DNA of 64,000 nucleotides, from positions 736,001 through 800,000 of the forward strand of contig CAWKNZ010000002.1 in assembly GCA_963851265.1 (NCBI GenBank). Direction: 5' to 3'. This document shows positions 1 to 64,000 of this stretch, piece by piece (positions within the stretch are counted from its first letter, which is position 1; each line of letters begins with the position of its first letter). The stretch comes from an uncultured Gemmatimonadales bacterium (GTDB taxonomy: Bacteria > Gemmatimonadota > Gemmatimonadetes > Gemmatimonadales > Gemmatimonadaceae). Below the pieces are notes generated by a model. The model ran no database searches, was not told where the DNA came from, and saw nothing but the letters and a program-made list of their open reading frames with translations. Made by a program: the position numbers and the translations under genes.

Positions 1-628
1 GCTGGTGCCGCACCACGATCGCCGTCCACCCGAGCGCGAGCGCGGTGGCGGGGAGCACGAGGTGGCGAACGCGGTCGGCGACGCGCTCGGGCGCGGTGAA
101 CAGCGCGTCGGCGAGCGGATCGGCGTATCCCCCCGATGGCAGCCACGCGAGCCGAAGCGCGACCACGGCGACGAGCGCGAGCCCGATCACGAACTCGGGT
201 GCGGCGTGCAGCACGACCGTGGCGCCGACGAGGGCGCGGGCGAGCGGGTGTCGTGGGCGCCACCCGGCGAACGCGCCGGTCGCGACGCCGGCGACGAAGG
301 CGAGTGCGAGCGCGGTGCCGACGAGGAGCGCGGTGCGGGGGAGGGCGTCGGCGAGGACGGCGGCGACCGGGCGCTGCTGCGAGACCGACCAGCCGAGGTC
401 ACCGTGCAGGGCGGCGCCGATCCAGCGCGCGTACTGTTCGGGTACCGGGCGGTCGAACCCGAAGCGCGCGCGGAGCGCGGCCCGCGTGGCCTCGCTGATC
501 GTCGGCTGGTCGAGCATCGCCGCGACCGGGTCGCCGGGCGCGAGGTGCAGGAGCAGGAAGCTCGCGGTGGCGGCGACCAGCACGGTGACGGCCGCGTGCA
601 GCAGGCGGCGGAGCGCGAGGCCTAACAC
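1..628 (-). CDS. Peptide/nickel ABC transporter permease (OppB/DppB family), truncated by the window edge
   Basis: Manual minus-strand translation from GTG at 628: VLGLALRRLLHAAVTVLVAATASFLLLHLAPGDP...RFGFDRPVPEQYARWI...HGDLGWS, the typical OppB N-terminus. Lies downstream of an OppA-like gene. Absent from the ORF track because there is no stop in the window. Confidence 0.85.
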   Translation of the reverse strand, partial: MLGLALRRLLHAAVTVLVAATASFLLLHLAPGDPVAAMLDQPTISEATRAALRARFGFDRPVPEQYARWIGAALHGDLGWSVSQQRPVAAVLADALPRTALLVGTALALAFVAGVATGAFAGWRPRHPLARALVGATVVLHAAPEFVIGLALVAVVALRLAWLPSGGYADPLADALFTAPERVADRVRHLVLPATALALGWTAIVVRHQ

Positions 629-675
629 GAATCGGTGCGGACGGCCGGTGGGCGGGGGTGGCGGCGCCGGCGCGG

Positions 676-2388
676 TCAGCGCAGGCCGACGCGGTCGCGG
701 CTGATGCGCTCGCGGGCCGGAATGGACCAGTCGGCGAGTCGCGTCCACCATCCGTCCGCGCGCAGCCCCACGACGCGCACGCGGCGGTGGACGCCGGCGA
801 CGAGTCGGGGCTCGAACAGCCAGACGGCCGGCGCATCGTCGACGATCGTCTGGTACGCCCGCAACCAGTGTGGGCGCGCCCTGGCCGGGTCGCTCGTGAA
901 CAGGGCGCTGTCGACCTGCGCGTCGAAGGCGGGGCTCACGTAGCTGCCGAAATTGGAACCCGCGGCGGAACGCGCGCCCGCGGTCCCCCACGTCTGTCGG
1001 ATGCTCACGGGGCTCGGGTCGGTGTGCCAGCCGCCGACAACCGCGTCGAAGGTGCGGGCGCGTTCGCGGTCGCCGAACGCGGCCAGGTCGAGCGGCTGGA
1101 TCGTGACGCGTGCGCCGACGTTCCGCAGTTGCTCCTGCAGGAGCACCGCGAGTCGCTGGCGCACGGCGCTCGAGGTGGGCACGAGGATGGTGAAGGCGAG
1201 CGGAACGCCACCCTTGGCGCGGATTCCGTCTGCGCCCGGCACCCAGCCGAGCGTGTCGAGCAGGGCGCGCGCTGCACCGACATCGTACGGCAGCTGCTTG
1301 AGGCGACGCCACTCGGGGAAGAGCGCTCGCGGCACCGGGCCGACCGCGACGTCGGCGAGCGAGTCGAACGCGTTGCGTACGATGCGCTCGCGGTCGACGG
1401 CCATGGTCAGCGCGCGGCGCAGGTCGCGGTCGGCGAACAGCGGGTGTGGACGCGCCGAGCCGTCGGCCGCGCGCAGGTTGAACTGCAAGAACCCATAATC
1501 GAGCGATGGGTAGGGCACGAGCCGCACCGTGCGCAGCCGCGCCGTCTGTCCGAACGACTCGGGGCGCAGATTCTCGAAGAAGTCGGCGTCACCGGCCAGG
1601 AGCTGGATCGTGGCGCTGCCGAAGTCGGGCGCGACGTTCCAGACGACGCGATCGAGCTTGGGGCGGCCGCGATAGTTGCCCGGATCGGCGGCGAGTTCGA
1701 GCCGCTGGTTGGGCGTCCATGCCCCGAAGCGAAAGCGGCCGCTCCCGACCGGGTGCCGCGCGAACTCCGATTGTGCCAGCCGATCGCGGGGCGCGCGCGC
1801 GAGCAGATGCTCCGGGAGCACGTACAGGTTGTACGTGACATCGTAGAACTGCGTCGGGAGGCGCCGCTTGTACCAGAACGTCGCGGTGAGCGAGTCATTC
1901 GCCGTGACCGAGTCGACGTTCGAGAGGAGTGGCGCGAGCGGACTGGCCGTGGCGGGATCGGTGTAGAGCCCGAAGCTGAACACGACGTCGCGCGCGCGCA
2001 CCGGCTGTCCGTCGTGCCAGCGTGCGCCGGGCGCGAGATGGAAACTGACCGAGAGCGAGTCCTTCGCCCAGGTCCAGCGATCGCTCAGGCGCGGGCGGAA
2101 GCCGCGGTCGCCGACCGTGTTGAGGGAGTCGCCCAAGTCGGCGAGGCGGTCGTAGACCTGATCGATGGGCGCGCTCGCCTGCGTCGTGGCGGCGAGCGGG
2201 GGGAGAAGCACGCCGGGGTCCGCGGCCGTCGCGACGATGACGGTGCCGCCCACGTCGTCGGTGGCCGGGACCGGGGTGGCCACGTCGCCGCGACACGCGA
2301 CCGCGCCGAGGACGGCGAGTGCCGCGACGCGCGCGCCGGCGCGGCGCCGCACGGCGTGGGAGGGAACGCGGCAGGAACGAACGGGCAT
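676..2388 (-). CDS. Peptide ABC transporter substrate-binding lipoprotein (family 5, OppA/DppA-like)
   Basis: Lipobox-like LGAVAC; family-5 motifs FHLAPGARWHDGQPVRARDVVFSF, PVGSGRFRF, DRDLRRALTMAVDR. Confidence 0.9.
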   Translation of the reverse strand: MPVRSCRVPSHAVRRRAGARVAALAVLGAVACRGDVATPVPATDDVGGTVIVATAADPGVLLPPLAATTQASAPIDQVYDRLADLGDSLNTVGDRGFRPRLSDRWTWAKDSLSVSFHLAPGARWHDGQPVRARDVVFSFGLYTDPATASPLAPLLSNVDSVTANDSLTATFWYKRRLPTQFYDVTYNLYVLPEHLLARAPRDRLAQSEFARHPVGSGRFRFGAWTPNQRLELAADPGNYRGRPKLDRVVWNVAPDFGSATIQLLAGDADFFENLRPESFGQTARLRTVRLVPYPSLDYGFLQFNLRAADGSARPHPLFADRDLRRALTMAVDRERIVRNAFDSLADVAVGPVPRALFPEWRRLKQLPYDVGAARALLDTLGWVPGADGIRAKGGVPLAFTILVPTSSAVRQRLAVLLQEQLRNVGARVTIQPLDLAAFGDRERARTFDAVVGGWHTDPSPVSIRQTWGTAGARSAAGSNFGSYVSPAFDAQVDSALFTSDPARARPHWLRAYQTIVDDAPAVWLFEPRLVAGVHRRVRVVGLRADGWWTRLADWSIPARERISRDRVGLR

Positions 2389-2438
2389 CTACGCGAGAAC
2401 GAGGAGAACGCGCGGGCGTCGCGGCCGGACGGGCGCGT

Positions 2439-3272
2439 TCAACGACGCCATGTCCAGACCGGATCGCGGTAACGAGGCAGCAACCGTGCGACCTCGTCAC
2501 GGAGCGTCGGGTCATCAAGGGGTAGCCAGCCTGACCCGCGAGACGAGGCGTTCGCGCCGTCGCCCGCACCGATCGCGGCGGCGAAGCGTTCGGCCGCCCC
2601 GAACAGCGCCTCGGCGATCTCGTCCGCAGCCGGTGCGCGACCGAGGACCGCGCGGAGCGTAGCCGGCGGCGCGTAGATCGGCAGCGGCGCCAGCGCACAA
2701 CAGCCGATCAGCGATTGGTCGTTCTCGATGAGGATGGATCCGTGCTGCAGTAACGCGCCGCCGTTACGCCACTGAGCCGACCCGACGAGCTTGCGCGCGG
2801 TCTCGTCGACGGATGCGACGAGTTCGCCGGCTGCGGGCGCCTCGAAGCACGGCGCGCCGTCGGGGCGGCGCGCGCGCCCCGCGGCCGCGGCGGCCGCGAC
2901 CGGAGCGCCGAGCGATTCGAGCGCGTCGGCGAGCATCGCGGTGATGCGGCCGTAGGCGGCGCTGAGGGGCGCGCCGGCGGGGGCGAGCGCGTCGGTGGGC
3001 GCGACGACGCTGTAGGTCAGTTCGCGCGCGTGGAGCACGGCGCGGCCGCCGGTCGGGCGGCGGACGACGTCGATGCCGTGCGCTGCGGCGCGGTCGGGAT
3101 CGTATATCCCGCGCGCCGTCTGGTTGCGGCCGAGCGAGAGGGTCGGGCGGCTCCAGGTGTAGGAGCGCACGACCACGTCGCCGGTGCGGCGCGCGTGGTC
3201 GAGCAGCGCCTCGTCGAACGCCATGTTCGTCGCACCGTCGAGCGGTGGGGTACGAAAGAGGTGCATGCGCAT
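2439..3272 (-). CDS. Lipoate-protein ligase A / LipM family protein
   Basis: GATNMAFDEALL, PTLSLGRNQ, VVRRPTGGRAVLH, CFE, KLVGSAQ, LLQHGSI. Start set at ATG 3272, 8 nt downstream of a TAGCTT -10-like hexamer. Confidence 0.9.
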   Translation of the reverse strand: MRMHLFRTPPLDGATNMAFDEALLDHARRTGDVVVRSYTWSRPTLSLGRNQTARGIYDPDRAAAHGIDVVRRPTGGRAVLHARELTYSVVAPTDALAPAGAPLSAAYGRITAMLADALESLGAPVAAAAAAGRARRPDGAPCFEAPAAGELVASVDETARKLVGSAQWRNGGALLQHGSILIENDQSLIGCCALAPLPIYAPPATLRAVLGRAPAADEIAEALFGAAERFAAAIGAGDGANASSRGSGWLPLDDPTLRDEVARLLPRYRDPVWTWRR

Positions 3273-3280
3273 CGGCGCGT

Positions 3281-3286
3281 AAGCTA
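3281..3286 (-). promoter_or_regulatory. Putative -10 element (TAGCTT) of a leaderless lipoate ligase transcript
   Basis: TAGCTT followed by 8 nt, then ATG; the same pattern recurs at many genes. Confidence 0.5.
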
Positions 3287-3330
3287 TGTACGCGGGATCT
3301 CCGCACGATGTGCTGCACGATGCGCTCGTC

Positions 3331-3375
3331 GCGCGTGCGCCGGGCGCGCGTGCGCCGGGCGCGCGTGTGCCGGGC
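3331..3375. repeat. 15-bp tandem repeat x3 (GCGCGTGYGCCGGGC)
   Basis: Units at 3331, 3346 and 3361 in the divergent lipoate ligase/gcvP intergenic region. Confidence 0.85.
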
Positions 3376-3403
3376 GCGCGCCGCGAACCATACCGGCCAC
3401 CGA

Positions 3404-3409
3404 TAGCTT
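3404..3409 (+). promoter_or_regulatory. Putative -10 element (TAGCTT) of gcvP
   Basis: TAGCTT, 8 nt, then ATG 3418; no Shine-Dalgarno. Confidence 0.5.
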
Positions 3410-3417
3410 TACTCCCC

Positions 3418-6342
<2,925 letters not shown>

Positions 6343-6362
6343 TCGGACGCGGGCGGCGCGGG

Positions 6363-6400
6363 TGGCGTGGGGCGGGGCCTAACGGTCCCGCCCCCCGTCA
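6363..6400. terminator. GC-rich hairpin between convergent gcvP and gcvH
   Basis: Stem GGGGCGGGGCC (6369-6379) / GGTCCCGCCCC (6384-6394) with loop TAAC; no long U-tract. Confidence 0.5.
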
Positions 6401-6475
6401 CTCCGGCGCGAGCGCGGAGTCGAGCCGCGGCCTCACGCCGTCCTGAGGCGGCCCGCTACGGCGGCGTCGCCGCGA

Positions 6476-6862
6476 TTACCCGACGAGCTCCCCGTACGCC
6501 GCCGCGTCCATGAGCCCCGAACGGTCCGCGTCGCCCGCCACGCGCAGCTTCACCATCCACCCGTCGCCGTACGGGTCGCTGTTCACGAGCGCGGGCTCCG
6601 CGTCGAGGCGCGGGTTGACCTCGACGACCTCGCCGGCGACGGGCATGTACAGTTCGCTGACCGCCTTCACGGCCTCGATCGTTCCGAACGTGTCGTGCGA
6701 GCCGAAGCTCGCCCCCGGCTTCGGCAGGTCGAGGTAGACGATGTCGCCGAGTTCGCCCTGCGCGTAGTCCGTGATGCCGATGACGACGACCGCGGGGTCG
6801 TCGGTTGGCTTCACGTACTCGTGTTCCTTGGTGTACTGCAGACCTTCGGGGACGTTGGCCAC
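6476..6862 (-). CDS. gcvH: Glycine cleavage system H protein
   Basis: YTKEHEY, GITDYAQGELGDIVYLDLP, lipoyl-Lys motif IEAVKAVSELY, VNSDPYGDGW. Confidence 0.97.
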   Translation of the reverse strand: MANVPEGLQYTKEHEYVKPTDDPAVVVIGITDYAQGELGDIVYLDLPKPGASFGSHDTFGTIEAVKAVSELYMPVAGEVVEVNPRLDAEPALVNSDPYGDGWMVKLRVAGDADRSGLMDAAAYGELVG

Positions 6863-6919
6863 GGCGTGCTCCAGGGTGTGCGCGTGCGGTTCGGCGCGAG
6901 GGCGTGAACGCGCGCCAGT

Positions 6920-7528
6920 CTAGGCCGCGGTGGCACGCGCTTCAAGCGCCCGCCAGACTTCGTCGACGGCCGCCGCGAGCGCGACCCGGTCGCCCGCGTT
7001 CTCGATCACATAATCCGAGCGCGCGCGTTTCAGCTCCGCCGGCATCTGCGCCGCGATCATCGCCATCGCCTCGTCGGCGAGCAGACCGCGGTCGCGCACG
7101 AGGCGCTCGAGGCGCAGCTCACGCGGTGCGTCGACGAGCACCACGACGTCGACCTCGTCGGCGAGGTCGCGTTCGAACAGGAGCGGGACGTCGTAGACGA
7201 CGAGCTGGTCGCCGCGCGCGCGGGCGGCGGCGACCGCGTCGTTGCGCAGGCGGGCGACCTCCGGGTGCACGATCGCGTTGAGCGCATCGAGCTCGCCCGA
7301 CGTTTCGAACACGCGCGCGCGGAGCCCCGCGCGATCGAGCGTGCCGTCAGCCGCGAGCACGTCGCCGCCCCACCGCGCCGCGATCGCGGCGAGCGCAGGC
7401 GATCCGGGGCGTACGGCGTCGCGCGCGAGCGCATCGGCGTCGATGAGCGTGGCGCCGCGCGCGGTGAGGAGGCGCGCGACGGTGGACTTCCCAGCCGCGA
7501 TGTTGCCCGTGAGGCCGACGAGGAGCAT
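6920..7528 (-). CDS. coaE: Dephospho-CoA kinase
   Basis: MLLVGLTGNIAAGKSTVA (P-loop), IDAD, LNAIVHPEV, DVPLLFE. Confidence 0.95.
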   Translation of the reverse strand: MLLVGLTGNIAAGKSTVARLLTARGATLIDADALARDAVRPGSPALAAIAARWGGDVLAADGTLDRAGLRARVFETSGELDALNAIVHPEVARLRNDAVAAARARGDQLVVYDVPLLFERDLADEVDVVVLVDAPRELRLERLVRDRGLLADEAMAMIAAQMPAELKRARSDYVIENAGDRVALAAAVDEVWRALEARATAA

Positions 7529-7641
7529 GCGCGAAGGTACGGACGCCTCGCACGCGCGACAATACGCGCGCGCGCTACGACCGCTTTGTACCGGCAGCCG
7601 TCGCCCGCTGCGGCTGGGGCGGTCCCGCAGCCGCGTCGTGA

Positions 7642-8253
7642 TCAGAGCAGCGACGTCTGCGCGTCGTCGCGGCGCGGCACCTCGTGGCACGCGCGGCAGC
7701 GCGCTTCGTAGCTGTCGGCCGCGCCGACCATGATCGTCGGCGAATCGTAAGGCGCGGGGCGGCCCGCGATCAGGCGCTGGTTGCGGCTTGCGGGGGCGCC
7801 GCAGAGCACGCAGATCGCGTGCAGCTTGTCGACCAGTTCGGCCACCGCCATGAGCTGCGGCATCGCGCCGAACGGCTCGCCGCGGAAGTCGGTGTCGGTG
7901 CCGGCGAGGATCACGCGCCGGCCGCGCGCCGCGAGCTCGGTCGCGACGTCGACGATCGCGGCGTCGAGGAACTGCGCCTCGTCCACGGCGACGACGTGGG
8001 CGCCGGGGTCGAGCCGGAGCATGAGCTGGCGCGCCGAATCGATCGGCACCGCTTCCACGGTACGCTGGTCGTGACTCGACACCGCGAACACGCCGGCGTA
8101 GCGGGCGTCCAGGTGCGACTTGAAGACCTGGACGCGGCGGCGCGCGATGAGCGACCGGCGCACGCGCCGGATCAACTCCTCACTCTTGCCGCTGAACATC
8201 ACGCCGGCGATGACCTCGATCCACCCGCCGGCGGTCTGGAACCCGTCTGGCAC
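7642..8253 (-). CDS. tdk: Thymidine kinase
   Basis: GVMFSGKSEELIRR, VDEAQFL, GTDTDFRGEPFG, Zn ligands CVLC and CRAC. Confidence 0.96.
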   Translation of the reverse strand: MPDGFQTAGGWIEVIAGVMFSGKSEELIRRVRRSLIARRRVQVFKSHLDARYAGVFAVSSHDQRTVEAVPIDSARQLMLRLDPGAHVVAVDEAQFLDAAIVDVATELAARGRRVILAGTDTDFRGEPFGAMPQLMAVAELVDKLHAICVLCGAPASRNQRLIAGRPAPYDSPTIMVGAADSYEARCRACHEVPRRDDAQTSLL

Positions 8254-8265
8254 GCGCGCCCGCGC

Positions 8266-10248
8266 TCAGCTCTCGGTGATCTCGTCCGCGTCGTGGCCCG
8301 CGCGGCCGCGCGGCGCGGCGTCGCGCGCCTCGTCGCGCGCCTCGGTGCTCCCGCCGGCGTTAGGCCGTGCGCGGCGCAGGCGCTCGGCCCGCTCCGCCCA
8401 CTCGCCGCGCTGCTCGGCCCGCTCGCCGACGCCGCGGTCGTCGGGCGCCCCGAAGCCGCGCGGGCCGTCGCGACGCGCGTCGAACCCACGGCCACCGCCG
8501 GCATAGCCTCCGCCCCCGAAGCCGCCCCCGAACCCGCCGGCGCGCTCCGGCCGATCGCCACGCGGCGGGCGGTCGCCGCGGTCGCCGCGGTCGGGCCGTT
8601 CGGCGCGGTCACCCGGGCGGGGCGAACGCGGCCCACGGGCGTCGCCGCGCGGATCGCCGCGCCCCTCTCCCCGACCGCCCCCCGGACCGCCGCGCGCGCC
8701 GCCGGCCGGCGCCTCGCGCTCGGGGCGGACCGCGACGCGACGGCCGCGGATCATCGTCCCGTTGAGCTTCGCGATCACGCGCTCCGCCGTCGCGGCGTCG
8801 ACCTCGACCAGCGAGAAGCTGTCGCGCAGTTCGATGCGCCCGATCTTGTCGCTCGTGATCCCGGCCTCGCCGGCGATCGCGCCGACGAGGTCACCGGCGC
8901 GGACCTCGTCGCGCGTGCCGACCGTGAAGAACAGTCGCACGCTCCCCTTGGGTGGCGGAGCGGCCGGCGCGACGCCGGGTGCGCCGGCCGCGGCCGGCAT
9001 GGCCACCGTCGCGCGGCGCGCGCGTTCGCGCTCGAGGATCCGCACCGCCGCCGCGGCGAGGTCCGCCGCGTCGAAGTCGGCGAGGAGGGGCTCGAGTGCG
9101 ATCACCTCGCGAGGTGGTAAGCCGCGCTCGAGTTCCGCGCGCAGCTCGCTGCGGAGCGCCTCGTCGCGCGCCCGCGCCCGACGCGCGGCATCGCCGAGCG
9201 CGAGTGCGCGGACCGCCCCACCGGCGAGCGCCCGGAGCGCTTCGAGCTGCCGCGGCTGCACGAGCGCGACCGTCTGGCCGGGTTGCGCGGCGAGCACGCG
9301 GTCGAGCGCCTCGCGCGTGACGGGCAGATCGTACAGCACGGCGAGCGCGACGTGCGCTGGCGGCGCGGCGTCGCGTACGAGCGTGACGGCGCCGGCCGCC
9401 GCGGCCACCGGCGCGGCGCCGAGCGCGGCGGGGTCGTCCGACGCGGCGTCGTCCGCGCCGTGCCCGGCCGCCGGTTCGGCCGGCATGCTCGGATAGCCGA
9501 GCGCGGCGCGCGCGTGCTGAACCTCGCGCGCGGACGCGTCGTTGGCGACCACGATGGCCGCGGTCACCGGATCGAGTTCGTCGAGCACTCGGCGCAGCGC
9601 GGCGGGGCGTGCCGCGGCCGACGTGAGGACGTACGCGATTGGCGCCGACACCGGCATCCCGGCGCCCGCGCCCTCGACGCGACGCGCGCGCCAGAGCACG
9701 CGTCCGGCGAGCGCCTCGACCGCGTCGGTCGCGTGCGCCGCGACGAGGATGCGTGCGGCCTCGCGCGGCACCTCGGCGATCACCGCTTCGAGGTCGGCGG
9801 CGTCTGGGGCGGCCAGGATCTCGTCCGCCCACGCCAGCGCCAGCGTACGCACGCCGTCGAGCTTGAGCGTGGCGCCGCGCACGAGGGCGGCGAGGGCGGC
9901 CGGCGTGCCCGCCACGGCTGCGGGCATGCTGCCGGCGGCCTGGCGCGCCGCGAGCTGGCGCGCGGCGCGCTCGGGGCGCCCCACCGGCAGCACGAGCGGC
10001 GTTCCGGCCGCTTCTCCACCGCGTCGGGCGAGGGCGACCTCGGCGATCGCGAGCGCCGTCTCGGCGTCGGGCGTGACGACGAGCAACTGCGGGCCGGCAG
10101 CCTGCGGGTCGAGGCGGTCGAGCGACGCGCCGAGAAACGTCGGAATCGTTCCCCAGTCGTGCGGGAGCGTGTAGACGAGGTGCTGGGCGCGCGTGCCGCC
10201 CGGCGCGCCCTGCTCGGTTTCGGTGTCGGTCGTATCGGTCATGGTCAT
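8266..10248 (-). CDS. Degenerate DEAD-box-helicase-like protein with a DbpA RNA-binding domain and an RG-rich tail
   Basis: Remnant motifs PQLLVVTP, VAGTP, LALAWADEIL. DbpA domain RLFFTVGTRDEVRAGDLVGAIAGEAGI...IGRIELRDSFSLVEV. Low-complexity RG/GGF C-terminus. Confidence 0.75.
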   Translation of the reverse strand: MTMTDTTDTETEQGAPGGTRAQHLVYTLPHDWGTIPTFLGASLDRLDPQAAGPQLLVVTPDAETALAIAEVALARRGGEAAGTPLVLPVGRPERAARQLAARQAAGSMPAAVAGTPAALAALVRGATLKLDGVRTLALAWADEILAAPDAADLEAVIAEVPREAARILVAAHATDAVEALAGRVLWRARRVEGAGAGMPVSAPIAYVLTSAAARPAALRRVLDELDPVTAAIVVANDASAREVQHARAALGYPSMPAEPAAGHGADDAASDDPAALGAAPVAAAAGAVTLVRDAAPPAHVALAVLYDLPVTREALDRVLAAQPGQTVALVQPRQLEALRALAGGAVRALALGDAARRARARDEALRSELRAELERGLPPREVIALEPLLADFDAADLAAAAVRILERERARRATVAMPAAAGAPGVAPAAPPPKGSVRLFFTVGTRDEVRAGDLVGAIAGEAGITSDKIGRIELRDSFSLVEVDAATAERVIAKLNGTMIRGRRVAVRPEREAPAGGARGGPGGGRGEGRGDPRGDARGPRSPRPGDRAERPDRGDRGDRPPRGDRPERAGGFGGGFGGGGYAGGGRGFDARRDGPRGFGAPDDRGVGERAEQRGEWAERAERLRRARPNAGGSTEARDEARDAAPRGRAGHDADEITES

Positions 10249-10411
10249 TCCCGTGATTCTCGCGGCTGCGCCCAGGCCGGCGCGCTCGCCGGACCACCCG
10301 CCGTCTGCTCGTTTGTCAACACGTCGTTTGCCGACACGCGACGCGCCGTGGACCCCGCACGCGGGTTTCGGCGCGCCGCACGCCGAACGCTGCGGGGCGG
10401 AAACATAGCGC

Positions 10412-10417
10412 TATCTT
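10412..10417 (+). promoter_or_regulatory. Putative -10 element (TATCTT), leaderless
   Basis: TATCTT, 7 nt, then ATG 10425. A divergent TATGTT lies on the minus strand at 10402-10407. Confidence 0.5.
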
Positions 10418-10424
10418 CTGCGAC

Positions 10425-10703
10425 ATGATCACGACGATCGTGCTCGTCAAGGCCGACCCGAAATCCATCGTCGCCGCCGCGACCCGCATCGCGGGCTTCG
10501 AGGGCGTGGGCGAGGTGTACTCGGTGTCGGGCGAGTGGGACCTCGTCGCCGTCGTGCGGGTGGCGGAGTACGAGCAGATCGCCGACGTGGTGACGCACCA
10601 GATCGCCGGCGTGCCCGGGGTCGAGCGGACCCAGACGCTCACCGCGTTCCGCACGTACTCCAAGGCCGACCTGGAGCAGGCGTGGGACATCGGCGTCGAG
10701 TAG
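10425..10703 (+). CDS. Stand-alone Lrp/AsnC ligand-binding domain protein
   Basis: 92 aa; EVYSVSGEWDLVAVVR...GVERTQTLTAF; no HTH. Confidence 0.88.
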   Translation: MITTIVLVKADPKSIVAAATRIAGFEGVGEVYSVSGEWDLVAVVRVAEYEQIADVVTHQIAGVPGVERTQTLTAFRTYSKADLEQAWDIGVE

Positions 10704-10754
10704 CCGCGCACCGCGCGCCGCGTCGGGCGGCGCGTTCCGCCGGCGCCTAACGTC

Positions 10755-11765
10755 GTGCAGCCGAGCGTCCACGACGTCCGCCGGAGGCTGGGCGCGCTGC
10801 TCCCGTCCGCCGCGCTCGTCGGCGCGGACGACGGCCCCGGCCTCGAGCGCACCTCGGGCCCCCCGGTGGACCCGCCGCGCGTGCGAGCGGCCGCGCCCGT
10901 CGAGGGGCATGCGGTGCGCGCGCGGCGCGTGCCGGCCGCGGTCGCGCCGGAGCAGGGGTTCTCGGCGTTCCTCGACGGCACGCAGCACTCGCGCGTGATC
11001 GGCTACGTGGACGGGCTGCCGGTGGTGCACGGCACGGTCGCGGCGGTGGTGCGCGTGCGGCGCAACCGCCGCCTCACGACGTGGGGGCGGGGCCCGGTGG
11101 TCGAGCGCCGCGTCTACGCCCCGCTCGCGTGCTTCGCCGCGTCGGCCCGCGCGGCGCTCGACGCGCTCGCGGCCGAGCTCGGGCTCGACCTCGTCGACAC
11201 GGCCGAGCCCCGGCCGGGCGAGGACGTGATCTCGGCCCACCCGTTCGCGGTGAGCGACCGCGCGCTCGGCATGGTGAAGGAAGACCGCGAGCGCGCGGAG
11301 AAGGCGCTCGCGGAGCGCTGGTGCCGGCAGGAGCACGAGCCGCTGTTCGTCGACGGCGGGATTCAGGAGAGCGAACTCGTGGCGCGCGCCGGGTGCGTGG
11401 CCGGCGTGGTGAAGAGCCACCGCACGCTCTACGTCGACGCCGACGCGCTACGCACGGTGCTCGGGCTGCGGCAGGGGGAGCGGTCGACGGCGTTCCTCGT
11501 CGGCGGCGGGCGCCGCGCGACGGTGGCCAGCTGGTACCTGCGGCTGCGCGACCCGGCGGGGCACGACCCGATGTGGGGCCTCGTGCGCGTCGAGGCCGCC
11601 GCGCCCGACCCGGCCGAGGCGCCCGACGCGTTCACGGCGCGGCTCGACCGGCTGTCGCGGTGGATCGCGGCGGAGGCGGCGCCGCTCTCGCTACCCGACG
11701 CGCGGTGGGACAAGCTGGCGTACGGGGTACACGACTGCGAGCAGTTCCTGCGCGCAGTGTGTTAG
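10755..11765 (+). CDS. NurA-like nuclease domain protein
   Basis: FLDG, LFVDGG, GVVKSH, GERSTAF, SWYLRLR, GLVRVE and a C-terminal E-containing helix; the pattern matches bacterial NurA-domain proteins. Confidence 0.7.
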   Translation: MQPSVHDVRRRLGALLPSAALVGADDGPGLERTSGPPVDPPRVRAAAPVEGHAVRARRVPAAVAPEQGFSAFLDGTQHSRVIGYVDGLPVVHGTVAAVVRVRRNRRLTTWGRGPVVERRVYAPLACFAASARAALDALAAELGLDLVDTAEPRPGEDVISAHPFAVSDRALGMVKEDRERAEKALAERWCRQEHEPLFVDGGIQESELVARAGCVAGVVKSHRTLYVDADALRTVLGLRQGERSTAFLVGGGRRATVASWYLRLRDPAGHDPMWGLVRVEAAAPDPAEAPDAFTARLDRLSRWIAAEAAPLSLPDARWDKLAYGVHDCEQFLRAVC

Positions 11766-13921
11766 GCACGGGGTATTGGGTCGGCCGCGTCGTCACCCGC
11801 AGCCACGCACCGCAGCACCTCCGCCACGCTCCATGCCTGCGCGATGCACCCGCGCGGCGTGTACGGCGCCTCGGCGTCGAACACCTCGGCGATCGACCCG
11901 ACCCCGAACTCGCCCAGGTGGTCGAGGAGCGCGTCCAGGTACTGCCGGGCGCCGGCGTCGTCGCCGGGGTGCAGCTTGCGCCACGCGTCCACCCACGGCC
12001 CGATGAGCCACCCCCACACCGTTCCCTGGTGGTACGCGGCGTCGCGCGCGCGCAGGTTGCCGAAGTACTGCGCCTTGTACTCCGGGCTCCCCGGGGCGAG
12101 CGAGCGCAGGCCGTAGGGCGTCAGGAGTCGTATTTCGCACGCGGTGACCACCGCGTCCCAACGGGCGCGGTCGAGCACCGGGTTGGGCAGGGAGATCGCG
12201 AACAGCTGGTTGGGGCGGAACTCGGTCGAGTCGCCGTCCGGCCCGTCCACGACGTCGTACAGGTAGCCGCCCGCGTCGTACCAGAAGCGCGCGTTGAACG
12301 CGTCGCGCACCCGATCGGCCGCGTCCTCGTAGAGCGCCGCCGCTTCCGGACCGCGCGCCTCACGCGTCCACCGCGCGAGGTTGGCGAGGGCATTGTACCA
12401 GAGCGCGTTGATCTCGACCGGCTTGCCGCGCCTGGGCGTGACCACCCAGCCGTCGACCTTGGCGTCCATCCAGGTCAGCTGGAATCCCTCGGCGCCCTCG
12501 CGCAGGAGGCCGTCGGCGGGGTCCACGCCGATCCCGAAGCGCGTGCCCGCCGTGTGACGCGCGACGATGTCCTGCAGCACCGGGAGCAACTGTCTGACCG
12601 TCGCGCGGTCGCCGGTGATGCGGTCGTAGCGGTCGAGCGCGTGGAAGAACCAGAGCGTCGCGTCGGCGGTGTGGTACAGGCCGTCGTTGCTGCCATCCGG
12701 GAACATGTTCGGGATGAGGCCGTCGCGCACGTACTGCGCGAACGTTCGCAGGATGAACCCCGCCTCGCGCCACCGCCCGGTGGTCAGCGTGAGCCCCTCG
12801 AGCGAGATCATCGTGTCGCGCCCCCAATCCGTGAACCAGTGATAGCCGGCGATCACGGTGCGCACCTCGTCGCCGGTGGCCTGCGCGCGCACGCGGTCGT
12901 GCAGGCGGCCGGACGGCATGATGAGGAACTGGTCGGCGGCGAGCACCAGCTCCGCGGCGCGCGGGTCGGCCTCGAGCGCGCGGCGTACAGCGGCGTGCGG
13001 CATCTCGAGCAGCCGCCGGCGCCGTTCGTGCTCCGCGGCGCGGGCGTCGGCGGGGCTCAACGCGCGCATCACGTCCGGGCTCTCGGTCGAGGCGACGAGC
13101 GTGACGGGCGCGTCGGGCGCGAGTTGCAGCACGAAGTGGCCCGGCGACCACAGTGCGCCGCGGTCGGCGTAGCCGCGTGACTCCTCGACCCGGTACAGCA
13201 GATCCCGCGTGCGGAGCGGGTCGAGCGTCGGCGTCGCCTGCGCGCCCACGAACCCGAGTCGCAGGGACGGGAGGTCCGGGCGCCCCGCGAGCGTGACGAC
13301 GTAGTACTCGTCTTCGGCGCTGAGCCGGTACTGCTGGTCCGCGGCGGTCGCCGCGACGTCGGCCTCGTAGCCGCGAAAGTCGAGCGCGGGGCGCAGCTCG
13401 AGTTGGGCCGGCGCGGGTCCGGCGAGCGTGTACGTGATGTGCACGCTGTTCTGCCGGTAGGGCATGAGCAGGCGCTTCTCGATCGTCGCCATGCCGGCCC
13501 CCGTTCCGATGCGATAGACCCACACCGGGAGCCCCGCCTCGAGCCGGAACTCGGGCAGCAGGCGCACGCCCTCGGCGTCGAGCAGGCGGCCGTCGGCCCA
13601 CTCGGCCGCGCTCAGCGTGACGGTGGTGCCGTCGGCCAGGGTGACGCGCTCGATGAGGTGGTTGAGCATCACCATGCGGCCTAACGGGTTGGGCAGCGCG
13701 GCGACGAGCACGCCGTGGTACTTCCGCGTGGGGAGCGAGGCCACGCTGGCCGAGGCGTACCCGCCGAGGCCGTTGGTGACGAGCCACTCGCGGTCCACGA
13801 GCTCCGCAACGTCGACCGCGGCGCCGTCGGCCGCCGCGGGCCCGGTGATCCGCCGGACGACGCGGTCGACGAGGCGGTCCGACGCGGGCGCGTCGGCGGG
13901 TGCTGCTGGAACGGTGAGCAC
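11762..13921 (-). CDS. Amylo-alpha-1,6-glucosidase / glycogen debranching enzyme (GDE_N + GDE_C)
   Basis: EWLVTNGLGGYAS, IAGYHWFTDWGRDTMISLEGL, LTWMDAK, RPNQLFA, YHQGTVWGWL, GCIAQAWSVAE. Confidence 0.93.
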   Translation of the reverse strand: MLTVPAAPADAPASDRLVDRVVRRITGPAAADGAAVDVAELVDREWLVTNGLGGYASASVASLPTRKYHGVLVAALPNPLGRMVMLNHLIERVTLADGTTVTLSAAEWADGRLLDAEGVRLLPEFRLEAGLPVWVYRIGTGAGMATIEKRLLMPYRQNSVHITYTLAGPAPAQLELRPALDFRGYEADVAATAADQQYRLSAEDEYYVVTLAGRPDLPSLRLGFVGAQATPTLDPLRTRDLLYRVEESRGYADRGALWSPGHFVLQLAPDAPVTLVASTESPDVMRALSPADARAAEHERRRRLLEMPHAAVRRALEADPRAAELVLAADQFLIMPSGRLHDRVRAQATGDEVRTVIAGYHWFTDWGRDTMISLEGLTLTTGRWREAGFILRTFAQYVRDGLIPNMFPDGSNDGLYHTADATLWFFHALDRYDRITGDRATVRQLLPVLQDIVARHTAGTRFGIGVDPADGLLREGAEGFQLTWMDAKVDGWVVTPRRGKPVEINALWYNALANLARWTREARGPEAAALYEDAADRVRDAFNARFWYDAGGYLYDVVDGPDGDSTEFRPNQLFAISLPNPVLDRARWDAVVTACEIRLLTPYGLRSLAPGSPEYKAQYFGNLRARDAAYHQGTVWGWLIGPWVDAWRKLHPGDDAGARQYLDALLDHLGEFGVGSIAEVFDAEAPYTPRGCIAQAWSVAEVLRCVAAGDDAADPIPRA

Positions 13922-13965
13922 GAGTATCGGGTGCGTTCGAGAAGGGTCGGGCGGGACCGGCGCGG

Positions 13966-15957
13966 TCAGCGCGACGGCTCCGGGGCCAGCACCACCGCGC
14001 AGCCGCCGAGCAGGCGCCAGTTTTCACGCGGCCAGCAGAGGTCGGGGCGCTGTGGTGGGCGGCGCGGCTGTTCGCTCGCGTCGAATTCGACGCCGCCGAG
14101 TCCGCCGTACGACGGGTGCTCGCTCGTCCAGCGCGTGCGCCAGCGCATGCCGGCCGGCGGCGCGAGGAGCGGCTCGGGCGCGATGGCGAGGTGCGCGGTG
14201 GCCCCGGTGTTGACGACGAGCAGCCGGTCGTCGCCCCGCGGCCCGAAGTAGCGCAATGCGAACGCCCGGTCGGTGAGGGATGCGCCGTCGAGCGCACCGG
14301 GCGTCGTGCCCACGCCCGTGCGCGGTGTCGCGAACACCGGGTCGTCGCGCCGGAGCGCGATCAGGTCGCGGTGCAGCCGGAGCCACGCGGCGTGCCCGTC
14401 GCGCTCGCGCTCATTCCAGTCGAGCACGCACCGGCGGAACGTCGACTCGTCGGCGGGGCGGGGCAGGGTGGCCTGCATCTCGTCCGTGGCCATGCTCGTG
14501 AACTGCGCGAGCTCGGCGAAGCGTCCGCGCTGGACCGTCGGCGCGAGTTCGGCGTTGTGGTCGGCGAAGTAGAGAAAGGGTGCACTCGCGGCCCACTCCT
14601 GCCCCTGGAACAGCATCGGCAGTTGCGGCCCCAGGAGCAGCGCCGCCGTGAGCGCGCGAAGCGCCCCGGGCGCGGCGATCTGGTGCACGCGCTCGCCGAC
14701 GCCCGCGTTCGCGAGCTGGTCGTGGTTCTCGAGGAAGTGGACGAAGCGCCAGGGGGGTACGCCGAACGCGGGCGTGCCACGCCGCTTGCGCTGCCACCGG
14801 TACCACTGGCCCTGGTACAGAAAGCCGTACTTGGCCGCGGCGACGAATTCGCGCGCGCCGCCGGCGTAGTCGGTGAAGTACGCTTCGTCGCGCAGCGCGA
14901 GCGCGACGAACGCGCTGTGGTGCCAGTCGTCGTTCCAGACCGCGTCGAGGCCGTTCCCGCCGTCGCCCGCGGGCGTGACGAGCGCGACGTCCTGCGGCTC
15001 GTTCTCATTGACGATCCACGTCGCGCGCCCGCCGAGCGCGTCGCCCGCGGCGCGCACCGCAGCGCCGATCTGGGTGAGCACGTGCACGGGCGAGGTGTCG
15101 ACGATCGCCTGGGTGGCGTCGATCCGGAGTCCGTCGACGTGGAACTCCTCGACCCAGTAGCGCGCGTTGGCGACGTAGAACGCGCGCACCGGCGCGGCGT
15201 GCGCGCCGTCGAAGTTCACGGCGGTGCCCCAGTCGGTGTGGCGCTCGGCGTTGAAGTAGTACGGAGAGAACTGCGGGAGATAGTTCCCGTCCGGCCCCAA
15301 ATGGTTGTAGACGACGTCGAGCACGACCGCGAGGCCGAGCGCGTGCGCCCGGTCGACGAAGCGGCGCATGTCGTCGGGCGTGCCGTACTGCGCGGCCGGG
15401 GCAAACAGCTGCACGCCGTCGTACCCCCAGCCGAACCGCCCCGGGAACTGGTGCACCGGCATGACCTCGATCGTCGTCACACCGAGGTCAGCGAGCGCCG
15501 GGAGTCGCGCGGCCGCGCCGGCCCACGTGCCTTCGGGACTGAACGTGCCGAGGTGGAGTTCGTAGAGCACCTGCCGCGCGGGCTCGGTGATCCCGCGCCA
15601 CGCCGCGTCCGTCCACGCGAACGCGGCCGGATCGACGACTTCCGACGGGCCGTGCGGGCCGTCGGGTTGCGCGCGGGACGCGGGATCGGGGAAGCCGGCG
15701 GTGTGCGGGTCGGCGTTCGCGCCGTCGAGGCGGAAGCGATACCGTGCGCCCGCCACGACCCCCGGGATCTCCGCGCTCCAGTACCCGTCAACGCCGTCGG
15801 CGTCTCGCGACTCGCGCTCGAGCGGCACGACGCGCGCGCCGTCGTCGAGCACGACGTGAACCTGCCGCCGATCAGGCGCCCAGACGCGGAAGTGGACGTG
15901 GTCGGACGAGAGTTCGGCGCCGACGGGCAGGCGCCGGACTCGCAAACGGGCGGTCAT
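13966..15957 (-). CDS. treZ: Malto-oligosyltrehalose trehalohydrolase (GH13)
   Basis: FRVWAP, PDPASRAQPDGPHGPS, YELHLGTF, WGYDGV, DVVYNHLGPDGNYL, DGLRIDATQ, ENHDQ, PMLFQGQEW. Confidence 0.9.
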   Translation of the reverse strand: MTARLRVRRLPVGAELSSDHVHFRVWAPDRRQVHVVLDDGARVVPLERESRDADGVDGYWSAEIPGVVAGARYRFRLDGANADPHTAGFPDPASRAQPDGPHGPSEVVDPAAFAWTDAAWRGITEPARQVLYELHLGTFSPEGTWAGAAARLPALADLGVTTIEVMPVHQFPGRFGWGYDGVQLFAPAAQYGTPDDMRRFVDRAHALGLAVVLDVVYNHLGPDGNYLPQFSPYYFNAERHTDWGTAVNFDGAHAAPVRAFYVANARYWVEEFHVDGLRIDATQAIVDTSPVHVLTQIGAAVRAAGDALGGRATWIVNENEPQDVALVTPAGDGGNGLDAVWNDDWHHSAFVALALRDEAYFTDYAGGAREFVAAAKYGFLYQGQWYRWQRKRRGTPAFGVPPWRFVHFLENHDQLANAGVGERVHQIAAPGALRALTAALLLGPQLPMLFQGQEWAASAPFLYFADHNAELAPTVQRGRFAELAQFTSMATDEMQATLPRPADESTFRRCVLDWNERERDGHAAWLRLHRDLIALRRDDPVFATPRTGVGTTPGALDGASLTDRAFALRYFGPRGDDRLLVVNTGATAHLAIAPEPLLAPPAGMRWRTRWTSEHPSYGGLGGVEFDASEQPRRPPQRPDLCWPRENWRLLGGCAVVLAPEPSR

Positions 15958-16059
15958 GATGCGCGCTACCGAGCACGACCGGTGCCAGCGTCGGCGGCCC
16001 GCACGGCGGGCCCGAGTGCGCGGGCCCGCTCGACGAGCCCGCACCCTCGGTCCGCTCCG

Positions 16060-16428
16060 TCAGTCGGCTCGGTGGTAGCCGTGCGCGGCCCACCACGCGA
16101 TGTGCACCCGCAACTCGGCCGCGACCGCGTCGGGGAAGTGCGCCAGGGCGGGGCCGAGCGCCGCGTCGAGCGCGCGGGTGAGATCGGAGGCGAGCGCGCC
16201 GGCGTCGGCGCAGGCCGTGCCGTACCGTACGACGGCGGCGCGCAGCGCCTCGCGCGAGGAGGGTGACTCGCGGAGCGCGTCCTGCGCGGCCGTGAGTGCC
16301 GCGGCCGCCACGGGCGAAGCAGCCGCCGTCGTCTGTGGCCGCCCGGAGTCGACCGCGTCGCGGCGAGCACCCCGGGCGGGCGCGCGCCCCGACGGGTGCG
16401 GCGCGCGGAGCGGTGGGAGTTGCGACAT
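16060..16428 (-). CDS. Hypothetical protein (helical, Ala-rich)
   Basis: Fills the gap between treZ and the tRNA; the C-terminal half looks protein-like (LRAAVVRYG...HIAWWAAHGY). Start uncertain. Confidence 0.5.
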   Translation of the reverse strand: MSQLPPLRAPHPSGRAPARGARRDAVDSGRPQTTAAASPVAAAALTAAQDALRESPSSREALRAAVVRYGTACADAGALASDLTRALDAALGPALAHFPDAVAAELRVHIAWWAAHGYHRAD

Positions 16429-16582
16429 CGGAGAGCGGGGTTGAAGTCGCCCCGGCCCGTCGCGGCGTCCGGTCTGCCGCGTGATGGGTAACGGGACAGC
16501 GTGGACTGCAAAGCGTACGCCGCCGTTCACTTCCAGACGCCCGCGGTGGTGCGCCCCGGACGCGCCGTTATCTTTGCCCCAA

Positions 16583-16655
16583 GACCCTGTAGCTCAGCCG
16601 GTAGAGCAAGCGACTTTTAATCGCTAGGTCGTGGGTTCGAGCCCCACCGGGGTCA
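16583..16655 (+). tRNA. tRNA-Lys (anticodon TTT)
   Basis: Acceptor GACCCTG/CGGGGTC, D-arm TAGCTCAGCCGGTAGAGC, anticodon loop CT-TTT-AA, T-arm GGTTCGAGCCC. CCA not encoded. TATCTT lies 8 nt upstream. Confidence 0.96.
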
Positions 16656-16669
16656 TACGACGGGATCTC

Positions 16670-16709
16670 GGTGGGCCGCGCTCCGCGCGGCCCGCCGCGT
16701 TCGTTAGGC
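16670..16709 (+). terminator. Hairpin after tRNA-Lys, followed by CGTTAGGC
   Basis: 12-bp stem GGTGGGCCGCGC / GCGCGGCCCGCC (one G-T pair), then GCGTTCGTTAGGC. Confidence 0.55.
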
Positions 16710-16893
16710 ACTCACGCGCGCCGTCGGTCGGCACGGTCGGCGACGACCGTGTGCGTGTGACGCCGGTCACGCGTCAGAGGGGGCGGTGGGGTGGGCCGGG
16801 GCGTCGGTGTCTAGACCAGCATGCGCGCGATCGCGCCGCGCCGGCGCAGTCTGTAGCTTCAGCGTTCCTCGTCGTCTGCCGCACCCCCCGCCG

Positions 16894-18414
16894 ATGTCCC
16901 TCCCCTTTCGCACCCCGCGCCTGGCGGCCGCCGCGCTCTCGGCCGCGCTCGCGCTCCTCGCGGTCGAATCCAGCGGCGCCCAGCAGCCGGGCCCGGCGCC
17001 CGCGCCGCTCGCCGGCGTCGCCGGTCCGGTCGGATCGCCGATCCCCGGCCCGTCGCTCGGCGACACCGCGATCACCATCCCGATCCCGACGGTGCCCGCG
17101 AGCTTCGGCGGCCCCGCGGCGGCGACGTTCGCGCACACGCCCGGCCTGACGTGGGACCTGGACGTGCTGCCCTACGAGGGGCACCAGCGCGTGCAGCGGT
17201 ACGTCACCCTGTTCAGTACCGGCGCCCGCGACCGGTTCACGGAGTACCTGCACCGCGGCACGCGGTACGACTCGCTCATCCGCGGCAAGCTGCGCGCGGG
17301 CGGGTTGCCCGAGGACCTCACGTACCTCGCGCTCGTCGAGAGCGGCTACGACGTGCACGCGACGTCGCGGGTGCGCGCGGTCGGCATGTGGCAGTTCATG
17401 GCCGAAACGGCGCGCGACGTCGGGCTGCGCGTGGACTGGTGGGTCGACGAACGCCGCGACCCGGTGCGCTCCACCGACGCCGCGGTGCGCACGCTGCGCT
17501 GGCTCAAGGGGCAGTTCGGCTCGTACTTCGTCGCCGCGGCCGCGTACAACGGCGGCTCCGGGCGCGTGTCGCGCGGACTCGCGCAACTCGCTGACGTCGA
17601 CAGCGCGGGCGCGGCCGCTCCGGGCGAGGCGCGCTTCTTCGCGCTCGCCGAGCACGACGTGCTGCACGACGAGACGAAGAACTACGTCCCGCAGCTCATC
17701 GCGGCCGCGCTCGTCGCGAAGGAGGCGCCGCGCTACGCGATCCGCCCGGCGCCGCTCCCGCCGCTCGCGTACGACTCGGTGCGCGTGCCGGGCCTAACGC
17801 CGCTCGCCGCGGTCGCCGCCGCGAGCCGCGCGTCGCGCGCCGACCTGCTCGACCTCAACCCGCACCTGCTGCGCGGCGTCACGCCGCCGGGCGCGGCGCT
17901 GCTCGTGCGCGTCCCGGCCGGGCAGGGCGCCGCCGCCGCCGAGCGGTTCTCCAAGCTGGGTGACGAAATTCGGCGGGCGTTCCACGCGTCGGTCACGCGC
18001 AAGCGCGAGACGTGGGCCGCGCTCGCGGAACGCCTCGGCACGCCGCGCACGTGGCTCGAGCGGTACAACGCTGGGCTGGCCACCGTCGCCCACGGCCGCA
18101 ACCGCGGGCGGCTCGTGAGCGGGCAGACGGTGCGCGTGCCCACCGACGCCGTGATCGCCTACTCGCAGGACGTGGCGAGCGACGGCGGCGGGCCGGGCGC
18201 GCTCCCCCGCCTGGCGGCGGCCGCAGAGGCGGCACCGGGCGACGCGGCGCCCGCGGACGAGCCCGCGGCGAAATCCGAACGCCGCCGCGGGCCGCGCGCC
18301 GACGTCCGCGCGACGGCCGCCGTGCGCGGTCAGCATACCGCTCACGCCAAGGCGCGCATCACCGTGGCGAAGCTGCACCGCCGGCGCGGCGCGGGGGCGA
18401 ACCGCGAGGGGTGA
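16894..18414 (+). CDS. Lytic murein transglycosylase, MltD-like (SLT + LysM-like repeats)
   Basis: Signal peptide; LALVESGY, AVGMWQFM, VDERRDP, AAYNGG, ETKNYVP; LysM-like DLLDLNPHL and LERYN...LVSGQTVRVP. Confidence 0.88.
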   Translation: MSLPFRTPRLAAAALSAALALLAVESSGAQQPGPAPAPLAGVAGPVGSPIPGPSLGDTAITIPIPTVPASFGGPAAATFAHTPGLTWDLDVLPYEGHQRVQRYVTLFSTGARDRFTEYLHRGTRYDSLIRGKLRAGGLPEDLTYLALVESGYDVHATSRVRAVGMWQFMAETARDVGLRVDWWVDERRDPVRSTDAAVRTLRWLKGQFGSYFVAAAAYNGGSGRVSRGLAQLADVDSAGAAAPGEARFFALAEHDVLHDETKNYVPQLIAAALVAKEAPRYAIRPAPLPPLAYDSVRVPGLTPLAAVAAASRASRADLLDLNPHLLRGVTPPGAALLVRVPAGQGAAAAERFSKLGDEIRRAFHASVTRKRETWAALAERLGTPRTWLERYNAGLATVAHGRNRGRLVSGQTVRVPTDAVIAYSQDVASDGGGPGALPRLAAAAEAAPGDAAPADEPAAKSERRRGPRADVRATAAVRGQHTAHAKARITVAKLHRRRGAGANREG

Positions 18415-18417
18415 GCG

Positions 18418-19536
18418 TCAGCCGGTGCGCGCGAACGCGCCGGCGAGTTCGCGCATCAGGTCGGCGGCGACGAGCTGGGGCGTGACGTTGCCCGCGGCGC
18501 GCTGCTTCGCGCGCTCGACGGCGTCGATGCCCCGGCACGCGCCGAGCGCGCGCCGCGTGCGCTCGGGCTGCTCCGCACCGGCCCCGTCGCGGGCGAGCGC
18601 GTGCAATTGGACGACGAGCGCGTCGAGCACGTCGGTGAACGCGCCGCGCGCCTTCGACGCGCCCTGACCGAGGGCAACCCGCAGGCGGTCGGCCCGGTCG
18701 CCTTCCAGCACGGCCCGCAGCAGGCGTTCGGCCTCGTCGGCCGCCGCCCGCGCCTCCGCGCGGCCGAGCAGAGCGCCGGGCGCACCGGCCGCACTCGCGA
18801 TGGCCGCCGCAACCGCCTGCGGCCCGTCCAGCGACATCCCGCCCACCGCCAGGTGCGCGCGTACGTGCGGGTCGCCGAGGAATGCCGCCACGTCGGCGTC
18901 GGGCAGGGCGGGCACGCGGACACCGACCACGCGCGAGCGGATCGTGGGGAGCAGCGCGCCGGGTTCGCTCGACGTGAGGACGAGGGTCGTATCGGGCGGC
19001 GGCTCCTCGAGCAGCTTGAGGAAGGCGTTGGCGGCTTCGGCCGTCGCGTTCTCGTGGGGCGTCAGGCTCTCGGCCCGGCCGACCACGAACACCTTGCGAC
19101 GGCCGAGCGCCGGGGCCATTGCGGCCTGTTGCACGATGGCGCGGACCGTCGCGAGGTGGAGCGCGTCGGTGCCCGGCGGGGGGGCGTAGAGGCCGTGCGC
19201 CCGCGCGCGCTCCGCGCGCGCCTCGGCGAAATCGGTCCGCACGTCGTCCGCGTCCGCGTCGGTGAGCCGCGGGCGTGGGAAGAACCACGCGAGGTCCGGG
19301 TGGGCGTACTGCTCCGCATAGCGACACGGTTGGCACACGCCGCACGGGCCGCCATCCGGGCGCGCGGCCGGCGCACCCTGGCAGAGGAGTGACTGCCCGA
19401 GCCACAGCGCGAGTCGCTGCTTGCCGACGCCCGGAAGACCGTGCAGGAGCAGGCTCGCCGGAAGCGCGTCGCGCGCGTGTGTGGCGAGCAGGCGCGCGCG
19501 GAGCGGCGCGTGGCCGTAGAGCGGAACGAGGGGCAC
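18418..19536 (-). CDS. holB: DNA polymerase III subunit delta-prime
   Basis: LLLHGLPGVGKQ, Zn motif C..PCGVCQPC, HPDL, AANAFLKLLEEPP, LLPTIRSR. Start GTG 19536 inferred. Confidence 0.9.
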   Translation of the reverse strand: MPLVPLYGHAPLRARLLATHARDALPASLLLHGLPGVGKQRLALWLGQSLLCQGAPAARPDGGPCGVCQPCRYAEQYAHPDLAWFFPRPRLTDADADDVRTDFAEARAERARAHGLYAPPPGTDALHLATVRAIVQQAAMAPALGRRKVFVVGRAESLTPHENATAEAANAFLKLLEEPPPDTTLVLTSSEPGALLPTIRSRVVGVRVPALPDADVAAFLGDPHVRAHLAVGGMSLDGPQAVAAAIASAAGAPGALLGRAEARAAADEAERLLRAVLEGDRADRLRVALGQGASKARGAFTDVLDALVVQLHALARDGAGAEQPERTRRALGACRGIDAVERAKQRAAGNVTPQLVAADLMRELAGAFARTG

Positions 19537-19679
19537 GTCACAATATCGCCCCGCCGGCAACGGGTCGGGGCTCGGCGCGGCGTGGATTCGGGCGCCGGCA
19601 CGCTTCGTGACCGAAGCGCACCTGCTCCCGCGACGACGCATTCCGTCGCGGCCGACGCGACCCACCTCAGGAGGTTCTC

Positions 19680-19949
19680 ATGGCCGGCCGACGCTCACAA
19701 CAGGACAATGTGGACCCGGGGCAGTTCAGCTCCCCGCACGGCAGCGATAACACCCCCGACGAGCACCTGCGCGCCGCGGCGAAAACGGAGTACGCGCAGA
19801 CGCTCGTCGACGAGAAGGAGAGCATGATCCCCCGCCGCGGCCAGAACCCCGCGCTCGCCGATCTGCGCGCCCGGCGCGAGGCCGCCCGCGCGGAGCAGTC
19901 CAACGACCAGGCCGACGAGCGCGCGAGCGACGCCGAGCGGACGGAGTGA
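19680..19949 (+). CDS. Small hydrophilic hypothetical protein
   Basis: AGGAGG RBS upstream; stop lies 4 nt before the pfpI-like start. Confidence 0.65.
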   Translation: MAGRRSQQDNVDPGQFSSPHGSDNTPDEHLRAAAKTEYAQTLVDEKESMIPRRGQNPALADLRARREAARAEQSNDQADERASDAERTE

Positions 19950-19953
19950 TCTC

Positions 19954-20664
19954 ATGGCCCACGCGAACGATGCCATGAACGCGGAGAGCGCCTCGCCGCT
20001 CACGGGGCGCCGGATCGCGGTGCTCGCCGCCGATGGCGTCGAACAGGTCGAGCTCGTCCAGCCTACCGAAGCGCTCCGGAAGGCGGGTGCGACGGTGGAG
20101 CTGATCTCGCTCAAGCCGGGCGAGATTCAGGCCCTCAATCACGATATCGAAAAGGGCGACCGTTTTCCGGTCGACAAAGTGGTCGCCGACGCGAACGCGG
20201 GGGATTACGACGCACTGTTCGTCCCGGGCGGCGTCTCCAATCCCGACAAGCTCCGCGTCGACGCCGGCGCGGTGCAGTTCGTGCGCGACTTCGTCGAGCG
20301 CGACAAGCCGGTGGCCGCGATCTGTCACGGGCCGTGGGTCCTCGTCGAGGCCGACGCGGTCCGCGGCCGGACGCTCACGTCGTGGCCGTCGCTCAAGACC
20401 GACATCACGAATGCCGGCGGCGAGTGGCAGGACCGGGAGGTCATCGTCGATCAGAAGCTCGTCACCAGCCGCAAGCCCGACGACCTCGCGGCGTTCTGCG
20501 AGAAGATCGTCTCGGTGTTCGGCTCGGCCGTCGAGGAGCGCACGCTCGACCGCCAGCTCGAGCAGACGTTCCCCGCGAGCGACCCGCTCCCCGGGCCGAC
20601 GAGCACCGGCGCGATGAACGAAAAGCGGAGCGCCTCGCGCGAGGAGCCCGCGCCCGCGGCGTGA
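19954..20664 (+). CDS. PfpI/DJ-1 family (type 1 glutamine amidotransferase-like) protein with C-terminal FPASDP extension
   Basis: IAVLAADGVEQVEL, YDALFVPGG, AAICHGPWVL, LVTSRKPDDL. Confidence 0.92.
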   Translation: MAHANDAMNAESASPLTGRRIAVLAADGVEQVELVQPTEALRKAGATVELISLKPGEIQALNHDIEKGDRFPVDKVVADANAGDYDALFVPGGVSNPDKLRVDAGAVQFVRDFVERDKPVAAICHGPWVLVEADAVRGRTLTSWPSLKTDITNAGGEWQDREVIVDQKLVTSRKPDDLAAFCEKIVSVFGSAVEERTLDRQLEQTFPASDPLPGPTSTGAMNEKRSASREEPAPAA

Positions 20665-20806
20665 TCACCGCGGGTGGCGGGTCGTGCGCGCGGGCGGGGA
20701 CCGGCACCGCCGGGCTTGCCCGCCCGCCCGGCAGACGTAACGTAGAGCGGCCGCGCACTGCACGTGCGCGGCCGCTTTCGCACGTCCCCCGCCGTGGGTT
20801 TCTGCC

Positions 20807-22000
20807 ATGGAAGCGCGCAGCATCCCGTTCCCGATCGCCGCCCGGCGCGCCCACCCGCGAGTCGCGGCTCTCCCGTGGCCGCTCGCCGCGACCCTGTTCG
20901 CCGCGACGAGCATCGCCGTCGGCATCATCTGGGACATCTCGTGGCACATGTCCATCGGGCGCGACACGTTCTGGACGCCCGCCCACATGGCCATCTACGC
21001 GGGCGGCGTCGCGGGCGGACTCGCCAACGCGTGGCGCATCTTCCGCACGACGTGGTCGGCGGACGACGACGCGCGGGCGGGCGCCGTCCGCGTGTGGGGC
21101 TTCCACGGTCCGTTAGGCGCGTTCGTCTCGTGCTGGGGCGCGGGCGCGATGCTCGTCTCCGCGCCGTTCGACAACTGGTGGCACGACGCGTACGGCCTCG
21201 ACGTGCAGATCCTCTCGCCGCCGCACACGGTGCTGCTGCTCGGAATCGCGGGTGTGCTGCTCGGCGCCCTGCTCACGGCGATCGCGTTCCAGAACGCCGC
21301 GGAGGCGGGCGGGTACCCGGCGGAGCGCGTGGCGACGTTCCGCGTCGCGTACGTGTACGCGTCGGCGCTCCTGGTCACCATGGCCAGCATCGGCGCGTAC
21401 GAGTACACACGGCCCATCATGCTGCACAGCGGGCGGTTCGTGCGCGCGACGGCGTGGGCGTTCCCGCTCTTCTTCTGTGCGGTCGCACGCGCATCGCGCC
21501 TGCGCTGGCCGGCGACCGTCACGGCGCTGCTCTACATGGTGATGTTCGCCGCGACGTCGTGGATCCTGCCGCTGTTCCCCGCGACGCCGAAGCTCGGGCC
21601 GATCTACAACCCGATCACGCACATGGTGCCGCTCGGGTTCCCGCTGCTCTTCGTCGTCCCCGCGTTCGCCATCGATCTCGTGCTGCGCCGATGGACGCGC
21701 CCGCCGGGGTGGGCGCTCGCCGCCGTGCTCGGTGCGTCGTTCGTCTGCCTCGTCCTGGTGGTGCACTGGCCGTTCGGCACGTTCCTGCTCTCGAGCGCGT
21801 CGCACAACCGGTTCTTTGCCGGCGGTCAGTTCAGCTACGGCGTGCCTCCGACGGCGTTTTCGCGCCGCGGCGTGTTCCCTCCGGTCGAGAAGAGCGCGGC
21901 CGAGTACTGGTCACGGGTCGGTTGGGCGGTGGTGATCGCGACCGTGTCGGCGCGCCTCGGGCTCGCGTGGGGCGGGTGGATGCGGCGGGTGCGACGGTGA
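20807..22000 (+). CDS. Polytopic membrane protein with two D-x2-W-H...P-x-H putative metal-binding motifs
   Basis: About 10 hydrophobic segments; WDISWHMSIGRDTFWTPAH and FDNWWHDAYGLDVQILSPPH. Confidence 0.8.
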   Translation: MEARSIPFPIAARRAHPRVAALPWPLAATLFAATSIAVGIIWDISWHMSIGRDTFWTPAHMAIYAGGVAGGLANAWRIFRTTWSADDDARAGAVRVWGFHGPLGAFVSCWGAGAMLVSAPFDNWWHDAYGLDVQILSPPHTVLLLGIAGVLLGALLTAIAFQNAAEAGGYPAERVATFRVAYVYASALLVTMASIGAYEYTRPIMLHSGRFVRATAWAFPLFFCAVARASRLRWPATVTALLYMVMFAATSWILPLFPATPKLGPIYNPITHMVPLGFPLLFVVPAFAIDLVLRRWTRPPGWALAAVLGASFVCLVLVVHWPFGTFLLSSASHNRFFAGGQFSYGVPPTAFSRRGVFPPVEKSAAEYWSRVGWAVVIATVSARLGLAWGGWMRRVRR

Positions 22001-23547
22001 GTGGGCGCGCGCACGCGTGCCGGGCGTGGCGCGCCGTGCGCGTCGCGATCGCCTGGGCGCTCGTGTTCTGCGCCACGCCGGCCGGCGCGCACGTCGGCAC
22101 GACTGACGCCGTGTTCAGCGGACGTGCGGGGCCGTATCCGGTCCGCGTGACCGTGCGGATGCCGGGCGCGATCCCCGGTCAGGCCGAACTCACCGTGCGG
22201 GTGCTCGACGGCGCGGGGACCGGCGTGTTGGTGCAGGTCGCGCAGTGGAACGTCGGCTCGCGCGGTGCGCCCGCGCCCGAACCGGCCGCGCGCGTCGCCG
22301 GCACCGCCGACCTGTGGAGCGCCCCACTCTGGCTGATGACGAGCGGCTCGTACGCGGCCAACGTGACGGTCGACGGCGCCCGGGGGCGTGCGACGGTGAC
22401 CGTACCGGTCGTTGCCGTGCCGACCACGCGGCTCGGGATGGATCGTCGGCTCGGCGCGCTGCTCGCGGCGTTGGGCGTCGTGCTCGTCGCCGGTCTCGTC
22501 GCCGTCGTCGCTGCGGGCGTGCGCGACGGCACTCGCGCGCCCGGTGCCGCGCTCGACGGGCCGGCGCGCCGGCTCGGCCGCCTCACGACGGCAGTCACCG
22601 CGGCCGTCGTCGCGCTCGCGCTCGTCGGCGGCGCGAAGTGGTGGGGCGCGGAAGACGCCGCGTTCGCGGGCGGGCTCTGGCGCCCGCTGCGGAGCGAAGC
22701 GCGCGTGCTCGACGGGGCCGACGGTCCGCGCCTCCGCTTCACCGTCACCGATTCGGCGTGGTTCGACTCGACGCTCACGCCGCTGATGCCGGACCACGGC
22801 AAGCTCATGCACCTGTTCGCGGTGCGCGAGTCGCCGACGACCGGACCGCGACGCGACTCGGCGCCCCGCGGTCGCGACGTGTTCGCCCACCTGCACCCCG
22901 TGCGCGTGGACCGGGCCAACTTCGACGCGCCGCTGCCCACGCTTCCCGGCGGTCGCTACCGCGTGTACGCCGACGTCGTGCACGAGAGCGGGCTCGCGCG
23001 CACCCTCGTCGCGACGCTGGACCTGCCCGACGCGGCGGTCGCGATCCCGGCCGGGGGGCTCGACGCGGGCGACGACGCGTGGGACGCGGTGCGCCCGCCG
23101 CCGCCCGGCGCGGCCGCATCGTTAGGCGCGGGCTACCGCCTGACGATGGAGAGCGCCGCCCGCGTGCCCGCGGCGCGCGACACCGTACTCCGCTTCACGG
23201 TGCGCGACGCGGCGGGGCGGGTGGCCGACGTGGAGCCATACCTCGGCATGGCCGCGCACGCGGTCGTCGAGCGCGACGACGGCAGCGTGTTCGTCCACCT
23301 CCACCCGTCGGGCACGGTCTCGATGGCGGCGCAGGACCGGCTCGTGCGCCGCGAGCGCGGCGACACCGCGCTCCACGGCGCCGCGCAGCCCGGCGGCATG
23401 CCGGGCATGGCCGGCATGCAGACGACGTACGGGGGCGACGTGGGATTCCCGTTCAGCTTCCCGAAGCCCGGCGCCTACCGCGTGTGGGTGCAGGTGCGCG
23501 TGGCCGGGCACGTACGCACGGCGGCGTTCGACGTGACCGCGAGCTGA
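21997..23547 (+). CDS. Exported/membrane His-rich hypothetical protein (signal peptide, N-terminal His, 2 TM, His motifs)
   Basis: GTGA overlap with the upstream stop; ATPAGA|HVG; two TM helices; DHGKLMHLF, FAHLHP, YLGMAAH, FVHLHPSG, MPGMAGM. Confidence 0.78.
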   Translation: MSGRAHACRAWRAVRVAIAWALVFCATPAGAHVGTTDAVFSGRAGPYPVRVTVRMPGAIPGQAELTVRVLDGAGTGVLVQVAQWNVGSRGAPAPEPAARVAGTADLWSAPLWLMTSGSYAANVTVDGARGRATVTVPVVAVPTTRLGMDRRLGALLAALGVVLVAGLVAVVAAGVRDGTRAPGAALDGPARRLGRLTTAVTAAVVALALVGGAKWWGAEDAAFAGGLWRPLRSEARVLDGADGPRLRFTVTDSAWFDSTLTPLMPDHGKLMHLFAVRESPTTGPRRDSAPRGRDVFAHLHPVRVDRANFDAPLPTLPGGRYRVYADVVHESGLARTLVATLDLPDAAVAIPAGGLDAGDDAWDAVRPPPPGAAASLGAGYRLTMESAARVPAARDTVLRFTVRDAAGRVADVEPYLGMAAHAVVERDDGSVFVHLHPSGTVSMAAQDRLVRRERGDTALHGAAQPGGMPGMAGMQTTYGGDVGFPFSFPKPGAYRVWVQVRVAGHVRTAAFDVTAS

Positions 23548-23591
23548 CGAGACCGCCCGTTCGGGCGCCGCCGCCGGGCCGCGGGACGCCG

Positions 23592-24074
23592 TTACGCGTC
23601 CTGCGCCGCCCCCTCCGCGCCCGACTCGACGCCGCCGCGCGTCGCGCCGTACGCGCCCGCGCCCGGCGCGCCCCGTGCCCCGCCGTGGTGCGCGCCGCCG
23701 GGCGTCGCGCTCAGGTCGGCGGGGTCGAAGTAGGCGGTGAACCGCGTGATCTTGCCGTTTGCCGTCTCGAACACGCTCACGCCGTCGTAGCTCGTCTTCA
23801 CGCCGGCCGCGGTCTCGCAGTCGCTCGTCCATTCCAGCATCGCCTTGTCGTCGCTCTCGAGGATGCTGTGGAAGCGCGAGTGGATGGTCGCGAACGACTT
23901 CCGGTACGCGTCCCAGAACTTGCGCGCGCCCTCCACGCCGGTCTGCGGTTCGTGCTCGGTCGGGTTGCTGGTGCGGGCGTCGTCGGCGTAGAGCGCGGCG
24001 AGCGCGTCCACGTTGCCCGCGTCCTCGACCTGGCGCAGGGCGGCGATGAATTCGTCGGCGGTGGGCTTGGCCAT
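23592..24074 (-). CDS. SnoaL-like / NTF2 family protein
   Basis: RBS GAGGA before ATG 24074; DALAALYADDA, GARKFWDAY, YDGVSVFE...ITRFTAYFD. Confidence 0.85.
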   Translation of the reverse strand: MAKPTADEFIAALRQVEDAGNVDALAALYADDARTSNPTEHEPQTGVEGARKFWDAYRKSFATIHSRFHSILESDDKAMLEWTSDCETAAGVKTSYDGVSVFETANGKITRFTAYFDPADLSATPGGAHHGGARGAPGAGAYGATRGGVESGAEGAAQDA

Positions 24075-24088
24075 CGTGTGATCCTCGT

Positions 24089-24946
24089 TCAGGGTTTGGT
24101 GCCGATCGCCGCGGTCCACTCGGCGACCTGTTCGGGCGTCATGTTGCCGTACGGCGCGAGCCGACCGTCGGTGTAGCCCCACTCGGTGACGTCGGGCAGG
24201 TACTGCTGTCGTGAGAGGATCGTGCCCCGGCAGAGCCGCCCGACGTCGGCGTCGGCGTCGAGTTCGCTCGCGGCGCGCGAGAGCAGCTCGGCCATGACGG
24301 AACTCGGAATGCGCGTGCGCTCGCCGGGATACACGAAGCCGAACAGGAGCAGGTGCGTGAGCAGCACCCGCCAGTAGTCGCCGAACCGGTCGAGGACGCG
24401 TGCCCAGTCGAGGTGCTCGGCGCGGGCGCGCAGCAGGTGGATCACGTCGCCGCCGTCGTACCGCTCGCGCTCCATCACGAAGCTCTTGGACCAGAGCATC
24501 TCCTCGGCCGGCGCGACCCGCACGTCCACGCCGAGCACGCGACACGAGGGCGCGTGCTCGAACCAGCCTGCGTCGACCGGCGCGGCACCGTTCCCCGAGC
24601 CGAAGATCAGGTCGACGAACTCCTTCCCCCAGAACGCCTTCCCGAGCCAATGCGGGAAGGTGAGCTCGGTGCGGAAGCCCGCCGCGTCCAGCACGTCGAG
24701 CGCGCGACCGATATCGGCGTGCGCGACGAACAGGTCGAAGTCCTTCGTCGAGCGCGGGATTCCCGTCACCGGTGTGAACGCGTAGGCCCCACCTACGAGG
24801 AACGGCACTTCGCCGGATTGCAGCGTCGCCATCACGCGGCGGTAGACGCCCTGCGCGGCCGGCGAGGCGAGGTCCGCACGCCGCGGCGGGCGCTCGTGCG
24901 CGCGGCGGTCGTCGTCGTGCGCGGCGGTCGCTGGGGTGTGAGGCAT
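24089..24946 (-). CDS. Uncharacterised nucleotidyltransferase (Pol-beta superfamily)
   Basis: FLVGGAYA...STKDFDLFV (hG[GS]-x-DxD) and FVDLIF. Start uncertain. Confidence 0.82.
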   Translation of the reverse strand: MPHTPATAAHDDDRRAHERPPRRADLASPAAQGVYRRVMATLQSGEVPFLVGGAYAFTPVTGIPRSTKDFDLFVAHADIGRALDVLDAAGFRTELTFPHWLGKAFWGKEFVDLIFGSGNGAAPVDAGWFEHAPSCRVLGVDVRVAPAEEMLWSKSFVMERERYDGGDVIHLLRARAEHLDWARVLDRFGDYWRVLLTHLLLFGFVYPGERTRIPSSVMAELLSRAASELDADADVGRLCRGTILSRQQYLPDVTEWGYTDGRLAPYGNMTPEQVAEWTAAIGTKP

Positions 24947-25142
24947 GCGCTGACGGCGAGGATCGGTGGGCGTGAGCGACCGGCGGGGGCGGTCGGCGGA
25001 ACGGATGTTGAATCCCCCCGGCGCGACCTTCCACGACCGCGCGCCGTCGCGGGCATCCGGGGCCACGCCGGGCTCCCGCGTGCCTACTCGCGGGAGCCGG
25101 CCCGATCGCACGGGCCGCGAGCGCGCCGACTTAGCATCAGCC

Positions 25143-25949
25143 ATGCCCAACCTCCGTATCGCGGCGATGAGCGACGTGCACGTCACGAAAACGTCGCAAG
25201 GCGCGCTCGCGCCGATCCTCGCGCAGGTGGCCGACCAGGCCGACGTGCTGCTCCTCTGCGGTGATCTGACCGACTACGGCAACGCCGACGAGGCGCGCGT
25301 GCTCGTGAAGGAGCTGTCGCACCTCCGCATCCCGATCCTCGCCGTGCTCGGCAACCACGACTTCGAGGGCGGCCACCCGGAGCAGCTCGTCGACGCGCTC
25401 CGCGACGCGGGCGTCGTCGTGCTCGACGGCGAGTCGCACGAGGTGGGCGGCGTGGGCTTCGCCGGCGCGAAGGGCTTCGCGGGCGGCTTCGGCCGCGGGG
25501 TGCTCGGCGCGTGGGGCGAGCCGACGGTCAAGCACTTCGTGCAGGAGGCGGTGAGCGAGACGCTGAAGCTCGAGACGGCGCTCGCGCGACTCCGCACGCG
25601 GCAGAAGGTCGCGCTCCTCCACTATTCCCCGATCCGCGCGACGGTCGAGGGCGAGCCGCTCGAGATCTTCCCGTGGCTGGGTTGCGGGCGGCACGAGGAG
25701 CCGCTGCTGCGCTATCAGGTGAGCGCCGTGTTCCACGGGCACGCGCACAACGGCACGCCCGAAGGCGCGCTCGCCAACGGCGCGCCGTGCTACAACGTGG
25801 CGCTGCCGCTGCTCCGGAAGCAGTTCCCCGACCGGCTGCCCGTCAAGATCATCGAGCTCGACCCCGACGAAGCGCCTAACGCCCCGCCCGACGCGTACAG
25901 CGGGATGGAGCGGCGCCGGGCGGGCGCGGGGGCGAACGGGGCGGCGTGA
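25143..25949 (+). CDS. Calcineurin-like metallophosphoesterase (Icc-related)
   Basis: SDVH, CGDLTD, LGNHD, LLHYSP, FHGHAH. Confidence 0.9.
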   Translation: MPNLRIAAMSDVHVTKTSQGALAPILAQVADQADVLLLCGDLTDYGNADEARVLVKELSHLRIPILAVLGNHDFEGGHPEQLVDALRDAGVVVLDGESHEVGGVGFAGAKGFAGGFGRGVLGAWGEPTVKHFVQEAVSETLKLETALARLRTRQKVALLHYSPIRATVEGEPLEIFPWLGCGRHEEPLLRYQVSAVFHGHAHNGTPEGALANGAPCYNVALPLLRKQFPDRLPVKIIELDPDEAPNAPPDAYSGMERRRAGAGANGAA

Positions 25950-25981
25950 CCTGCGCGGGCGACGTCGCGCCGCCCGTCGCT

Positions 25982-26040
25982 CGTCACCCCCGCTTGCGCG
26001 GGGGTGACAGCTCTCGGGGGTGGTGACCCCACCACCCCCG
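25982..26040. repeat. Two adjacent hairpins (REP-like / bidirectional terminator)
   Basis: GTCACCCCCGC-TTGC-GCGGGGGTGAC (25983-26008) and CGGGGGTGGTG-ACCC-CACCACCCCCG (26015-26040), between convergent genes. Confidence 0.7.
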
Positions 26041-26049
26041 CCGGCCGTT

Positions 26050-27228
26050 CTACGGCTTCAACACCACCTTGATGCACCCGTCCTTCTTGTCGCGGAAGGT
26101 CCGGTACATCTCGGGCGCCTTGTCGATCGGCACGCGGTGGGTGATGACCTGCGACGGGTCAATCTTCCCGGCCTCGATCATGTCGAGCAGCGGGCGCAGG
26201 TACTTCTGCGTGTTCGTCTGCCCCATCTTGAACGTGAGGCCCTTCGCGAACGCCGCGCCCATCGGGAACTTGTCGATGAACCCGATGTAGACGCCCGGAA
26301 TGCTCACCGTGCCGCCCTTCGCGCAGGCCATGATCGCCTCGCGGAGCGCCGTCGCGCGGTCGAGTTGCACCTTGGTGAACTGCTTGAACCGGTCGACCTG
26401 ATCGTAGATGCCGGTCCCGTGCGCCTCCATCCCGACCGCGTCGATCACGTGGTCCGGCCCGCGGCCGCCGGTCATGTCCTTCAGCACGAAGTTGATCGGG
26501 TCCTCGATCTCCTCGTAGTTCACGACCTCGGCCTTACACAGGTCGCGCGCCTTGGCCAGCCGGTCGGGGAAGCGGTCCACCGCGATCACCCGCTCGGCGC
26601 CTAACAGATACGCGCTCTGGATCGCGAACAGCCCCACCGGCCCGCAGCCCCACACCGCCACCGTGTCCCCGGGCTGGATGCCGCACTGCTCCGCCGCCTG
26701 GTAGCCCGTCGGGAAGATGTCGGTGAGAAAGAGCACCTTCTCGTCGGCGATGTCGCTCTCGATCTTGAGCGGCCCGACGTCGGCGAACGGGACGCGCGCG
26801 TACTCGGCCTGGCCGCCCGCGTACCCGCCGTACAGGTGCGAGTACCCGAACAGCCCCGACGGGCTGAACCCGCCGGTCGACGCCTCGACGAGCGCGGCGT
26901 TCGGGTTGGAGTTGTCGCACTGCGACCAGAGGTCGTTCTTGCAGTAGTAGCAGTTGCCGCACGCGATCCCGAACGGGATCACCACGCGGTCACCGCGCTT
27001 GAGGTTCTTGACGCTCGGGCCCACCTCCTCGACCACGCCCATGAACTCGTGGCCCATGACGTCGCCCTTCATCATCGACGGGACCTTGCCGTCGTAGGGG
27101 TGGAGGTCCGAACCACAGATCGCGGTCGAGGTGATCTTGATGATCGCGTCGCGCGGGTTGACGAGCTCGGGGTCGGGCACGCGCTCGACGCGCATGTCGC
27201 CGACGCCCTGCCAGGTCACGGCCTTCAT
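26050..27228 (-). CDS. Zinc-dependent alcohol/formaldehyde dehydrogenase-like protein (MDR family)
   Basis: [21 protein letters not shown]...[25 protein letters not shown]. Confidence 0.93.
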
Positions 27229-28280
27229 CAGCGGCCTTCCTTCGGCGTGAGGGTGGAATTGGCCCCGCGCGCCTGGTCGGACGGCATGGGCTGGTGCACC
27301 GCCTGATGCGCGCTGGCGGCCGCGTGCTGCTGCGCCCCGCGGACGTTGGCGCCGGTCTGGCCCTGGTTGACCTGGGCGTCGAACGCCTGGTGCGGCGGCT
27401 TGCCCTGACCGGGGTTGTAGCTGACGGGAATCTCGCCCGCCTCCATCAGGTTCTTGTAGCGCCGCAGGTCCTCGCGCACCTGTACGCTCGGTTCTTCACC
27501 GAACAGCTTCGCGACCGCAACGCCCAGCTTTCCGAGCGGCGGCTCGTACGACAACTCGACTTTCACCTCCGCCCCGCGCCCGGCCGGCGCCTCGCGGAAG
27601 GTCACCGCGCCCGCATTCGGCACGCTCGCGCCGGGCAGCGACCGCCAGGCGATGATCTGCCCGGGCACGTCGTTCACGATCTCCGCGTCCCACTCGACCG
27701 TCTGCCCCGCCGGCGCCTTCGCGACCCAGTGCGAGCGACGGTTGTCGAGCTCCTTCACGCTCTCGAGATGGTGCAGAATGCGCGGAAGGTTCTCGAGCTT
27801 GCGCCAGTAGTCGTACAGCTCGCCCGGCATGCGCCCGAAGATCGTGAACGTCTGGATCACGCGCTTCGCCGCCTGCGCGTCCACCGACGCGCCGCCACCG
27901 TGCTGGCGCACCACGCCGCCCTCGTCCTTGTGCGGGAGCGCGGCGCCATCGCCCGTCTCGTCCATGCTCGTGAGGCCGAGCGCGTCGTACGCCATGCAGT
28001 GCCCGGTCACGCCGCGCTCGACCAGCAGGCCGCCGACCACGCCCGCCGCGAGCCCGCCCCAGTCCTTGCGCTTGAGCCCGTACGCCGCGATTGCCGTGCC
28101 CGCCGCGATCGACACCGCACGCTCGATCGAGTTGACGTTGTTGCCCGCGTGCTCGCGCTCGCCGTCGCGCGCGGTCGCGCCGTGCCGTCCGTGCTCCTTC
28201 TGCGGATCGCCGCGTCCGTTAGACGCGTGCGAGCGGGCGGCGTCGGCGCCGCCGTACATCGCTTCGGAAGATCGTGCCAT
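27228..28280 (-). CDS. SRPBCC/polyketide-cyclase-like protein with N-terminal membrane (DUF2892-like) segment
   Basis: NVNSIER...[55 protein letters not shown]. Confidence 0.87.
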
Positions 28281-28302
28281 CGTCAGCCTCCGTGATCGCG
28301 CG

Positions 28303-29196
28303 TCAGAGCGCGCTGTGAGTGGGCTTGTTGCGCAGCCCGTCGCGCGTGTGCTCCAGCTTGAGGTCGCTCTCGGGCTCCTTCTTCAGCGCGCGGTCGGCCT
28401 GCGGACCCATCGACCCCTTCACGATCGTCGTCCCGCCGTCCACGAAGAACAGCGCGCCGGTCACGTAGCTCGCCTCGTCCGAGGCGAGGAACGCGAAGGC
28501 GTTGGCCATCTCCGTCGCCGTCCCGCGACGGCCTAACAGGGTGCCCTCGACCGTTTGCGTCTCCATGGTCTTCGTCATCGGGCCGGTCTCCCGGTGCGTC
28601 CACGCGGTGTCGACTGGGCCCGGACAGACGCACGCCGCGCGCACGCCGTTCTTCGCCTGCTCGCCCGCCACGCCGCGGATGAACGCGTGCATGAAGCCCT
28701 TGGTCCCGCCGTAGGGCACGTTGAGCGGCTCGCCCTTGTCCCCCGCCTCGGAGCCGGTGCCGAGCACCACGCCCTTGCTCTTCTGCAGGTGCGGCAGGGC
28801 GAACTTCGTCATCAGGAACGCCGACCGGACGTTCATCCGCAGCGTGCGGTCGAAGTCGTCGATCGGGTAGTCGGTCAGCTCGCCGGTGAACAGGAAGATT
28901 CCCGCGTTGTTCACGAGTACGTCGAGCTGCCCGAACTCACGCACCGCCTTGTCCACGCAGCCGCGCGCGTCGACCTCGGCCGAGACGTCGCCCGCGTATC
29001 CGACCGCGGTTCCGCGCCCGTACTGCTTGTTGATCGCCTCGACCACGTCGGCGACGGGATCGTCCGGAAGGCCGCAGACGAGCACCTTCGCCCCTTCCGA
29101 CGCGAACTTGTGCGCAGTGGCCTCGCCGATCCCCGTTGCGGCGCCAGTGATGATCGCCACCTTCCCCTCCAACCGCCCTTTTCGATCCGCTGCCAT
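28303..29196 (-). CDS. Short-chain dehydrogenase/reductase
   Basis: TGAATGIG, LVNNAG, catalytic YGGTK, FLASDEASYVTG. Confidence 0.93.
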   Translation of the reverse strand: MAADRKGRLEGKVAIITGAATGIGEATAHKFASEGAKVLVCGLPDDPVADVVEAINKQYGRGTAVGYAGDVSAEVDARGCVDKAVREFGQLDVLVNNAGIFLFTGELTDYPIDDFDRTLRMNVRSAFLMTKFALPHLQKSKGVVLGTGSEAGDKGEPLNVPYGGTKGFMHAFIRGVAGEQAKNGVRAACVCPGPVDTAWTHRETGPMTKTMETQTVEGTLLGRRGTATEMANAFAFLASDEASYVTGALFFVDGGTTIVKGSMGPQADRALKKEPESDLKLEHTRDGLRNKPTHSAL

Positions 29197-29340
29197 TGGG
29201 TCCTCCCCGGATATCGTCGCCGCTCTGGTTGAGCGGCCCGGGCAGGCGCAAAGCAGGTGCCGCCGCTGTCGCGCGGGCGCGACTGCAGCGGAGGCGGGCG
29301 CACCGTGCGCCGGTACAGCTCGCTCGCCGTGGCGAGCTCC

Positions 29341-29378
29341 GAACGGCGCCGCTGGTCGCGCGACCAGCGGCGCCGTTC
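29341..29378. repeat. Perfect 38-bp palindrome
   Basis: GAACGGCGCCGCTGGTCGC|GCGACCAGCGGCGCCGTTC, downstream of sodC. Confidence 0.9.
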
Positions 29379-29423
29379 AACGCGCGGGCGCGGTACGGCG
29401 CGCCGCGTCGCCCGAAGCCGCGT

Positions 29424-30065
29424 CTAGCGTCGGACCGTCGAATCGCGCACGATCACGCCGCACGCGATCCGCACGCCCGCGTTCCCGCCCGGGTCGCTGC
29501 TGTAATCGTCGGGGTCGCTGTGGATCATCAGCGCCGTGCCCTGCGGCGTGAACAGCGAGTTGGCGCCCTGGCCGAGGGTGACGTCGCGCGTGATCGCGTC
29601 GACCCGCACGCCGCCGCTCGCCGGCGCCGTGAAGTTGGGCAGGTCGCCCGCGTGATACCCGGAGCGGTTCTTCACGCCGTGCTGGCGGAACGAGGGATTG
29701 TAGTGCCCGCCTGCACTCGTGAAGGGCGGCTCGCAGCGGCCGACTTCGTGGATGTGCATCGCGTGCACCCCCGCCGGAAGTCCGGTGAGCTGGGCCGTGA
29801 CGATCACGCCGTACGGCGCCTGCGTGAACGTCGCCGTGCCTACCGACCGGCCGTCCGCGTCGTGCAGGTCGGCCCGGGCACCAGGCACGTTGGTGTTGAA
29901 CGTGGACTGGCCGAAGGTGCCCCGGGGGCCGCCGACGCCGAACCCACCCGGCCGGTTGGGATTACCGTTCGGTGCGCCCGAGCCGTTCGGACCCGCGCCC
30001 GAAGCGCACGAGGTGAGCAGTACGCCGGCGAGCGTCGCGGCGCCGAGAATCGAGAGTGGTCGCAT
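29424..30065 (-). CDS. sodC: Cu/Zn superoxide dismutase (lipoprotein)
   Basis: Lipobox LTSC; HAMHIHE, AGGHYNP, QHG, HAGDLPN, IHSDPDD, GNAGVRIACG; all expected metal ligands present. Confidence 0.92.
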   Translation of the reverse strand: MRPLSILGAATLAGVLLTSCASGAGPNGSGAPNGNPNRPGGFGVGGPRGTFGQSTFNTNVPGARADLHDADGRSVGTATFTQAPYGVIVTAQLTGLPAGVHAMHIHEVGRCEPPFTSAGGHYNPSFRQHGVKNRSGYHAGDLPNFTAPASGGVRVDAITRDVTLGQGANSLFTPQGTALMIHSDPDDYSSDPGGNAGVRIACGVIVRDSTVRR

Positions 30066-30080
30066 GAGCGGTAAGGTAGG

Positions 30081-31328
30081 TCAGAAGCGTGCCGGAACGT
30101 CGGCGAGCACGCGATAGGTGTCGCGTGCGATGAGGAGTTCCTCGTTGGTCGGAATGACCCACGCGGGTAAACGGCTGCCGTCGGTGGTGAAGGTCCCCTC
30201 GCGACCGCCGGCCAGCTCGGCGTTCCTGGCCGCGTCCACCTCGAGCCCGGCCCACCCCAGCCCCTCACACACGCGCGCGCGCACCTCCGCGCTGTTCTCG
30301 CCGATGCCGCCCGTGAAGACGACGCCCGCGGCGGTCCCGGCGAGCGCCGCCAGGTACGCGCCGATGTACTTGCGGGCGCGGTAGCAGAACACCTCGACCG
30401 CGAGGCGCGCCCGCCGGTCGTCGTTCTCCGTGGCCTCGGCGAGCAGCTCGCGCATGTCGTTCGTCAGCCCCGAGATCCCGAGCAGGCCGCTCTGCTTGTT
30501 GAGCAGCGCCTCGGCCTCGGCGAGCGTCATCCCTTCCTTGCTCGCCAGGTAGTCCAGCACCGCCGGATCGACGTCTCCAGAGCGCGTGCCCATCACCAGA
30601 CCTTCGAGCGGCGTGAACCCCATCGACGTGTCGATCGAGTTGCCGCCCTGAATCGCGCACGCGGAGCACCCGTTGCCGAGGTGGAGCGTGATCAGGTGCG
30701 TCCCCTCCCGCGACGTGCTCGTCAGCTGCCGCCAGCGGTGTGCGACGTAGCGGTGCGACGTGCCGTGGAAGCCGTAGCGCCGGATCTGGTACCGCCGGTA
30801 CAGCTGGTACGGGATCGCGTACAGATACGCGTGCGCGGGGAGCGTCTGGTGGAACGCCGTGTCGAACACGGCGACCTGCGGCACGCCCACGCCGAGGACG
30901 GCGCGCGCGGCCTGGATCCCGCGAAGGTTGGTCGGGTTGTGCAGCGGCGCGAGGTCGATCATGTCGGTGATCCCGCGCTCGACGTCGTCGGTGATCCGGA
31001 CCGAACGCGTGAACCGCTCGCCGCCGTGGACGACGCGGTGGCCGACCGCGTCGATGTCCGCGCGCCCGCCGAGCGCCGCGCCGCTGTCGGACCCGACGAG
31101 CCACGTCACGATGTACTCGACCGCGGCGCGGTGGTCGCGCAACGACGCCGTGCTCTTCACGGGCGCGCCGCCGTGCGGGCGGAGTGTGACGACCGCCTCG
31201 CCTCCGAGCCGCTCGATCTCGCCGCCGGCGAGCGTCTCGTCGGTGTTCGCGGCGAGTCGGTCGGCGTCGGTGCGGATCAGCTGGAACTTGAGCGAGCTGG
31301 AGCCGACGTTGAGGACGAGGACGTTCAT
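30081..31328 (-). CDS. ackA: Acetate kinase
   Basis: [79 protein letters not shown]. Confidence 0.97.
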
Positions 31329-31356
31329 GGCCGCGTGTGCTGGAGGGAACCGCGCC

Positions 31357-32520
31357 TCACCGCCGCGGGATCCGCGCCGCACCCGGCGGCCGGAACGCGT
31401 CGTACGCGTCCTGGACCCGCGCGAGCGCTTCCTCCGGGCGCGCGCCCACGGCCGACACGTGCCCCATCTTGCGCCCGGCGCGCGCCTCGCGCTTGCCGTA
31501 CAGGTGGAGCCGCGCGGTCGGCACCGCGAGCGCGGCCGGCACGTCGGGCGGTCCGTCGGCGAGCCAGAGGTCGCCGAGCAGGTTGGCGATGGCCCCCGCC
31601 CCCACCGGCGCCGGGCTGCCTAACGGCAGGGCGCACGCGGCCCGCACGAGTTGCTCGAACTGACTCGTCGCGTTCGCGCGCTCCGACGCGTGATACGTGT
31701 TGTGCGGACGCGGCGCGAGCTCGTTCACGAGCACCCGCCCGTCGCCGGTGAGGAACAGCTCCACGGCGACCAGCCCCTCGATTCCGAGCGACTCGGCGAT
31801 GCCGATCGCGACCTCCGCGCCGGCGCGCGCGACTGCGGGTTCGATCGGGGCGGGCGTCGCCGCCCACGTCAGCACGCCCGCCGCGTGGTGGTTGCGCGAC
31901 GGCGGGTAGACGGCGAGCTGTCCGTCGGCCGCGCGCGCGACGAGCACCGAGAACTCCAGCGCGAGATCCAGCCGCTGCTCGACGACACTGCGTCGGGCGC
32001 CGACCGCGTCCCACGCGCTCGCGGCGCCCGCCGGGTCGGCGACGTGGGCCTGCCCCCGCCCGTCGTACCCACCCTGCGCGGCCTTCACGATCGACGGGCC
32101 GAACGCGCGCACCGCGTCTGCCACGTCGTCGGCGCGCTCCGCGCGGCGGAACGCGCCGAGTGGGAAGCCGTGTGCGGCGAGCCACTCCTTCTGGCGCACG
32201 CGATCCTGGATGATCCACACCGGCTCCGCACCCGGCCGCAGCGGCGCGTGGCGCGCGACGGCCTCCAGCGCGGGGCGCGCGATCTGCTCGATCTCGAGCG
32301 TGACGACGGCGCACCCGCGCGCGAGGTCGGCGGCGGCGTCCGCGTCGTCGTACGCCGCGACCACCACGCGCGAGGCCACCGGCGCCGCCGCGCACGCGGC
32401 GTCGGGGTCGAGCACGTGCACGTCGTAGCCCATCGAACGCGCGGCCATCGCCGTCATGCGCCCGAGCTGGCCGCCGCCGAGGATGCCGAGCGTGGTGCCG
32501 GGGAGGATCGCGTCGGCCAC
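31357..32520 (-). CDS. purK: N5-carboxyaminoimidazole ribonucleotide synthase
   Basis: [33 protein letters not shown]...GRKMGH; directly downstream of purE. Confidence 0.95.
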
Positions 32521-32528
32521 GGGACGTG

Positions 32529-33038
32529 TTAGGCGGGGGGGAGCGTCTCGCCGAGCACGGCGTCGCGGCGCGCCTCGCGGCGGGCCTGCAGCCGCGCGCG
32601 GAGCGCGGCGTCGCCGGCGGCGAGGAGCTCCGCGGCGAACAGCGCCGCGTTGATCGCGCCCGGCTTCCCGACCGCGAACGTTGCGACCGGCACGCCGCCC
32701 GGCATCTGCACGATCGAGAGGAGCGCGTCGACCCCGTTGAGCAACGTCGCCGGTACGGGCACGCCGAGGATTGGCACGAGCGTCTTGGCGGCGAGCATCC
32801 CGGGCAGGTGGGCCGCGCCGCCGGCTCCGGCGATGATCGCTCGCAGACCCCGCGCCTGCGCCTCCTCGGCGTACCGGAACAGCAGGTCGGGCGTGCGGTG
32901 CGCGCTGACCACGCGCGCCTCGTGCGCGACGCCGAGGTCGGCGAGCGCGGCGGCGGCGTGGCGCATGACCTCCCAGTCGCTCGTGCTGCCCATGACGACG
33001 CCGACGAGCGGCGGGGCGGGGGAGGAGAAAGCACTCAT
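32529..33038 (-). CDS. purE: N5-CAIR mutase
   Basis: [41 protein letters not shown]. Confidence 0.97.
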
Positions 33039-33127
33039 GGCGCGGGAAAATAGTCGTCCCGGGCCGCCGCGAGCGCCGTGAAGCCGCGTGGTGCCGTCCA
33101 CGGTATGCGGGCAGGCGCGGGTGGCGG

Positions 33128-33646
33128 GTGGTGCATCTGTTCGGCCCCGGCCACACCGATGTCCAACTCGCCCGGACCCATCTGGCCCACAGCCTGCTGG
33201 GCCTCGGGCGGTACGCGGCCGCGGAGTCGCTGTTCATGGCGGCGCGCGCAGCGCGGCGGGCGCTCTCCGGGCCGGATGACGGTGCGGTTGCCTCGCCCCT
33301 CACCGACCTCGGCACGCTCGCCCTTCAACGCGGGGAGCTGCCCGCCCCCGAAGCGTACTTCGCCGATCCCGCCGCGATCTTCGATCGCGCGGGCGCGAAA
33401 CCGTTCGCCATCACGGCGCGCGTGCGGCTCGTCCGGGTGCTGTTCGTTCGGGATTCGGTGGGCGAGGCGACCCGGACGCCCAGGGCGGTGCTGGACGCGT
33501 TGCGGACCGGACCGCCGGTGCGGAACGCGAAGGTGGTGATCGCGCTACGCGCGGCGGGCGACGCGGCGATGAGCCGCGGCGCGGCGGGCACGGCCGACTC
33601 GCCCGGCGCGGCCGCGACGGCCCGCGCGCTCGGTGGTTCGCCGTGA
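33128..33646 (+). pseudogene. Probable fragment of a tetratricopeptide-repeat protein
   Basis: Begins mid-repeat ([33 protein letters not shown]...GPDDGAVASPLTDLG), resembling TPR_10/12 repeats of Ser/Thr kinase tails; repeats decay; no RBS. Confidence 0.5.
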
Positions 33647-33720
33647 GCGCCGCGATGCGGGCTGCGACTCAGCGGGCGTTCCGCTTCGCGGCGGCGTTCG
33701 CAGGCCGCCCGTGCCTAACG

Positions 33721-33774
33721 CAAAACATCCGACCGTTGCACCGCCCCCCGGGGGGCGGTGCAACGGTCGGATGT
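33721..33774 (-). terminator. Perfect 50-bp palindrome followed by TTTG on the minus strand; probable tRNA-Asn terminator
   Basis: ACATCCGACCGTTGCACCGCCCCCC|GGGGGGCGGTGCAACGGTCGGATGT (33725-33774). Confidence 0.75.
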
Positions 33775-33783
33775 CGTCGTCAG

Positions 33784-33856
33784 CTCCCGAGACAGGACTC
33801 GAACCTGTGACCCGGCGATTAACAGTCGCCTGCTCTACCAACTGAGCTACTCGGGA
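33784..33856 (-). tRNA. tRNA-Asn (anticodon GTT)
   Basis: Minus strand TCCCGAGTAGCTCAGTTGGTAGAGCAGGCGACTGTTAATCGCCGGGTCACAGGTTCGAGTCCTGTCTCGGGAG; CCA not encoded; TATCTT upstream at 33867-33872. Confidence 0.97.
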
Positions 33857-33892
33857 ATACCCCCGCAAGATAAGCCGCCCGGCCGACGACGG

Positions 33893-36823
33893 TCAACCCG
33901 CGGCGAGGCGCCGCGCGCGCGTCCGCTTGCCTTCGACCGGCGCGGTGACTCCGTCCGCCGCGTCGCGATCCTCCGGCGCCGGCACCGGCGATTTCAGCAC
34001 GCGCTGCAGGAAGCGCCCGGTGTGCGACCGCGGCTCGGCCATGACGGCCTCGGGCCGCCCCATCGCCACGATCTGCCCGCCCTCGTCACCCGCTTCCGGG
34101 CCCACGTCGATCACCCAGTCCGCGAGCTTGATCACGTCGAGGTTGTGCTCGATCAACAGCAGCGTGTGCCCCGCGTCGACCAGCCGGTCGAACACCTGCG
34201 CGAGCTTGCGCACGTCCTCCAGGTGCAACCCCGTGGTCGGCTCGTCCATCACGTACAGCTTGCGCCCCTTGCTCTTGGCCGACGCGGCCAGCTCGCGCGC
34301 GATCTTCACGCGCTGCGCCTCGCCGCCCGAGAGCGTCGTCGCCGGCTGGCCGAGGCGCAGGTAGCCGAGCCCCACCTGCTGCAGCTGCCAGAGCGCCTGC
34401 CCGAGCTTCTCCTCGCGCGGGAAGAAGCGGATCGCCTCGTCCACGGTCATGCCTAACACGTCGTGGATCGTCTTCCCGCGCACCGCGACCTCGAGCACGT
34501 CGGCCTTGAACCGCTTGCCGCCGCACACGTCGCACGGCACGAACACGTCGGCCATGAACACCATCTCGACCTCGACGTAGCCCGCGCCCTCGCACGCCTC
34601 GCAGCGCCCGCCCTCGCTGTTGAACGAGAACGTCCCCGGCGTGTACCCGCGCTGCCGCGCCAGCGGCTGCTCGGCGAACAGCCGGCGAATCTCGTCGTAC
34701 GCCTTCACGTACGTGACCGGATTGGAGCGCGGCGTGCGGCCGATCGGGCTCTGGTCGACGAGCACCACGTCGTCGAGCGCCTCCCACCCCGAGAGCGTGT
34801 CGAACGCCCCCACGCGCTCGCCGAGGTGCTGCTTGGCGGAGTGTTCGCCGTGCAGCCGCTCTTCGAGCGCGCGGTAGAGCACGTCGTGCACGAGGGTGCT
34901 CTTGCCCGAGCCCGACACGCCGGTCACCACCGTCATCGCGCCTAACGGGACGCGCACGTCGGCGCCCTTGAGGTTGTGCTCGCGAGCGCCGGTGAGCGCG
35001 AGCCAGCGCGGGCCCACGCGCCGCCGCTCGCGCGGCAGCGGGACCGTCCGCGCGCCGGTGAGGTACTGGCCCGTGAGCGGGCTCTCCGCGACCCGGTCGA
35101 GGGTGCCCGCGAAGACGAGCTCGCCCCCCTGCTCGCCGCTCCCCGGCCCGAGCTCGACCATGTAGTCGGCGACCTCGATCGCCTCGGGGTCGTGCTCGAC
35201 CACCAGCACCGTGTTGCCGCCGTCGCGCAGCCGGTGCAGCAGCCGCAGCAGCCGCTCCATGTCGCGCGAATGCAGTCCCACGCTCGGCTCGTCGAGCACG
35301 TAGAGTGTGTCGACCAGGCGCGCGCCCAACGAGTTGGCGAGCCCGATCCGCTGCGCCTCGCCGCCCGAGAGCGTCCGCGTCGCGCGGTTGAGCGAGAGGT
35401 AGCCGAGGCCGACGTCGCAGAGGAAGCGCACGCGCCCGCGCGCCTCCTCGAGCACGTGCGCGGCGACCTGCCGCTCGAAGTCGGTGAGCGCGACGCCGTC
35501 GAGCCACTCGATGAGGCGGCCCACGGGCATCGCGGCCGCGTCCGCGATCGTCGCGCCGCCGAAGCGCACGGCGAGCGCCTCGGGCTTGAGCTTCGTGCCG
35601 TGGCACGTGGGGCACTCCTGCGCCGTCTGGTACTGCCGCAGGAAGACGCGGATGTACTGCTTGTAGCGCTTCTCCTCCTTCGACCGCAGAAACGGGAACG
35701 CGCCGAGGAAGCCGTTCGCGCCGCGCCCCTCGGCGCGCAGCACGCGCTCCTGCTGGGCGCGCGGCAGCTCCCGCCACGGCGCGTCCGGGTCGATCCGCTC
35801 GCGCCGCGCGAACTCGAGCAGCTTGCGCCGCTCGGCCTCGTAACGCGGCTTCTCCCACGGATCGACCGCGCCGCCTCGGAGCGACCGGTCGGCGTTCGGC
35901 ACGATCAGCCGCTCGTCGTACTCGAGCACCGCGCCGAAGCCGTTGCACGTCTCGCACGCGCCGCGCGGGTTGTTGAACGAGAAGAGTTGCGGCGACGGGG
36001 CGGGGAGGCGGGTGCCGTCGTTGGGGCACTCGTAGCGCTCGGTCGCGTTCACGCGCGTGATCGGCCGCCCGGCCGACTCCGGCAGCGGCGAGGGCACGGG
36101 CTCGGCGAACAGGACGGTCGCGTCGCCGTCGCCCTCGCGGAAGGCCGTGCCTAACGCGTCGGAGAGCCGCGAGCGCGCGTCCTCGCGGACGGCGAGGCGG
36201 TCGACCACGACGAGCAGGTCGCCGACCGCGGTCAGGTCGAGGCCGCGGGCCGCGACGTCGTCGAGGTGCAGCGTCTCGCCGTCGGCCACGACGCGGACGA
36301 AGCCCTGCGCGCGCAGGTTCTCGTCCACGATCGCGTGCGTGACCTTGGACGAGAGCCGCAGCGGGAACGCGACCGCGAACCGCGTGCCCTCGGGCACGCG
36401 GTAGAGCAGGTCGGTGATCGACTCCACCGAGTCGGGCTTGAGCTCGCGCCCGCACACGGGGCAGTACGTGCGGCCGACGCGCGCCCAGAGCAGCCGCAGG
36501 TAGTCGTACACCTCGGTCGCCGTGCCCACCGTGGAGCGCGACGTCTTGGTCGGGTTCTTCTGCTCGATCGCGACGGCGGGCGAGAGCCCCTCGATCACGT
36601 CGACGTCCGGCTTTTCCATCCGTTCGAGGAACTGGCGCGCGTACGCGCTCAGCGACTCGACGTAGCGACGCTGCCCCTCGGCGTAGATCGTGTCGAAGGC
36701 GAGCGTCGACTTGCCGGACCCCGACGGCCCGGTGATCACGGTGTAGCTCCGGCGCGGGATCTCGAGGTCGAAGCCCTTGAGGTTGTGCTGCCGCGCGCCG
36801 CGGACGATGATGCGATCTTTCAC
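33893..36823 (-). CDS. uvrA: Excinuclease ABC subunit A (probably a paralogous UvrA clade)
   Basis: [34 protein letters not shown], two LSGGEAQR signatures, GVSGSGKS, Zn fingers. Confidence 0.95.
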   Translation of the reverse strand: MKDRIIVRGARQHNLKGFDLEIPRRSYTVITGPSGSGKSTLAFDTIYAEGQRRYVESLSAYARQFLERMEKPDVDVIEGLSPAVAIEQKNPTKTSRSTVGTATEVYDYLRLLWARVGRTYCPVCGRELKPDSVESITDLLYRVPEGTRFAVAFPLRLSSKVTHAIVDENLRAQGFVRVVADGETLHLDDVAARGLDLTAVGDLLVVVDRLAVREDARSRLSDALGTAFREGDGDATVLFAEPVPSPLPESAGRPITRVNATERYECPNDGTRLPAPSPQLFSFNNPRGACETCNGFGAVLEYDERLIVPNADRSLRGGAVDPWEKPRYEAERRKLLEFARRERIDPDAPWRELPRAQQERVLRAEGRGANGFLGAFPFLRSKEEKRYKQYIRVFLRQYQTAQECPTCHGTKLKPEALAVRFGGATIADAAAMPVGRLIEWLDGVALTDFERQVAAHVLEEARGRVRFLCDVGLGYLSLNRATRTLSGGEAQRIGLANSLGARLVDTLYVLDEPSVGLHSRDMERLLRLLHRLRDGGNTVLVVEHDPEAIEVADYMVELGPGSGEQGGELVFAGTLDRVAESPLTGQYLTGARTVPLPRERRRVGPRWLALTGAREHNLKGADVRVPLGAMTVVTGVSGSGKSTLVHDVLYRALEERLHGEHSAKQHLGERVGAFDTLSGWEALDDVVLVDQSPIGRTPRSNPVTYVKAYDEIRRLFAEQPLARQRGYTPGTFSFNSEGGRCEACEGAGYVEVEMVFMADVFVPCDVCGGKRFKADVLEVAVRGKTIHDVLGMTVDEAIRFFPREEKLGQALWQLQQVGLGYLRLGQPATTLSGGEAQRVKIARELAASAKSKGRKLYVMDEPTTGLHLEDVRKLAQVFDRLVDAGHTLLLIEHNLDVIKLADWVIDVGPEAGDEGGQIVAMGRPEAVMAEPRSHTGRFLQRVLKSPVPAPEDRDAADGVTAPVEGKRTRARRLAAG

Positions 36824-36963
36824 GCCCGAAAGCTACCCGAAACGCGCCGCCGCGGAGACCCGGCGGACGGCGGCGCGACTCCCCGAAACGCGACGGGGGC
36901 GCCCCGAGAGGCGCCCCCGCACACGTCCGTTCCGTCCGGCGCCCCGCGGGGGCGCCCCCGTCG

Positions 36964-37227
36964 TCAGACGGTCGAGCGGCGTGTCACCATGCGGTAGATC
37001 CACAGCAGGATCACCGCGCCGACGACCGCAATCAGGATGCTGTACAGGTTGACGCCCGACACGCCCGAGATCCCGAACAGCGTGTTCCCGAGGAAGCCGC
37101 CGATGACGGCGCCGACGATGCCGATGAGCATCGTGACCAGGAAGCCGCCCGGATCGCGACCCGGCATGATCGCCTTCGCGATGGCGCCCGAAATCAGGCC
37201 AAGAATCACCCATGCGAGAATGCCCAT
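36964..37227 (-). CDS. GlsB/YeaQ/YmgE family stress-response membrane protein
   Basis: MGILAWVILGLISGAIAKAIMPG...IGIVGAVIGG...AVVGAVILL; RBS GGAGG. Confidence 0.93.
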   Translation of the reverse strand: MGILAWVILGLISGAIAKAIMPGRDPGGFLVTMLIGIVGAVIGGFLGNTLFGISGVSGVNLYSILIAVVGAVILLWIYRMVTRRSTV

Positions 37228-37365
37228 CTGAAACCTCCAACGAACGGTGTGTGGTGCGCGGTGGTGCGGGTGGCGTGCGGGACGTCGAATAGCAACGCGC
37301 GTACCAGACCGCGCGTACGCCGCAACCGTAGCGGGTGCGCCACAATCGACTACCCTTCGTGACCC

Positions 37366-39327
37366 ATGGCGACCGCCCCGACCACAGACGCGCCCGACGA
37401 CGAAGCGCTCGCCGCGGCGTACGACGCGCGCCTCATGCGGCGCCTGCTCCGGTACGCGCGCCCGTACGCGGCACTCGGCGTCGGCGCCGTCCTGCTGCTC
37501 TGCCTGGAGGGCGGCACGCAGCTCGTTGGGCCCGCGCTCACGCGGCGCGTCATCGACGTCGCGATCCCGGCCCGCGACGCCGGCATGGTGCGCACCGCGG
37601 CGCTGCTCTACATGCTCGCACTCGCGTTACAGTTCGGCGCGGGTTACGGCGAAACGGTGCTCACCGGCCTCCTCGGCCAGCACGTCATGCGCGACCTGCG
37701 CGGGCAGCTGTTCGCGCACCTGCAGCGCCTCCCGATCGCGTATTTCGACCGCACGCCGGTGGGGCGCCTCGTCACGCGCGTGACGGGCGACGTCGAGGCG
37801 CTCAACGAGCTGTTCACCGCGGGCGTCGTCGCCGGGCTCGGCGACCTGTTCACGCTCGCCGCGATCTCGGTGATGATGCTCGCCGTCGACTGGCGGCTCG
37901 CGCTCGCGGCCTTCGTCGTCATCCCGTTCGTCGTGCTCGTCTCGCGCGTGTTCCAGCGCCGCGTGCGCGCGCTCTACCGCGACATCCGCACGCGCGTCGC
38001 GCGCATCAACGCGTTCGCGCAGGAGCGCCTAACGGGACTCCGCGTCGTGCAGCTGTTCGGGCGCGAACGCGGCGAGCGCGCGCGGTTCGACGTGCTCAAC
38101 CAGTCGCACCTGCAGGCGCAGCTCCGCTCCATCACCGTCTACGCGCTGTACTTCCCGGCGATCGAGGTGCTCACGACGGTCGCGCTCGCGAGCCTGCTCG
38201 TCGGCGCGGCGGGGCGCGTCGGGGCGGGCACGCTCACCATCGGCACCGTCGCGGCGTTTCTACAGCTCGTACGCCGCTTCTTCCAGCCGCTGCAGGACCT
38301 GTCCGAGAAGTTCAACATCCTGCAGGCCGCGATGGCGGCCGCCGAACGCATCTTCGGGCTGCTCGACACCCCCACCGAGCCCGACGCCGGCGCGGCCGCG
38401 GCGGCCGCCGACGCCGCGCACGCGGCCGGCGCGCTCCCGCGGGGCGTCACGGTCGAGTTCGAGGACGTGTGGTTCGCCTACGACCTCGCGCACACCGCGG
38501 CCGGCACGGCCGGCGCGGACGCGTCGAAATCCGAACACCCCGAATGGGTGCTCCGCGGCGTCAGCTTCCGGGCGGAGCCGGGCGAGACGCTGGCCCTCGT
38601 CGGGCACACCGGCGCGGGCAAGTCGACCATCGTCGCGCTCCTCCTGCGCTTCTACGACCCGCAGCGCGGGCGCATCCTGCTCGACGGCGTCGACGTGCGC
38701 ACGCTCCCACGCGAGCTCGTGCGCGCGCGCGTCGGGTACGTGCAGCAGGACATCTTCCTCTTCGCCGGCGACGTCGCCTCCAACGTGCGGCTGTCGGCGC
38801 CGATCACCGACGCGGCGCTCGACGAAGCAGCCGCCCGCGTCGGCGCCGACCGCGTGGTGCGCCGACTCCCGGGCGGCTGGAACCACGAACTCGGCGAGCG
38901 CGGCGCCACGCTCAGCGTGGGCGAACGCCAGCTGCTCTCGTTCGCGCGGGCGATCGCGGCCGACCCGGCGCTGCTCGTCCTCGACGAAGCCACGAGCGCC
39001 GTCGACAGCGAGGCCGAGGCGGTCATTCAGGACGGGCTCGCGTCGCTGCGCCAGGGGCGGACCACGATCGCGATCGCGCACCGGCTCTCGACCATCGTCG
39101 ACGCCGAACAGATCCTCGTGCTCCACCACGGGCGCGTCGTCGAGCGCGGCACCCATCGCGCACTGCTCGCGCGCAACGGCCTCTACGCGCGGCTGTACCG
39201 GTTGCAGATCGCCGACGCCGCGCAGGACGCCGACTCCGACGACGCGGCCGCGGACGACGGCGTAGCGGGGACGCGCTCGGGGAGCGGTGGCCGCGCCCTG
39301 CTTGCTCCCTCCGGAACGCGCCCGTAG
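37366..39327 (+). CDS. ABC exporter, fused TMD + ATPase (MdlB/MsbA-like)
   Basis: YFDRTPVGRLVTRVTGDVE, GHTGAGKST, LSVGERQLLSFARA, LVLDEATS, IAHRLST. Confidence 0.95.
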   Translation: MATAPTTDAPDDEALAAAYDARLMRRLLRYARPYAALGVGAVLLLCLEGGTQLVGPALTRRVIDVAIPARDAGMVRTAALLYMLALALQFGAGYGETVLTGLLGQHVMRDLRGQLFAHLQRLPIAYFDRTPVGRLVTRVTGDVEALNELFTAGVVAGLGDLFTLAAISVMMLAVDWRLALAAFVVIPFVVLVSRVFQRRVRALYRDIRTRVARINAFAQERLTGLRVVQLFGRERGERARFDVLNQSHLQAQLRSITVYALYFPAIEVLTTVALASLLVGAAGRVGAGTLTIGTVAAFLQLVRRFFQPLQDLSEKFNILQAAMAAAERIFGLLDTPTEPDAGAAAAAADAAHAAGALPRGVTVEFEDVWFAYDLAHTAAGTAGADASKSEHPEWVLRGVSFRAEPGETLALVGHTGAGKSTIVALLLRFYDPQRGRILLDGVDVRTLPRELVRARVGYVQQDIFLFAGDVASNVRLSAPITDAALDEAAARVGADRVVRRLPGGWNHELGERGATLSVGERQLLSFARAIAADPALLVLDEATSAVDSEAEAVIQDGLASLRQGRTTIAIAHRLSTIVDAEQILVLHHGRVVERGTHRALLARNGLYARLYRLQIADAAQDADSDDAAADDGVAGTRSGSGGRALLAPSGTRP

Positions 39328-39431
39328 GTTGCCCCCTTGCGCCGCTCGTTCACCGTCGTGCTCGTGGCCCCCGCTTCGGCCTGACCGCCTTCCGCCCGGC
39401 CCATCGCCGCTCCTCCGGTTCACCACCTCTC

Positions 39432-40232
39432 GTGCAGCTTGCCGTGGCCGCCCGTACGGACATTGGACGTGTCCGGAGCGGGAATGAAGACAGTCTCTAC
39501 GCCGACGCCACGCCGAGTCGCGGGCTGTTCATCGTAGCCGACGGGATGGGCGGCCACGCGGCCGGCGAGGTGGCGAGTGCGATGGCGGTGCACATCATCG
39601 CGCAGGAGCTCACCGCCCTCGCCGCGGCCGACGACGCCGACGCCCCCGCGCGCATGGCGAACGCGCTCGTCTCCGCCAACCGTGCCATCCACGAGCGCAC
39701 CGAGCGCGAGAGCGACAAGCACGGGATGGGCACGACGGCGTCGGTGCTCGCCGTCTCGGACGCGGGCTACCTCATCGGGCAGGTCGGCGACTCGCGCGTC
39801 TACCTGCTGCGCGACGGCACGCTGCGCCAGCTCACGCGCGACCACTCGTACGTGCAGGAGCAGGTCGACGCCGGGCTCCTCTCCCCCGAGCAGGCGCGCT
39901 ATCACCCGTACAGCAACGTCATCACCCGCTGCATCGGCGCCAACGGCCACGTCGAGCCCGACGTGTTCACGGGTGAGGTCGCGCCCGGCGACGTATTCCT
40001 CATCGCGAGCGACGGGCTGACCGGGATGGTCGACGACAAGCGCCTGCAGCAACTGCTCTCGTCGCGCGCGGCGCCTGCGCGCGTCGTCGACGCCCTGATC
40101 GCCGAGGCGAACGGGCGCGGCGGACTCGACAATATCACGGCGATCATCGTGCAGGTCATCGCCGCCGGCAACGGAGCCGCGGGCGGCGCGCTCGCGGGTG
40201 CCGCGGTCACGGGCGGGGCAGGACGTGTCTGA
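39432..40232 (+). CDS. PP2C-family Ser/Thr protein phosphatase (Stp1/PrpC-like)
   Basis: TDIGRVRSGNEDS, VADGMGGHAAGEVAS, GMGTT, VGDSRVY, DHS, SDGLTG, GGLDNIT. Confidence 0.95.
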   Translation: MQLAVAARTDIGRVRSGNEDSLYADATPSRGLFIVADGMGGHAAGEVASAMAVHIIAQELTALAAADDADAPARMANALVSANRAIHERTERESDKHGMGTTASVLAVSDAGYLIGQVGDSRVYLLRDGTLRQLTRDHSYVQEQVDAGLLSPEQARYHPYSNVITRCIGANGHVEPDVFTGEVAPGDVFLIASDGLTGMVDDKRLQQLLSSRAAPARVVDALIAEANGRGGLDNITAIIVQVIAAGNGAAGGALAGAAVTGGAGRV

Positions 40233-40425
40233 ATCGGCCGCCGTCGACCCACCCGCCGAAACGGTCGGTGACGTCGCCGGGCTCTACCTGGGCAACATCC
40301 TCTACGCGATCGAGCGCGCCGCGCTCTCGCTCGACGCGGAGGACCGGCGCGAGGACGCCGCCTTCTACCGCGGCATCGGCCGCAAGCTGGCCGATGCACG
40401 CGGCCGCGAACGCGCGGCGCGCTAA
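40225..40425 (+). CDS. Small hypothetical protein
   Basis: Overlaps the PP2C stop; LYLGNILYAIERAA...FYRGIGRKLADAR looks protein-like. Confidence 0.6.
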   Translation: MSESAAVDPPAETVGDVAGLYLGNILYAIERAALSLDAEDRREDAAFYRGIGRKLADARGRERAAR

Positions 40426-40446
40426 CGCGCCGCGCGCTAACGCGCC
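40417..40446. repeat. 15-bp direct duplication GCGCGCTAACGCGCC x2
   Basis: Units at 40417-40431 and 40432-40446. Confidence 0.8.
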
Positions 40447-40466
40447 CGCCTCACACACCGTCGTCG

Positions 40467-41456
40467 ATGGAGCCTCGAGCACTCGGACGCACCGGCTGGA
40501 ACGTCGCCCCGATCGGTTTCGGCGCCTGGGCCATCGGCGGCGATGCGTGGGGGCGGCAGGACGATGACGAGTCGCTGCGCACGCTGCACGCGGCCATCGA
40601 CCACGGCGTCAACTTCATCGACACCGCCGACGTGTACGGCGACGGCCACTCCGAGCGGCTCGTCGCCCGCCTGAAGCGCGAACGCCCGTCCGACGAGATC
40701 TACGTCGCGACCAAGGCCGGCCGCCGGCTCAATCCGCACGTGGCGAGCGGGTACGACCGCGCCAACCTCACCACGTTCGTCGAGCGCAGCCTCGTCAACC
40801 TCGACACCGACGCGCTCGATCTTCTCCAGCTGCACTGCCCGCCGAGCGAGGTCTACGACACGCCGGAGGTGTTCGGCGTGCTGGACGATCTGACCGCGGC
40901 GGGCAAGATCCGGTACTACGGCGTGAGCGTCGAGACGGTCGACGAGGCGATGCGCGCGATCGAGTACCCGAACGTGCAGGCGGTGCAGATCATCTTCAAC
41001 ATGTTCCGCCTCAAGCCGGCCGATGCGTTCCTCGCCGCGGCCGGCGCGCGGCGCGTGGGCGTGCTGGCGCGCGTGCCGCTCGCGAGCGGACTGCTGAGCG
41101 GCAAGCTGCGCCGCGACACGTCGTTCGCCGAAACCGACCACCGGCGCTTCAACCGCCACGGCGAGGCGTTCGACGCCGGCGAGACGTTCAGCGGCGTCGA
41201 TTACGAGACCGGACTGCGCGCCGTCGAGGAGCTGCGCCCGCTGGTGCCCCCGGGCGCGACGCTCGCCCAACTCGCCCTCCGCTGGATCCTCATGTTCCCG
41301 GACGTCACGCTGGCCATCCCCGGCGCGCGCAATCCGGAGCAGGCCGGGGCCAACGTGGCGGCGGCCGACCTGCCGTCGCTGACCGAGGCGCAGATGGCCG
41401 CCGTGCGGACGGTGTACGACCGCGAGATCCGGGCGAGCGTGCACCCGCGGTGGTGA
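40467..41456 (+). CDS. Aldo/keto reductase
   Basis: IGFGAWAIGG, FIDTADVYGDGHSE, ATKAG, DLLQLH, GKIRYYGVS, PLASGLLSGK, IPGA. Confidence 0.95.
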   Translation: MEPRALGRTGWNVAPIGFGAWAIGGDAWGRQDDDESLRTLHAAIDHGVNFIDTADVYGDGHSERLVARLKRERPSDEIYVATKAGRRLNPHVASGYDRANLTTFVERSLVNLDTDALDLLQLHCPPSEVYDTPEVFGVLDDLTAAGKIRYYGVSVETVDEAMRAIEYPNVQAVQIIFNMFRLKPADAFLAAAGARRVGVLARVPLASGLLSGKLRRDTSFAETDHRRFNRHGEAFDAGETFSGVDYETGLRAVEELRPLVPPGATLAQLALRWILMFPDVTLAIPGARNPEQAGANVAAADLPSLTEAQMAAVRTVYDREIRASVHPRW

Positions 41457-41484
41457 AGCGGCTGGCCGCGCGTCGGCCGACCCG

Positions 41485-42783
41485 TCAGCCCGCCAGCAAC
41501 GGCGTCCCCGTCCGCAGCATCGCGCGCACCTCGTCGGCCGGACGGCGCAGAAGCGCGAGCAGGCGGTCACGCGGCACCTCCACCCGCGCCGCCGCGCCGC
41601 GCGCGACGAACACGCGCAGCCACCGCGCCGAGCGGTAGAACTGCTCGGCGAGCGTCGGCAGGTTGATCGCGCCCTCCCACCCGGCGGCGGTGAGGCGGGC
41701 GACCTCGCCCCCGCGCCGCAACACGAGCAGGTCCAGGCCGAGCATCTGCGTCTTGGCCGGGTAGTCGAGCAGCAGCGCGCCGGGCGCGAGCCCGAGCTCG
41801 CGCCCGATCGCGTCCTCGGCCGCGGTCGCGAGCCCGTGGTCCGCGGCCACCCAGTCTCCCAGTCCGTCCGGGAATTCCGCGGCCGGGCACTCGAGCGCGC
41901 GCTTGTACAGGCGCCGCGCGCGCAGGTCGTCGCGCAAGGCCGCGACCGTCGGCGGCACGCCGTCGCCGTCGAGCGCGTGCAGCGCGCCCTCGTCCGTGTA
42001 CCCGGCGAGCGTCGGCAGGTCGAGCACGCGCGCGGCGAGCGCGTCGGCCACGAGCCGCTTGTACATCGCCGTCGCGCTGCGCACCGCGTGATGCCAGTAC
42101 ACGTTGCGGTACATCTGGTACTTGGCGAACAACAGCGACTCGAGCGCTGACAACCCCTTCTCGCGAAGCCCGATCGTCGGGCGTCCGGTGCTCGGGTCGT
42201 CGAGGACGACGAAGGCGTTCAGCAGGCGGTCGACGTCGACCTCGCCGTACGGCACGCCGCACATGCGGGCGTCGCGCTTGAGGTACTCGATCTTGTCGAG
42301 GTCGAGCGAGCCCGAGATCAGTCCGCGTAGCGGGCTCGCGCTCGTCCCGCGCACCAGGGCGTGTACGCGCTCGGGGGCGTCGGGCGCGACGTGCGTGCGG
42401 AGCACGTCGGCGACCACGCCGCCGCAGAGCAGCGGGCGGGCCACGTCCTCGTGGTGCGGCAGCCCGATCTCCTCGAGCGCGTGCGAGAACGGGTAGTGCC
42501 CGACGTCGTGCAGCAGCGCGGCCGCGCGCACCACGGCCGGCTCGTCCGCCGGCACCGCGCCGAGCGCGCCCTCGGCCGCGAGCATGTCGAGCGTGACGCC
42601 GGCGAGGTGGTAGGCGCCTAACGTGTGCTCGAAGCGCGTGTGCGTCGCGCCGGGGTAGACGAGGTACGCGAGGCCGAGCTGGCGCACGTAGCGGAGCCGC
42701 TGGAACACAGGCGTGTCGATGAGCGCGAGCGCGGTGGCGTCGACGCGGATGTTGTCCCAGAGCGGGTCACGGATGATCTCCAC
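41485..42783 (-). CDS. HD-domain phosphohydrolase (SAMHD1/dNTPase-like, YdhJ-type)
   Basis: IRDPLW, FQRLRYVRQLG, YPGATHTRFEH, LLHDVGHYPFSH, DLDKIEYLKRD, MYRNVYWHH. Confidence 0.92.
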   Translation of the reverse strand: MEIIRDPLWDNIRVDATALALIDTPVFQRLRYVRQLGLAYLVYPGATHTRFEHTLGAYHLAGVTLDMLAAEGALGAVPADEPAVVRAAALLHDVGHYPFSHALEEIGLPHHEDVARPLLCGGVVADVLRTHVAPDAPERVHALVRGTSASPLRGLISGSLDLDKIEYLKRDARMCGVPYGEVDVDRLLNAFVVLDDPSTGRPTIGLREKGLSALESLLFAKYQMYRNVYWHHAVRSATAMYKRLVADALAARVLDLPTLAGYTDEGALHALDGDGVPPTVAALRDDLRARRLYKRALECPAAEFPDGLGDWVAADHGLATAAEDAIGRELGLAPGALLLDYPAKTQMLGLDLLVLRRGGEVARLTAAGWEGAINLPTLAEQFYRSARWLRVFVARGAAARVEVPRDRLLALLRRPADEVRAMLRTGTPLLAG

Positions 42784-42866
42784 GGCGGCGGAACTTCGCG
42801 GGGGCGCCGGCCGGGCGCCAGCGGGACGGCGCAGTTGCCCCGGTCCGGCCACGACCGTCCTCTCCC

Positions 42867-44765
42867 GTGACCCCGCCCCCGCCCGTCTCCGCCCGCGCGT
42901 CCGCGTCCGCGTGGACGCCCGCGCAGGACTCGATCGCAGCGTCGACCACGGTCGCTCCGGCCGGCGCCGACGCGCGCCTCGACGCGCTCGTCGCGCGCGT
43001 GCTCCAGGCCGACGACGTGCCCGCGTTCTCGAAGGCGATGCAGGAGCTGATGTCGACCATCGGCCGGGACGACGCCTCGGCGCAGCGGCTCGCGAACGTC
43101 GTGCTGCGGGATTACGCGCTCACGGTGAAGGTGCTGCGTGCGGCCAACGCGGCGCACTACAACCGCACCGGCCGCGCGGTACAGAGCGCGACGCACGCCC
43201 TCATGCTGCTCGGCGCGCGCACGGTCCGCGACCTCGCGAGCGCACTCCTACTGTTCGAGCACTATCGCCGTCGTTCGCCGGGGCTGAAGGAGCTGATGCT
43301 CCTGTCGCTCCTCACGGCGAGCACCGCGCGCGCGACCGCCGAGCGCTGCGGGGCTGGCGTCGATCCCGACGCGATCTACCTCGCGGGGATGTTTCGAAAC
43401 CTCGGGGAGGTGCTCGCCGCGGCGCATCTCCCCGGCGAGTACGCCGCCGCGATGTCGTCGCTGGCCGGTGCGCAGGGCCGGGCCGAAGCGCCGCGGAGCG
43501 CCCCGGGGCTCGCCGTGGCCCGCTCGGCGGCCGCGCGTGCGGCGCTCGGTTGCTCGTACGAGGAGATCGGGGCGACGATCGCGCGACACTGGGGGATGCC
43601 GGACGCCGTGCGCGTCGGGATGCACGCGACCGGAGGACCGGGCGAAGACCTCGGTTCGGTGTGCACGGCGTTCGCGCACGACCTGACGGGCGCCATCCAC
43701 CGGGGCGAGCCGGTGCACGCGCCGCCCGAGACGACGCGCCTGCTGGTGCGCTACGGCGAACGCCTCCGCCTCACGCGCGACGCGCTGCGGGAGATCGCCG
43801 AGCGGGCGGTCGAAGAGACGCGCGAGGTGTTCGCGGCAGCCGGCGTGCGACTCGACGACCTGCGGCTCACGCGACAGGTCGCCGCAGCGATGCTCGCCGG
43901 GCACGCGGCGGACGGTGCGCCGTCGCCGAACGACGCACCGTCGCGTACCGCCGACCACGCGGCATCCGCACCGGCGGGGCACGGCGCCGCGCGGGGCGAC
44001 GAAATCGCCACGGCGCGCGCCGCGGCTGCCGAGCCGAATACGATCGCCGTGCGAGGCCGACTCGCGACCGAGTTGGCCGCGGCCGCGGCGGACCCGGCGT
44101 ACGACCTCGCGCGCGTGCTGACGCTTGCCCTCGAAGCGGTACTACGTGGCGGCCCGTTCGATCGCGCGAGTTTCCACGCGGCGGACCCGGTCGCTCGTGA
44201 GTTCCGCCCGCGCACGGGGCTGGGCGACGGGCTGGACAGGCTCCTGTCGGCGCCCGGCATTCCGTTCGACGCCGAGCACGGACCGGCCGGTCCGGCGCTC
44301 GCTCGCGGCGAGGAGGTGCACCTCGCCCATGGAGTTCGCCTCACGCTGGCGGAGTCGCAGCTGCTCCGCCGCTGGGACGCCGTGAGCGCGTCGCTGTACC
44401 CGGTGCGGGTGGGTGGGGCGGTGATCGGGTGCGTGCACGCCGACCGGCACACCGCGTTCGCCGCGCCGGAGGCGGCCACGACGCAGTACGTGCGAGGCGT
44501 GGTGCGCGTACTCGAGGGAGCGCTGGCGCGGCGCCGCGGGGGAGGGGAAGTCCCGGTGGAGCAGAAGGAGGTGAGGTCCGAGTCGCCGAAGGAGTCCGAG
44601 GTCGGGCTGGCGATGTCGGTGAAGATGGACGCCGTCCTGCGCGTCCTCCGCGGCGAGTCGCTCGACGTCGTGGCGGCGGGAGTCGGCGTCGGCGCGGAGA
44701 CGCTGGCGGGATGGAGGCAGGAGTTCCTGGTCGGCGCGGCGGCGCGGTTGGGCGGGGCGGCCTAG
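42867..44765 (+). CDS. HDOD-domain protein with GAF-like region and C-terminal HTH
   Basis: RDYALTVKVLRAANAAHY, HALMLLG, IARHWGMPD; GAF-like YPVRVGGAVIGCVHADR; HTH-like VLRVLRGESLDVVAAGVGVGAETLAGWRQEF. Confidence 0.8.
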   Translation: MTPPPPVSARASASAWTPAQDSIAASTTVAPAGADARLDALVARVLQADDVPAFSKAMQELMSTIGRDDASAQRLANVVLRDYALTVKVLRAANAAHYNRTGRAVQSATHALMLLGARTVRDLASALLLFEHYRRRSPGLKELMLLSLLTASTARATAERCGAGVDPDAIYLAGMFRNLGEVLAAAHLPGEYAAAMSSLAGAQGRAEAPRSAPGLAVARSAAARAALGCSYEEIGATIARHWGMPDAVRVGMHATGGPGEDLGSVCTAFAHDLTGAIHRGEPVHAPPETTRLLVRYGERLRLTRDALREIAERAVEETREVFAAAGVRLDDLRLTRQVAAAMLAGHAADGAPSPNDAPSRTADHAASAPAGHGAARGDEIATARAAAAEPNTIAVRGRLATELAAAAADPAYDLARVLTLALEAVLRGGPFDRASFHAADPVAREFRPRTGLGDGLDRLLSAPGIPFDAEHGPAGPALARGEEVHLAHGVRLTLAESQLLRRWDAVSASLYPVRVGGAVIGCVHADRHTAFAAPEAATTQYVRGVVRVLEGALARRRGGGEVPVEQKEVRSESPKESEVGLAMSVKMDAVLRVLRGESLDVVAAGVGVGAETLAGWRQEFLVGAAARLGGAA

Positions 44766-44795
44766 TCGACCCGCCGGACCCGCCCGCCCGCGGAC

Positions 44796-46427
44796 CTACC
44801 CCTTGGGACCGGCGCGCTTGATCTCGTCGCCGACGCCCGGTCCGAACTTCTCCATGTTCTGACGGAACATCTCGGCCAGCTTCCTCGCCTGCTCGTCGTA
44901 CGCGCCGGCGTCGGCCCACGTCCCGCGCGCGTCGAGCACCGCCGAGGGCACGCCTTCGACTTCGCGGGGGACCGCGAGACCGAACATGGGATCCACCGTC
45001 GTCGGCACCTGGTCGAGCGCGCCGGACAGTGCCGCGCGGACCATCGCGCGCGTGTGGCTGAGCTTCATCCGCGACCCGACGCCGTAGCGCCCGCCGCTCC
45101 ACCCGGTGTTCACGAGCCAGACGCGCGACCCGTGCTCCGCGAGCTTCGCGCCTAACATCTCGGCGTATTTCGTCGGGGGCCACACGAGGAACACCGCGCC
45201 GAAGCACGCCGAGAAGGTCGCCTGCGGCTCGGTCACGCCGCGCTCGGTGCCGGCGACCTTGGCCGTGTAGCCCGAGAGGAAGTAGTACATCGCCTGCTCG
45301 GGCGTGAGCTTCGCGATCGGCGGCAGCACGCCGAACGCGTCGGCCGTCAGGAAGATCACCGTCTTCGGGTGTCCGCCGCGGCCGCCGCGCACGTGGTTCT
45401 GGATGTAGGGCAGTGGGTAGCTCGCGCGCGTGTTCTCCGTGATGCTCTGGTCGTCGAAGCGCACGCGGCGCTTGTCGTCGAGCACGACGTTCTCGAGGAC
45501 CGTGCCGAACATCTGGGTGGTGCGGAAGATGTCGGGCTCGCCCTCGGGCGAGAGGTTGATCGCCTTCGCGTAGCAGCCACCCTCGAAGTTGAACACCCCC
45601 TCGTCGCTCCACCCGTGCTCGTCGTCCCCGACGAGCGCACGCTCCGGGTCGGCCGAGAGCGTCGTCTTGCCCGTGCCCGACAGGCCGAAGAAGAGGGCCG
45701 TGTCGCCCGCGTCGCCCACGTTGGCCGAGCAGTGCATCGAGAGCACGCCCTGCTTCGGCATCAGGTAGTTCATGATCGTGAACATCGCCTTCTTCAACTC
45801 GCCCGCGTAGCGCGTGCCGCCGATCAGGATCGTGCGGCGGCCGATGTGCACGACGATGAACGTGCCCGTGCGCGTGCCGTGGCGCGCCGGGTCGGCCTGC
45901 ATCTCGGGCGCGTGCAGTACCGTGAAGTTGGGCGCGAACTCCGGCAGCTCGGCCGGCTCGGGGCGGATGAACATGTTGCGCACGAACAGCGCGTGCCACG
46001 CGTTGGGCAGCACGTAACGTACCGACAGGCGGTGGGCCGGGTCGGCGCCGCAGTACAGGTCCTGCACGAACAGCTCGGGGAGCGTGCCGAGGTGCGCGCG
46101 CACGTCATCGAGCAGCGCGTCGAAGTGTGCGTCGGTCATCGGCTGGTTCACCTTGCCCCAGTCGACGTCGAACTCGCTCGACGGCTCGCGCACGACGAAC
46201 TTGTCGTTGGGCGAACGCCCCGTGTGCGGCGACGTCACGGCGACGAGCGGGCCCATGTCGGCCAGCCGCCCCTCGCCGCGGCGGACGGCGTCCTGGACCA
46301 GTTCGGGCGCGACGAGGTTCCAGTGCACGGTGCCCGCGGGCGTCACGCCGACCGCGGCAAGTCCGCCGGCGCGCGTGGCGCGCGCGTCGATCGCCGCCGG
46401 CGCGTCGGGACGGGTGAGAGTGGCCAT
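44796..46427 (-). CDS. pckA: Phosphoenolpyruvate carboxykinase (ATP)
   Basis: [63 protein letters not shown]. Confidence 0.98.
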
Positions 46428-46461
46428 AATGCGAAAAACTCGGGAAGGCGGTGAGAATGGT

Positions 46462-48732
46462 TCAGCGGCCGTCGCCCCGGGCGCGGCCCTGCGCGTCCAT
46501 CACCGCGACCGCGGTCATGTTCACGATGTCCTGCACGTCGGCGCCCTGCTCCAGCACGTGCACGGGGCGGTTCATCCCGACGAGGATCGGGCCGATGGCC
46601 GTCGCCCCGCCGAGGCGGTTCAGTAACTTGTAGGCGATGTTGCCGGCGCTCAAGTTGGGGAAGATCAACACGTTGGCCTCGCCACGGAGCGTCGAGAACG
46701 GGTAGCGCCCCTGCAACACGCGGAGGTCCACGGCGGTGTCGGCCTGCATCTCGCCGTCCACCTCGAGCATCGGGTCGGCCGCGCGCACCAGCCGCACCGC
46801 GGCGGCCACCTTCTCGGTTTCCGCGTCGCGCGCCGAGCCGAAGTTCGAGAACGAGAGCATCGCGACGCGCGGCTCCTCGCCGAACGTGCGCACGATCCGC
46901 GCGGCGGCGAGCGCGATGCGCGCGAGCTGTTCGGCCGTCGGGTTGATGGTCACCGTCGTGTCGCCGCAGAACACGACGCGCTTCTCGAACACCAGCATGT
47001 ACATGCCGCTCAGCACGCCCGCTTTCGGATGCGCCCCGACGGTCTCGAGCGCCGGGCGGATCGTCTCGGGGTAGGTCGCGTTCACCCCCGACAGCAGCGC
47101 GTCGGCGTCTCCGAGGGCGACCATCGCGGCGCCGAAGTAGTTGGGATTCGCCAGCCGCTGGCGCGCCTCGGCGAGCGACAGACCCTTGCGCTGCCGCCGC
47201 TCCCACAGGTGGGCCGCGTACGCGTCGCGACGGCGCGCGGTGGCAATGTCGACCACCTCGACGTCGTCGAGTGGGACGCCGAGCGCGGCCGCGGTCTGCT
47301 CGATCACCGCACGGTCCCCGAGTAGCACCGGCTCCGCGATCCCCTCGTCGGCCACGATGCGCGCGGCGCGCAGCACCTTGGGCTCGGCCCCTTCGGGGAA
47401 CACCACCCGGCGCGGGTCGCTCGTCGCGCGCGTGATGATCCCCCGCATGATGCCGCGCGCGCGCCCGAGCCGCGCTTCGAGGCGCTCGCGGTACTCGTCG
47501 AGGTCGATGAACTCGCGCGCGACACCGCTCGCCACCGCCGCCCACGCCACCGCCGGCGCCACCCAGAGCAGGATGCGCGGGTCGAACGGGAAGGGAATCA
47601 GGTAGTCGGGCCCGAACGTCACCTGTTGCAGCCCGTAGAGCCGGCTCACGCTCTCGGGCACGGCCTCGCGCGCGAGCAGGGCCAGCGCGCGCGTGGCCGC
47701 CATCTTCATCTCCTCGTTCACCTGCGTCGCGCGCGCGTCGAGCGCGCCGCGGAAGATGAACGGGAATCCGAGGACATTGTTGACCTGGTTGGGGTAGTCG
47801 CTGCGTCCCGTCGCGATGATCGCGTCCGTCCGGACGGCACGCACCTCGTCCGGCAACACCTCGGGCGTCGGGTTGGCGAGCGCGAAGATGATCGGCCGCG
47901 GCGCCATCGGGGCGAGCATCTCGGCGCGGATCGCGCCCGCCACCGAGAGCCCCACGAACACGTCCGCGCCGACGAGCGCTTCGGCCACCGTCCGATTCGG
48001 CGTGTCCACCGCGAAGCGCGCCATGTACGGGTTCATCCCCTCGACCCGCCCCTCGTAGATCACGCCGAGCACGTCGCACATCGTGATGTGCTCGCGGCGC
48101 ACGCCGAGTCGAACGTAGTGACTCGCCGTCGCGAGCGCCGCGGCCCCGGCGCCCGAGAATACCACGCGTACCTCGTCGATCTCCTTACCTACCACCGAGA
48201 GCGCATTGAGCAGTGCCGCCCCCGAGATGATCGCCGTGCCGTGCTGGTCGTCGTGGAAGACGGGCACCGACATCGTGCGCCGCAGCGTCTCCTCGATGTA
48301 GAAGCAGTCGGGCGCGCGGATGTCTTCGAGGTTGATGCCTCCGACCGTGGGCTCGAGCAGCTGGCAGAACTTGACGACGTCGGCCGGGTCCTCGCTCCCG
48401 ACTTCGAGGTCGAACACGTCGAGATCGGCGAACTGCTTGAAGAGGTTGGCCTTTCCTTCCATCACCGGCTTGCCGGCGAGCGCGCCGATGTTGCCGAGCC
48501 CGAGCACGGCCGTCCCGTTGCTCACCACGGCGACGAGGTTGCCCTTGGCCGTGTACTTGTACGCGTCCTCCGGGTTGCGCCGGATCTCGAGGCAGGGTTC
48601 GGCGACGCCCGGCGAGTACGCGAGGGCGAGGTCGCGCTGGTTCGTGAGCGGCTTCGTCGGTACGACGGCCAGCTTGCCGGGGCGCCCGCGGGCGTGGTAA
48701 TCGAGGGCGTCTTCGCGTCGGGTGGCGCTCAT
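46462..48732 (-). CDS. maeB: NADP-dependent malic enzyme fused to a phosphotransacetylase-like domain
   Basis: [66 protein letters not shown]-like [16 protein letters not shown]. Confidence 0.97.
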
Positions 48733-48891
48733 GGGCGCGCAAGTTACCGTGCTGCGCCTTCCCGGGCCCGCAGTTACGCCGACGCCGGGCCCCAGGCCGC
48801 TCGCCGCCGTCGGCGCGACGGATTCGCGAGAGGAGGCGAGGGCTGGCACGCAACTTCGAGGGGGGCCGGGCGTACTTAGGGAACCGATCTC

Positions 48892-49248
48892 GTGATGCGC
48901 CCCCTCCAACACGCCCTCGTCCGCGCGTTCCTCGCGCTGCTCGCCCTGCTCTCGACCGCCGCGCCTGCCGCGGCAGCCGTGGGCGAGGGCGTGCTCGCGA
49001 CGCGCGCCGGCCAGGCGTCGGTCGCGATGCACGCCGAGGACTCGCGGCACGCGCGATGTCCCTACGTGCACGCCGACGACTGCGCGCTGTGCGCGGTGGC
49101 CGCCGCGCACGCGCTTCCGGGGACGGTGCGCACCGCCGACGCGCCGGCGACCACGGCGTGCCGCGCCGCGGAGCTGCCCGAGGCGGGCGGGTCGACGGCG
49201 CAGCGGAGCATCGCGGCCCGGCACGCGCGAGGACCGCCGACGGGCTGA
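48892..49248 (+). CDS. DUF2946/CruR-like leader protein (TM segment, CxxC, C-terminal RGPP)
   Basis: Hydrophobic N-terminus, HARCPYVHADDCALC, ends ARGPPTG*; 83 nt upstream of a TonB-dependent receptor. Confidence 0.72.
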   Translation: MMRPLQHALVRAFLALLALLSTAAPAAAAVGEGVLATRAGQASVAMHAEDSRHARCPYVHADDCALCAVAAAHALPGTVRTADAPATTACRAAELPEAGGSTAQRSIAARHARGPPTG

Positions 49249-49331
49249 ACACTCGCCCGTCATCCCGGTGGACCGCGCGCACCTCCGTGCGCAGTCCGCG
49301 GGGGTCGTCCTCCATTCGTGTCGATCACTTC

Positions 49332-51776
49332 ATGTCTCGCTTTCTCGCGCGGCGCGCGCGCGCGCCGCGGAGTCGCGGCGGCCGCATCCGTCGCGCGCCG
49401 GTCGCGTTCGTCATCACGGCGGCGGTCACGCCCCTTGCCGCCCGCCTCGCGCACGCCGCGCCGCCCGATTCGACGGCCGGCCGCCGCGTAGTCGCCGCCC
49501 CGCCTGTGGTCGGTGTGGTGCGCGACTCGATGGGGCAGCCCCTCTCGAACGTGCAGGTCGTGATCGCCACGCTCAATCGTGGCACGACCACCGATGAGCG
49601 TGGCGCGTTCGAGTTTCGCGGCCTCGCCGCGGGACGGTACCACGTCGACGCCCTGCTCATCGGCTACCGGCGCGCGGACCTCGACATCGTCGTGCCGACG
49701 AGCGGACCCGACGTACGGGTCACGATCGTGATGCGGCGGACCGCGCTGCAACTGCAGAACGTGGTCGTCACGGCCACTCCCGTCGGCGCCGACCCGCTCC
49801 GGCTGACGCAGAGCACCGTCTCGCTCTCGGGCAAGGAGCTCGCGCGCAACCTCGGGTCGAGCGTGGCGCAGACGCTGAGCAACGAGCCCGGCATGGCCAT
49901 GCGGTTCAACGGACCGGCGGCGAACGTGCCGGTGATCCGCGGGCTGTCGGGCGAGCGCATTCTCGTGCTGCAGGACGGGAACCGCGCGGGCGACCTCTCC
50001 TCCGCCGCCGCCGACCACGGGCTGTCGATCGATCCGCTCGTCTCCAACCGGATCGAGGTCGTACGCGGGCCTGCCTCGCTCCTCTATGGCACGAACGCGC
50101 TCGGTGGCGTGGTGAACGTGATCTCGAACGACATCCCGACCGACATGCCGCGCCGCACCGACGGCTTCGTGTCGACCAACCTCGAGTCGGTGAACCCGGG
50201 TGGCGCGGTTGCGGGCGGCGTCACGACCCCGATCACGGACGCGGTGGTGGCGAACGTGCGCGGCTCGTTCCGCAGCACGAGCAACCTGTACCAGGGTGGC
50301 GGCGCGCGGCTCGACAACAGCTACAACCGCAACCAGAACGGCCTCGCCGCGCTCGGCTACGTCGGCGACAAGATTCACGCCGGCCTCGCCTACTCGGCCT
50401 ACAACTTCGACTACGGGCTGCCGTTCGCGCCGGGAGACGACCCGTCGCACATCGTGGGGCTGCGGCAGGAGGTGAAGGGGCGCGCCGACCTGTCGTTCGA
50501 GAACCCGATCGTCGACCAGCTGCGCGTGGACGGCACCGCGCAGTGGTACCACCACAGCGAGATCGCGAGCGACGGCGCGGTCGGCACGCGTTTCGGGCTG
50601 CGCACGCAGACGCTGAACGCGACCGCACGCACGCACGTCGGCCCGCTCGACGGCGCGGTCGGCCTGCAGGGGCTGCTGCGTCAGTACACGGCGACCGGCG
50701 CAGAAGCGCTCACGCCCGCGGCCAACACGGTGAACGGGGGCCTGTTCGTCTACCAGGAGCTGCCCCTCACGGGCGCGCGCGACACGAGCGTCGGCGCGGC
50801 GCACGGGAACGACGAGCACGGGAACGGCATCCGCCTTCAGTTCGGCGGTCGCGCGGACGCGTTCCAGCTCAGGACGGTCGCGAGCGACCTGCCCAAGTTC
50901 GGCAGCGCGCGCACGCGCTCGTTCGACAACTTCTCCGGATCGTTAGGCCTGTCGTTCCCGCTGGCCGAGCGTACGACGTTCGGCGTGAGCGCGGCGCGGT
51001 CGTTCCGCGCGCCGTCCGTCGAGGAGCTGTACTCGAACGCGTTCCACGCCGCGGTCGGGACGTACGACGTCGGCGACCCCAACCTCAAGGCCGAGACGGA
51101 CCAGGGCTTCGACGGCGTGCTGCGCACCCAGCGCGGCCGCGTCGACGCGCAGGTCTCGGCGTACTACAACCGGATCAACAACTACATCACGCCGAACGTC
51201 GTCGGCACGGTGGACGCGACCACGGGCCAGGCGGCTACGGGCGCCGGCAGCGTGCCGCTGAACGTCTACACGCAGCGCGACGCGCGGCTGTACGGCGCCG
51301 AGGGACGCGTCGAAGTCGAGGCGGCGCCCCACGTCGTGCTCGGCACGACGGGCGACCTCGTGCGCGGCAACTTCACCCAGGGCATCGCGAGCGCGCTGCC
51401 GTACCTGCCGCCCGCCCGACTCGGCGTGAACGCGCGCTACGACGACTCGCGCTACTCGCTCTCGGCCGAAGTGCGCCATGCGTTCGCGCAGACCCGCACG
51501 TCGCAGCCGTCGTGCGCGACCGGCCCGATTCTCGGACCCACGGGGAGCGGGAACACGCAGGACGGGACGCCCTGCCTCGACATCCCGGCGTCGGCGTACA
51601 CGCTCGTCAATCTCAGCGCCGGCGTCACGCTCAGTCGCGGGCCGATGCTGCACACACTCACCCTCCGCGCGGACAACCTGCTCGACCGCCGGTACGTGGA
51701 CGCGACGAGTCGGATCAAGTATTTCGCGTACAACCCCGGGCGCGATATCGCGTTGGTGTATCGGGTGCAGTTCTGA
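49332..51776 (+). CDS. TonB-dependent receptor (ZnuD-like metal receptor) with N-terminal carboxypeptidase-regulatory-like domain
   Basis: PVIRGLSGERILVLQDG, DHGLSIDP, IEVVRGPASLLYG...LGGVVNVI, FRAPSVEELYSNAFH, GDPNLKAE, C-terminal F. Confidence 0.93.
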   Translation: MSRFLARRARAPRSRGGRIRRAPVAFVITAAVTPLAARLAHAAPPDSTAGRRVVAAPPVVGVVRDSMGQPLSNVQVVIATLNRGTTTDERGAFEFRGLAAGRYHVDALLIGYRRADLDIVVPTSGPDVRVTIVMRRTALQLQNVVVTATPVGADPLRLTQSTVSLSGKELARNLGSSVAQTLSNEPGMAMRFNGPAANVPVIRGLSGERILVLQDGNRAGDLSSAAADHGLSIDPLVSNRIEVVRGPASLLYGTNALGGVVNVISNDIPTDMPRRTDGFVSTNLESVNPGGAVAGGVTTPITDAVVANVRGSFRSTSNLYQGGGARLDNSYNRNQNGLAALGYVGDKIHAGLAYSAYNFDYGLPFAPGDDPSHIVGLRQEVKGRADLSFENPIVDQLRVDGTAQWYHHSEIASDGAVGTRFGLRTQTLNATARTHVGPLDGAVGLQGLLRQYTATGAEALTPAANTVNGGLFVYQELPLTGARDTSVGAAHGNDEHGNGIRLQFGGRADAFQLRTVASDLPKFGSARTRSFDNFSGSLGLSFPLAERTTFGVSAARSFRAPSVEELYSNAFHAAVGTYDVGDPNLKAETDQGFDGVLRTQRGRVDAQVSAYYNRINNYITPNVVGTVDATTGQAATGAGSVPLNVYTQRDARLYGAEGRVEVEAAPHVVLGTTGDLVRGNFTQGIASALPYLPPARLGVNARYDDSRYSLSAEVRHAFAQTRTSQPSCATGPILGPTGSGNTQDGTPCLDIPASAYTLVNLSAGVTLSRGPMLHTLTLRADNLLDRRYVDATSRIKYFAYNPGRDIALVYRVQF

Positions 51777-51810
51777 CGCGGAAGTAGGGTGGGGGCGTCG
51801 CGCGAGCCCG

Positions 51811-51952
51811 TGACCGGCCGGGGATGAAGATCGTGGGGATGTGACTGCCGGGGATGAGCGGACCGGGGATACGACCGCAGGGGCGATGGAGCTGGGAAGG
51901 GCGACGGCCAGACCGTCTCTACCTCCGGCGGTATCGCCCCTGCGGTCGTATC
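51811..51952. repeat. Degenerate 15-bp-period GGGG repeat x5 overlapping a 20-bp perfect inverted repeat
   Basis: GGGG at 51820, 51835, 51850, 51865, 51880; IR GATACGACCGCAGGGGCGAT (51868-51887) / ATCGCCCCTGCGGTCGTATC (51933-51952). Confidence 0.75.
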
Positions 51953-51955
51953 ACC

Positions 51956-52810
51956 TCACCCGTCCCGCTCGTACCCCCGCAACAACTGCATCATCCTCGT
52001 ATCCGTCGCCGTCGCGTCCTCCCCTTTCGGCGTCTCCAGGATCTTCGGCACCTCCGCCAGCCGCGAATCCGTCATGATGCGCCGGAACGGTCGCTCGCCT
52101 AACGTTCCCTCGGCGATCAGCTCGTGCCGGTCCTTGCGCGACGCGAACGGGAACTTCGAGTCGTTCAGGTGCAGCACCCGCAGCCGCCCGAGTCCGAGCA
52201 CGTCGTCGAAGCGCGCCCACACGCCGTCGTAATCGCCCACGAGGTCGTACCCCGCCGAGTACGCGTGGCAGGTGTCGAGACACACGCCCACGCGCGGCTG
52301 GTGCTCGGATGGGAGCCGAGCGATGATCTCGGCGATCTCCTCGAACGTCCGCCCGAGCACCGTCCCCGCGCCCGCCGTCGTCTCGAGGCAGAGCACCGTA
52401 CGCCCCGGCACGCGCGCGAGCGCTTCCGCGATCCCGTCCGCGTTGCGCGCGATGCCCGCCTCGCGCTCGTCCATGAAGTTGCCCGGGTGTGACACGAGGT
52501 AGTCCACGCCGAGCGCCTCGCACCGCGCCAGCTCCGCGGCGAACGAATCGACCGAACGCGCGCGGAGCGCATCGTCCGGCGAGGCGAGGTTGATGAGGTA
52601 GGAATCGTGCGACACGGTCGCGCGCACGCCCGTCGTCCCCAACGCGTCGCGGAACTGCGCCGACTCCGCGTCGTCGCAGACGCGCTCCGCCCAGCGGTTG
52701 GCCTGCTTGGTGAACAGCTGGAGCGCGGTCGCGTCGATCGCGTGCGCGCGCGGCGGGGCCTGGGCGATGCCGCCCGCCGTCGAAACGTGTGCGCCGAGGA
52801 GAGAAGCCAT
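51956..52810 (-). CDS. nfo: Endonuclease IV
   Basis: LGAHVS, HDSYLINLAS, HPG, LETTAG, CLDTCH, HLNDSK, DRH, ILETP. Confidence 0.96.
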   Translation of the reverse strand: MASLLGAHVSTAGGIAQAPPRAHAIDATALQLFTKQANRWAERVCDDAESAQFRDALGTTGVRATVSHDSYLINLASPDDALRARSVDSFAAELARCEALGVDYLVSHPGNFMDEREAGIARNADGIAEALARVPGRTVLCLETTAGAGTVLGRTFEEIAEIIARLPSEHQPRVGVCLDTCHAYSAGYDLVGDYDGVWARFDDVLGLGRLRVLHLNDSKFPFASRKDRHELIAEGTLGERPFRRIMTDSRLAEVPKILETPKGEDATATDTRMMQLLRGYERDG

Positions 52811-52889
52811 GACGTGCAAGCTAGCCGCCCCACTCCGGCCGAGCGCCGAGCCGTCGCGGCCTGACTAACCGCGTCGTCCCGCTCGCGCC

Positions 52890-54326
52890 TCAGCGCCCGC
52901 CGAGCAGGGAGAGCGGGTCCGTCGCGCGACCCTGCGGGCGCAACTCGAAATGCAGGTGCGCCGGCAGATCCGGATCGGACGCGCCGACCGAGCCGACGAC
53001 CTGACCGCGTTGCACCGCGTCGCCCACCTGCACGTCGATGCGCGCCAGCGACCCGTACACGCTGTAGTCCCCGCCCTCGTGTTGCAGGATCACCGTCGGC
53101 CCGTACGACCCGATGCTCTGCGCCACCGCGACGCGCCCCGCGGCCGCCGCATGCACGGGCGTCCCGGACGCGGCCTCGATCCCGACACCGTTCCACCGCG
53201 TCGCGGTATTGTTTGCGCCGATCACGCGCCCGAAGCGGTAGAGCAGGGGCCCGCGCACCGGCCAGCTGAAGCTGGTCGGCGCGCTCGCCGGCGCTGCCGG
53301 GATCGCGAGCGGCGGCGGCGAGACCACGACGGGTGCGGGGGGGCGCACGGCCACCTCGGGTGGCCGCGCGCCGGAGCGCGCGGGCGCGGTCCGGGCGGTG
53401 ATGCGCGCCGCCGCCCGACGCTCGGCTTCGCGCGCGGCCGCCTCGCGCGCCGCCGCCGCGCGCGCCTCCGCGAGTCGCGCCGCGGCCTCACGCCGCCGCC
53501 GCGCGGCCTCGATCTCGGCCAGCAGCGACGACAGCCGCGCCTCGTCGCGTGCGATCTGCGCGATGCGGCCCCGCGCGCGCGCGGCGCGCCCCTCCACCTG
53601 CGCGAGCGATCGTCCGCGCTGCGCCTCGAACTGGCGCAGCCGCGTTTCCTCGGCCGCTTTCTCGTCGCGGTTGCGTGCGAGCTCGATTTGCAGCCGCACG
53701 AGCAACGCCCGCTGCGCGGCCACGTCGTTGCGCAGTCGCTCGACGCGGCGGACGAGCGTGCGGTCGCGTCGCGCGAGCTCGTGCAGGTACTTGTAACGCG
53801 CGACGAGGTCGCCGAACGACGCGGCCGAGAGCAGCGCCTCGGGCTCGTCGAGGGGCCCGCGCTTGTAGATCTCGACCAGCCGGCGCCGAAGTCCGACCTG
53901 CTGACGCGCCAGCTCGCGCGACGCGCTGTCGTAGCGGGCCGACGCGATTTCCACCTCGTGGTGAATCGCCCCGAGCTGGTCGTCGAGCGCCCCCACCACG
54001 CGCGACGTGGCCGCGGCCTGCCGGTCGAAGTTCGCCGCCTCGGCGCGCAGGTCGTGCGCCGTGTCCTGCAGCGTGCGGAGCTGCGCCTCGAGCGCCGCGC
54101 GCTCCTCACGCGCGCGCGCCAGTTCGTCGCGTCCGCTCCGGAGCCGCGCGTCGGGCGCGTCGGTGGTCGCGGGCGGAGGCGCCACTGGTGCGGGTCGCTG
54201 CGCTCCGCCCCGCTTCGGCCGCCTCTGCGCGGCCGCCGGGAACGCGGCCGCGAGCAACGCGAGTGCCGCGACGGCAACACACGCGCCGACCGTGGTGGCG
54301 CGCGCGACGCGCGCGTCCTGCGTCAC
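52890..54326 (-). CDS. Murein hydrolase activator EnvC-like (coiled coil + degenerate M23)
   Basis: Long coiled coil; WPVRG, WNGVGI (no HxxxD), YSVYGSL, HLHFELR; follows ftsX with GTGA overlap. Confidence 0.88.
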   Translation of the reverse strand: MTQDARVARATTVGACVAVAALALLAAAFPAAAQRRPKRGGAQRPAPVAPPPATTDAPDARLRSGRDELARAREERAALEAQLRTLQDTAHDLRAEAANFDRQAAATSRVVGALDDQLGAIHHEVEIASARYDSASRELARQQVGLRRRLVEIYKRGPLDEPEALLSAASFGDLVARYKYLHELARRDRTLVRRVERLRNDVAAQRALLVRLQIELARNRDEKAAEETRLRQFEAQRGRSLAQVEGRAARARGRIAQIARDEARLSSLLAEIEAARRRREAAARLAEARAAAAREAAAREAERRAAARITARTAPARSGARPPEVAVRPPAPVVVSPPPLAIPAAPASAPTSFSWPVRGPLLYRFGRVIGANNTATRWNGVGIEAASGTPVHAAAAGRVAVAQSIGSYGPTVILQHEGGDYSVYGSLARIDVQVGDAVQRGQVVGSVGASDPDLPAHLHFELRPQGRATDPLSLLGGR

Positions 54327-55198
54327 CCCCAATGGCGGCGCCGATCGCGGCCGACGAGTCGAAGGTGGCGCCCCACCGACGCCGCGCTCCCGACCAGGCC
54401 CAGGACCGCGCCCCCCACCACGCCGGCGACCGCCGCCGTCGGCGGAAGGAACGCGATCGCGATCACGTATCGCCGCACGACGGCACACGCCGCGTAGGTC
54501 AGCAGCAGCGCGAGCGCTCCGCCCGCCACGCCGCCCACCGCGCCTTCGAGCAGGAAGGGCAGCCGGATGAATCCGTCCGTCGCACCCACGAGCCGCATCA
54601 GCTGGATTTCACGCGCGCGCGCGAGCACGGCGATGCGGATGGTCGCGCCCGTGATGATGAGAGCGGCGACGGCGAACGCCGCGCCGAGCGCGATGCCGGC
54701 CGCGGTCGCGACCGCGCGGATCGCGGCGAGCTTCTGCACCCACTCCTCGCCGTAGCGCACGTCGTCCACGCCGGGGAGCGCGCGCATCCGGTCGGCCACC
54801 GCGCGCACGTCGCCCGCATCGCGGCGGCCAGGGCGAAGGTGCAGCTCGACCGACGGCGGGAGCACGGCGGCGTCGAATACGTCGCGGAACTCTCCCAATT
54901 CGCGGCGTGCCCGGCGGAGCGCCTCGTCCGACGTCACCACGTCCACCCGCGCCACCTCGGGATAACCCTGTGCGGACGCGACCACGCGCGTCACCTGCGC
55001 CGCCGTCGCGCTGTCGCCCAGGAACGCGCGCACCTCGACGCGGTCCTCGACGCGCGCGAGCGCGTCGCGGATGTTGAGCGCGACGACGCCGAACAGCCCG
55101 AGCGAGAACAGTGAGAACGCGATCGTCGCGACCCCGAGCGCGCTCAGGAGCGGCGCGCGACGGAAGGCGAGGAGCGCCTCGCGGACGGCGTGACTCAC
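54323..55198 (-). CDS. ftsX: Cell division permease FtsX
   Basis: REALLAFRR, EVRAFL, RAREIQLMRLVGATDGFIRLPFLLEG. Confidence 0.93.
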   Translation of the reverse strand: MSHAVREALLAFRRAPLLSALGVATIAFSLFSLGLFGVVALNIRDALARVEDRVEVRAFLGDSATAAQVTRVVASAQGYPEVARVDVVTSDEALRRARRELGEFRDVFDAAVLPPSVELHLRPGRRDAGDVRAVADRMRALPGVDDVRYGEEWVQKLAAIRAVATAAGIALGAAFAVAALIITGATIRIAVLARAREIQLMRLVGATDGFIRLPFLLEGAVGGVAGGALALLLTYAACAVVRRYVIAIAFLPPTAAVAGVVGGAVLGLVGSAASVGRHLRLVGRDRRRHWG

Positions 55199-55216
55199 GC
55201 GCGCTTCACGCCGCCG

Positions 55217-55924
55217 TCACGCGGCCACGGGCGCGCCGTCGTGTGCGACGCGCCCGCGCTCGAGGTGGATCGTCCGCAGGCCGGCTCGCGCGACCAGCTC
55301 GGCGTAGTGCGTCGCCATGAGCACCGCCGTGCCGCCCGCGTGAATCTCGCGCAGCAAGTCGAACACGCCGGCGGCCGCGCGTTCGTCGAGGTTCCCGGTG
55401 GGTTCGTCGGCGAGCAGCAGCACCGGACGGTTGACGAGTGCGCGCGCGATCGCGACGCGCTGCTGCTCTCCGCCGGACAGCTCGTGCGGCAACCGCATCC
55501 CACGCCCCGCGAGCCCGACGCGCGCGAGCGCGTCGTTCGCCCGCTCGCGCACGGCCGCGCGCGGCGCGCCGGTCACCTCCAGCGCGAAGGCGACGTTCTG
55601 CTCTGCCGTGCGGTCGCCGAGGAGTCGGAAATCCTGAAACACGATGCCGAGCTGCCGCCGCAAGCGCGGGACCGAGCGCGCCAGCTCGCGCGGCGACAGC
55701 ACGCTCGTGTCCTCTCCGACCACCACGACGCGGCCGCTCGTCGGCCGCTCCTCGAGGTACGCGAGCCGCAGCACCGAACTCTTGCCCGACCCGCTCGGCC
55801 CGGTGAGGAACGCGAATTCACCGCGGTCGAGCACGAACGACACGCCGTCGAGCGCGTGCGCGACCGGCGCCCCCGCGCCGCCGCCGCGCTCGTAGCTCTT
55901 GACCACGTCGGCGAAGGTGAGCAC
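55217..55924 (-). CDS. ftsE: Cell division ATP-binding protein FtsE
   Basis: [51 protein letters not shown]; adjacent to ftsX. Confidence 0.93.
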
Positions 55925-55946
55925 GATGCGGCTCCGCGCGTCCCGA

Positions 55947-57200
55947 TCAGGCCGCGAGCGCCTGCGCGAGGTCGGCGATCAAGTCCGCCGGATCCTCGAC
56001 GCCGATGCTCAGGCGCAGGAAGCCGTCGGGGATGCCGATCGCCGAGCGCTCCTCGCTCGTCAGCTTCGCGTGCGACGTGTACCGCGGCTCGACGACGAGC
56101 GAGTCGACGCCGCCGAGCGAGGTCGCGTGCGTGAACAGTCGCAGCGCGCGCAGGAAGCGGTCCGCCGCGGGCGCGCCGCCCGCGAGTTCGATCGCGAGCA
56201 TGCCGCCGAACCCGTCGAGCGTCGCGGCGGCGAGTGCGTGGTCGGGGTGCGACGGCAGCCCCGGGTAGTGCACGCGCGCGACGGCCGGGTGCGCGTCGCA
56301 CCAGCGCGCGATCGCCGTCGCGTTCGCGTTCTGCCGTTCCACGCGCACGGCGAGCGTCTTGAGCCCGCGCTCGAGCAGCCAGCACGCGAACGGGTCGGGC
56401 GCCTGCCCCCAGCGCACCATCTTCTCGCGCACCTCGGCGATGTAGCTCGCCGACCCGATCACCGCCCCGCTCAGCACGTCGTGGTGGCCGTTGAGGTACT
56501 TGGTGGCGGAGTGGATGACGACGTCGGCGCCGTGCTCCAGGGGGCGGAAGTTGATCGGGCTCGCGAACGTCGAGTCGACGACCAGCGCGACGCCGAGTTC
56601 GCGCGTGAGGCGACTGAGCGAGCGCATGTCGACCACGCGCGTCGTCGGGTTGACCGGCGACTCGATGAACACCGCGCGCGTGTTGGGCCGGAGCGCGTTG
56701 CGCCACCCGCGCGAGCGCGTCGGCTCGACGAACGTCGTGCGGATGCCTAACGTCGCGAACTCCTGCGCGAACAGCGTCTGCGTGCCGCCGTAGATCCAGG
56801 CGCTCGCCACGAGGTGGTCGCCGGGGCGGAGCAGGGCGAGCAGCGCGCACGCGGTCGCGCCCATCCCGCTCGCGAGCACGAGCGCCGCCTCGCCGCGGTC
56901 GAGGAGGGCGAGGCGCTCCTGCACCCGCTCGGCGTTGGGCGTGTTCCCGTAGCGGGTGTAGCGCACGCCCTCCGCCGTCCCGAAGGGCTGCGTGTGCGGG
57001 ATCGACTGCACGAGCGGCGCGACCACCGGCTCGCGGTCGGCGTGCGCGCCGCCCTCGGCAACGCCGCCGCCCACCGCCCGCGCCCCGTGCAGCGCGATCG
57101 TCGACAGCCCGGCGGGCGCGGCGGTGACGCCGGCCGCCGCGCCGGGGAGTTCGTCCGTCGTGGAATCGGCGGCGTCGGCCGGCGCGGGACGGGGCGTCAC
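55947..57200 (-). CDS. Cys/Met metabolism PLP-dependent enzyme (cystathionine gamma-lyase/synthase family)
   Basis: YTRYGNTP, ASGMGA, ESPVNP, VDSTFASP, HSATKYLNGH, SLGGVDSL, LRLSIGVED. Confidence 0.93.
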   Translation of the reverse strand: MTPRPAPADAADSTTDELPGAAAGVTAAPAGLSTIALHGARAVGGGVAEGGAHADREPVVAPLVQSIPHTQPFGTAEGVRYTRYGNTPNAERVQERLALLDRGEAALVLASGMGATACALLALLRPGDHLVASAWIYGGTQTLFAQEFATLGIRTTFVEPTRSRGWRNALRPNTRAVFIESPVNPTTRVVDMRSLSRLTRELGVALVVDSTFASPINFRPLEHGADVVIHSATKYLNGHHDVLSGAVIGSASYIAEVREKMVRWGQAPDPFACWLLERGLKTLAVRVERQNANATAIARWCDAHPAVARVHYPGLPSHPDHALAAATLDGFGGMLAIELAGGAPAADRFLRALRLFTHATSLGGVDSLVVEPRYTSHAKLTSEERSAIGIPDGFLRLSIGVEDPADLIADLAQALAA

Positions 57201-57517
57201 GCGAACCGCCCCGCGCTCGGCGGCGCGTCGAGGTCGGGCTTGGTGACGTGCACGATCTCGGACGGCGCGATGCCGACCACGTCCCGCAGCACCACCGACC
57301 CGCGTGGCAGCCCGTCGTCGACGAGGAGCGTGGCGAACTGCTGCCCGCGCGGCCCCTCCACGAGCACGAGCTCGCCGTCGCCCGCCATGCGCGCGCGCGC
57401 CTCGTTCGCGTTCATGCGGATCTGCGGCCCGCGCTCGGGATCGTCGCGGCGGGTCGCGACGAACCCGTCCACGCGTAGCGGGCGCGAACTCTGGGGGCGG
57501 GGGTAGAGCGGCGGCAT
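57197..57517 (-). CDS. Stand-alone molybdopterin-dinucleotide-binding-like (double-psi barrel) domain
   Basis: IRMNANEARAR..GDGELVLVEGPRG...VDDGLPRGSV pattern. Confidence 0.7.
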   Translation of the reverse strand: MPPLYPRPQSSRPLRVDGFVATRRDDPERGPQIRMNANEARARMAGDGELVLVEGPRGQQFATLLVDDGLPRGSVVLRDVVGIAPSEIVHVTKPDLDAPPSAGRFA

Positions 57518-57560
57518 GCGTCGGCGTCGGAGGAGCGGTGGCGTCGGGGCGGTGGCGGCG

Positions 57561-58199
57561 TCAGTCGAGGGCGGGCAGGCCGACGGGTAGCCACCCGCCG
57601 CCGGAGGCCGGCATCACGAGGCGACGCGCGGCGAGACGCGCGAGCACCGCCGCCGCCCGCGCGACGTCGGCAGGGGCCGTGTCGCGCCCGCGCGCGGACG
57701 CCGTCGCCAGCCGCTCGGCGTCGGCCGGGGCGAGCGCGTGCAGCGCGTGCCACAGCTCGCGCTCCTCGGGCGTGACGTCGCCGACGAGGCGCAGCTCGCC
57801 GTCGACCACGGCGACGATCGCGAGCGCGTGCCGCTCCAGCACCGCCTCGACCGCGTCCAGGTGCCCGTCGCCCACGCCCCGGAAGACGAAGTACACATCG
57901 GCGTGCCCGGCCGCCGCGGTCGCCGCCTCGACGGCGGTCGCGCCGTCGAGCACCGCGCGCACGTGGCGCAGCATCAGCTTGGCGACGATCTCGTCGGCGC
58001 ACGAAAAGTCGAGCAGCGTGACCTCGGAGAAGTCGATCACGTTGATGACGGGGCCGGACGGGCCGTGCTCCGCCGCGTCGGCGATCGCGCGCTCGATCTC
58101 GGCGCGCACGGCGGCGCCGGTCGGGCGGGTGACGAGGTTCGAGTACAAGTCGCACACCGTGCCGCGAAGCACCGTGCCCAGGTCGATGTGGTGGTGCAT
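57561..58199 (-). CDS. STAS-like (DUF4325-like) domain + winged-helix-like C-terminus
   Basis: LVTRPTGAAVR, VIDFSEVTLLDFSCADEIVAKL; C-terminal LWHAL...AVLARLAARRLV. Confidence 0.68.
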   Translation of the reverse strand: MHHHIDLGTVLRGTVCDLYSNLVTRPTGAAVRAEIERAIADAAEHGPSGPVINVIDFSEVTLLDFSCADEIVAKLMLRHVRAVLDGATAVEAATAAAGHADVYFVFRGVGDGHLDAVEAVLERHALAIVAVVDGELRLVGDVTPEERELWHALHALAPADAERLATASARGRDTAPADVARAAAVLARLAARRLVMPASGGGWLPVGLPALD

Positions 58200-58226
58200 C
58201 AGCGCCGCCCGCGCCTCGCGGCATGT

Positions 58227-58250
58227 GTGACAGCGCGCGTGACAGCGCGC
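58227..58250. repeat. 12-bp direct repeat GTGACAGCGCGC x2
   Basis: Lies in the 52-nt gap between the HATPase and STAS-like genes. Confidence 0.7.
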
Positions 58251-58251
58251 G

Positions 58252-59250
58252 TCATAGCAATTCGAGCGGAGGCGCCGGGCGCGCCGCGGGCCGCGCCGCC
58301 GCACCGCCGGTCGCGCCGGGGTCGCCCTGCGGGCCGACCGCCTGCGGGATCGTGATCTGGACCTGCGCACCCGGAAACGGCGCCAGCCCCTCTCGCAGCG
58401 CGACGTCGTCGTCCCACTCGGGCACGAGCGCGATGCGCGCCGTTCCGCTCCGTACGGCGAGCTTGCCCTGGAACTTGGTGACGAAGCTCCGGATCTGCGA
58501 CAGCCCCTGCCCGCGCCCGGACTCGCGGAACCGGCTCACGTTGCGCAGCACGCCCTCCTCCAGCGCCATGCCGTCGTCCCATCGGTCGCTACGCGGCCGC
58601 GCGACGTTGGACTCCAACGACCGCCGGAATCCGATGCCGGCGTCGCACACGGCGATCACCACCACCCGCCGTCCGAGCCGCTGCCGCCACGTATAGCTCT
58701 GCACCGCGACCCAGCCGTCGCGTCCCGCGTGCTCGGTCACGTTCTGGCACGCCTCGGAGAGCGTCATCGAAAACCGCATCGTCGAGCGCAGGTCGAGCCC
58801 GAGCCCGTCCCGCAGAATCGCCGTCGAGCGTTCCTGGATGCGGTCCACGATCTCGTGCACGTCGCCCGCGGCCGAGATCCGCGTGATTCCCAGCAGCACG
58901 TTCGACTCCGACGCGGCGCGACCGCGCGGCACCGCGCGCGTGAAATCGTACACCGTCTCCGCGTGCCCGAAGAAGCCGGCCCGCCCCCAGTACGACAGCG
59001 TCTCGTCGGCTTCGGGCGGCGCGAAGCTGGGCCGCACGTCGCGCGACTGCGCGAGGGCGAGCAGCGCCGTGAGCCCGTATGGCGACGCCCACCGCGCGTG
59101 CCGCGCGTCGACCAGCACCTTCGCGTCGGCGGGCGCCTCGGCCAGCTTGGCCGCGACCTGCTCGAAGGTGCTGTCGTCGAGCGACGACGGGATCGGAACG
59201 ACGGCCGTCAAGGCGGAGTGAAGGCGAGGATGGGCGGGTTGGCGCGCCAC
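58252..59250 (-). CDS. STAS-like + HATPase_c (anti-sigma/Ser-kinase-like) protein
   Basis: N-box LSEACQNVTEHA, G1 VCDAGIGF, G2 GRGQGL; N-terminal VLVDARHARWASPYG. Start uncertain. Confidence 0.8.
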   Translation of the reverse strand: MARQPAHPRLHSALTAVVPIPSSLDDSTFEQVAAKLAEAPADAKVLVDARHARWASPYGLTALLALAQSRDVRPSFAPPEADETLSYWGRAGFFGHAETVYDFTRAVPRGRAASESNVLLGITRISAAGDVHEIVDRIQERSTAILRDGLGLDLRSTMRFSMTLSEACQNVTEHAGRDGWVAVQSYTWRQRLGRRVVVIAVCDAGIGFRRSLESNVARPRSDRWDDGMALEEGVLRNVSRFRESGRGQGLSQIRSFVTKFQGKLAVRSGTARIALVPEWDDDVALREGLAPFPGAQVQITIPQAVGPQGDPGATGGAAARPAARPAPPLELL

Positions 59251-59306
59251 GCGTGGCTGGACGCCCGCGCCGGCGGGCGCCGGCCTGTCCCTCGCACCAC
59301 CGCGAG

Positions 59307-60332
59307 CTACGGCAGGCTGATCTCGCCGCGCAGGTGCGCGGCAAGCCCGCTCGCACCGCGGTGGGCGAGGTTGCGCCCCGCCGCACGGTGCGCCGCGACG
59401 ATCGCGTCGTCCAAGGTATCACCCGCGAGGAGGCGCGAGAAATGGGTCGCGCCCCAGACGTCGCCGCACCCGGTCGGATCGCCGCCGTCCGACACGTCGA
59501 CGCGCACGGCGGGGATCAACGCGGTGCGGAGCGGGCCCGGCGCGCCGCCGCCCACCCCGCTCACGATCGCCGCACGCGCGGCGGCGCGCGCCGGGCCGCC
59601 GTCCAGTTGCACCGTGCCGTCCGGCCCGCGCAGGCCGTCGTAGTCGCCGCGCGCGAAGTACACCGCGCCGCGCGGCCCCATCGTCACCGAGAGACATCGG
59701 ACGCCGTTGGCGAGCGCCGTCGCCGCGAGCGCCATCGGGTCCGGCGCCATCATCGCCAGTTCGTCCTCGTTCACCTGCACGAGGTCGAAGCAGCGGCACC
59801 ACGCCGCCACGTCGGGCAGCGGGCGCATCGTGCGCAGGCCGCCCGGTTGCACGGCGAGCGTGAGCGAGTGCAAGTCGCCGTACATCACGCCCTTGAAGTG
59901 CTGCCGCAGGAGCTGCGTCGTCTCGATGTCCAGTTCGAACCCCGAGATGAAGTTGACGTACAGTGCGTCGAGCCCCTCGATCAGCGGGCGCATGCCGAGC
60001 CACGTCCACCCCGGCACGCCGCCGCGCAGCACCTCGCTCCGCCGCTCCTTCGAGTAGTAGAACAGCTCGACGCGGTTGTTCGGATACGGCACCTCGACGA
60101 GCGCCGCATCCGGAGCCGCGTGGCGCAACGTGCGCACGAAGTCGTTCGCGCGTCCCCACAGGTCGTCGCCGACCTTGATCACGGGCACGATCTCCCAGTC
60201 GTCGGGCAGCGCCGCGTCGAGCGCCCCGAGCGCGTAGGTGATCCCGCCCCACTCCTCGATTGCCGCCGCCCGGACGTCGCGGCCGTGGATCACGTCCCAG
60301 ACGAACGTGCCGATCACGCCAAGTCGCGGCAC
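59307..60332 (-). CDS. PfkB/ribokinase-family carbohydrate kinase
   Basis: WGGITY, VQVNEDE, VTMGPRG, DPTGCGDVWG (PfkB signature variant). Confidence 0.85.
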   Translation of the reverse strand: MPRLGVIGTFVWDVIHGRDVRAAAIEEWGGITYALGALDAALPDDWEIVPVIKVGDDLWGRANDFVRTLRHAAPDAALVEVPYPNNRVELFYYSKERRSEVLRGGVPGWTWLGMRPLIEGLDALYVNFISGFELDIETTQLLRQHFKGVMYGDLHSLTLAVQPGGLRTMRPLPDVAAWCRCFDLVQVNEDELAMMAPDPMALAATALANGVRCLSVTMGPRGAVYFARGDYDGLRGPDGTVQLDGGPARAAARAAIVSGVGGGAPGPLRTALIPAVRVDVSDGGDPTGCGDVWGATHFSRLLAGDTLDDAIVAAHRAAGRNLAHRGASGLAAHLRGEISLP

Positions 60333-60333
60333 G

Positions 60334-61374
60334 TCAGACCTCCACGGACGCTCCGCGCGGCGCATCGTGCGACGTCACGTGCGTGGGGACGTGCTGATCC
60401 AAGAAGACGCGCGCGGCGCCGACGATCCCGGCCGTGCCCTCCAGCGCGCCCGGGACGATGCGCGCCGCGTCGACGGCCGGTCGAAACGCGCGGCGCCGGA
60501 CCTCCGCGCGCAGCGGCTCGAACAGCGCCTCGCCGGCCCGCATCACCCCCCCCGCGAGCACCACCACGTCGGGGTTGTACACGTTGAGCAGGTTGGCGAC
60601 GCCCGCGCCGAGAAAGCGCGCGGTGTCGCGGACCACCTCGCGAGCGAGCGCGTCCCCGCGATCGCTCGCCTCGTACACCGTCGCGGCCGTGATCTGCGAG
60701 AGGTCGCCTGCCACGAGGTCGGCGAGCAGCGACGGCTCGCCCGCCTCGAGCGCCTCGCGCGCGCGGAGCGCGATGTTGGGTCCCGACGCGTACGCCTCGA
60801 GGCACCCGTAATTGCCGCACGCGCACCGCCGCCCCGCCGTGTCGATCGTCGTGTGCCCTACCTCGCCCGCCACGTCCGACGCGCCGTGATACACCCGGCC
60901 GTTGAGGATCAACCCACCGCCGATCCCCGTCCCGAGCGTGATCCCGACCACGTTCTGCGCACCGCGCGCCGCACCGGTCCACCACTCGCCGAGCGTGGCA
61001 CAGTTCGCGTCGTTGTCGAGCGCCGTCTCGAGCCCGACGCGCTCCGCGATGAGCGCGCGCAGCGGCAGATCGCGCCACCCCAGGTTGTGCGCGACGACGA
61101 CCACGCCGCGCGCCCGGTCGAGCGCACCCGGTGACCCGACGCCCACGCCGGCGAACGCCGAGCGCGGCGCCTGCTCCGACGCCATCGTCTGCGCGATGAC
61201 CGTCTCGATCATCTCGACGATGCGGTCGACGACCGCGTCCGAGCCACGTTCGGCGTGCGTCAACGCCGTACGCACGACGACCTCGCGCCCGCTCTCCGCG
61301 ATGACGGACCCGACGCTGATCTTCGTCCCGCCGAGGTCGACGCCGACGACGTAGCGGGGCTCTGGATTTGACAT
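60334..61374 (-). CDS. ROK-family sugar kinase (glucokinase-like)
   Basis: GVDLGGTK, GVGSPG, LDNDANCATLGE, TLGTGIGGG, AGEVGH, CACGNYGCLEAYAS. Confidence 0.93.
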   Translation of the reverse strand: MSNPEPRYVVGVDLGGTKISVGSVIAESGREVVVRTALTHAERGSDAVVDRIVEMIETVIAQTMASEQAPRSAFAGVGVGSPGALDRARGVVVVAHNLGWRDLPLRALIAERVGLETALDNDANCATLGEWWTGAARGAQNVVGITLGTGIGGGLILNGRVYHGASDVAGEVGHTTIDTAGRRCACGNYGCLEAYASGPNIALRAREALEAGEPSLLADLVAGDLSQITAATVYEASDRGDALAREVVRDTARFLGAGVANLLNVYNPDVVVLAGGVMRAGEALFEPLRAEVRRRAFRPAVDAARIVPGALEGTAGIVGAARVFLDQHVPTHVTSHDAPRGASVEV

Positions 61375-61442
61375 GCCGCCAATCTACGCGCCCGCACCGC
61401 GGGCCATTCCGGCCCCGGCGTCCCCCGCGTTATCCGCGGCGA

Positions 61443-62483
61443 TCATCGCGCCGCCGTCGTCTGCCCGAGCGCGCCCGCGATCATCGCCGGCGTCTGCTCG
61501 CGCATGCACCGCCAGTGTCCGAGCGGGCACACCCGCGGCCCGTGGCGGTCACACGGCCGGCACGCGAGGTCGTGCACCCCGGTCGTCGCGCTTTCCGGTG
61601 CGAGCGGCCCGAATCCGAAGGCCGGCACCGTCGGCCCGAACACCGTCAGCGTCGGCGTGCCCATCGCCGACGCGAGGTGCTGCGGCGCGGAGTCGTTGGT
61701 CACGAGTCGAACCGCCCGGCCGATCAACTCCGCGCTCGCGAGCAACGAGAGTCGTCCCGTCGCGTCGATCGCCCGCCCGGCCGGACAGGCGGCGACGATC
61801 GCCGATGCGAACTCGCGATCGTCGACTCCGCCCACGACTACGACCGCCACGTCGCCCGCCATCCGCGCCGCGAGCTCCGCGTAGTACGGCCACCGCTTCG
61901 TCGCCCACACGCTCCCCGGTGCCATCGCCACGAACGCCGCGCCGCCGAGCGGCCCGAGCACCGCGTCGACCGCCTCGCGTTCCGCGACGCCGGGGTACAG
62001 CCGCGGCCGCACTTCGTCCGCACTCGGCGCGGCGCCAAGCGCATCGGTCGGCAGCGCCAACGCCCAGAGTCGCTCCGTGTGGTGCCGGTCCGCCCGGTAG
62101 CGCACGACGCGCGTGTACAGCGCCCGCGCGTTCCGCGACGTGTCGAACCCGACCCGCTCGCCGGCGCCCGCGAGCACCGCGAGCACGGCACTGCGTGGCG
62201 ACCCCTGCGCCATGTACGCCGCCGCGTACGGCCCGCCGTCGCGCAGCCTCCGTCCGAGGCGCCACGTCCCGCGGAGGCCGCCGTCCCGCCCCCGCTTGTC
62301 GTAGACCAGCAGGTGCCTAACGAACGGATCGTGCGCCAGCAGCGCGTCCGCCCCCGCCCGCACCACCACGTCGACCGGTCCGCGTCGCGCCAACTCCCGG
62401 ATCAGCGGCGTGGTGAGCACGACATCGCCCAAGAACGACGTCTGCACCACGAGACTCGCTTCGGCCACGGCCCCGCGCGCCAC
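61443..62483 (-). CDS. Glycosyltransferase family 9 (LPS heptosyltransferase II-like)
   Basis: VQTSFLGDVVLTTP, APGSVWATKRW, TNDSAPQHLASA, VFGPT, CRPC. Confidence 0.9.
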   Translation of the reverse strand: MARGAVAEASLVVQTSFLGDVVLTTPLIRELARRGPVDVVVRAGADALLAHDPFVRHLLVYDKRGRDGGLRGTWRLGRRLRDGGPYAAAYMAQGSPRSAVLAVLAGAGERVGFDTSRNARALYTRVVRYRADRHHTERLWALALPTDALGAAPSADEVRPRLYPGVAEREAVDAVLGPLGGAAFVAMAPGSVWATKRWPYYAELAARMAGDVAVVVVGGVDDREFASAIVAACPAGRAIDATGRLSLLASAELIGRAVRLVTNDSAPQHLASAMGTPTLTVFGPTVPAFGFGPLAPESATTGVHDLACRPCDRHGPRVCPLGHWRCMREQTPAMIAGALGQTTAAR

Positions 62484-62505
62484 CCCGTCCCGAAAACCGC
62501 GGCCG

Positions 62506-64000
62506 CTAGTCGACCTGCAGGACGGCCAGGAACGCCTCCTGCGGAATTTCCACCGCGCCCACCTGCTTCATCCGCTTCTTCCCCTCCTTCTGCTTCTCCA
62601 GAAGCTTGCGCTTCCGCGAGATGTCCCCGCCGTAGCACTTCGCGAGCACGTCCTTCCGCAACGGCTTGACCGTCGTGCGCGCGATGACCTTCTGCCCGAT
62701 CGCGGCCTGGATCGCCACCTCGAACAGCTGTCGCGGAATCAGCTCCTTGAGCTTGTCCGCGATCTTCCGCCCCCAGTCGTACGCCTTGTCCTTGTGGATG
62801 ATGACCGAGAATGCGTCGATCGGGTCGCCGTTGATCAGCATGTCGAGGCGCACGAGGTCGCTCTCGCGGTAGCCGAGCATCTCGTAGTCGAGCGAGGCGT
62901 AGCCGCGGCTGACGGTCTTCATCCGGTCGAAGAAGTCGAGGATGATCTCGCCGAGCGGAAACTCCCAGTCGAACTCGACGCGCTCCGCGTCGAGGTACGT
63001 CATGTTCTTGTACACGCCGCGCCGCTCCGTGCCTAACGTCATCAGCGGCCCGATGTAGTCCTTCGGCGCCATGATCCGCGCCTTGACGTACGGCTCCTCC
63101 ACCCGGTCGATCACCGCCGGCGCGGGCATGAGCGACGGATTCTCGACCGTGACCAGCTCGCCGTCGGTCCGGTACACCTTGTACTCCACGCTCGGCACCG
63201 TCGTGACGAGGTCGAGGTCGAACTCGCGCTCCAGCCGCTCCTGCACGATCTCCATGTGCAGCAGCCCGAGGAACCCGCAGCGAAACCCGAAGCCCAACGC
63301 CGTCGACGTCTCCGGCTCGTACTGCAGCGACGCGTCGTTCAGCTGCAGCTTCTCGAGCGCGTCGCGGAGCAGCTCGTACTGCGTGGTGTCGGTCGGGTAG
63401 ATCCCCGCGAACACGAACGAGCGCACCTCCTGGTACCCGGGCAGCGCCTCGGGCGCCTTGTTGGTCGCGTCGAACACCGTGTCGCCCGCCCGCGTCTCGC
63501 GCACGGAGCGCACGTTCGCCACCACGTAGCCCACCTCGCCCGGCCCGAGCTGGTCGGCCTGCACCTGCCGCAGCTGGTTGTACCCGACCTCGGCCACCTC
63601 GTACACCGCGTCGTTCGTGCCGAAGGTGATCTGCATCTTCGGCTTGAGCACGCCGTCGACGACGCGCACGCTCGGGATCGCGCCGCGGTACTTGTCGTAG
63701 TACGAATCGTAGATGAGCGCGCGGAGCGGACCGCCCGCGTCGCCCACCGGCGCCGGCACGCGCTCGACCACCGCTTCGAGCAACTCGCTGATCCCGATCC
63801 CGGCCTTCGCCGACACGCGCAGGATGCCGTCCGCGTCCACGCCTAACAGGTCCGACACTTCCTGCGCGCGGCGGTCCGGCTCGGCACCCGGCAGGTCGAT
63901 CTTGTTCAGGATCGGGATGATCTCGAGCCCCGCGTCCATGGCGAGGAACAGGTTCGAGAGCGTCTGCGCCTGGATCCCCTGGCTCGCGTCGACCACGAGC
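62506..64000 (-). CDS. lepA: Translation elongation factor 4, 5' end outside the window
   Basis: [73 protein letters not shown]. Confidence 0.98.

Follow-up and report, generated by a model that had tools for sequence, protein, structure and literature searches.

The word YGTTAGGC is iterated throughout a Gemmatimonadaceae genome and may act as a DNA self tag

The word and its copies in the window

The window, by which is meant the whole 64-kb stretch of DNA that was analysed, belongs to the 4.6-Mb draft MAG of a soil bacterium of the Gemmatimonadaceae (G000, here the source genome). Its genes include gcvP, uvrA, pckA and lepA, identities proposed by an earlier sequence-only reading and since confirmed, and through these conserved genes, their neighbors, and the DNA between them run 29 exact copies of GCCTAACR (YGTTAGGC on the other strand), 22 on the + strand and 7 on the - strand. 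The eighth base is G in 21 copies and A in 8. The same reading had reported each of these copies, their orientations and the invariant purine, and all are found where it placed them. The copies are listed below with their reading frame; "intact" means that the word is kept at the aligned site in the congeners G001, G002 and G004.

620..627, +, GCCTAACA: TAA (623-625) is the stop of a + ORF ending at 625; intact in G004 and G002, different in G001
5298..5305, +, GCCTAACG: gcvP, CCT-AAC (Pro-Asn); intact in G002, GCCCAAC in G001, GCCGAAC in G004
6377..6384, +, GCCTAACG: intergenic, after gcvP; intact in G001, others unaligned
8358..8365, -, GCCTAACG: DbpA-domain helicase gene (-), CCT-AAC, low-margin frame; intact in G004 only
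10745..10752, +, GCCTAACG: near the start of a + ORF, CCT-AAC; intact in G004 and G002
11760..11767, -, GCCTAACA: + strand reads GTTAGGC, TAG (11763-11765) terminates ORF 10704-11765; intact in G001 and G004
13679..13686, +, GCCTAACG: glycogen-debranching gene (-), TTA-GGC (Leu-Gly); intact in G001, G002 and G004
16702..16709, -, GCCTAACG: intergenic; intact in G001
17792..17799, +, GCCTAACG: SLT-domain gene (+), CTA-AC; absent in 3/3 congeners, the sole private copy
21111..21118, -, GCCTAACG: TTA-GGC in a + ORF; intact in G001 and G002
23120..23127, -, GCCTAACG: TTA-GGC frame; intact in G001 and G002
25874..25881, +, GCCTAACG: CCT-AAC in a + ORF; intact in G004 and G002
26599..26606, +, GCCTAACA: alcohol-dehydrogenase-type gene (-), TTA-GGC; intact in G001, G002 and G004
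28531..28538, +, GCCTAACA: TTA-GGC in a - ORF; intact in G001, G002 and G004
31618..31625, +, GCCTAACG: TTA-GGC in a - ORF; intact in G001, G002 and G004
32527..32534, -, GCCTAACA: ambiguous frame call; intact in G001 and G004
33713..33720, +, GCCTAACG: intergenic, downstream of uvrA; unaligned in congeners
34451..34458, +, GCCTAACA: uvrA (-), TTA-GGC; intact in G001, CTC-GGx type in G004 and G002
34940..34947, +, GCCTAACG: uvrA (-), TTA-GGC; intact in G004 and G002, TTG-GGC in G001
36149..36156, +, GCCTAACG: uvrA (-), TTA-GGC; intact in G001, G002, G004 and L001
38027..38034, +, GCCTAACG: ABC transporter gene (+), CTA-AC; intact in G001, G002 and G004
42616..42623, +, GCCTAACG: HD-associated gene (-), TTA-GGC; intact in G001, G002 and G004
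45150..45157, +, GCCTAACA: pckA (-), TTA-GGC; intact in G001, G002 and G004
50941..50948, -, GCCTAACG: TonB-dependent receptor gene (+), TTA-GGC; different in G002, others unaligned
52097..52104, +, GCCTAACG: TTA-GGC in a - ORF; intact in G001, G002 and G004
56745..56752, +, GCCTAACG: Cys/Met PLP enzyme gene (-), TTA-GGC; intact in G004 and G002, CTG-GGC in G001
62315..62322, +, GCCTAACG: - ORF, GTT-AGG-C (Val-Arg); intact in G004 only
63031..63038, +, GCCTAACG: lepA (-), TTA-GGC; intact in G002, CTG-GGC in G001, TTG-GGC in G004
63841..63848, +, GCCTAACA: lepA (-), TTA-GGC; intact in G004 and G002, CTC-GGC in G001

Automatic frame calls place 17 of the 29 sites as xYG-TTA-GGC, 4 as CCT-AAC, 3 as CTA-AC, 2 as GTT-AGG and 3 over a stop codon, about 7 of these calls being low-margin ones at gene ends or in intergenic DNA; the calls come close to the earlier split of 17/3/2/1/2/4. 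Dinucleotide-preserving shuffles of the window give a mean of 1.27 copies (sd 1.02, largest 4), and none of 100 reaches 29. The enrichment claimed earlier is thus upheld, and the figure of about 3 expected copies that accompanied it was if anything generous. When synonymous codons are permuted inside each called ORF, so that protein and codon usage are kept, 1.76 +/- 1.36 copies are obtained (largest 7, 200 shuffles) against 23 observed within these ORFs.

Abundance and action at the level of DNA

Across the source genome, GCCTAAC occurs 1762 times, where about 19 copies are expected with the word masked, and the top 8-mer is GCCTAACG. The octamer YGTTAGGC falls about once per 2.6 kb. The boundaries of the word are sharp, as the 21 one-mismatch variants of GCCTAAC reach only 1.0 to 2.9 times expectation. 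The genome-wide codon-preserving shuffle yields 80.5 +/- 9.5 copies (20 shuffles) against 1159 observed, and because the enrichment exceeds this null, the outcome that the sequence-only reading had named as counting against it did not occur. Of 1209 TTA codons, 916 are preceded by YG and 824 are followed by GGC. TTAGGC spells 7.6% of the 10831 Leu-Gly pairs, a share that climbs from 5.6% to 10.2% with gene codon score, and CCTAAC, in the opposite orientation, spells 11.8% of the 1768 Pro-Asn pairs. The word is used about equally often whichever way it faces relative to transcription. What is under pressure is therefore the DNA word, not the protein, as had been proposed earlier; both the codon-preserving null and the orthologous synonymous sites described below bear this out.

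Conservation, gain and distribution

In three congeners with 83-87% DNA identity, the words of the window are intact at 16/27, 19/23 and 19/25 aligned sites. Control 7-mers are intact at 14-15% (A/T at the middle third position) or 24-33% (G/C), and intact words thus survive between congeners at four to five times the control rate. This comparison at synonymous sites in orthologues had been suggested by the earlier reading, and its result favors that reading. Among 73 word sites pooled over four congeners there are 27 single-genome presences and 9 single-genome absences, while the source lineage itself shows 1 gain versus 4 losses in the window. Judged from these alignments, the word appears to be kept by purifying pressure, and it continues to be gained in the congeners, though hardly in the source genome. 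One 45-kb core stretch of the source genome carries no copy of the word at all, and it is 73-82% identical to the congeners where its flanks are 86-89% identical.

The distribution of word-rich genomes is patchy: they number 29 among 301, come from 16 of 89 genera, and belong to three families. Sharp contrasts are found even within genera, as in g48, where counts of 66 and of 3244-4141 copies occur. Another genus, represented by G012, has a dialect, [G>A>C]CCTAACG, with 1.28 copies per kb. No alternative word was detected in 100-kb samples of eight word-poor relatives. Among cultured strains, Gemmatirosa kalamazoonensis KBS708 is word-rich, and in named records of the species the word stands at 0.5-0.84 per kb.

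Identity with the integron core

The R''/R' core boxes that attC sites have in this order (GTTAGGC/GCCTAAC) consist of exactly the letters of the word, and the purine at its eighth base is common to both. Cassette arrays of the form GCCTAAC-N(76-120)-GTTAGGC are found in the word-poor genomes G027 and G025, and a small one is found in the source genome. The word also fits the integron consensus RYYYAAC/GTTRRRY (PMC3053210). Core and inverse core correspond to the R' and R'' boxes of attC and to the R box of attI. The sequence-only reading made no mention of this identity.

Possible readers of the word

Four mechanisms had been put forward for the word, of which an uptake-like signal and the binding site of a DNA-binding protein still stand, while a methyltransferase- or repair-driven origin and a Chi- or KOPS-like polar signal have been weakened. 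HIP1 of cyanobacteria (GCGATCGC) is, like the present word, a sharply defined, lineage-specific octamer over-written across genes at synonymous sites, and a repair bias, either methyltransferase-linked or of the very-short-patch type, has been proposed as its origin. Unlike GCCTAAC, which is not its own reverse complement, HIP1 is palindromic, and it is tied to cognate methyltransferases. The source genome does encode an intact 1141-aa protein with an Eco57I/MmeI-type N6-adenine methyltransferase domain, a family whose enzymes recognize asymmetric 6-8-bp sites ending A-C or A-G, but this protein is present in 40/41 relatives, word-poor ones included, and is no more alike among the word-rich. 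A profile search of the source genome found no match to PF01555, PF00145 or PF02086 and, apart from the 1141-aa protein, only broken pieces of PF02384; Vsr occurs in 4/41 genomes, all of them word-poor. The word is likewise missing from the methylome of the word-rich G. kalamazoonensis, where SMRT sequencing, a method that m5C escapes, gave only RGATCY, ATGCAC and CCAGN7TCA (PMC3974934). An origin of this kind thus seems most improbable. A signal for a recombination nuclease or for a DNA translocase, as with Chi and the FtsK-orienting KOPS, would explain an asymmetric 7-8-mer abundant in core DNA and the 22 forward versus 7 reverse copies of the window. That skew, however, tracks gene strand: coding strands carry GTTAGGC 920 times and GCCTAAC 361 times, a split that matches the relative commonness of Leu-Gly and Pro-Asn, and the genome as a whole is strand-symmetric (877 forward, 885 reverse). 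No crossing pattern appears when genes on the local majority gene strand are compared with genes that run against it, with word rates of 8.1% versus 5.6% for Leu-Gly and 8.3% versus 6.0% for Pro-Asn, and no replication polarity was seen with this majority strand as the proxy for replichores, which are not firm in a draft whose corrected GC3 skew is only about +/-0.03. In addition, a search for a RecBCD-type enzyme, made with RecC (PF04257) alone, found it in 1/41 genomes, and the roughly 90-fold enrichment, achieved with the rarest codon, is far above that of known Chi sites. We regard a polar signal as very unlikely.

Duplex sites that number in the thousands, are conserved and show no preferred orientation would fit an abundant chromosomal protein of the nucleoid-associated, condensin-related or occlusion type, unrelated to DNA uptake. 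Short gaps are depleted, with 78 below 300 bp versus 191 expected in the source genome and 14 below 100 bp versus 31 expected in G012, as they would be if bound proteins excluded one another sterically. Against this, spacing is otherwise random (gap CV 1.07; dispersion 1.00 for counts in 10-kb bins), and the sole positional pattern found, a word-free zone around parAB in the source genome, is not conserved in G001, G004 or G012. Known site-specific nucleoid factors have tens to hundreds of sites, and selection on each of thousands would be very weak without a drive. We therefore consider a chromosomal protein unlikely. Alternatively, the reader may be the integron machinery: the dispersed words could offer the integron integrase IntI landing pads, could act on it as decoys or titrators, or may have been spread by IntI activity. 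In addition to the shared letters, consensus and purine, this would fit the rise of the same word in three families and the presence of IntI over the family cut-off in 25/41 genomes of the order. However, IntI does not track the word, being over the cut-off in 5/10 word-rich and 17/26 word-poor genomes. A serine-recombinase insertion splits it in the source genome, G001 and G012 have no more than broken pieces, and none was found in G002, G008 or G018; words are nonetheless conserved and still gained in G001 and G002. The inverted-repeat architecture of attC, with cores flanking a 57-141 bp imperfect repeat at cassette ends, is not seen in the dispersed words: more than 99% of copies are single words in housekeeping genes, with no partner box, L box, conserved flanking sequence or cassette, and only 8 convergent pairs at 60-150 bp occur among the 1762 words of the source genome. 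We also know of no mechanism by which IntI writes point changes. A role for the integron machinery in reading the dispersed words is accordingly improbable.

A possible self tag for DNA exchange

The most likely role of YGTTAGGC, which we hold tentatively and put a little short of an even chance, is that of a duplex self tag resembling the DUS of Neisseriaceae and the USS of Pasteurellaceae. YGTTAGGC would be the recognition word of a putative protein that reads double-stranded DNA, and it would be written wherever a synonymous or non-coding spelling permits. In the type IV pilus/ComEC uptake route, a receptor at the surface or in the periplasm may prefer word-bearing DNA, such that tagged alleles of kin would enter and recombine more often than untagged alleles. 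We infer that the reader is part of DNA uptake or recombination and that the word is driven by biased uptake together with recombination, which could raise it to thousands of copies and hold it there. Several features are shared with DUS and USS: a short, non-palindromic, exact word occurs thousands of times, at about 1 per 0.7-2.6 kb and in both orientations. Within genes it takes the reading frames that cost least; related species conserve it, genera differ in dialect, and atypical DNA has fewer copies. Genes for the pilus and for ComEC are shared as well, the source genome having ComEC, PilM and ten pilin-like genes.

There are also differences, beyond those of phylum, word and a receptor that is putative only. 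DUS and USS are family-wide, with dialects, while the present word is patchy at the level of genera and most relatives have no such word, and its distribution is therefore unlike theirs. Terminator-forming inverted pairs are lacking, and the word coincides with the integron core, an exact identity that the uptake model does not itself explain. The dedicated DUS receptor of Neisseria is a ComP-type minor pilin. Here, ComEC and PilM (at the search threshold) are each found in 40/41 genomes, including word-poor relatives, so that the presence of uptake machinery does not discriminate, and upstream of pilM, 8 word-rich and 12 word-poor genomes have much the same pilin cluster. In these comparisons of ComEC, PilM and the pilin cluster, none of the genes follows the word, and they yielded no reader. 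If the 45-kb word-free segment was imported, then untagged DNA can still enter, which would count against a self tag. Literature searches found no description of the word in this lineage, in keeping with the earlier reading, and, among the titles listed, no report of natural transformation in this phylum.

It is possible, though we think it rather doubtful, that self tag and integron core are connected in origin. The attC core of chromosomal cassette arrays may already have marked the DNA of these lineages in hundreds of copies, and some Gemmatimonadales lineages may have evolved or acquired a receptor tuned to it, after which biased uptake and recombination would have spread the word across the core genome. 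The DNA most readily imported would then be integron cassettes, whichever member of the order they came from, with their two tags per ~0.5-1 kb, and natural transformation would be coupled to the trafficking of gene cassettes in soil.

Significance

To our knowledge, sequence-specific self tags for DNA exchange come from two proteobacterial families only. If the self-tag reading is correct, the word would be the first such tag in this phylum, which is abundant in soil yet little studied, and would add an independent third case that makes self tags a recurrent solution. Within-genus contrasts (66 versus ~3200-4100 copies) are suited to finding the reader, and a cultured, fully sequenced word-rich strain exists for testing. 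The word is also of practical use as a strong marker, whether these lineages are to be binned or foreign DNA within them is to be detected. Since the word is identical with the integron core, finally, uptake specificity and cassette recombination possibly share a word, which would bear on how gene cassettes move in soil communities.

Abundance and Codon Context

The 8-mer GCCTAACR (YGTTAGGC on the other strand) is a real and strong genome-wide feature of the Gemmatimonadaceae MAG under study (G000; 4.60 Mb in 12 contigs, about 73% G+C). The sequence-only reading had counted 29 copies in the window (C2:736001-800000), and all 29 were found where it had placed them (22 forward, 7 reverse). Shuffling the window with dinucleotides preserved gives a null of 1.27 copies, with a largest count of 4 and 0 of 100 reaching 29. 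In the whole genome GCCTAAC occurs 877 times forward and 885 times in reverse, and an order-3 Markov model ranks GCCTAACG first among over-represented 8-mers (1396 versus 58 expected). Masking the word before the model is built drops the expectation for GCCTAAC to 19, and under that model the 21 one-mismatch variants reach merely 0.97 to 2.9 times expectation. Apart from codon periodicity, the eighth base (G 0.79, A 0.14) and a weak base preference just 5' of the word, the logo of its flanks in G000 is without conservation. Maximal-order Markov z-scores are blind to the word because its sub-words consist of the word itself; the top 7-mers by that measure are AGGCGCT/AGCGCCT (2075 versus 1040), AAGCGCT/AGCGCTT (635 versus 234) and similar AGC...GCT words.

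The pressure acts on the DNA word, as had been suspected from the window. When synonymous codons are permuted within each called ORF, 80.5 ± 9.5 words are expected in G000 and 1159 are observed; for the window the figures are 1.76 ± 1.36 and 23. TTA codons favour the word context, being followed by GGC in 824 of 1209 cases and preceded by CG or TG in 916 of 1209. In the called ORFs, Leu-Gly is spelled TTAGGC in 824 of 10831 instances (7.6%) and Pro-Asn, which places the word on the opposite strand relative to transcription, is spelled CCTAAC in 209 of 1768 (11.8%), so both orientations are similarly used where one synonymous spelling suffices. Leu-Thr is spelled CTA-AC in 106 of 6541 and Val-Arg GTT-AGG in 66 of 11354. 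The TTAGGC share of Leu-Gly climbs from 5.6% in the lowest to 10.2% in the highest codon-score genes, so the rarest codon is best represented in the genes whose codon usage is most typical. The coding strand carries GTTAGGC in 920 cases and GCCTAAC in 361, with 481 outside called ORFs, counts that are limited by our own crude calls (2658 ORFs, 82% of the genome). The excess of GTTAGGC arises because Leu-Gly is common, and the 22:7 skew of the window follows from this preference together with the location of most window genes on the minus strand.

Polarity and Spacing

Since the raw GC skew of G000 is weak and the corrected third-position skew only about ±0.03, the local majority gene strand served as a proxy for replication direction. 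By this proxy, no crossing pattern was seen in G000 between co-oriented and counter-oriented genes.

Word spellings by gene orientation relative to the local majority strand
Co-oriented genes: Leu-Gly as TTAGGC 125/1545; Pro-Asn as CCTAAC 19/229
Counter-oriented genes: Leu-Gly as TTAGGC 17/302; Pro-Asn as CCTAAC 3/50

The 1750 gaps between copies average 2592 bp and are near exponential (CV 1.07), counts per 10-kb bin have a dispersion of 1.00, and even spacing was tested and found not significant. Gaps shorter than 300 bp are depleted (78 versus 191 expected), and the word is denser where G+C is higher, going from 2.5 up to 5.5 copies per 10 kb. On contig C2, orientation changes abruptly from 17 forward and 5 reverse at 750-800 kb to 0 and 13 at 800-850 kb, just past the window end, and a second switch occurs near 1350 kb; both changes track gene strand. 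A match to a Xer-type recombinase (C2:1347315-1347503) adjoins the convergent switch near 1350 kb, which may be the terminus.

Retention and Turnover Among Congeners

The word is also under constraint. When the window is set against the syntenic DNA of G001, G004 and G002, three congeners with 83-87% identity to it, 16/27, 19/23 and 19/25 of the aligned word sites, respectively, are intact, as against 222/1541, 236/1521 and 257/1706 (G001, G004, G002) for in-frame control 7-mers with A/T at the middle third position, and 24-33% for those with G/C there. Pooling the word sites of the four genomes (n=73), we found the word in all four at 9, in a single genome at 27 (G001 10, G002 9, G004 7, G000 1) and missing from a single genome at 9 (G000 4, G001 5), the other 28 having different or incompletely aligned patterns. 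Where a congener has gained the word, G000 most often reads GCCGAGC (CTC-GGC), two changes off, and TTG-GGC is seen as an intermediate. The excess of intact sites and the single-genome presences thus show a word that is kept and also actively added in the genus, with G000 itself lagging.

The longest word-free gap in G000 spans 45,086 bp (C1:182876-227962); arithmetic from the gap distribution expects about 5e-5 gaps of this size among 1750. It is housekeeping DNA with mnmG, parA, parB and mnmE. An exclusion zone around parAB was rejected, as the word lies 0.1-6 kb from parB in G004, G001 and a further Gemmatimonadales genome, G012; in G008 the closest copy is 5.2 kb away, on a 37-kb contig with just 4 copies. 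Identity of the stretch to congeners is 73-82%, versus 86-89% in its flanks, and no closer donor was found among 150 family genomes (including the unpublished G368), the best being G004 and G001 at 78-81%. This lower identity, with words near parB elsewhere, leads us to read the stretch as a diverged, possibly imported, segment awaiting tagging.

Distribution Across the Order

Counts of the 8-mer over 41 relatives are 727-2415 in every one of the five genomes of the genus, 6360 in G012, 460-605 in G008, G017, G018 and G040, and fewer than 100 in 26 genomes; the tallies over these relatives (copy numbers, IntI, Eco57I-type protein, ComEC, PilM and Vsr) include the unpublished genome G011. A survey of 301 genomes of the order with at least 80% completeness, including the unpublished G011, G094, G212 and G266, classed as word-rich those with at least 400 copies and balanced strands. 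The unpublished genomes enter these counts only, and no conclusion depends on them otherwise. These number 29 of 301, in 16 of 89 genera spread over all three families. Sharp contrasts occur within genera: in g48, G155 has 66 copies versus 3244-4141 in four others, and in g16 the counts are 173 versus 858. In G012 the word takes a dialect form, [G 0.64, A 0.16, C 0.13]CCTAACG, with 1.28 copies per kb. The word is also found in named plasmid records of a cultured relative, the non-pathogenic soil isolate Gemmatirosa kalamazoonensis KBS708, with 42 copies in 50 kb (0.84 per kb; 1.2 expected) of one record and 25 copies in 50 kb (0.5 per kb) of a second.

No alternative dispersed word was found in 100-kb samples of eight word-poor genomes (G006, G021, G015, G024, G035, G037, G034 and G016). 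In G020 and G019 the top-ranking words were ruled out as dialects, being intergenic tandem heptamers with multiple sites in each 100 kb: (GACTAGT)n / (GACTAGTC-type) arrays in G020:C5:200001-300000 (pieces L138-L142) and (GCGGGAA)n in G019:C5:240001-340000 (L153-L157). GTAGTAG was set aside as well, as it may reflect the reverse strand of TAC-TAC (Tyr-Tyr). A separate 20,952-bp whole contig of the word-rich genome G167 (C4) is not word-free; it has 20 copies, and its 0.95 per kb equals the density of that genome's large replicons.

Candidate Explanations

In the word-poor genomes G027 and G025, dense co-oriented copies form attC sites, imperfect inverted repeats of the form GCCTAAC-N(76-120)-GTTAGGC about 0.4-1.6 kb apart, some of them adjoining integrase genes, and G000 has its own small attC array. 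From these arrays the word is the R''/R' core of attC, fitting the published integron core consensus RYYYAAC/GTTRRRY (PMC3053210). A further segment of G000, C10:188936-203792, has four convergent GCCTAAC...GTTAGGC pairs with spacings of 90-114 bp within 15 kb and is probably a second cassette cluster, with no nearby integrase. An integron-linked role for the dispersed word is nevertheless unlikely: the integron integrase IntI scores above cut-off in 5 of the 10 genomes rich in the word and in 17 of the 26 poor in it, just 8 convergent pairs at 60-150 bp occur among the 1762 words of G000, and its IntI gene is interrupted by a large serine recombinase gene. The dispersed copies are unexplained by the integrase. 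A word copy lies at L089:3469, near an edge of the DNA inserted into the IntI gene.

Interrupted IntI gene of G000 (C6:2951-7469; coordinates on piece L089)
2951-3322, minus strand: IntI C-terminal piece
3135-6230, plus strand: large serine recombinase gene (Resolvase, Recombinase and Zn-ribbon domains), between the IntI pieces
within 5202-7469, minus strand: IntI N-terminal part

A methylation or repair origin is the most improbable of the candidates. G000 does encode one intact protein, 1141 aa long, that carries an N6-adenine methyltransferase domain of the Eco57I/MmeI type:

C7:582089-585511 (L164:2086-5511), minus strand

However, this protein is common to 40 of 41 relatives irrespective of word status, PF01555, PF00145 and PF02086 have no match in G000, PF02384 matches broken pieces only, and Vsr occurs in just 4 of 41 genomes, every one word-poor. 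The SMRT methylome of KBS708 lists RGATCY, ATGCAC and CCAGN7TCA only, so the word is missing from the methylated motifs of a strain that carries it, m5C being outside the method (PMC3974934). A single in-frame stop, usually TGA but in some cases TAG, interrupts many orthologues of the Eco57I/MmeI-type protein, and several are split near residues 507-546, which could reflect recoding, a two-gene form or decay. A Chi-like signal is very unlikely, with RecC found in 1 of 41 genomes and no polarity seen by the majority-strand proxy. That a chromosomal binding protein reads the word is rather unlikely. No gene tracking the word was found over the 41 relatives among IntI, the Eco57I-type protein, ComEC, PilM, Vsr and RecC. 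G000 has the uptake genes ComEC, PilM and pilins, and the pilin clusters of genomes rich and poor in the word look alike. The machinery permits an uptake reading and gives it no specific support because it is equally present in word-poor relatives.

Meaning of the Word

Among the titles listed in literature searches on the letters of the word all were unrelated, none of the papers listed joined an uptake-sequence term with a Gemmatimonad term, and papers combining integron, Gemmatimonad and attC do not, by title and abstract, describe a genome-wide word. As far as searched, no published description was found and the word is new to print. The reading with the best support, held at somewhat less than even confidence, is a duplex recognition word of the kind seen in the uptake sequences of Neisseriaceae (DUS) and Pasteurellaceae (USS), orientation-neutral and selectively kept, with a putative reader.

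Follow-up and report, generated by a model that had tools for sequence, protein, structure and literature searches.

A gene pair with a PmoC/AmoC-like two-site membrane core in a Gemmatimonadales bacterium: a candidate copper membrane oxidase or copper-handling system

In a 64,000-nucleotide stretch of DNA from an uncultured Gemmatimonadales bacterium (hereafter the window), we identified two overlapping genes. The first encodes a membrane protein with two conserved Asp-His-His motifs in tandem, of which the first is homologous to that of PmoC, the C subunit of the copper membrane monooxygenases (CuMMOs), and the second encodes a partner predicted to begin with His. Quite possibly, the pair is a membrane oxidase or oxygenase that is loaded with copper and acts on a membrane-soluble substrate, and this is the reading that we prefer. 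The features picked out in the original prediction, including both motifs, the GTGA overlap and the His at 22090, are all present in the window (Table 1), and the two functions that it had put forward, a CuMMO-related oxidase and a system for copper acquisition or delivery, both hold up as candidates.

Table 1. Features of the gene pair in the window
Feature	Coordinates	Strand	Description and basis
Gene 1	20807..22000	+	ATG 20807 to TGA 22000; 397 aa; ten predicted membrane helices; PmoC-like core and PmoA-like domain in one chain
Gene 1 helices 1-4 (residues 24-166)	20876..21304	+	PmoC/AmoC-like two-site core with internal two-fold repeat; hhalign
Site 1, D43-x3-H47-x12-H60 with R52 and D53	20930..20986	+	CuC equivalent; conservation, profile match, AmoC ligands in PMC12801151
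Site 2, D122-x3-H126-x13-H140	21167..21226	+	In register with CuD, Asp for Asn; conservation, alignment, AmoC ligands in PMC12801151
Gene 1 helices 5-10 (residues 167-397)	21305..21997	+	Predicted PmoA/AmoA-like fold, also ECF S-component likeness; fold search, weak collinear profile match
Gene 2	21997..23547	+	516 aa from GTG 21997, overlapping gene 1 stop (GTGA); membrane-anchored, predicted periplasmic; pLDDT 92.6
Gene 2 predicted signal peptide, ending A-G-A	21997..22089	+	Cleavage inferred from pattern
Gene 2 domain 1	22090..22425	+	His-first Ig-like beta-sandwich of CrdA/CopC/YtkA-like shape; portion fused to gene 1 in actinobacteria; fold search
Gene 2 membrane helices (residues 150-225)	22444..22671	+	Two helices; structure model
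Gene 2 domain 2	22681..23031	+	Ig-like; D266, H267, H272, H298, H300 invariant; alignment
Gene 2 domain 3	23059..23544	+	Repeat of domain 2; M418, H421, H434, H436 conserved; holds variable Met/His tail (23398-23418); alignment

The two metal sites and the membrane domain of gene 1

Searches of Pfam and NCBIfam and single-sequence searches of the PDB gave nothing useful for either protein. The AlphaFold model of gene 1 (pLDDT 94.5) contains ten membrane-length helices, in line with the original estimate of about ten. Comparison of the core with PmoC by hhalign gave a probability of 92.7 (E 4.3e-7) over 106 columns, and the gene 1 family profile retrieved AmoC at E 3e-4, which bears out the earlier view of the first motif as PmoC/AmoC-like. 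In AmoC, the ligands are Asp134/His138/His151 and Asn205/His209/His223, and CuC and CuD constitute the proposed CuMMO active site (PMC12801151). The second motif had been read as a second copy of the first; its presence and conservation are confirmed, and it is more than a copy, being in register with CuD. Within gene 1, hairpin 1 matched PmoC hairpin 1 with a probability of 96 and its own hairpin 2 with a probability of 84, whereas hairpin 2 alone was without profile similarity to PmoC hairpin 2 (probability 0.17). Block-shuffled controls scored near the observed values (47.9 versus 49.1 and 27.3 versus 28.0), and none of 40 equalled them. Because hairpin 2 lacks a profile signal and the shuffled controls lie close, the CuD assignment of site 2 draws on spacing and collinearity. 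No PmoC chain appeared among the fold-search matches listed for gene 1, an absence compatible with PmoC likeness, and the best match listed for its N-terminal half was cytochrome b561 (Z 8.7). A loose form of the tandem motif occurs in 3 of the 16,149 six-frame ORFs of the same genome, two of which are shadow frames.

The six ligands (D43, H47, H60, D122, H126 and H140) are present in 121/121 close homologues, in support of the original prediction, and in 80/80 genome loci, a count biased high because the patterns used to find the loci include part of the motifs. Alignment A2, whose 126 members were picked by whole-protein score, retains them in 120-126 members. The second-shell residues R52, W46, W124, W125, Y129, D132 and S137 are likewise found in 80/80 loci. 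The first ligand of site 2 is Asp in 80/80 gene 1 loci as against Asn in 60/60 PmoC/AmoC sequences. Three Phe residues invariant in the same 60 sequences, which we take to be the pocket phenylalanines named in a published AMO/pMMO structural study, are replaced at the 80 gene 1 loci by residues at positions 64 (Tyr in 58, Gln in 19, His in 3), 135 (Ile in 68, Val in 12) and 143 (Leu in 80).

The metal would be copper, but a CuC-type Asp-His-His site may also bind Zn (PMC12804982), which counts against an oxidase or oxygenase. A zinc- or iron-dependent membrane enzyme (a hydrolase, transferase or envelope-remodelling enzyme) that uses the CuMMO scaffold without oxygen chemistry is an unlikely alternative. 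Asp at both sites, which may make for harder ligand sets, speaks for it; the PDB matches of both family profiles, exclusively AmoC/PmoC (3/3 and 5/5), speak against it.

The invariant His residues of gene 1 are confined to the predicted outer face of the membrane. Apart from M115, the membrane is crossed by no line of Met, Cys or His residues that is strongly conserved (M244 is kept in 51, Cys at 74 in 53 and M392 in 59 of the 80 loci). A catalytic pocket is thus fitted better than a channel. This bears on a second alternative, possible although somewhat doubtful, in which copper from the periplasm is gathered by the His-first and His-rich domains of gene 2 and passed to the two gene 1 sites, which change its redox state or move it across the membrane; such copper handling has no conserved ligand path to follow. 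CopC and CopD handle copper in a comparable way.

The original prediction had found no pmoA homologue. Contrary to this, the C-terminal half of gene 1 has a predicted fold that matched 11 PmoA/AmoA entries with Z 13.2-14.6 over ∼205 residues at an rmsd of about 4 Å, with Foldseek E-values above 0.1. Profile alignment with PmoA was collinear over 205 columns, with a probability of only 7-12%. The same predicted half resembles ECF S-components (Z up to 12.7), weakly including Ni/Co ones, which suits copper handling; however, PmoA scores higher, at 14.6 versus 12.7 and over 205 versus 166 residues, in two separate searches. The predicted PmoA/AmoA likeness therefore makes gene 1 a predicted fusion of a PmoC-like core to an A-like domain, with four C-type helices followed directly by the A-like part. 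According to PMC12804982, the channel that holds the coppers in AMO is formed by TM3-6 of AmoC and TM1 of AmoA.

The partner protein encoded by gene 2

The database form of the gene 2 protein has 503 aa, and the later GTG at 22036 is therefore an alternative start. His32 directly follows A-G-A, and among homologues the residue at -1 is Ala or Gly in 79/79 and is followed by His in 78/79, which upholds the N-terminal His originally predicted; judged from the cleavage pattern, the mature protein is predicted to carry it as a free N terminus. An N-terminal His after an A-x-A cleavage site is a pattern typical of copper proteins, and its conservation in both the two-gene and the fused architectures (see below) argues against the zinc or iron enzyme.

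Domain 1 matched CrdA (9ll2, Z 8.9) and CopC (5icu, Z 7.8) among many Ig folds, the best being CBM56 (10.4). Gene 2 also gave a weak sequence match to CrdA (E 0.13), and a neighbouring ESM Atlas cluster is auto-named CopC family; the Atlas matches comprise unnamed or auto-named clusters only. The shape of domain 1 and this cluster name are consistent with copper handling. Domain 1 matched the fused actinobacterial domain (probability 49, E 1.8e-4), and domain 3 matched domain 2 (probability 94). The Met-rich MPGMAGM, to which the original prediction had drawn attention, proved unconserved: M468 is kept in 4, M471 in 27 and M474 in 8 of 120 homologues, the tail being variable and the stretch lineage-specific.

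The resemblance to PmoB that had been suggested for gene 2 stands for the layout, with no convincing match of profile or of fold. A single match of 27-29 columns to the PmoB C terminus (probability 11-25) was rejected as evidence of homology, and PmoB was absent from the 50 fold matches listed for gene 2, in a comparison with bacterial PmoB, an absence compatible with PmoB likeness. Within residues 32-145, no His other than His32 is conserved, and the three-His CuB site of the B subunit is absent from this N-terminal domain; His residues of domains 2/3 might complete it.

Spread, neighbourhood and function of the pair

Consistent with the original prediction, the pair is conserved over several phyla, with gene 2 directly after gene 1 in 79/80 loci. 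Clustered at 90% identity, the family still falls into at least 7,469 groups; it occurs in 48/201 sampled genomes of the host phylum, and the two-gene form is common in soil bacteria without known methane or ammonia oxidation. No relative was found in a viral fold library, phage records or IMG/VR, the holders listed included no RNA, and the literature searched, with few subscription papers and no supplements, contained no description of the family. No sigma-70-type promoter was found at the pair, and two terminator-like matches were disregarded because they lie inside gene 1. An apparent 806-aa fusion of gene 1 and gene 2, frameshifted mid-way, was also set aside; the search for longer proteins bears only weakly on fusions.

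On five actinobacterial plasmids, gene 1 and the His-first domain are fused into one ORF. WP_024126299 and WP_212728630 are examples from Streptomyces; the two-gene form is exemplified by J421_3793/J421_3792 of Gemmatirosa kalamazoonensis. Four of the five intact fusions lie in copper or heavy-metal islands, near HMA, P-type ATPase, multicopper oxidase or cupredoxin genes, in a plasmid sample biased towards resistance islands. Homologues of gene 2 domains 2/3 are found on 2/5 of these plasmids, one adjoining an HMA-domain gene. The Streptomyces fusion gave weak YtkA/FixH matches, and a match was recorded in Streptomyces FR1. An apparently split copy on a Rubrobacter plasmid lies more than 8 kb from any copper gene. 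Sampling aimed at actinobacterial chromosomes yielded two-gene forms instead; one locus of an unpublished genome was left out.

The copper islands suit copper handling at least as well as an oxidase or oxygenase, and the domain 2/3 homologues and the dearth of pathway neighbours (no conserved third gene, reductase or pathway across 80 loci) also speak for it. Yet the plasmid sample is skewed, and no P1B-ATPase, HMA or CsoR match was found with a limited query set in the 613 kb surrounding 80 loci of the two-gene form, where copper-related neighbours are sparse and consist of SodC, multicopper oxidase and SCO rather than efflux genes. Metal tolerance did not change markedly with a cosmid that carried copYZ of the S. 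mirabilis plasmid and that may or may not include the fusion gene (PMC9195940).

The copper islands also carry envelope enzymes such as RipB, L,D-transpeptidase and M23 peptidase, and divergent gene 1 copies lie in surface-polysaccharide clusters; both would accord with a zinc or iron enzyme. Of three gene-1-only copies, two are without both sites, having lost them while keeping the A-like half, a point against the oxidase or oxygenase reading, as are the missing reductase, pathway and third gene, the hairpin 2 result, the absence of PmoC among the listed fold matches and the Foldseek E-values. A divergent copy that retains site 2 lies inside an ACP/FabG-like/AMP-ligase cluster, and one AMO structure has a lipid between CuC and CuD, both of which favour a membrane-soluble substrate for an oxidase or oxygenase. 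That reading is further favoured by ligand and second-shell conservation, the CuC/CuD spacing, the C-then-A layout, the outer-face His residues, the copper context of the fusions, and SodC, multicopper oxidase and SCO near the two-gene form.

In the oxidase or oxygenase that we prefer, the two motifs of gene 1 would bind copper at the membrane's outer face, in a pocket predicted to be built like the methane/ammonia monooxygenase active site, and gene 2, which presumably binds gene 1, would pick up copper in the periplasm and either load this centre with it or service the centre. Electrons of the quinol pool might then serve to activate O2, and the substrate would be bulkier than methane or ammonia and soluble in the membrane, a lipid for example. 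With a true oxygenase, abundant soil bacteria would harbour a copper chemistry that has gone unrecognised; a copper handler would suggest shared ancestry of CuMMOs with a copper-handling module. Whether CuC and CuD of pMMO/AMO work alone or together has yet to be settled, and these enzymes become inactive once outside their membranes (PMC12801151, PMC11725843). With both motifs and an A-like fold in one chain, and in actinobacteria the His-first domain as well, the family offers a compact protein for work by expression, mutagenesis and spectroscopy, and can serve as an outgroup in tracing how CuMMOs arose. We tentatively suggest that it may be a sister lineage of all CuMMOs in which the ancestral two-site core is still symmetrical and a single chain holds the whole C-plus-A active-site channel. 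Such enzymes might activate O2 in thousands of ordinary soil bacteria, and the single ORF of actinobacteria would be a minimal version of the pMMO active site that lends itself to expression.

Comparison with known systems

The pair is not a canonical CuMMO, because there is no Pfam match, no xmoCAB, and the pocket phenylalanines are replaced. Neither protein matched PF04896, PF02461 or PF04744 above cut-off; in the same genome (94% complete) PF04896 had no match while two positive controls matched, and our own profiles, run with controls, found no CuMMO subunits there. A fourth, very divergent lineage of true CuMMOs, acting on methane, ammonia or short alkanes and using gene 2 as its B subunit, seems most improbable. 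The order of C, A and His-first domain is that of xmoCAB, and archaeal AmoC and AmoB are truncated too, bacterial and archaeal AmoB being only 9.7% identical according to PMC9038741, which makes missing likeness to bacterial PmoB weak evidence. However, the phenylalanines (here Tyr/Gln, Ile/Val and Leu), the single conserved His of domain 1, the lack of conserved downstream oxidation genes at 80 loci and the very long branch to PmoC/AmoC stand against such a lineage, and in M. chubuense a true C subunit is encoded elsewhere on the plasmid that carries the fusion.

With PmoC/AmoC (PF04896; 9cl6_C, 9pxf_G, 9leg_C, 7s4l_C), gene 1 shares four helices that bear two three-ligand motifs spaced as in CuC and CuD, an R-D that follows the first His, and P-x-H ends. 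It differs in having four core helices only, Asp for Asn at site 2, and 79 rather than 71-74 residues between the sites; its hairpins are still recognisable repeats, unlike those of PmoC, and it falls below the PF04896 cut-off (best member E 0.0011, 19/127 members at E≤1). With PmoA/AmoA (PF02461; 7s4l_B, 6cxh_B, 7s4h_B, 9leg_A), the C-terminal half shares a predicted fold but is fused behind the C core, at 12-17% identity and without the GDWDFW motif. ECF S-components share the six-helix fold over residues 174-397, but in gene 1 it is joined to a metal-site core, identity is 4-13%, and no ECF module appeared among 136 immediate neighbours.

Gene 2 shares with PmoB/AmoB (PF04744) its place after C and A, a signal peptide, the leading His, a beta domain, two membrane helices and a further beta domain, but it lacks a convincing profile match, its domains match Ig-like folds, it has one extra domain, and its H-x-H motifs lie in domains 2 and 3 and not in domain 1. 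Domain 1 has the shape of the CopC/CrdA/YtkA-like copper Ig domains, but its Z does not exceed that of unrelated Ig domains and it has only one conserved His. Neither protein matched Pfam CopC or CopD at E≤1; gene 2 shares with CopC/CopD uptake a periplasmic Ig-like domain headed by His, cleavage being predicted. Overall, where CuMMOs have three separate genes, xmoCAB, the present family has two (79/80 loci) or a single ORF (five actinobacterial plasmids), in collinear order.

Conservation and setting of the gene pair

The motifs quoted in the original prediction each lie where it placed them in the window, and neither protein of the pair gave a match above noise in Pfam or NCBIfam. The closest named homologues, from Gemmatirosa and Roseisolibacter, are annotated as hypothetical and point to a probable Gemmatimonadota host. 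Among 8,000 scored candidates each, at least 7,469 were relatives of gene 1 (1,936 clusters at 50% identity) and 2,025 were relatives of gene 2. In the best 80 of at least 585 genome loci, gene 2 directly followed gene 1 in 79, the contig of the 80th ending 122 bases later. The phyla represented included Gemmatimonadota, Acidobacteriota, Verrucomicrobiota, Bacteroidota, and Methylomirabilota, among others, and the pairing is conserved across several phyla. Of 201 host-phylum genomes searched, 48 yielded gene 1 and 45 yielded gene 2, the latter always together with gene 1. No third conserved gene emerged from the 136 immediate neighbors scanned (of 573 called genes). Searches of the literature, some by locus tag or accession, found no paper describing the family. 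Overall, the results indicate that the family is real, widespread, and apparently undescribed.

Features of the window and of related loci
Feature	Sequence	Coordinates	Strand	Remark
Gene 1	window	20807-22000	+	397 aa
Gene 2	window	21997-23547	+	516 aa; overlaps gene 1 via GTGA
Six-helix domain (model)	window	21305-21997		in gene 1
Possible PmoB-like segment	window	22744-22797		in gene 2 domain 2
SodC	window	29424-30065	-	5.9 kb downstream of pair
Ordinary neighbors	window	11762-16044, 19954-29196		
Gene 1 copy without gene 2	L203	5577-6644		
Gene 1 copy without gene 2	L204	5847-6656		
Gene 1 copy without gene 2	L205	5858-6997		
Pair with inserted genes	L206	3743-11153		
True CuMMO C subunit	NC_018022.1	574397-575080		M. 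chubuense NBB4
Fused relative	NC_018022.1	406589-408058		M. chubuense NBB4

The ordinary neighbors in the window include glycogen debranching and alpha-amylase family, PfpI/DJ-1, SnoaL-like, nucleotidyltransferase, metallophosphoesterase, zinc dehydrogenase, cyclase-domain, and short-chain dehydrogenase genes, a neighborhood resembling a general-stress region. At locus L206, genes 1 and 2 are separated by a GMC oxidoreductase gene, a gluconate-dehydrogenase-subunit-3-like gene, and two further ORFs; downstream of gene 2 comes a small cupredoxin.

Architecture of gene 1

The six putative ligands, D43, H47, and H60 (site 1) and D122, H126, and H140 (site 2), were kept in 121/121 close homologues and 80/80 genome loci, and each in 120-126 of the 126 rows of a more diverse alignment. 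The profile of the latter matched only three PDB sequences, all AmoC (E 3e-4 to 5e-4). Residues 20-168 aligned with 60 PmoC/AmoC sequences from metagenome loci over 106 columns (probability 92.7, E 4.3e-7), and both motifs fell in register; for motif 1, this supports the likeness to PmoC/AmoC noted in the original prediction. Motif 1 contributes most of this score, block-shuffled controls came close to it (up to 47.9 versus 49.1 observed, with none of 40 reaching it), and hairpin 2 (the helix pair holding site 2) alone did not match PmoC hairpin 2. The AmoC ligands of CuC (Asp134/His138/His151) and CuD (Asn205/His209/His223) (PMC12801151) have spacings identical to those of sites 1 and 2, respectively, although CuD has Asn where site 2 has Asp. 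Hairpins 1 and 2 of the gene 1 family matched each other (probability 84, and 97 in actinobacterial relatives), in contrast to the two PmoC hairpins (0.4), which suggests that the gene 1 core is more symmetrical and possibly reflects an ancestral state. In an unrooted tree of 36 cores, a very long branch (100/100) separated the 14 PmoC/AmoC rows, none of them archaeal, from the others. Four full-length relatives (P0302, P0336, P0355, and P0378) lack several ligands at both sites and keep the rest.

The original prediction saw no PmoA homologue; however, the AlphaFold model of gene 1 (pLDDT 94.5, ten long helices) predicts a PmoA-like fold for residues 167-397: these aligned over 193-212 residues with PmoA/AmoA chains from 11 entries, at Z 13.2-14.6 and rmsd 3.9-6.3. 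For two older crystal structures Z was 9.1 and 8.4, the next row, an unrelated one, had 7.7, and among the Foldseek matches listed only PmoA/AmoA exceeded probability 0.9, with E-values above 0.1. The profile match to 44 PmoA sequences was weak (probability 7-12) yet collinear over 205 columns. Because a wide fold search ranked ECF S-components, at Z up to 12.7 over 166 residues, alongside PmoA, this fold is common to a transporter family. PmoA, ECF S-components, and MreD (PDB 3chx_B, 5edl_A, and 9dvb_D) match the same six-helix domain, which suggests that PmoA shares the S-component fold; a literature search on this point found no paper. The AMO channel with both coppers is formed by AmoC TM3-6 and AmoA TM1 (PMC12804982); by analogy, gene 1 would pack these five helices into one chain. 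Its loop charges would be compatible with a topology that places the two termini inside and the two sites at the outer face.

Three divergent copies of gene 1 that lack a gene 2 (L203, L204, and L205) lie in surface-polysaccharide clusters with sulfotransferase, GNAT-like, acyl-carrier-like, FabG-like reductase, and AMP-ligase genes. In the L205 copy site 2 is intact and Gln replaces the first site 1 His; in the L203 and L204 copies the PmoA-like half is kept and both sites are gone.

The partner protein and single-ORF fusions

In the gene 2 model (pLDDT 92.6), a signal helix is followed by a beta-sandwich, a pair of membrane helices, and two further beta-sandwiches (domains 2 and 3) that repeat each other. 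This predicted layout resembles that of PmoB, as originally proposed, but comparison with 36 bacterial PmoB sequences gave no convincing match. The predicted N-terminal His is conserved: in 78 of 79 homologues, His comes directly after a small residue where cleavage is predicted. Domains 2 and 3 also have nearly invariant His residues, but the Met/His tail, including the Met-rich stretch noted earlier, varies among homologues. Fold matches were generic Ig-like domains, including CrdA (Z 8.9) and CopC (Z 7.8). Because AmoB identity between domains of life is below 10% (PMC9038741), a distant kinship with PmoB may exist. One short stretch of domain 2 is similar to PmoB close to its C terminus, with Asp, Trp, Leu, and Asp in register (probability 11-25), which may be chance.

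A plasmid search retrieved distant relatives in Actinomycetota, among them five intact fusions (Mycolicibacterium chubuense, M. aubagnense, Streptomyces sp. F2, S. mirabilis, and Leifsonia shinshuensis), all single ORFs of 475-496 aa with both motifs. Their membrane region aligns with gene 1 residues 26-254 (probability 99.7) and is followed by an internal A-x-A, HDPGQG, a beta domain best matched by gene 2 domain 1 (probability 49, E 1.8e-4), and a final helix. All five PDB matches of the fusion profile were AmoC/PmoC, and one fusion, used as query on genomes, retrieved a true C subunit. On the M. chubuense NBB4 plasmid (L207, L233), a true CuMMO C subunit and a fused relative occur together. 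A sixth relative, from Rubrobacter, looks split and is without copper or heavy-metal neighbors.

Copper context and proposed function

Tentatively, the most likely reading is that the pair forms a copper-loaded membrane oxidase or oxygenase. The gene 2 partner would capture copper, the twin site of gene 1 would activate O2 with quinol electrons, and the substrate would presumably be membrane-soluble. Four of the five intact fusions have HMA, heavy-metal ATPase, multicopper oxidase, or cupredoxin genes within 9 kb, and that of M. aubagnense is accompanied only by genes for a YHS protein and a regulator of the CopY/BlaI type; plasmids are rich in copper/heavy-metal islands, and this sample is therefore biased. 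A role in copper uptake or redox handling is only slightly less probable than an oxidase or oxygenase, and a Zn or Fe enzyme is a distinctly less likely reading. In the 613 kb around 80 loci of the two-gene form, 6 loci had a copper-protein match (three SodC, two multicopper oxidases, and one SCO, itself a query), compared with seven matching ORFs in the 4.6-Mb genome of the window; related loci in this count are not independent. The SodC (Cu/Zn superoxide dismutase) gene of the window is the only SodC match in its genome, and such a gene lies near the pair in three Gemmatimonadaceae loci (L011, L012, and L062).

A true methane, ammonia, or alkane oxidizer is very improbable. Searches of the genome (94% complete) with Pfam and our own profiles, whose positive controls worked, found no xmoA, xmoB, or xmoC, and at three positions where PmoC/AmoC always have phenylalanine, the gene 1 family has other residues. 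The pair is therefore not classed as a CuMMO, although in construction it resembles a CuMMO catalytic core.
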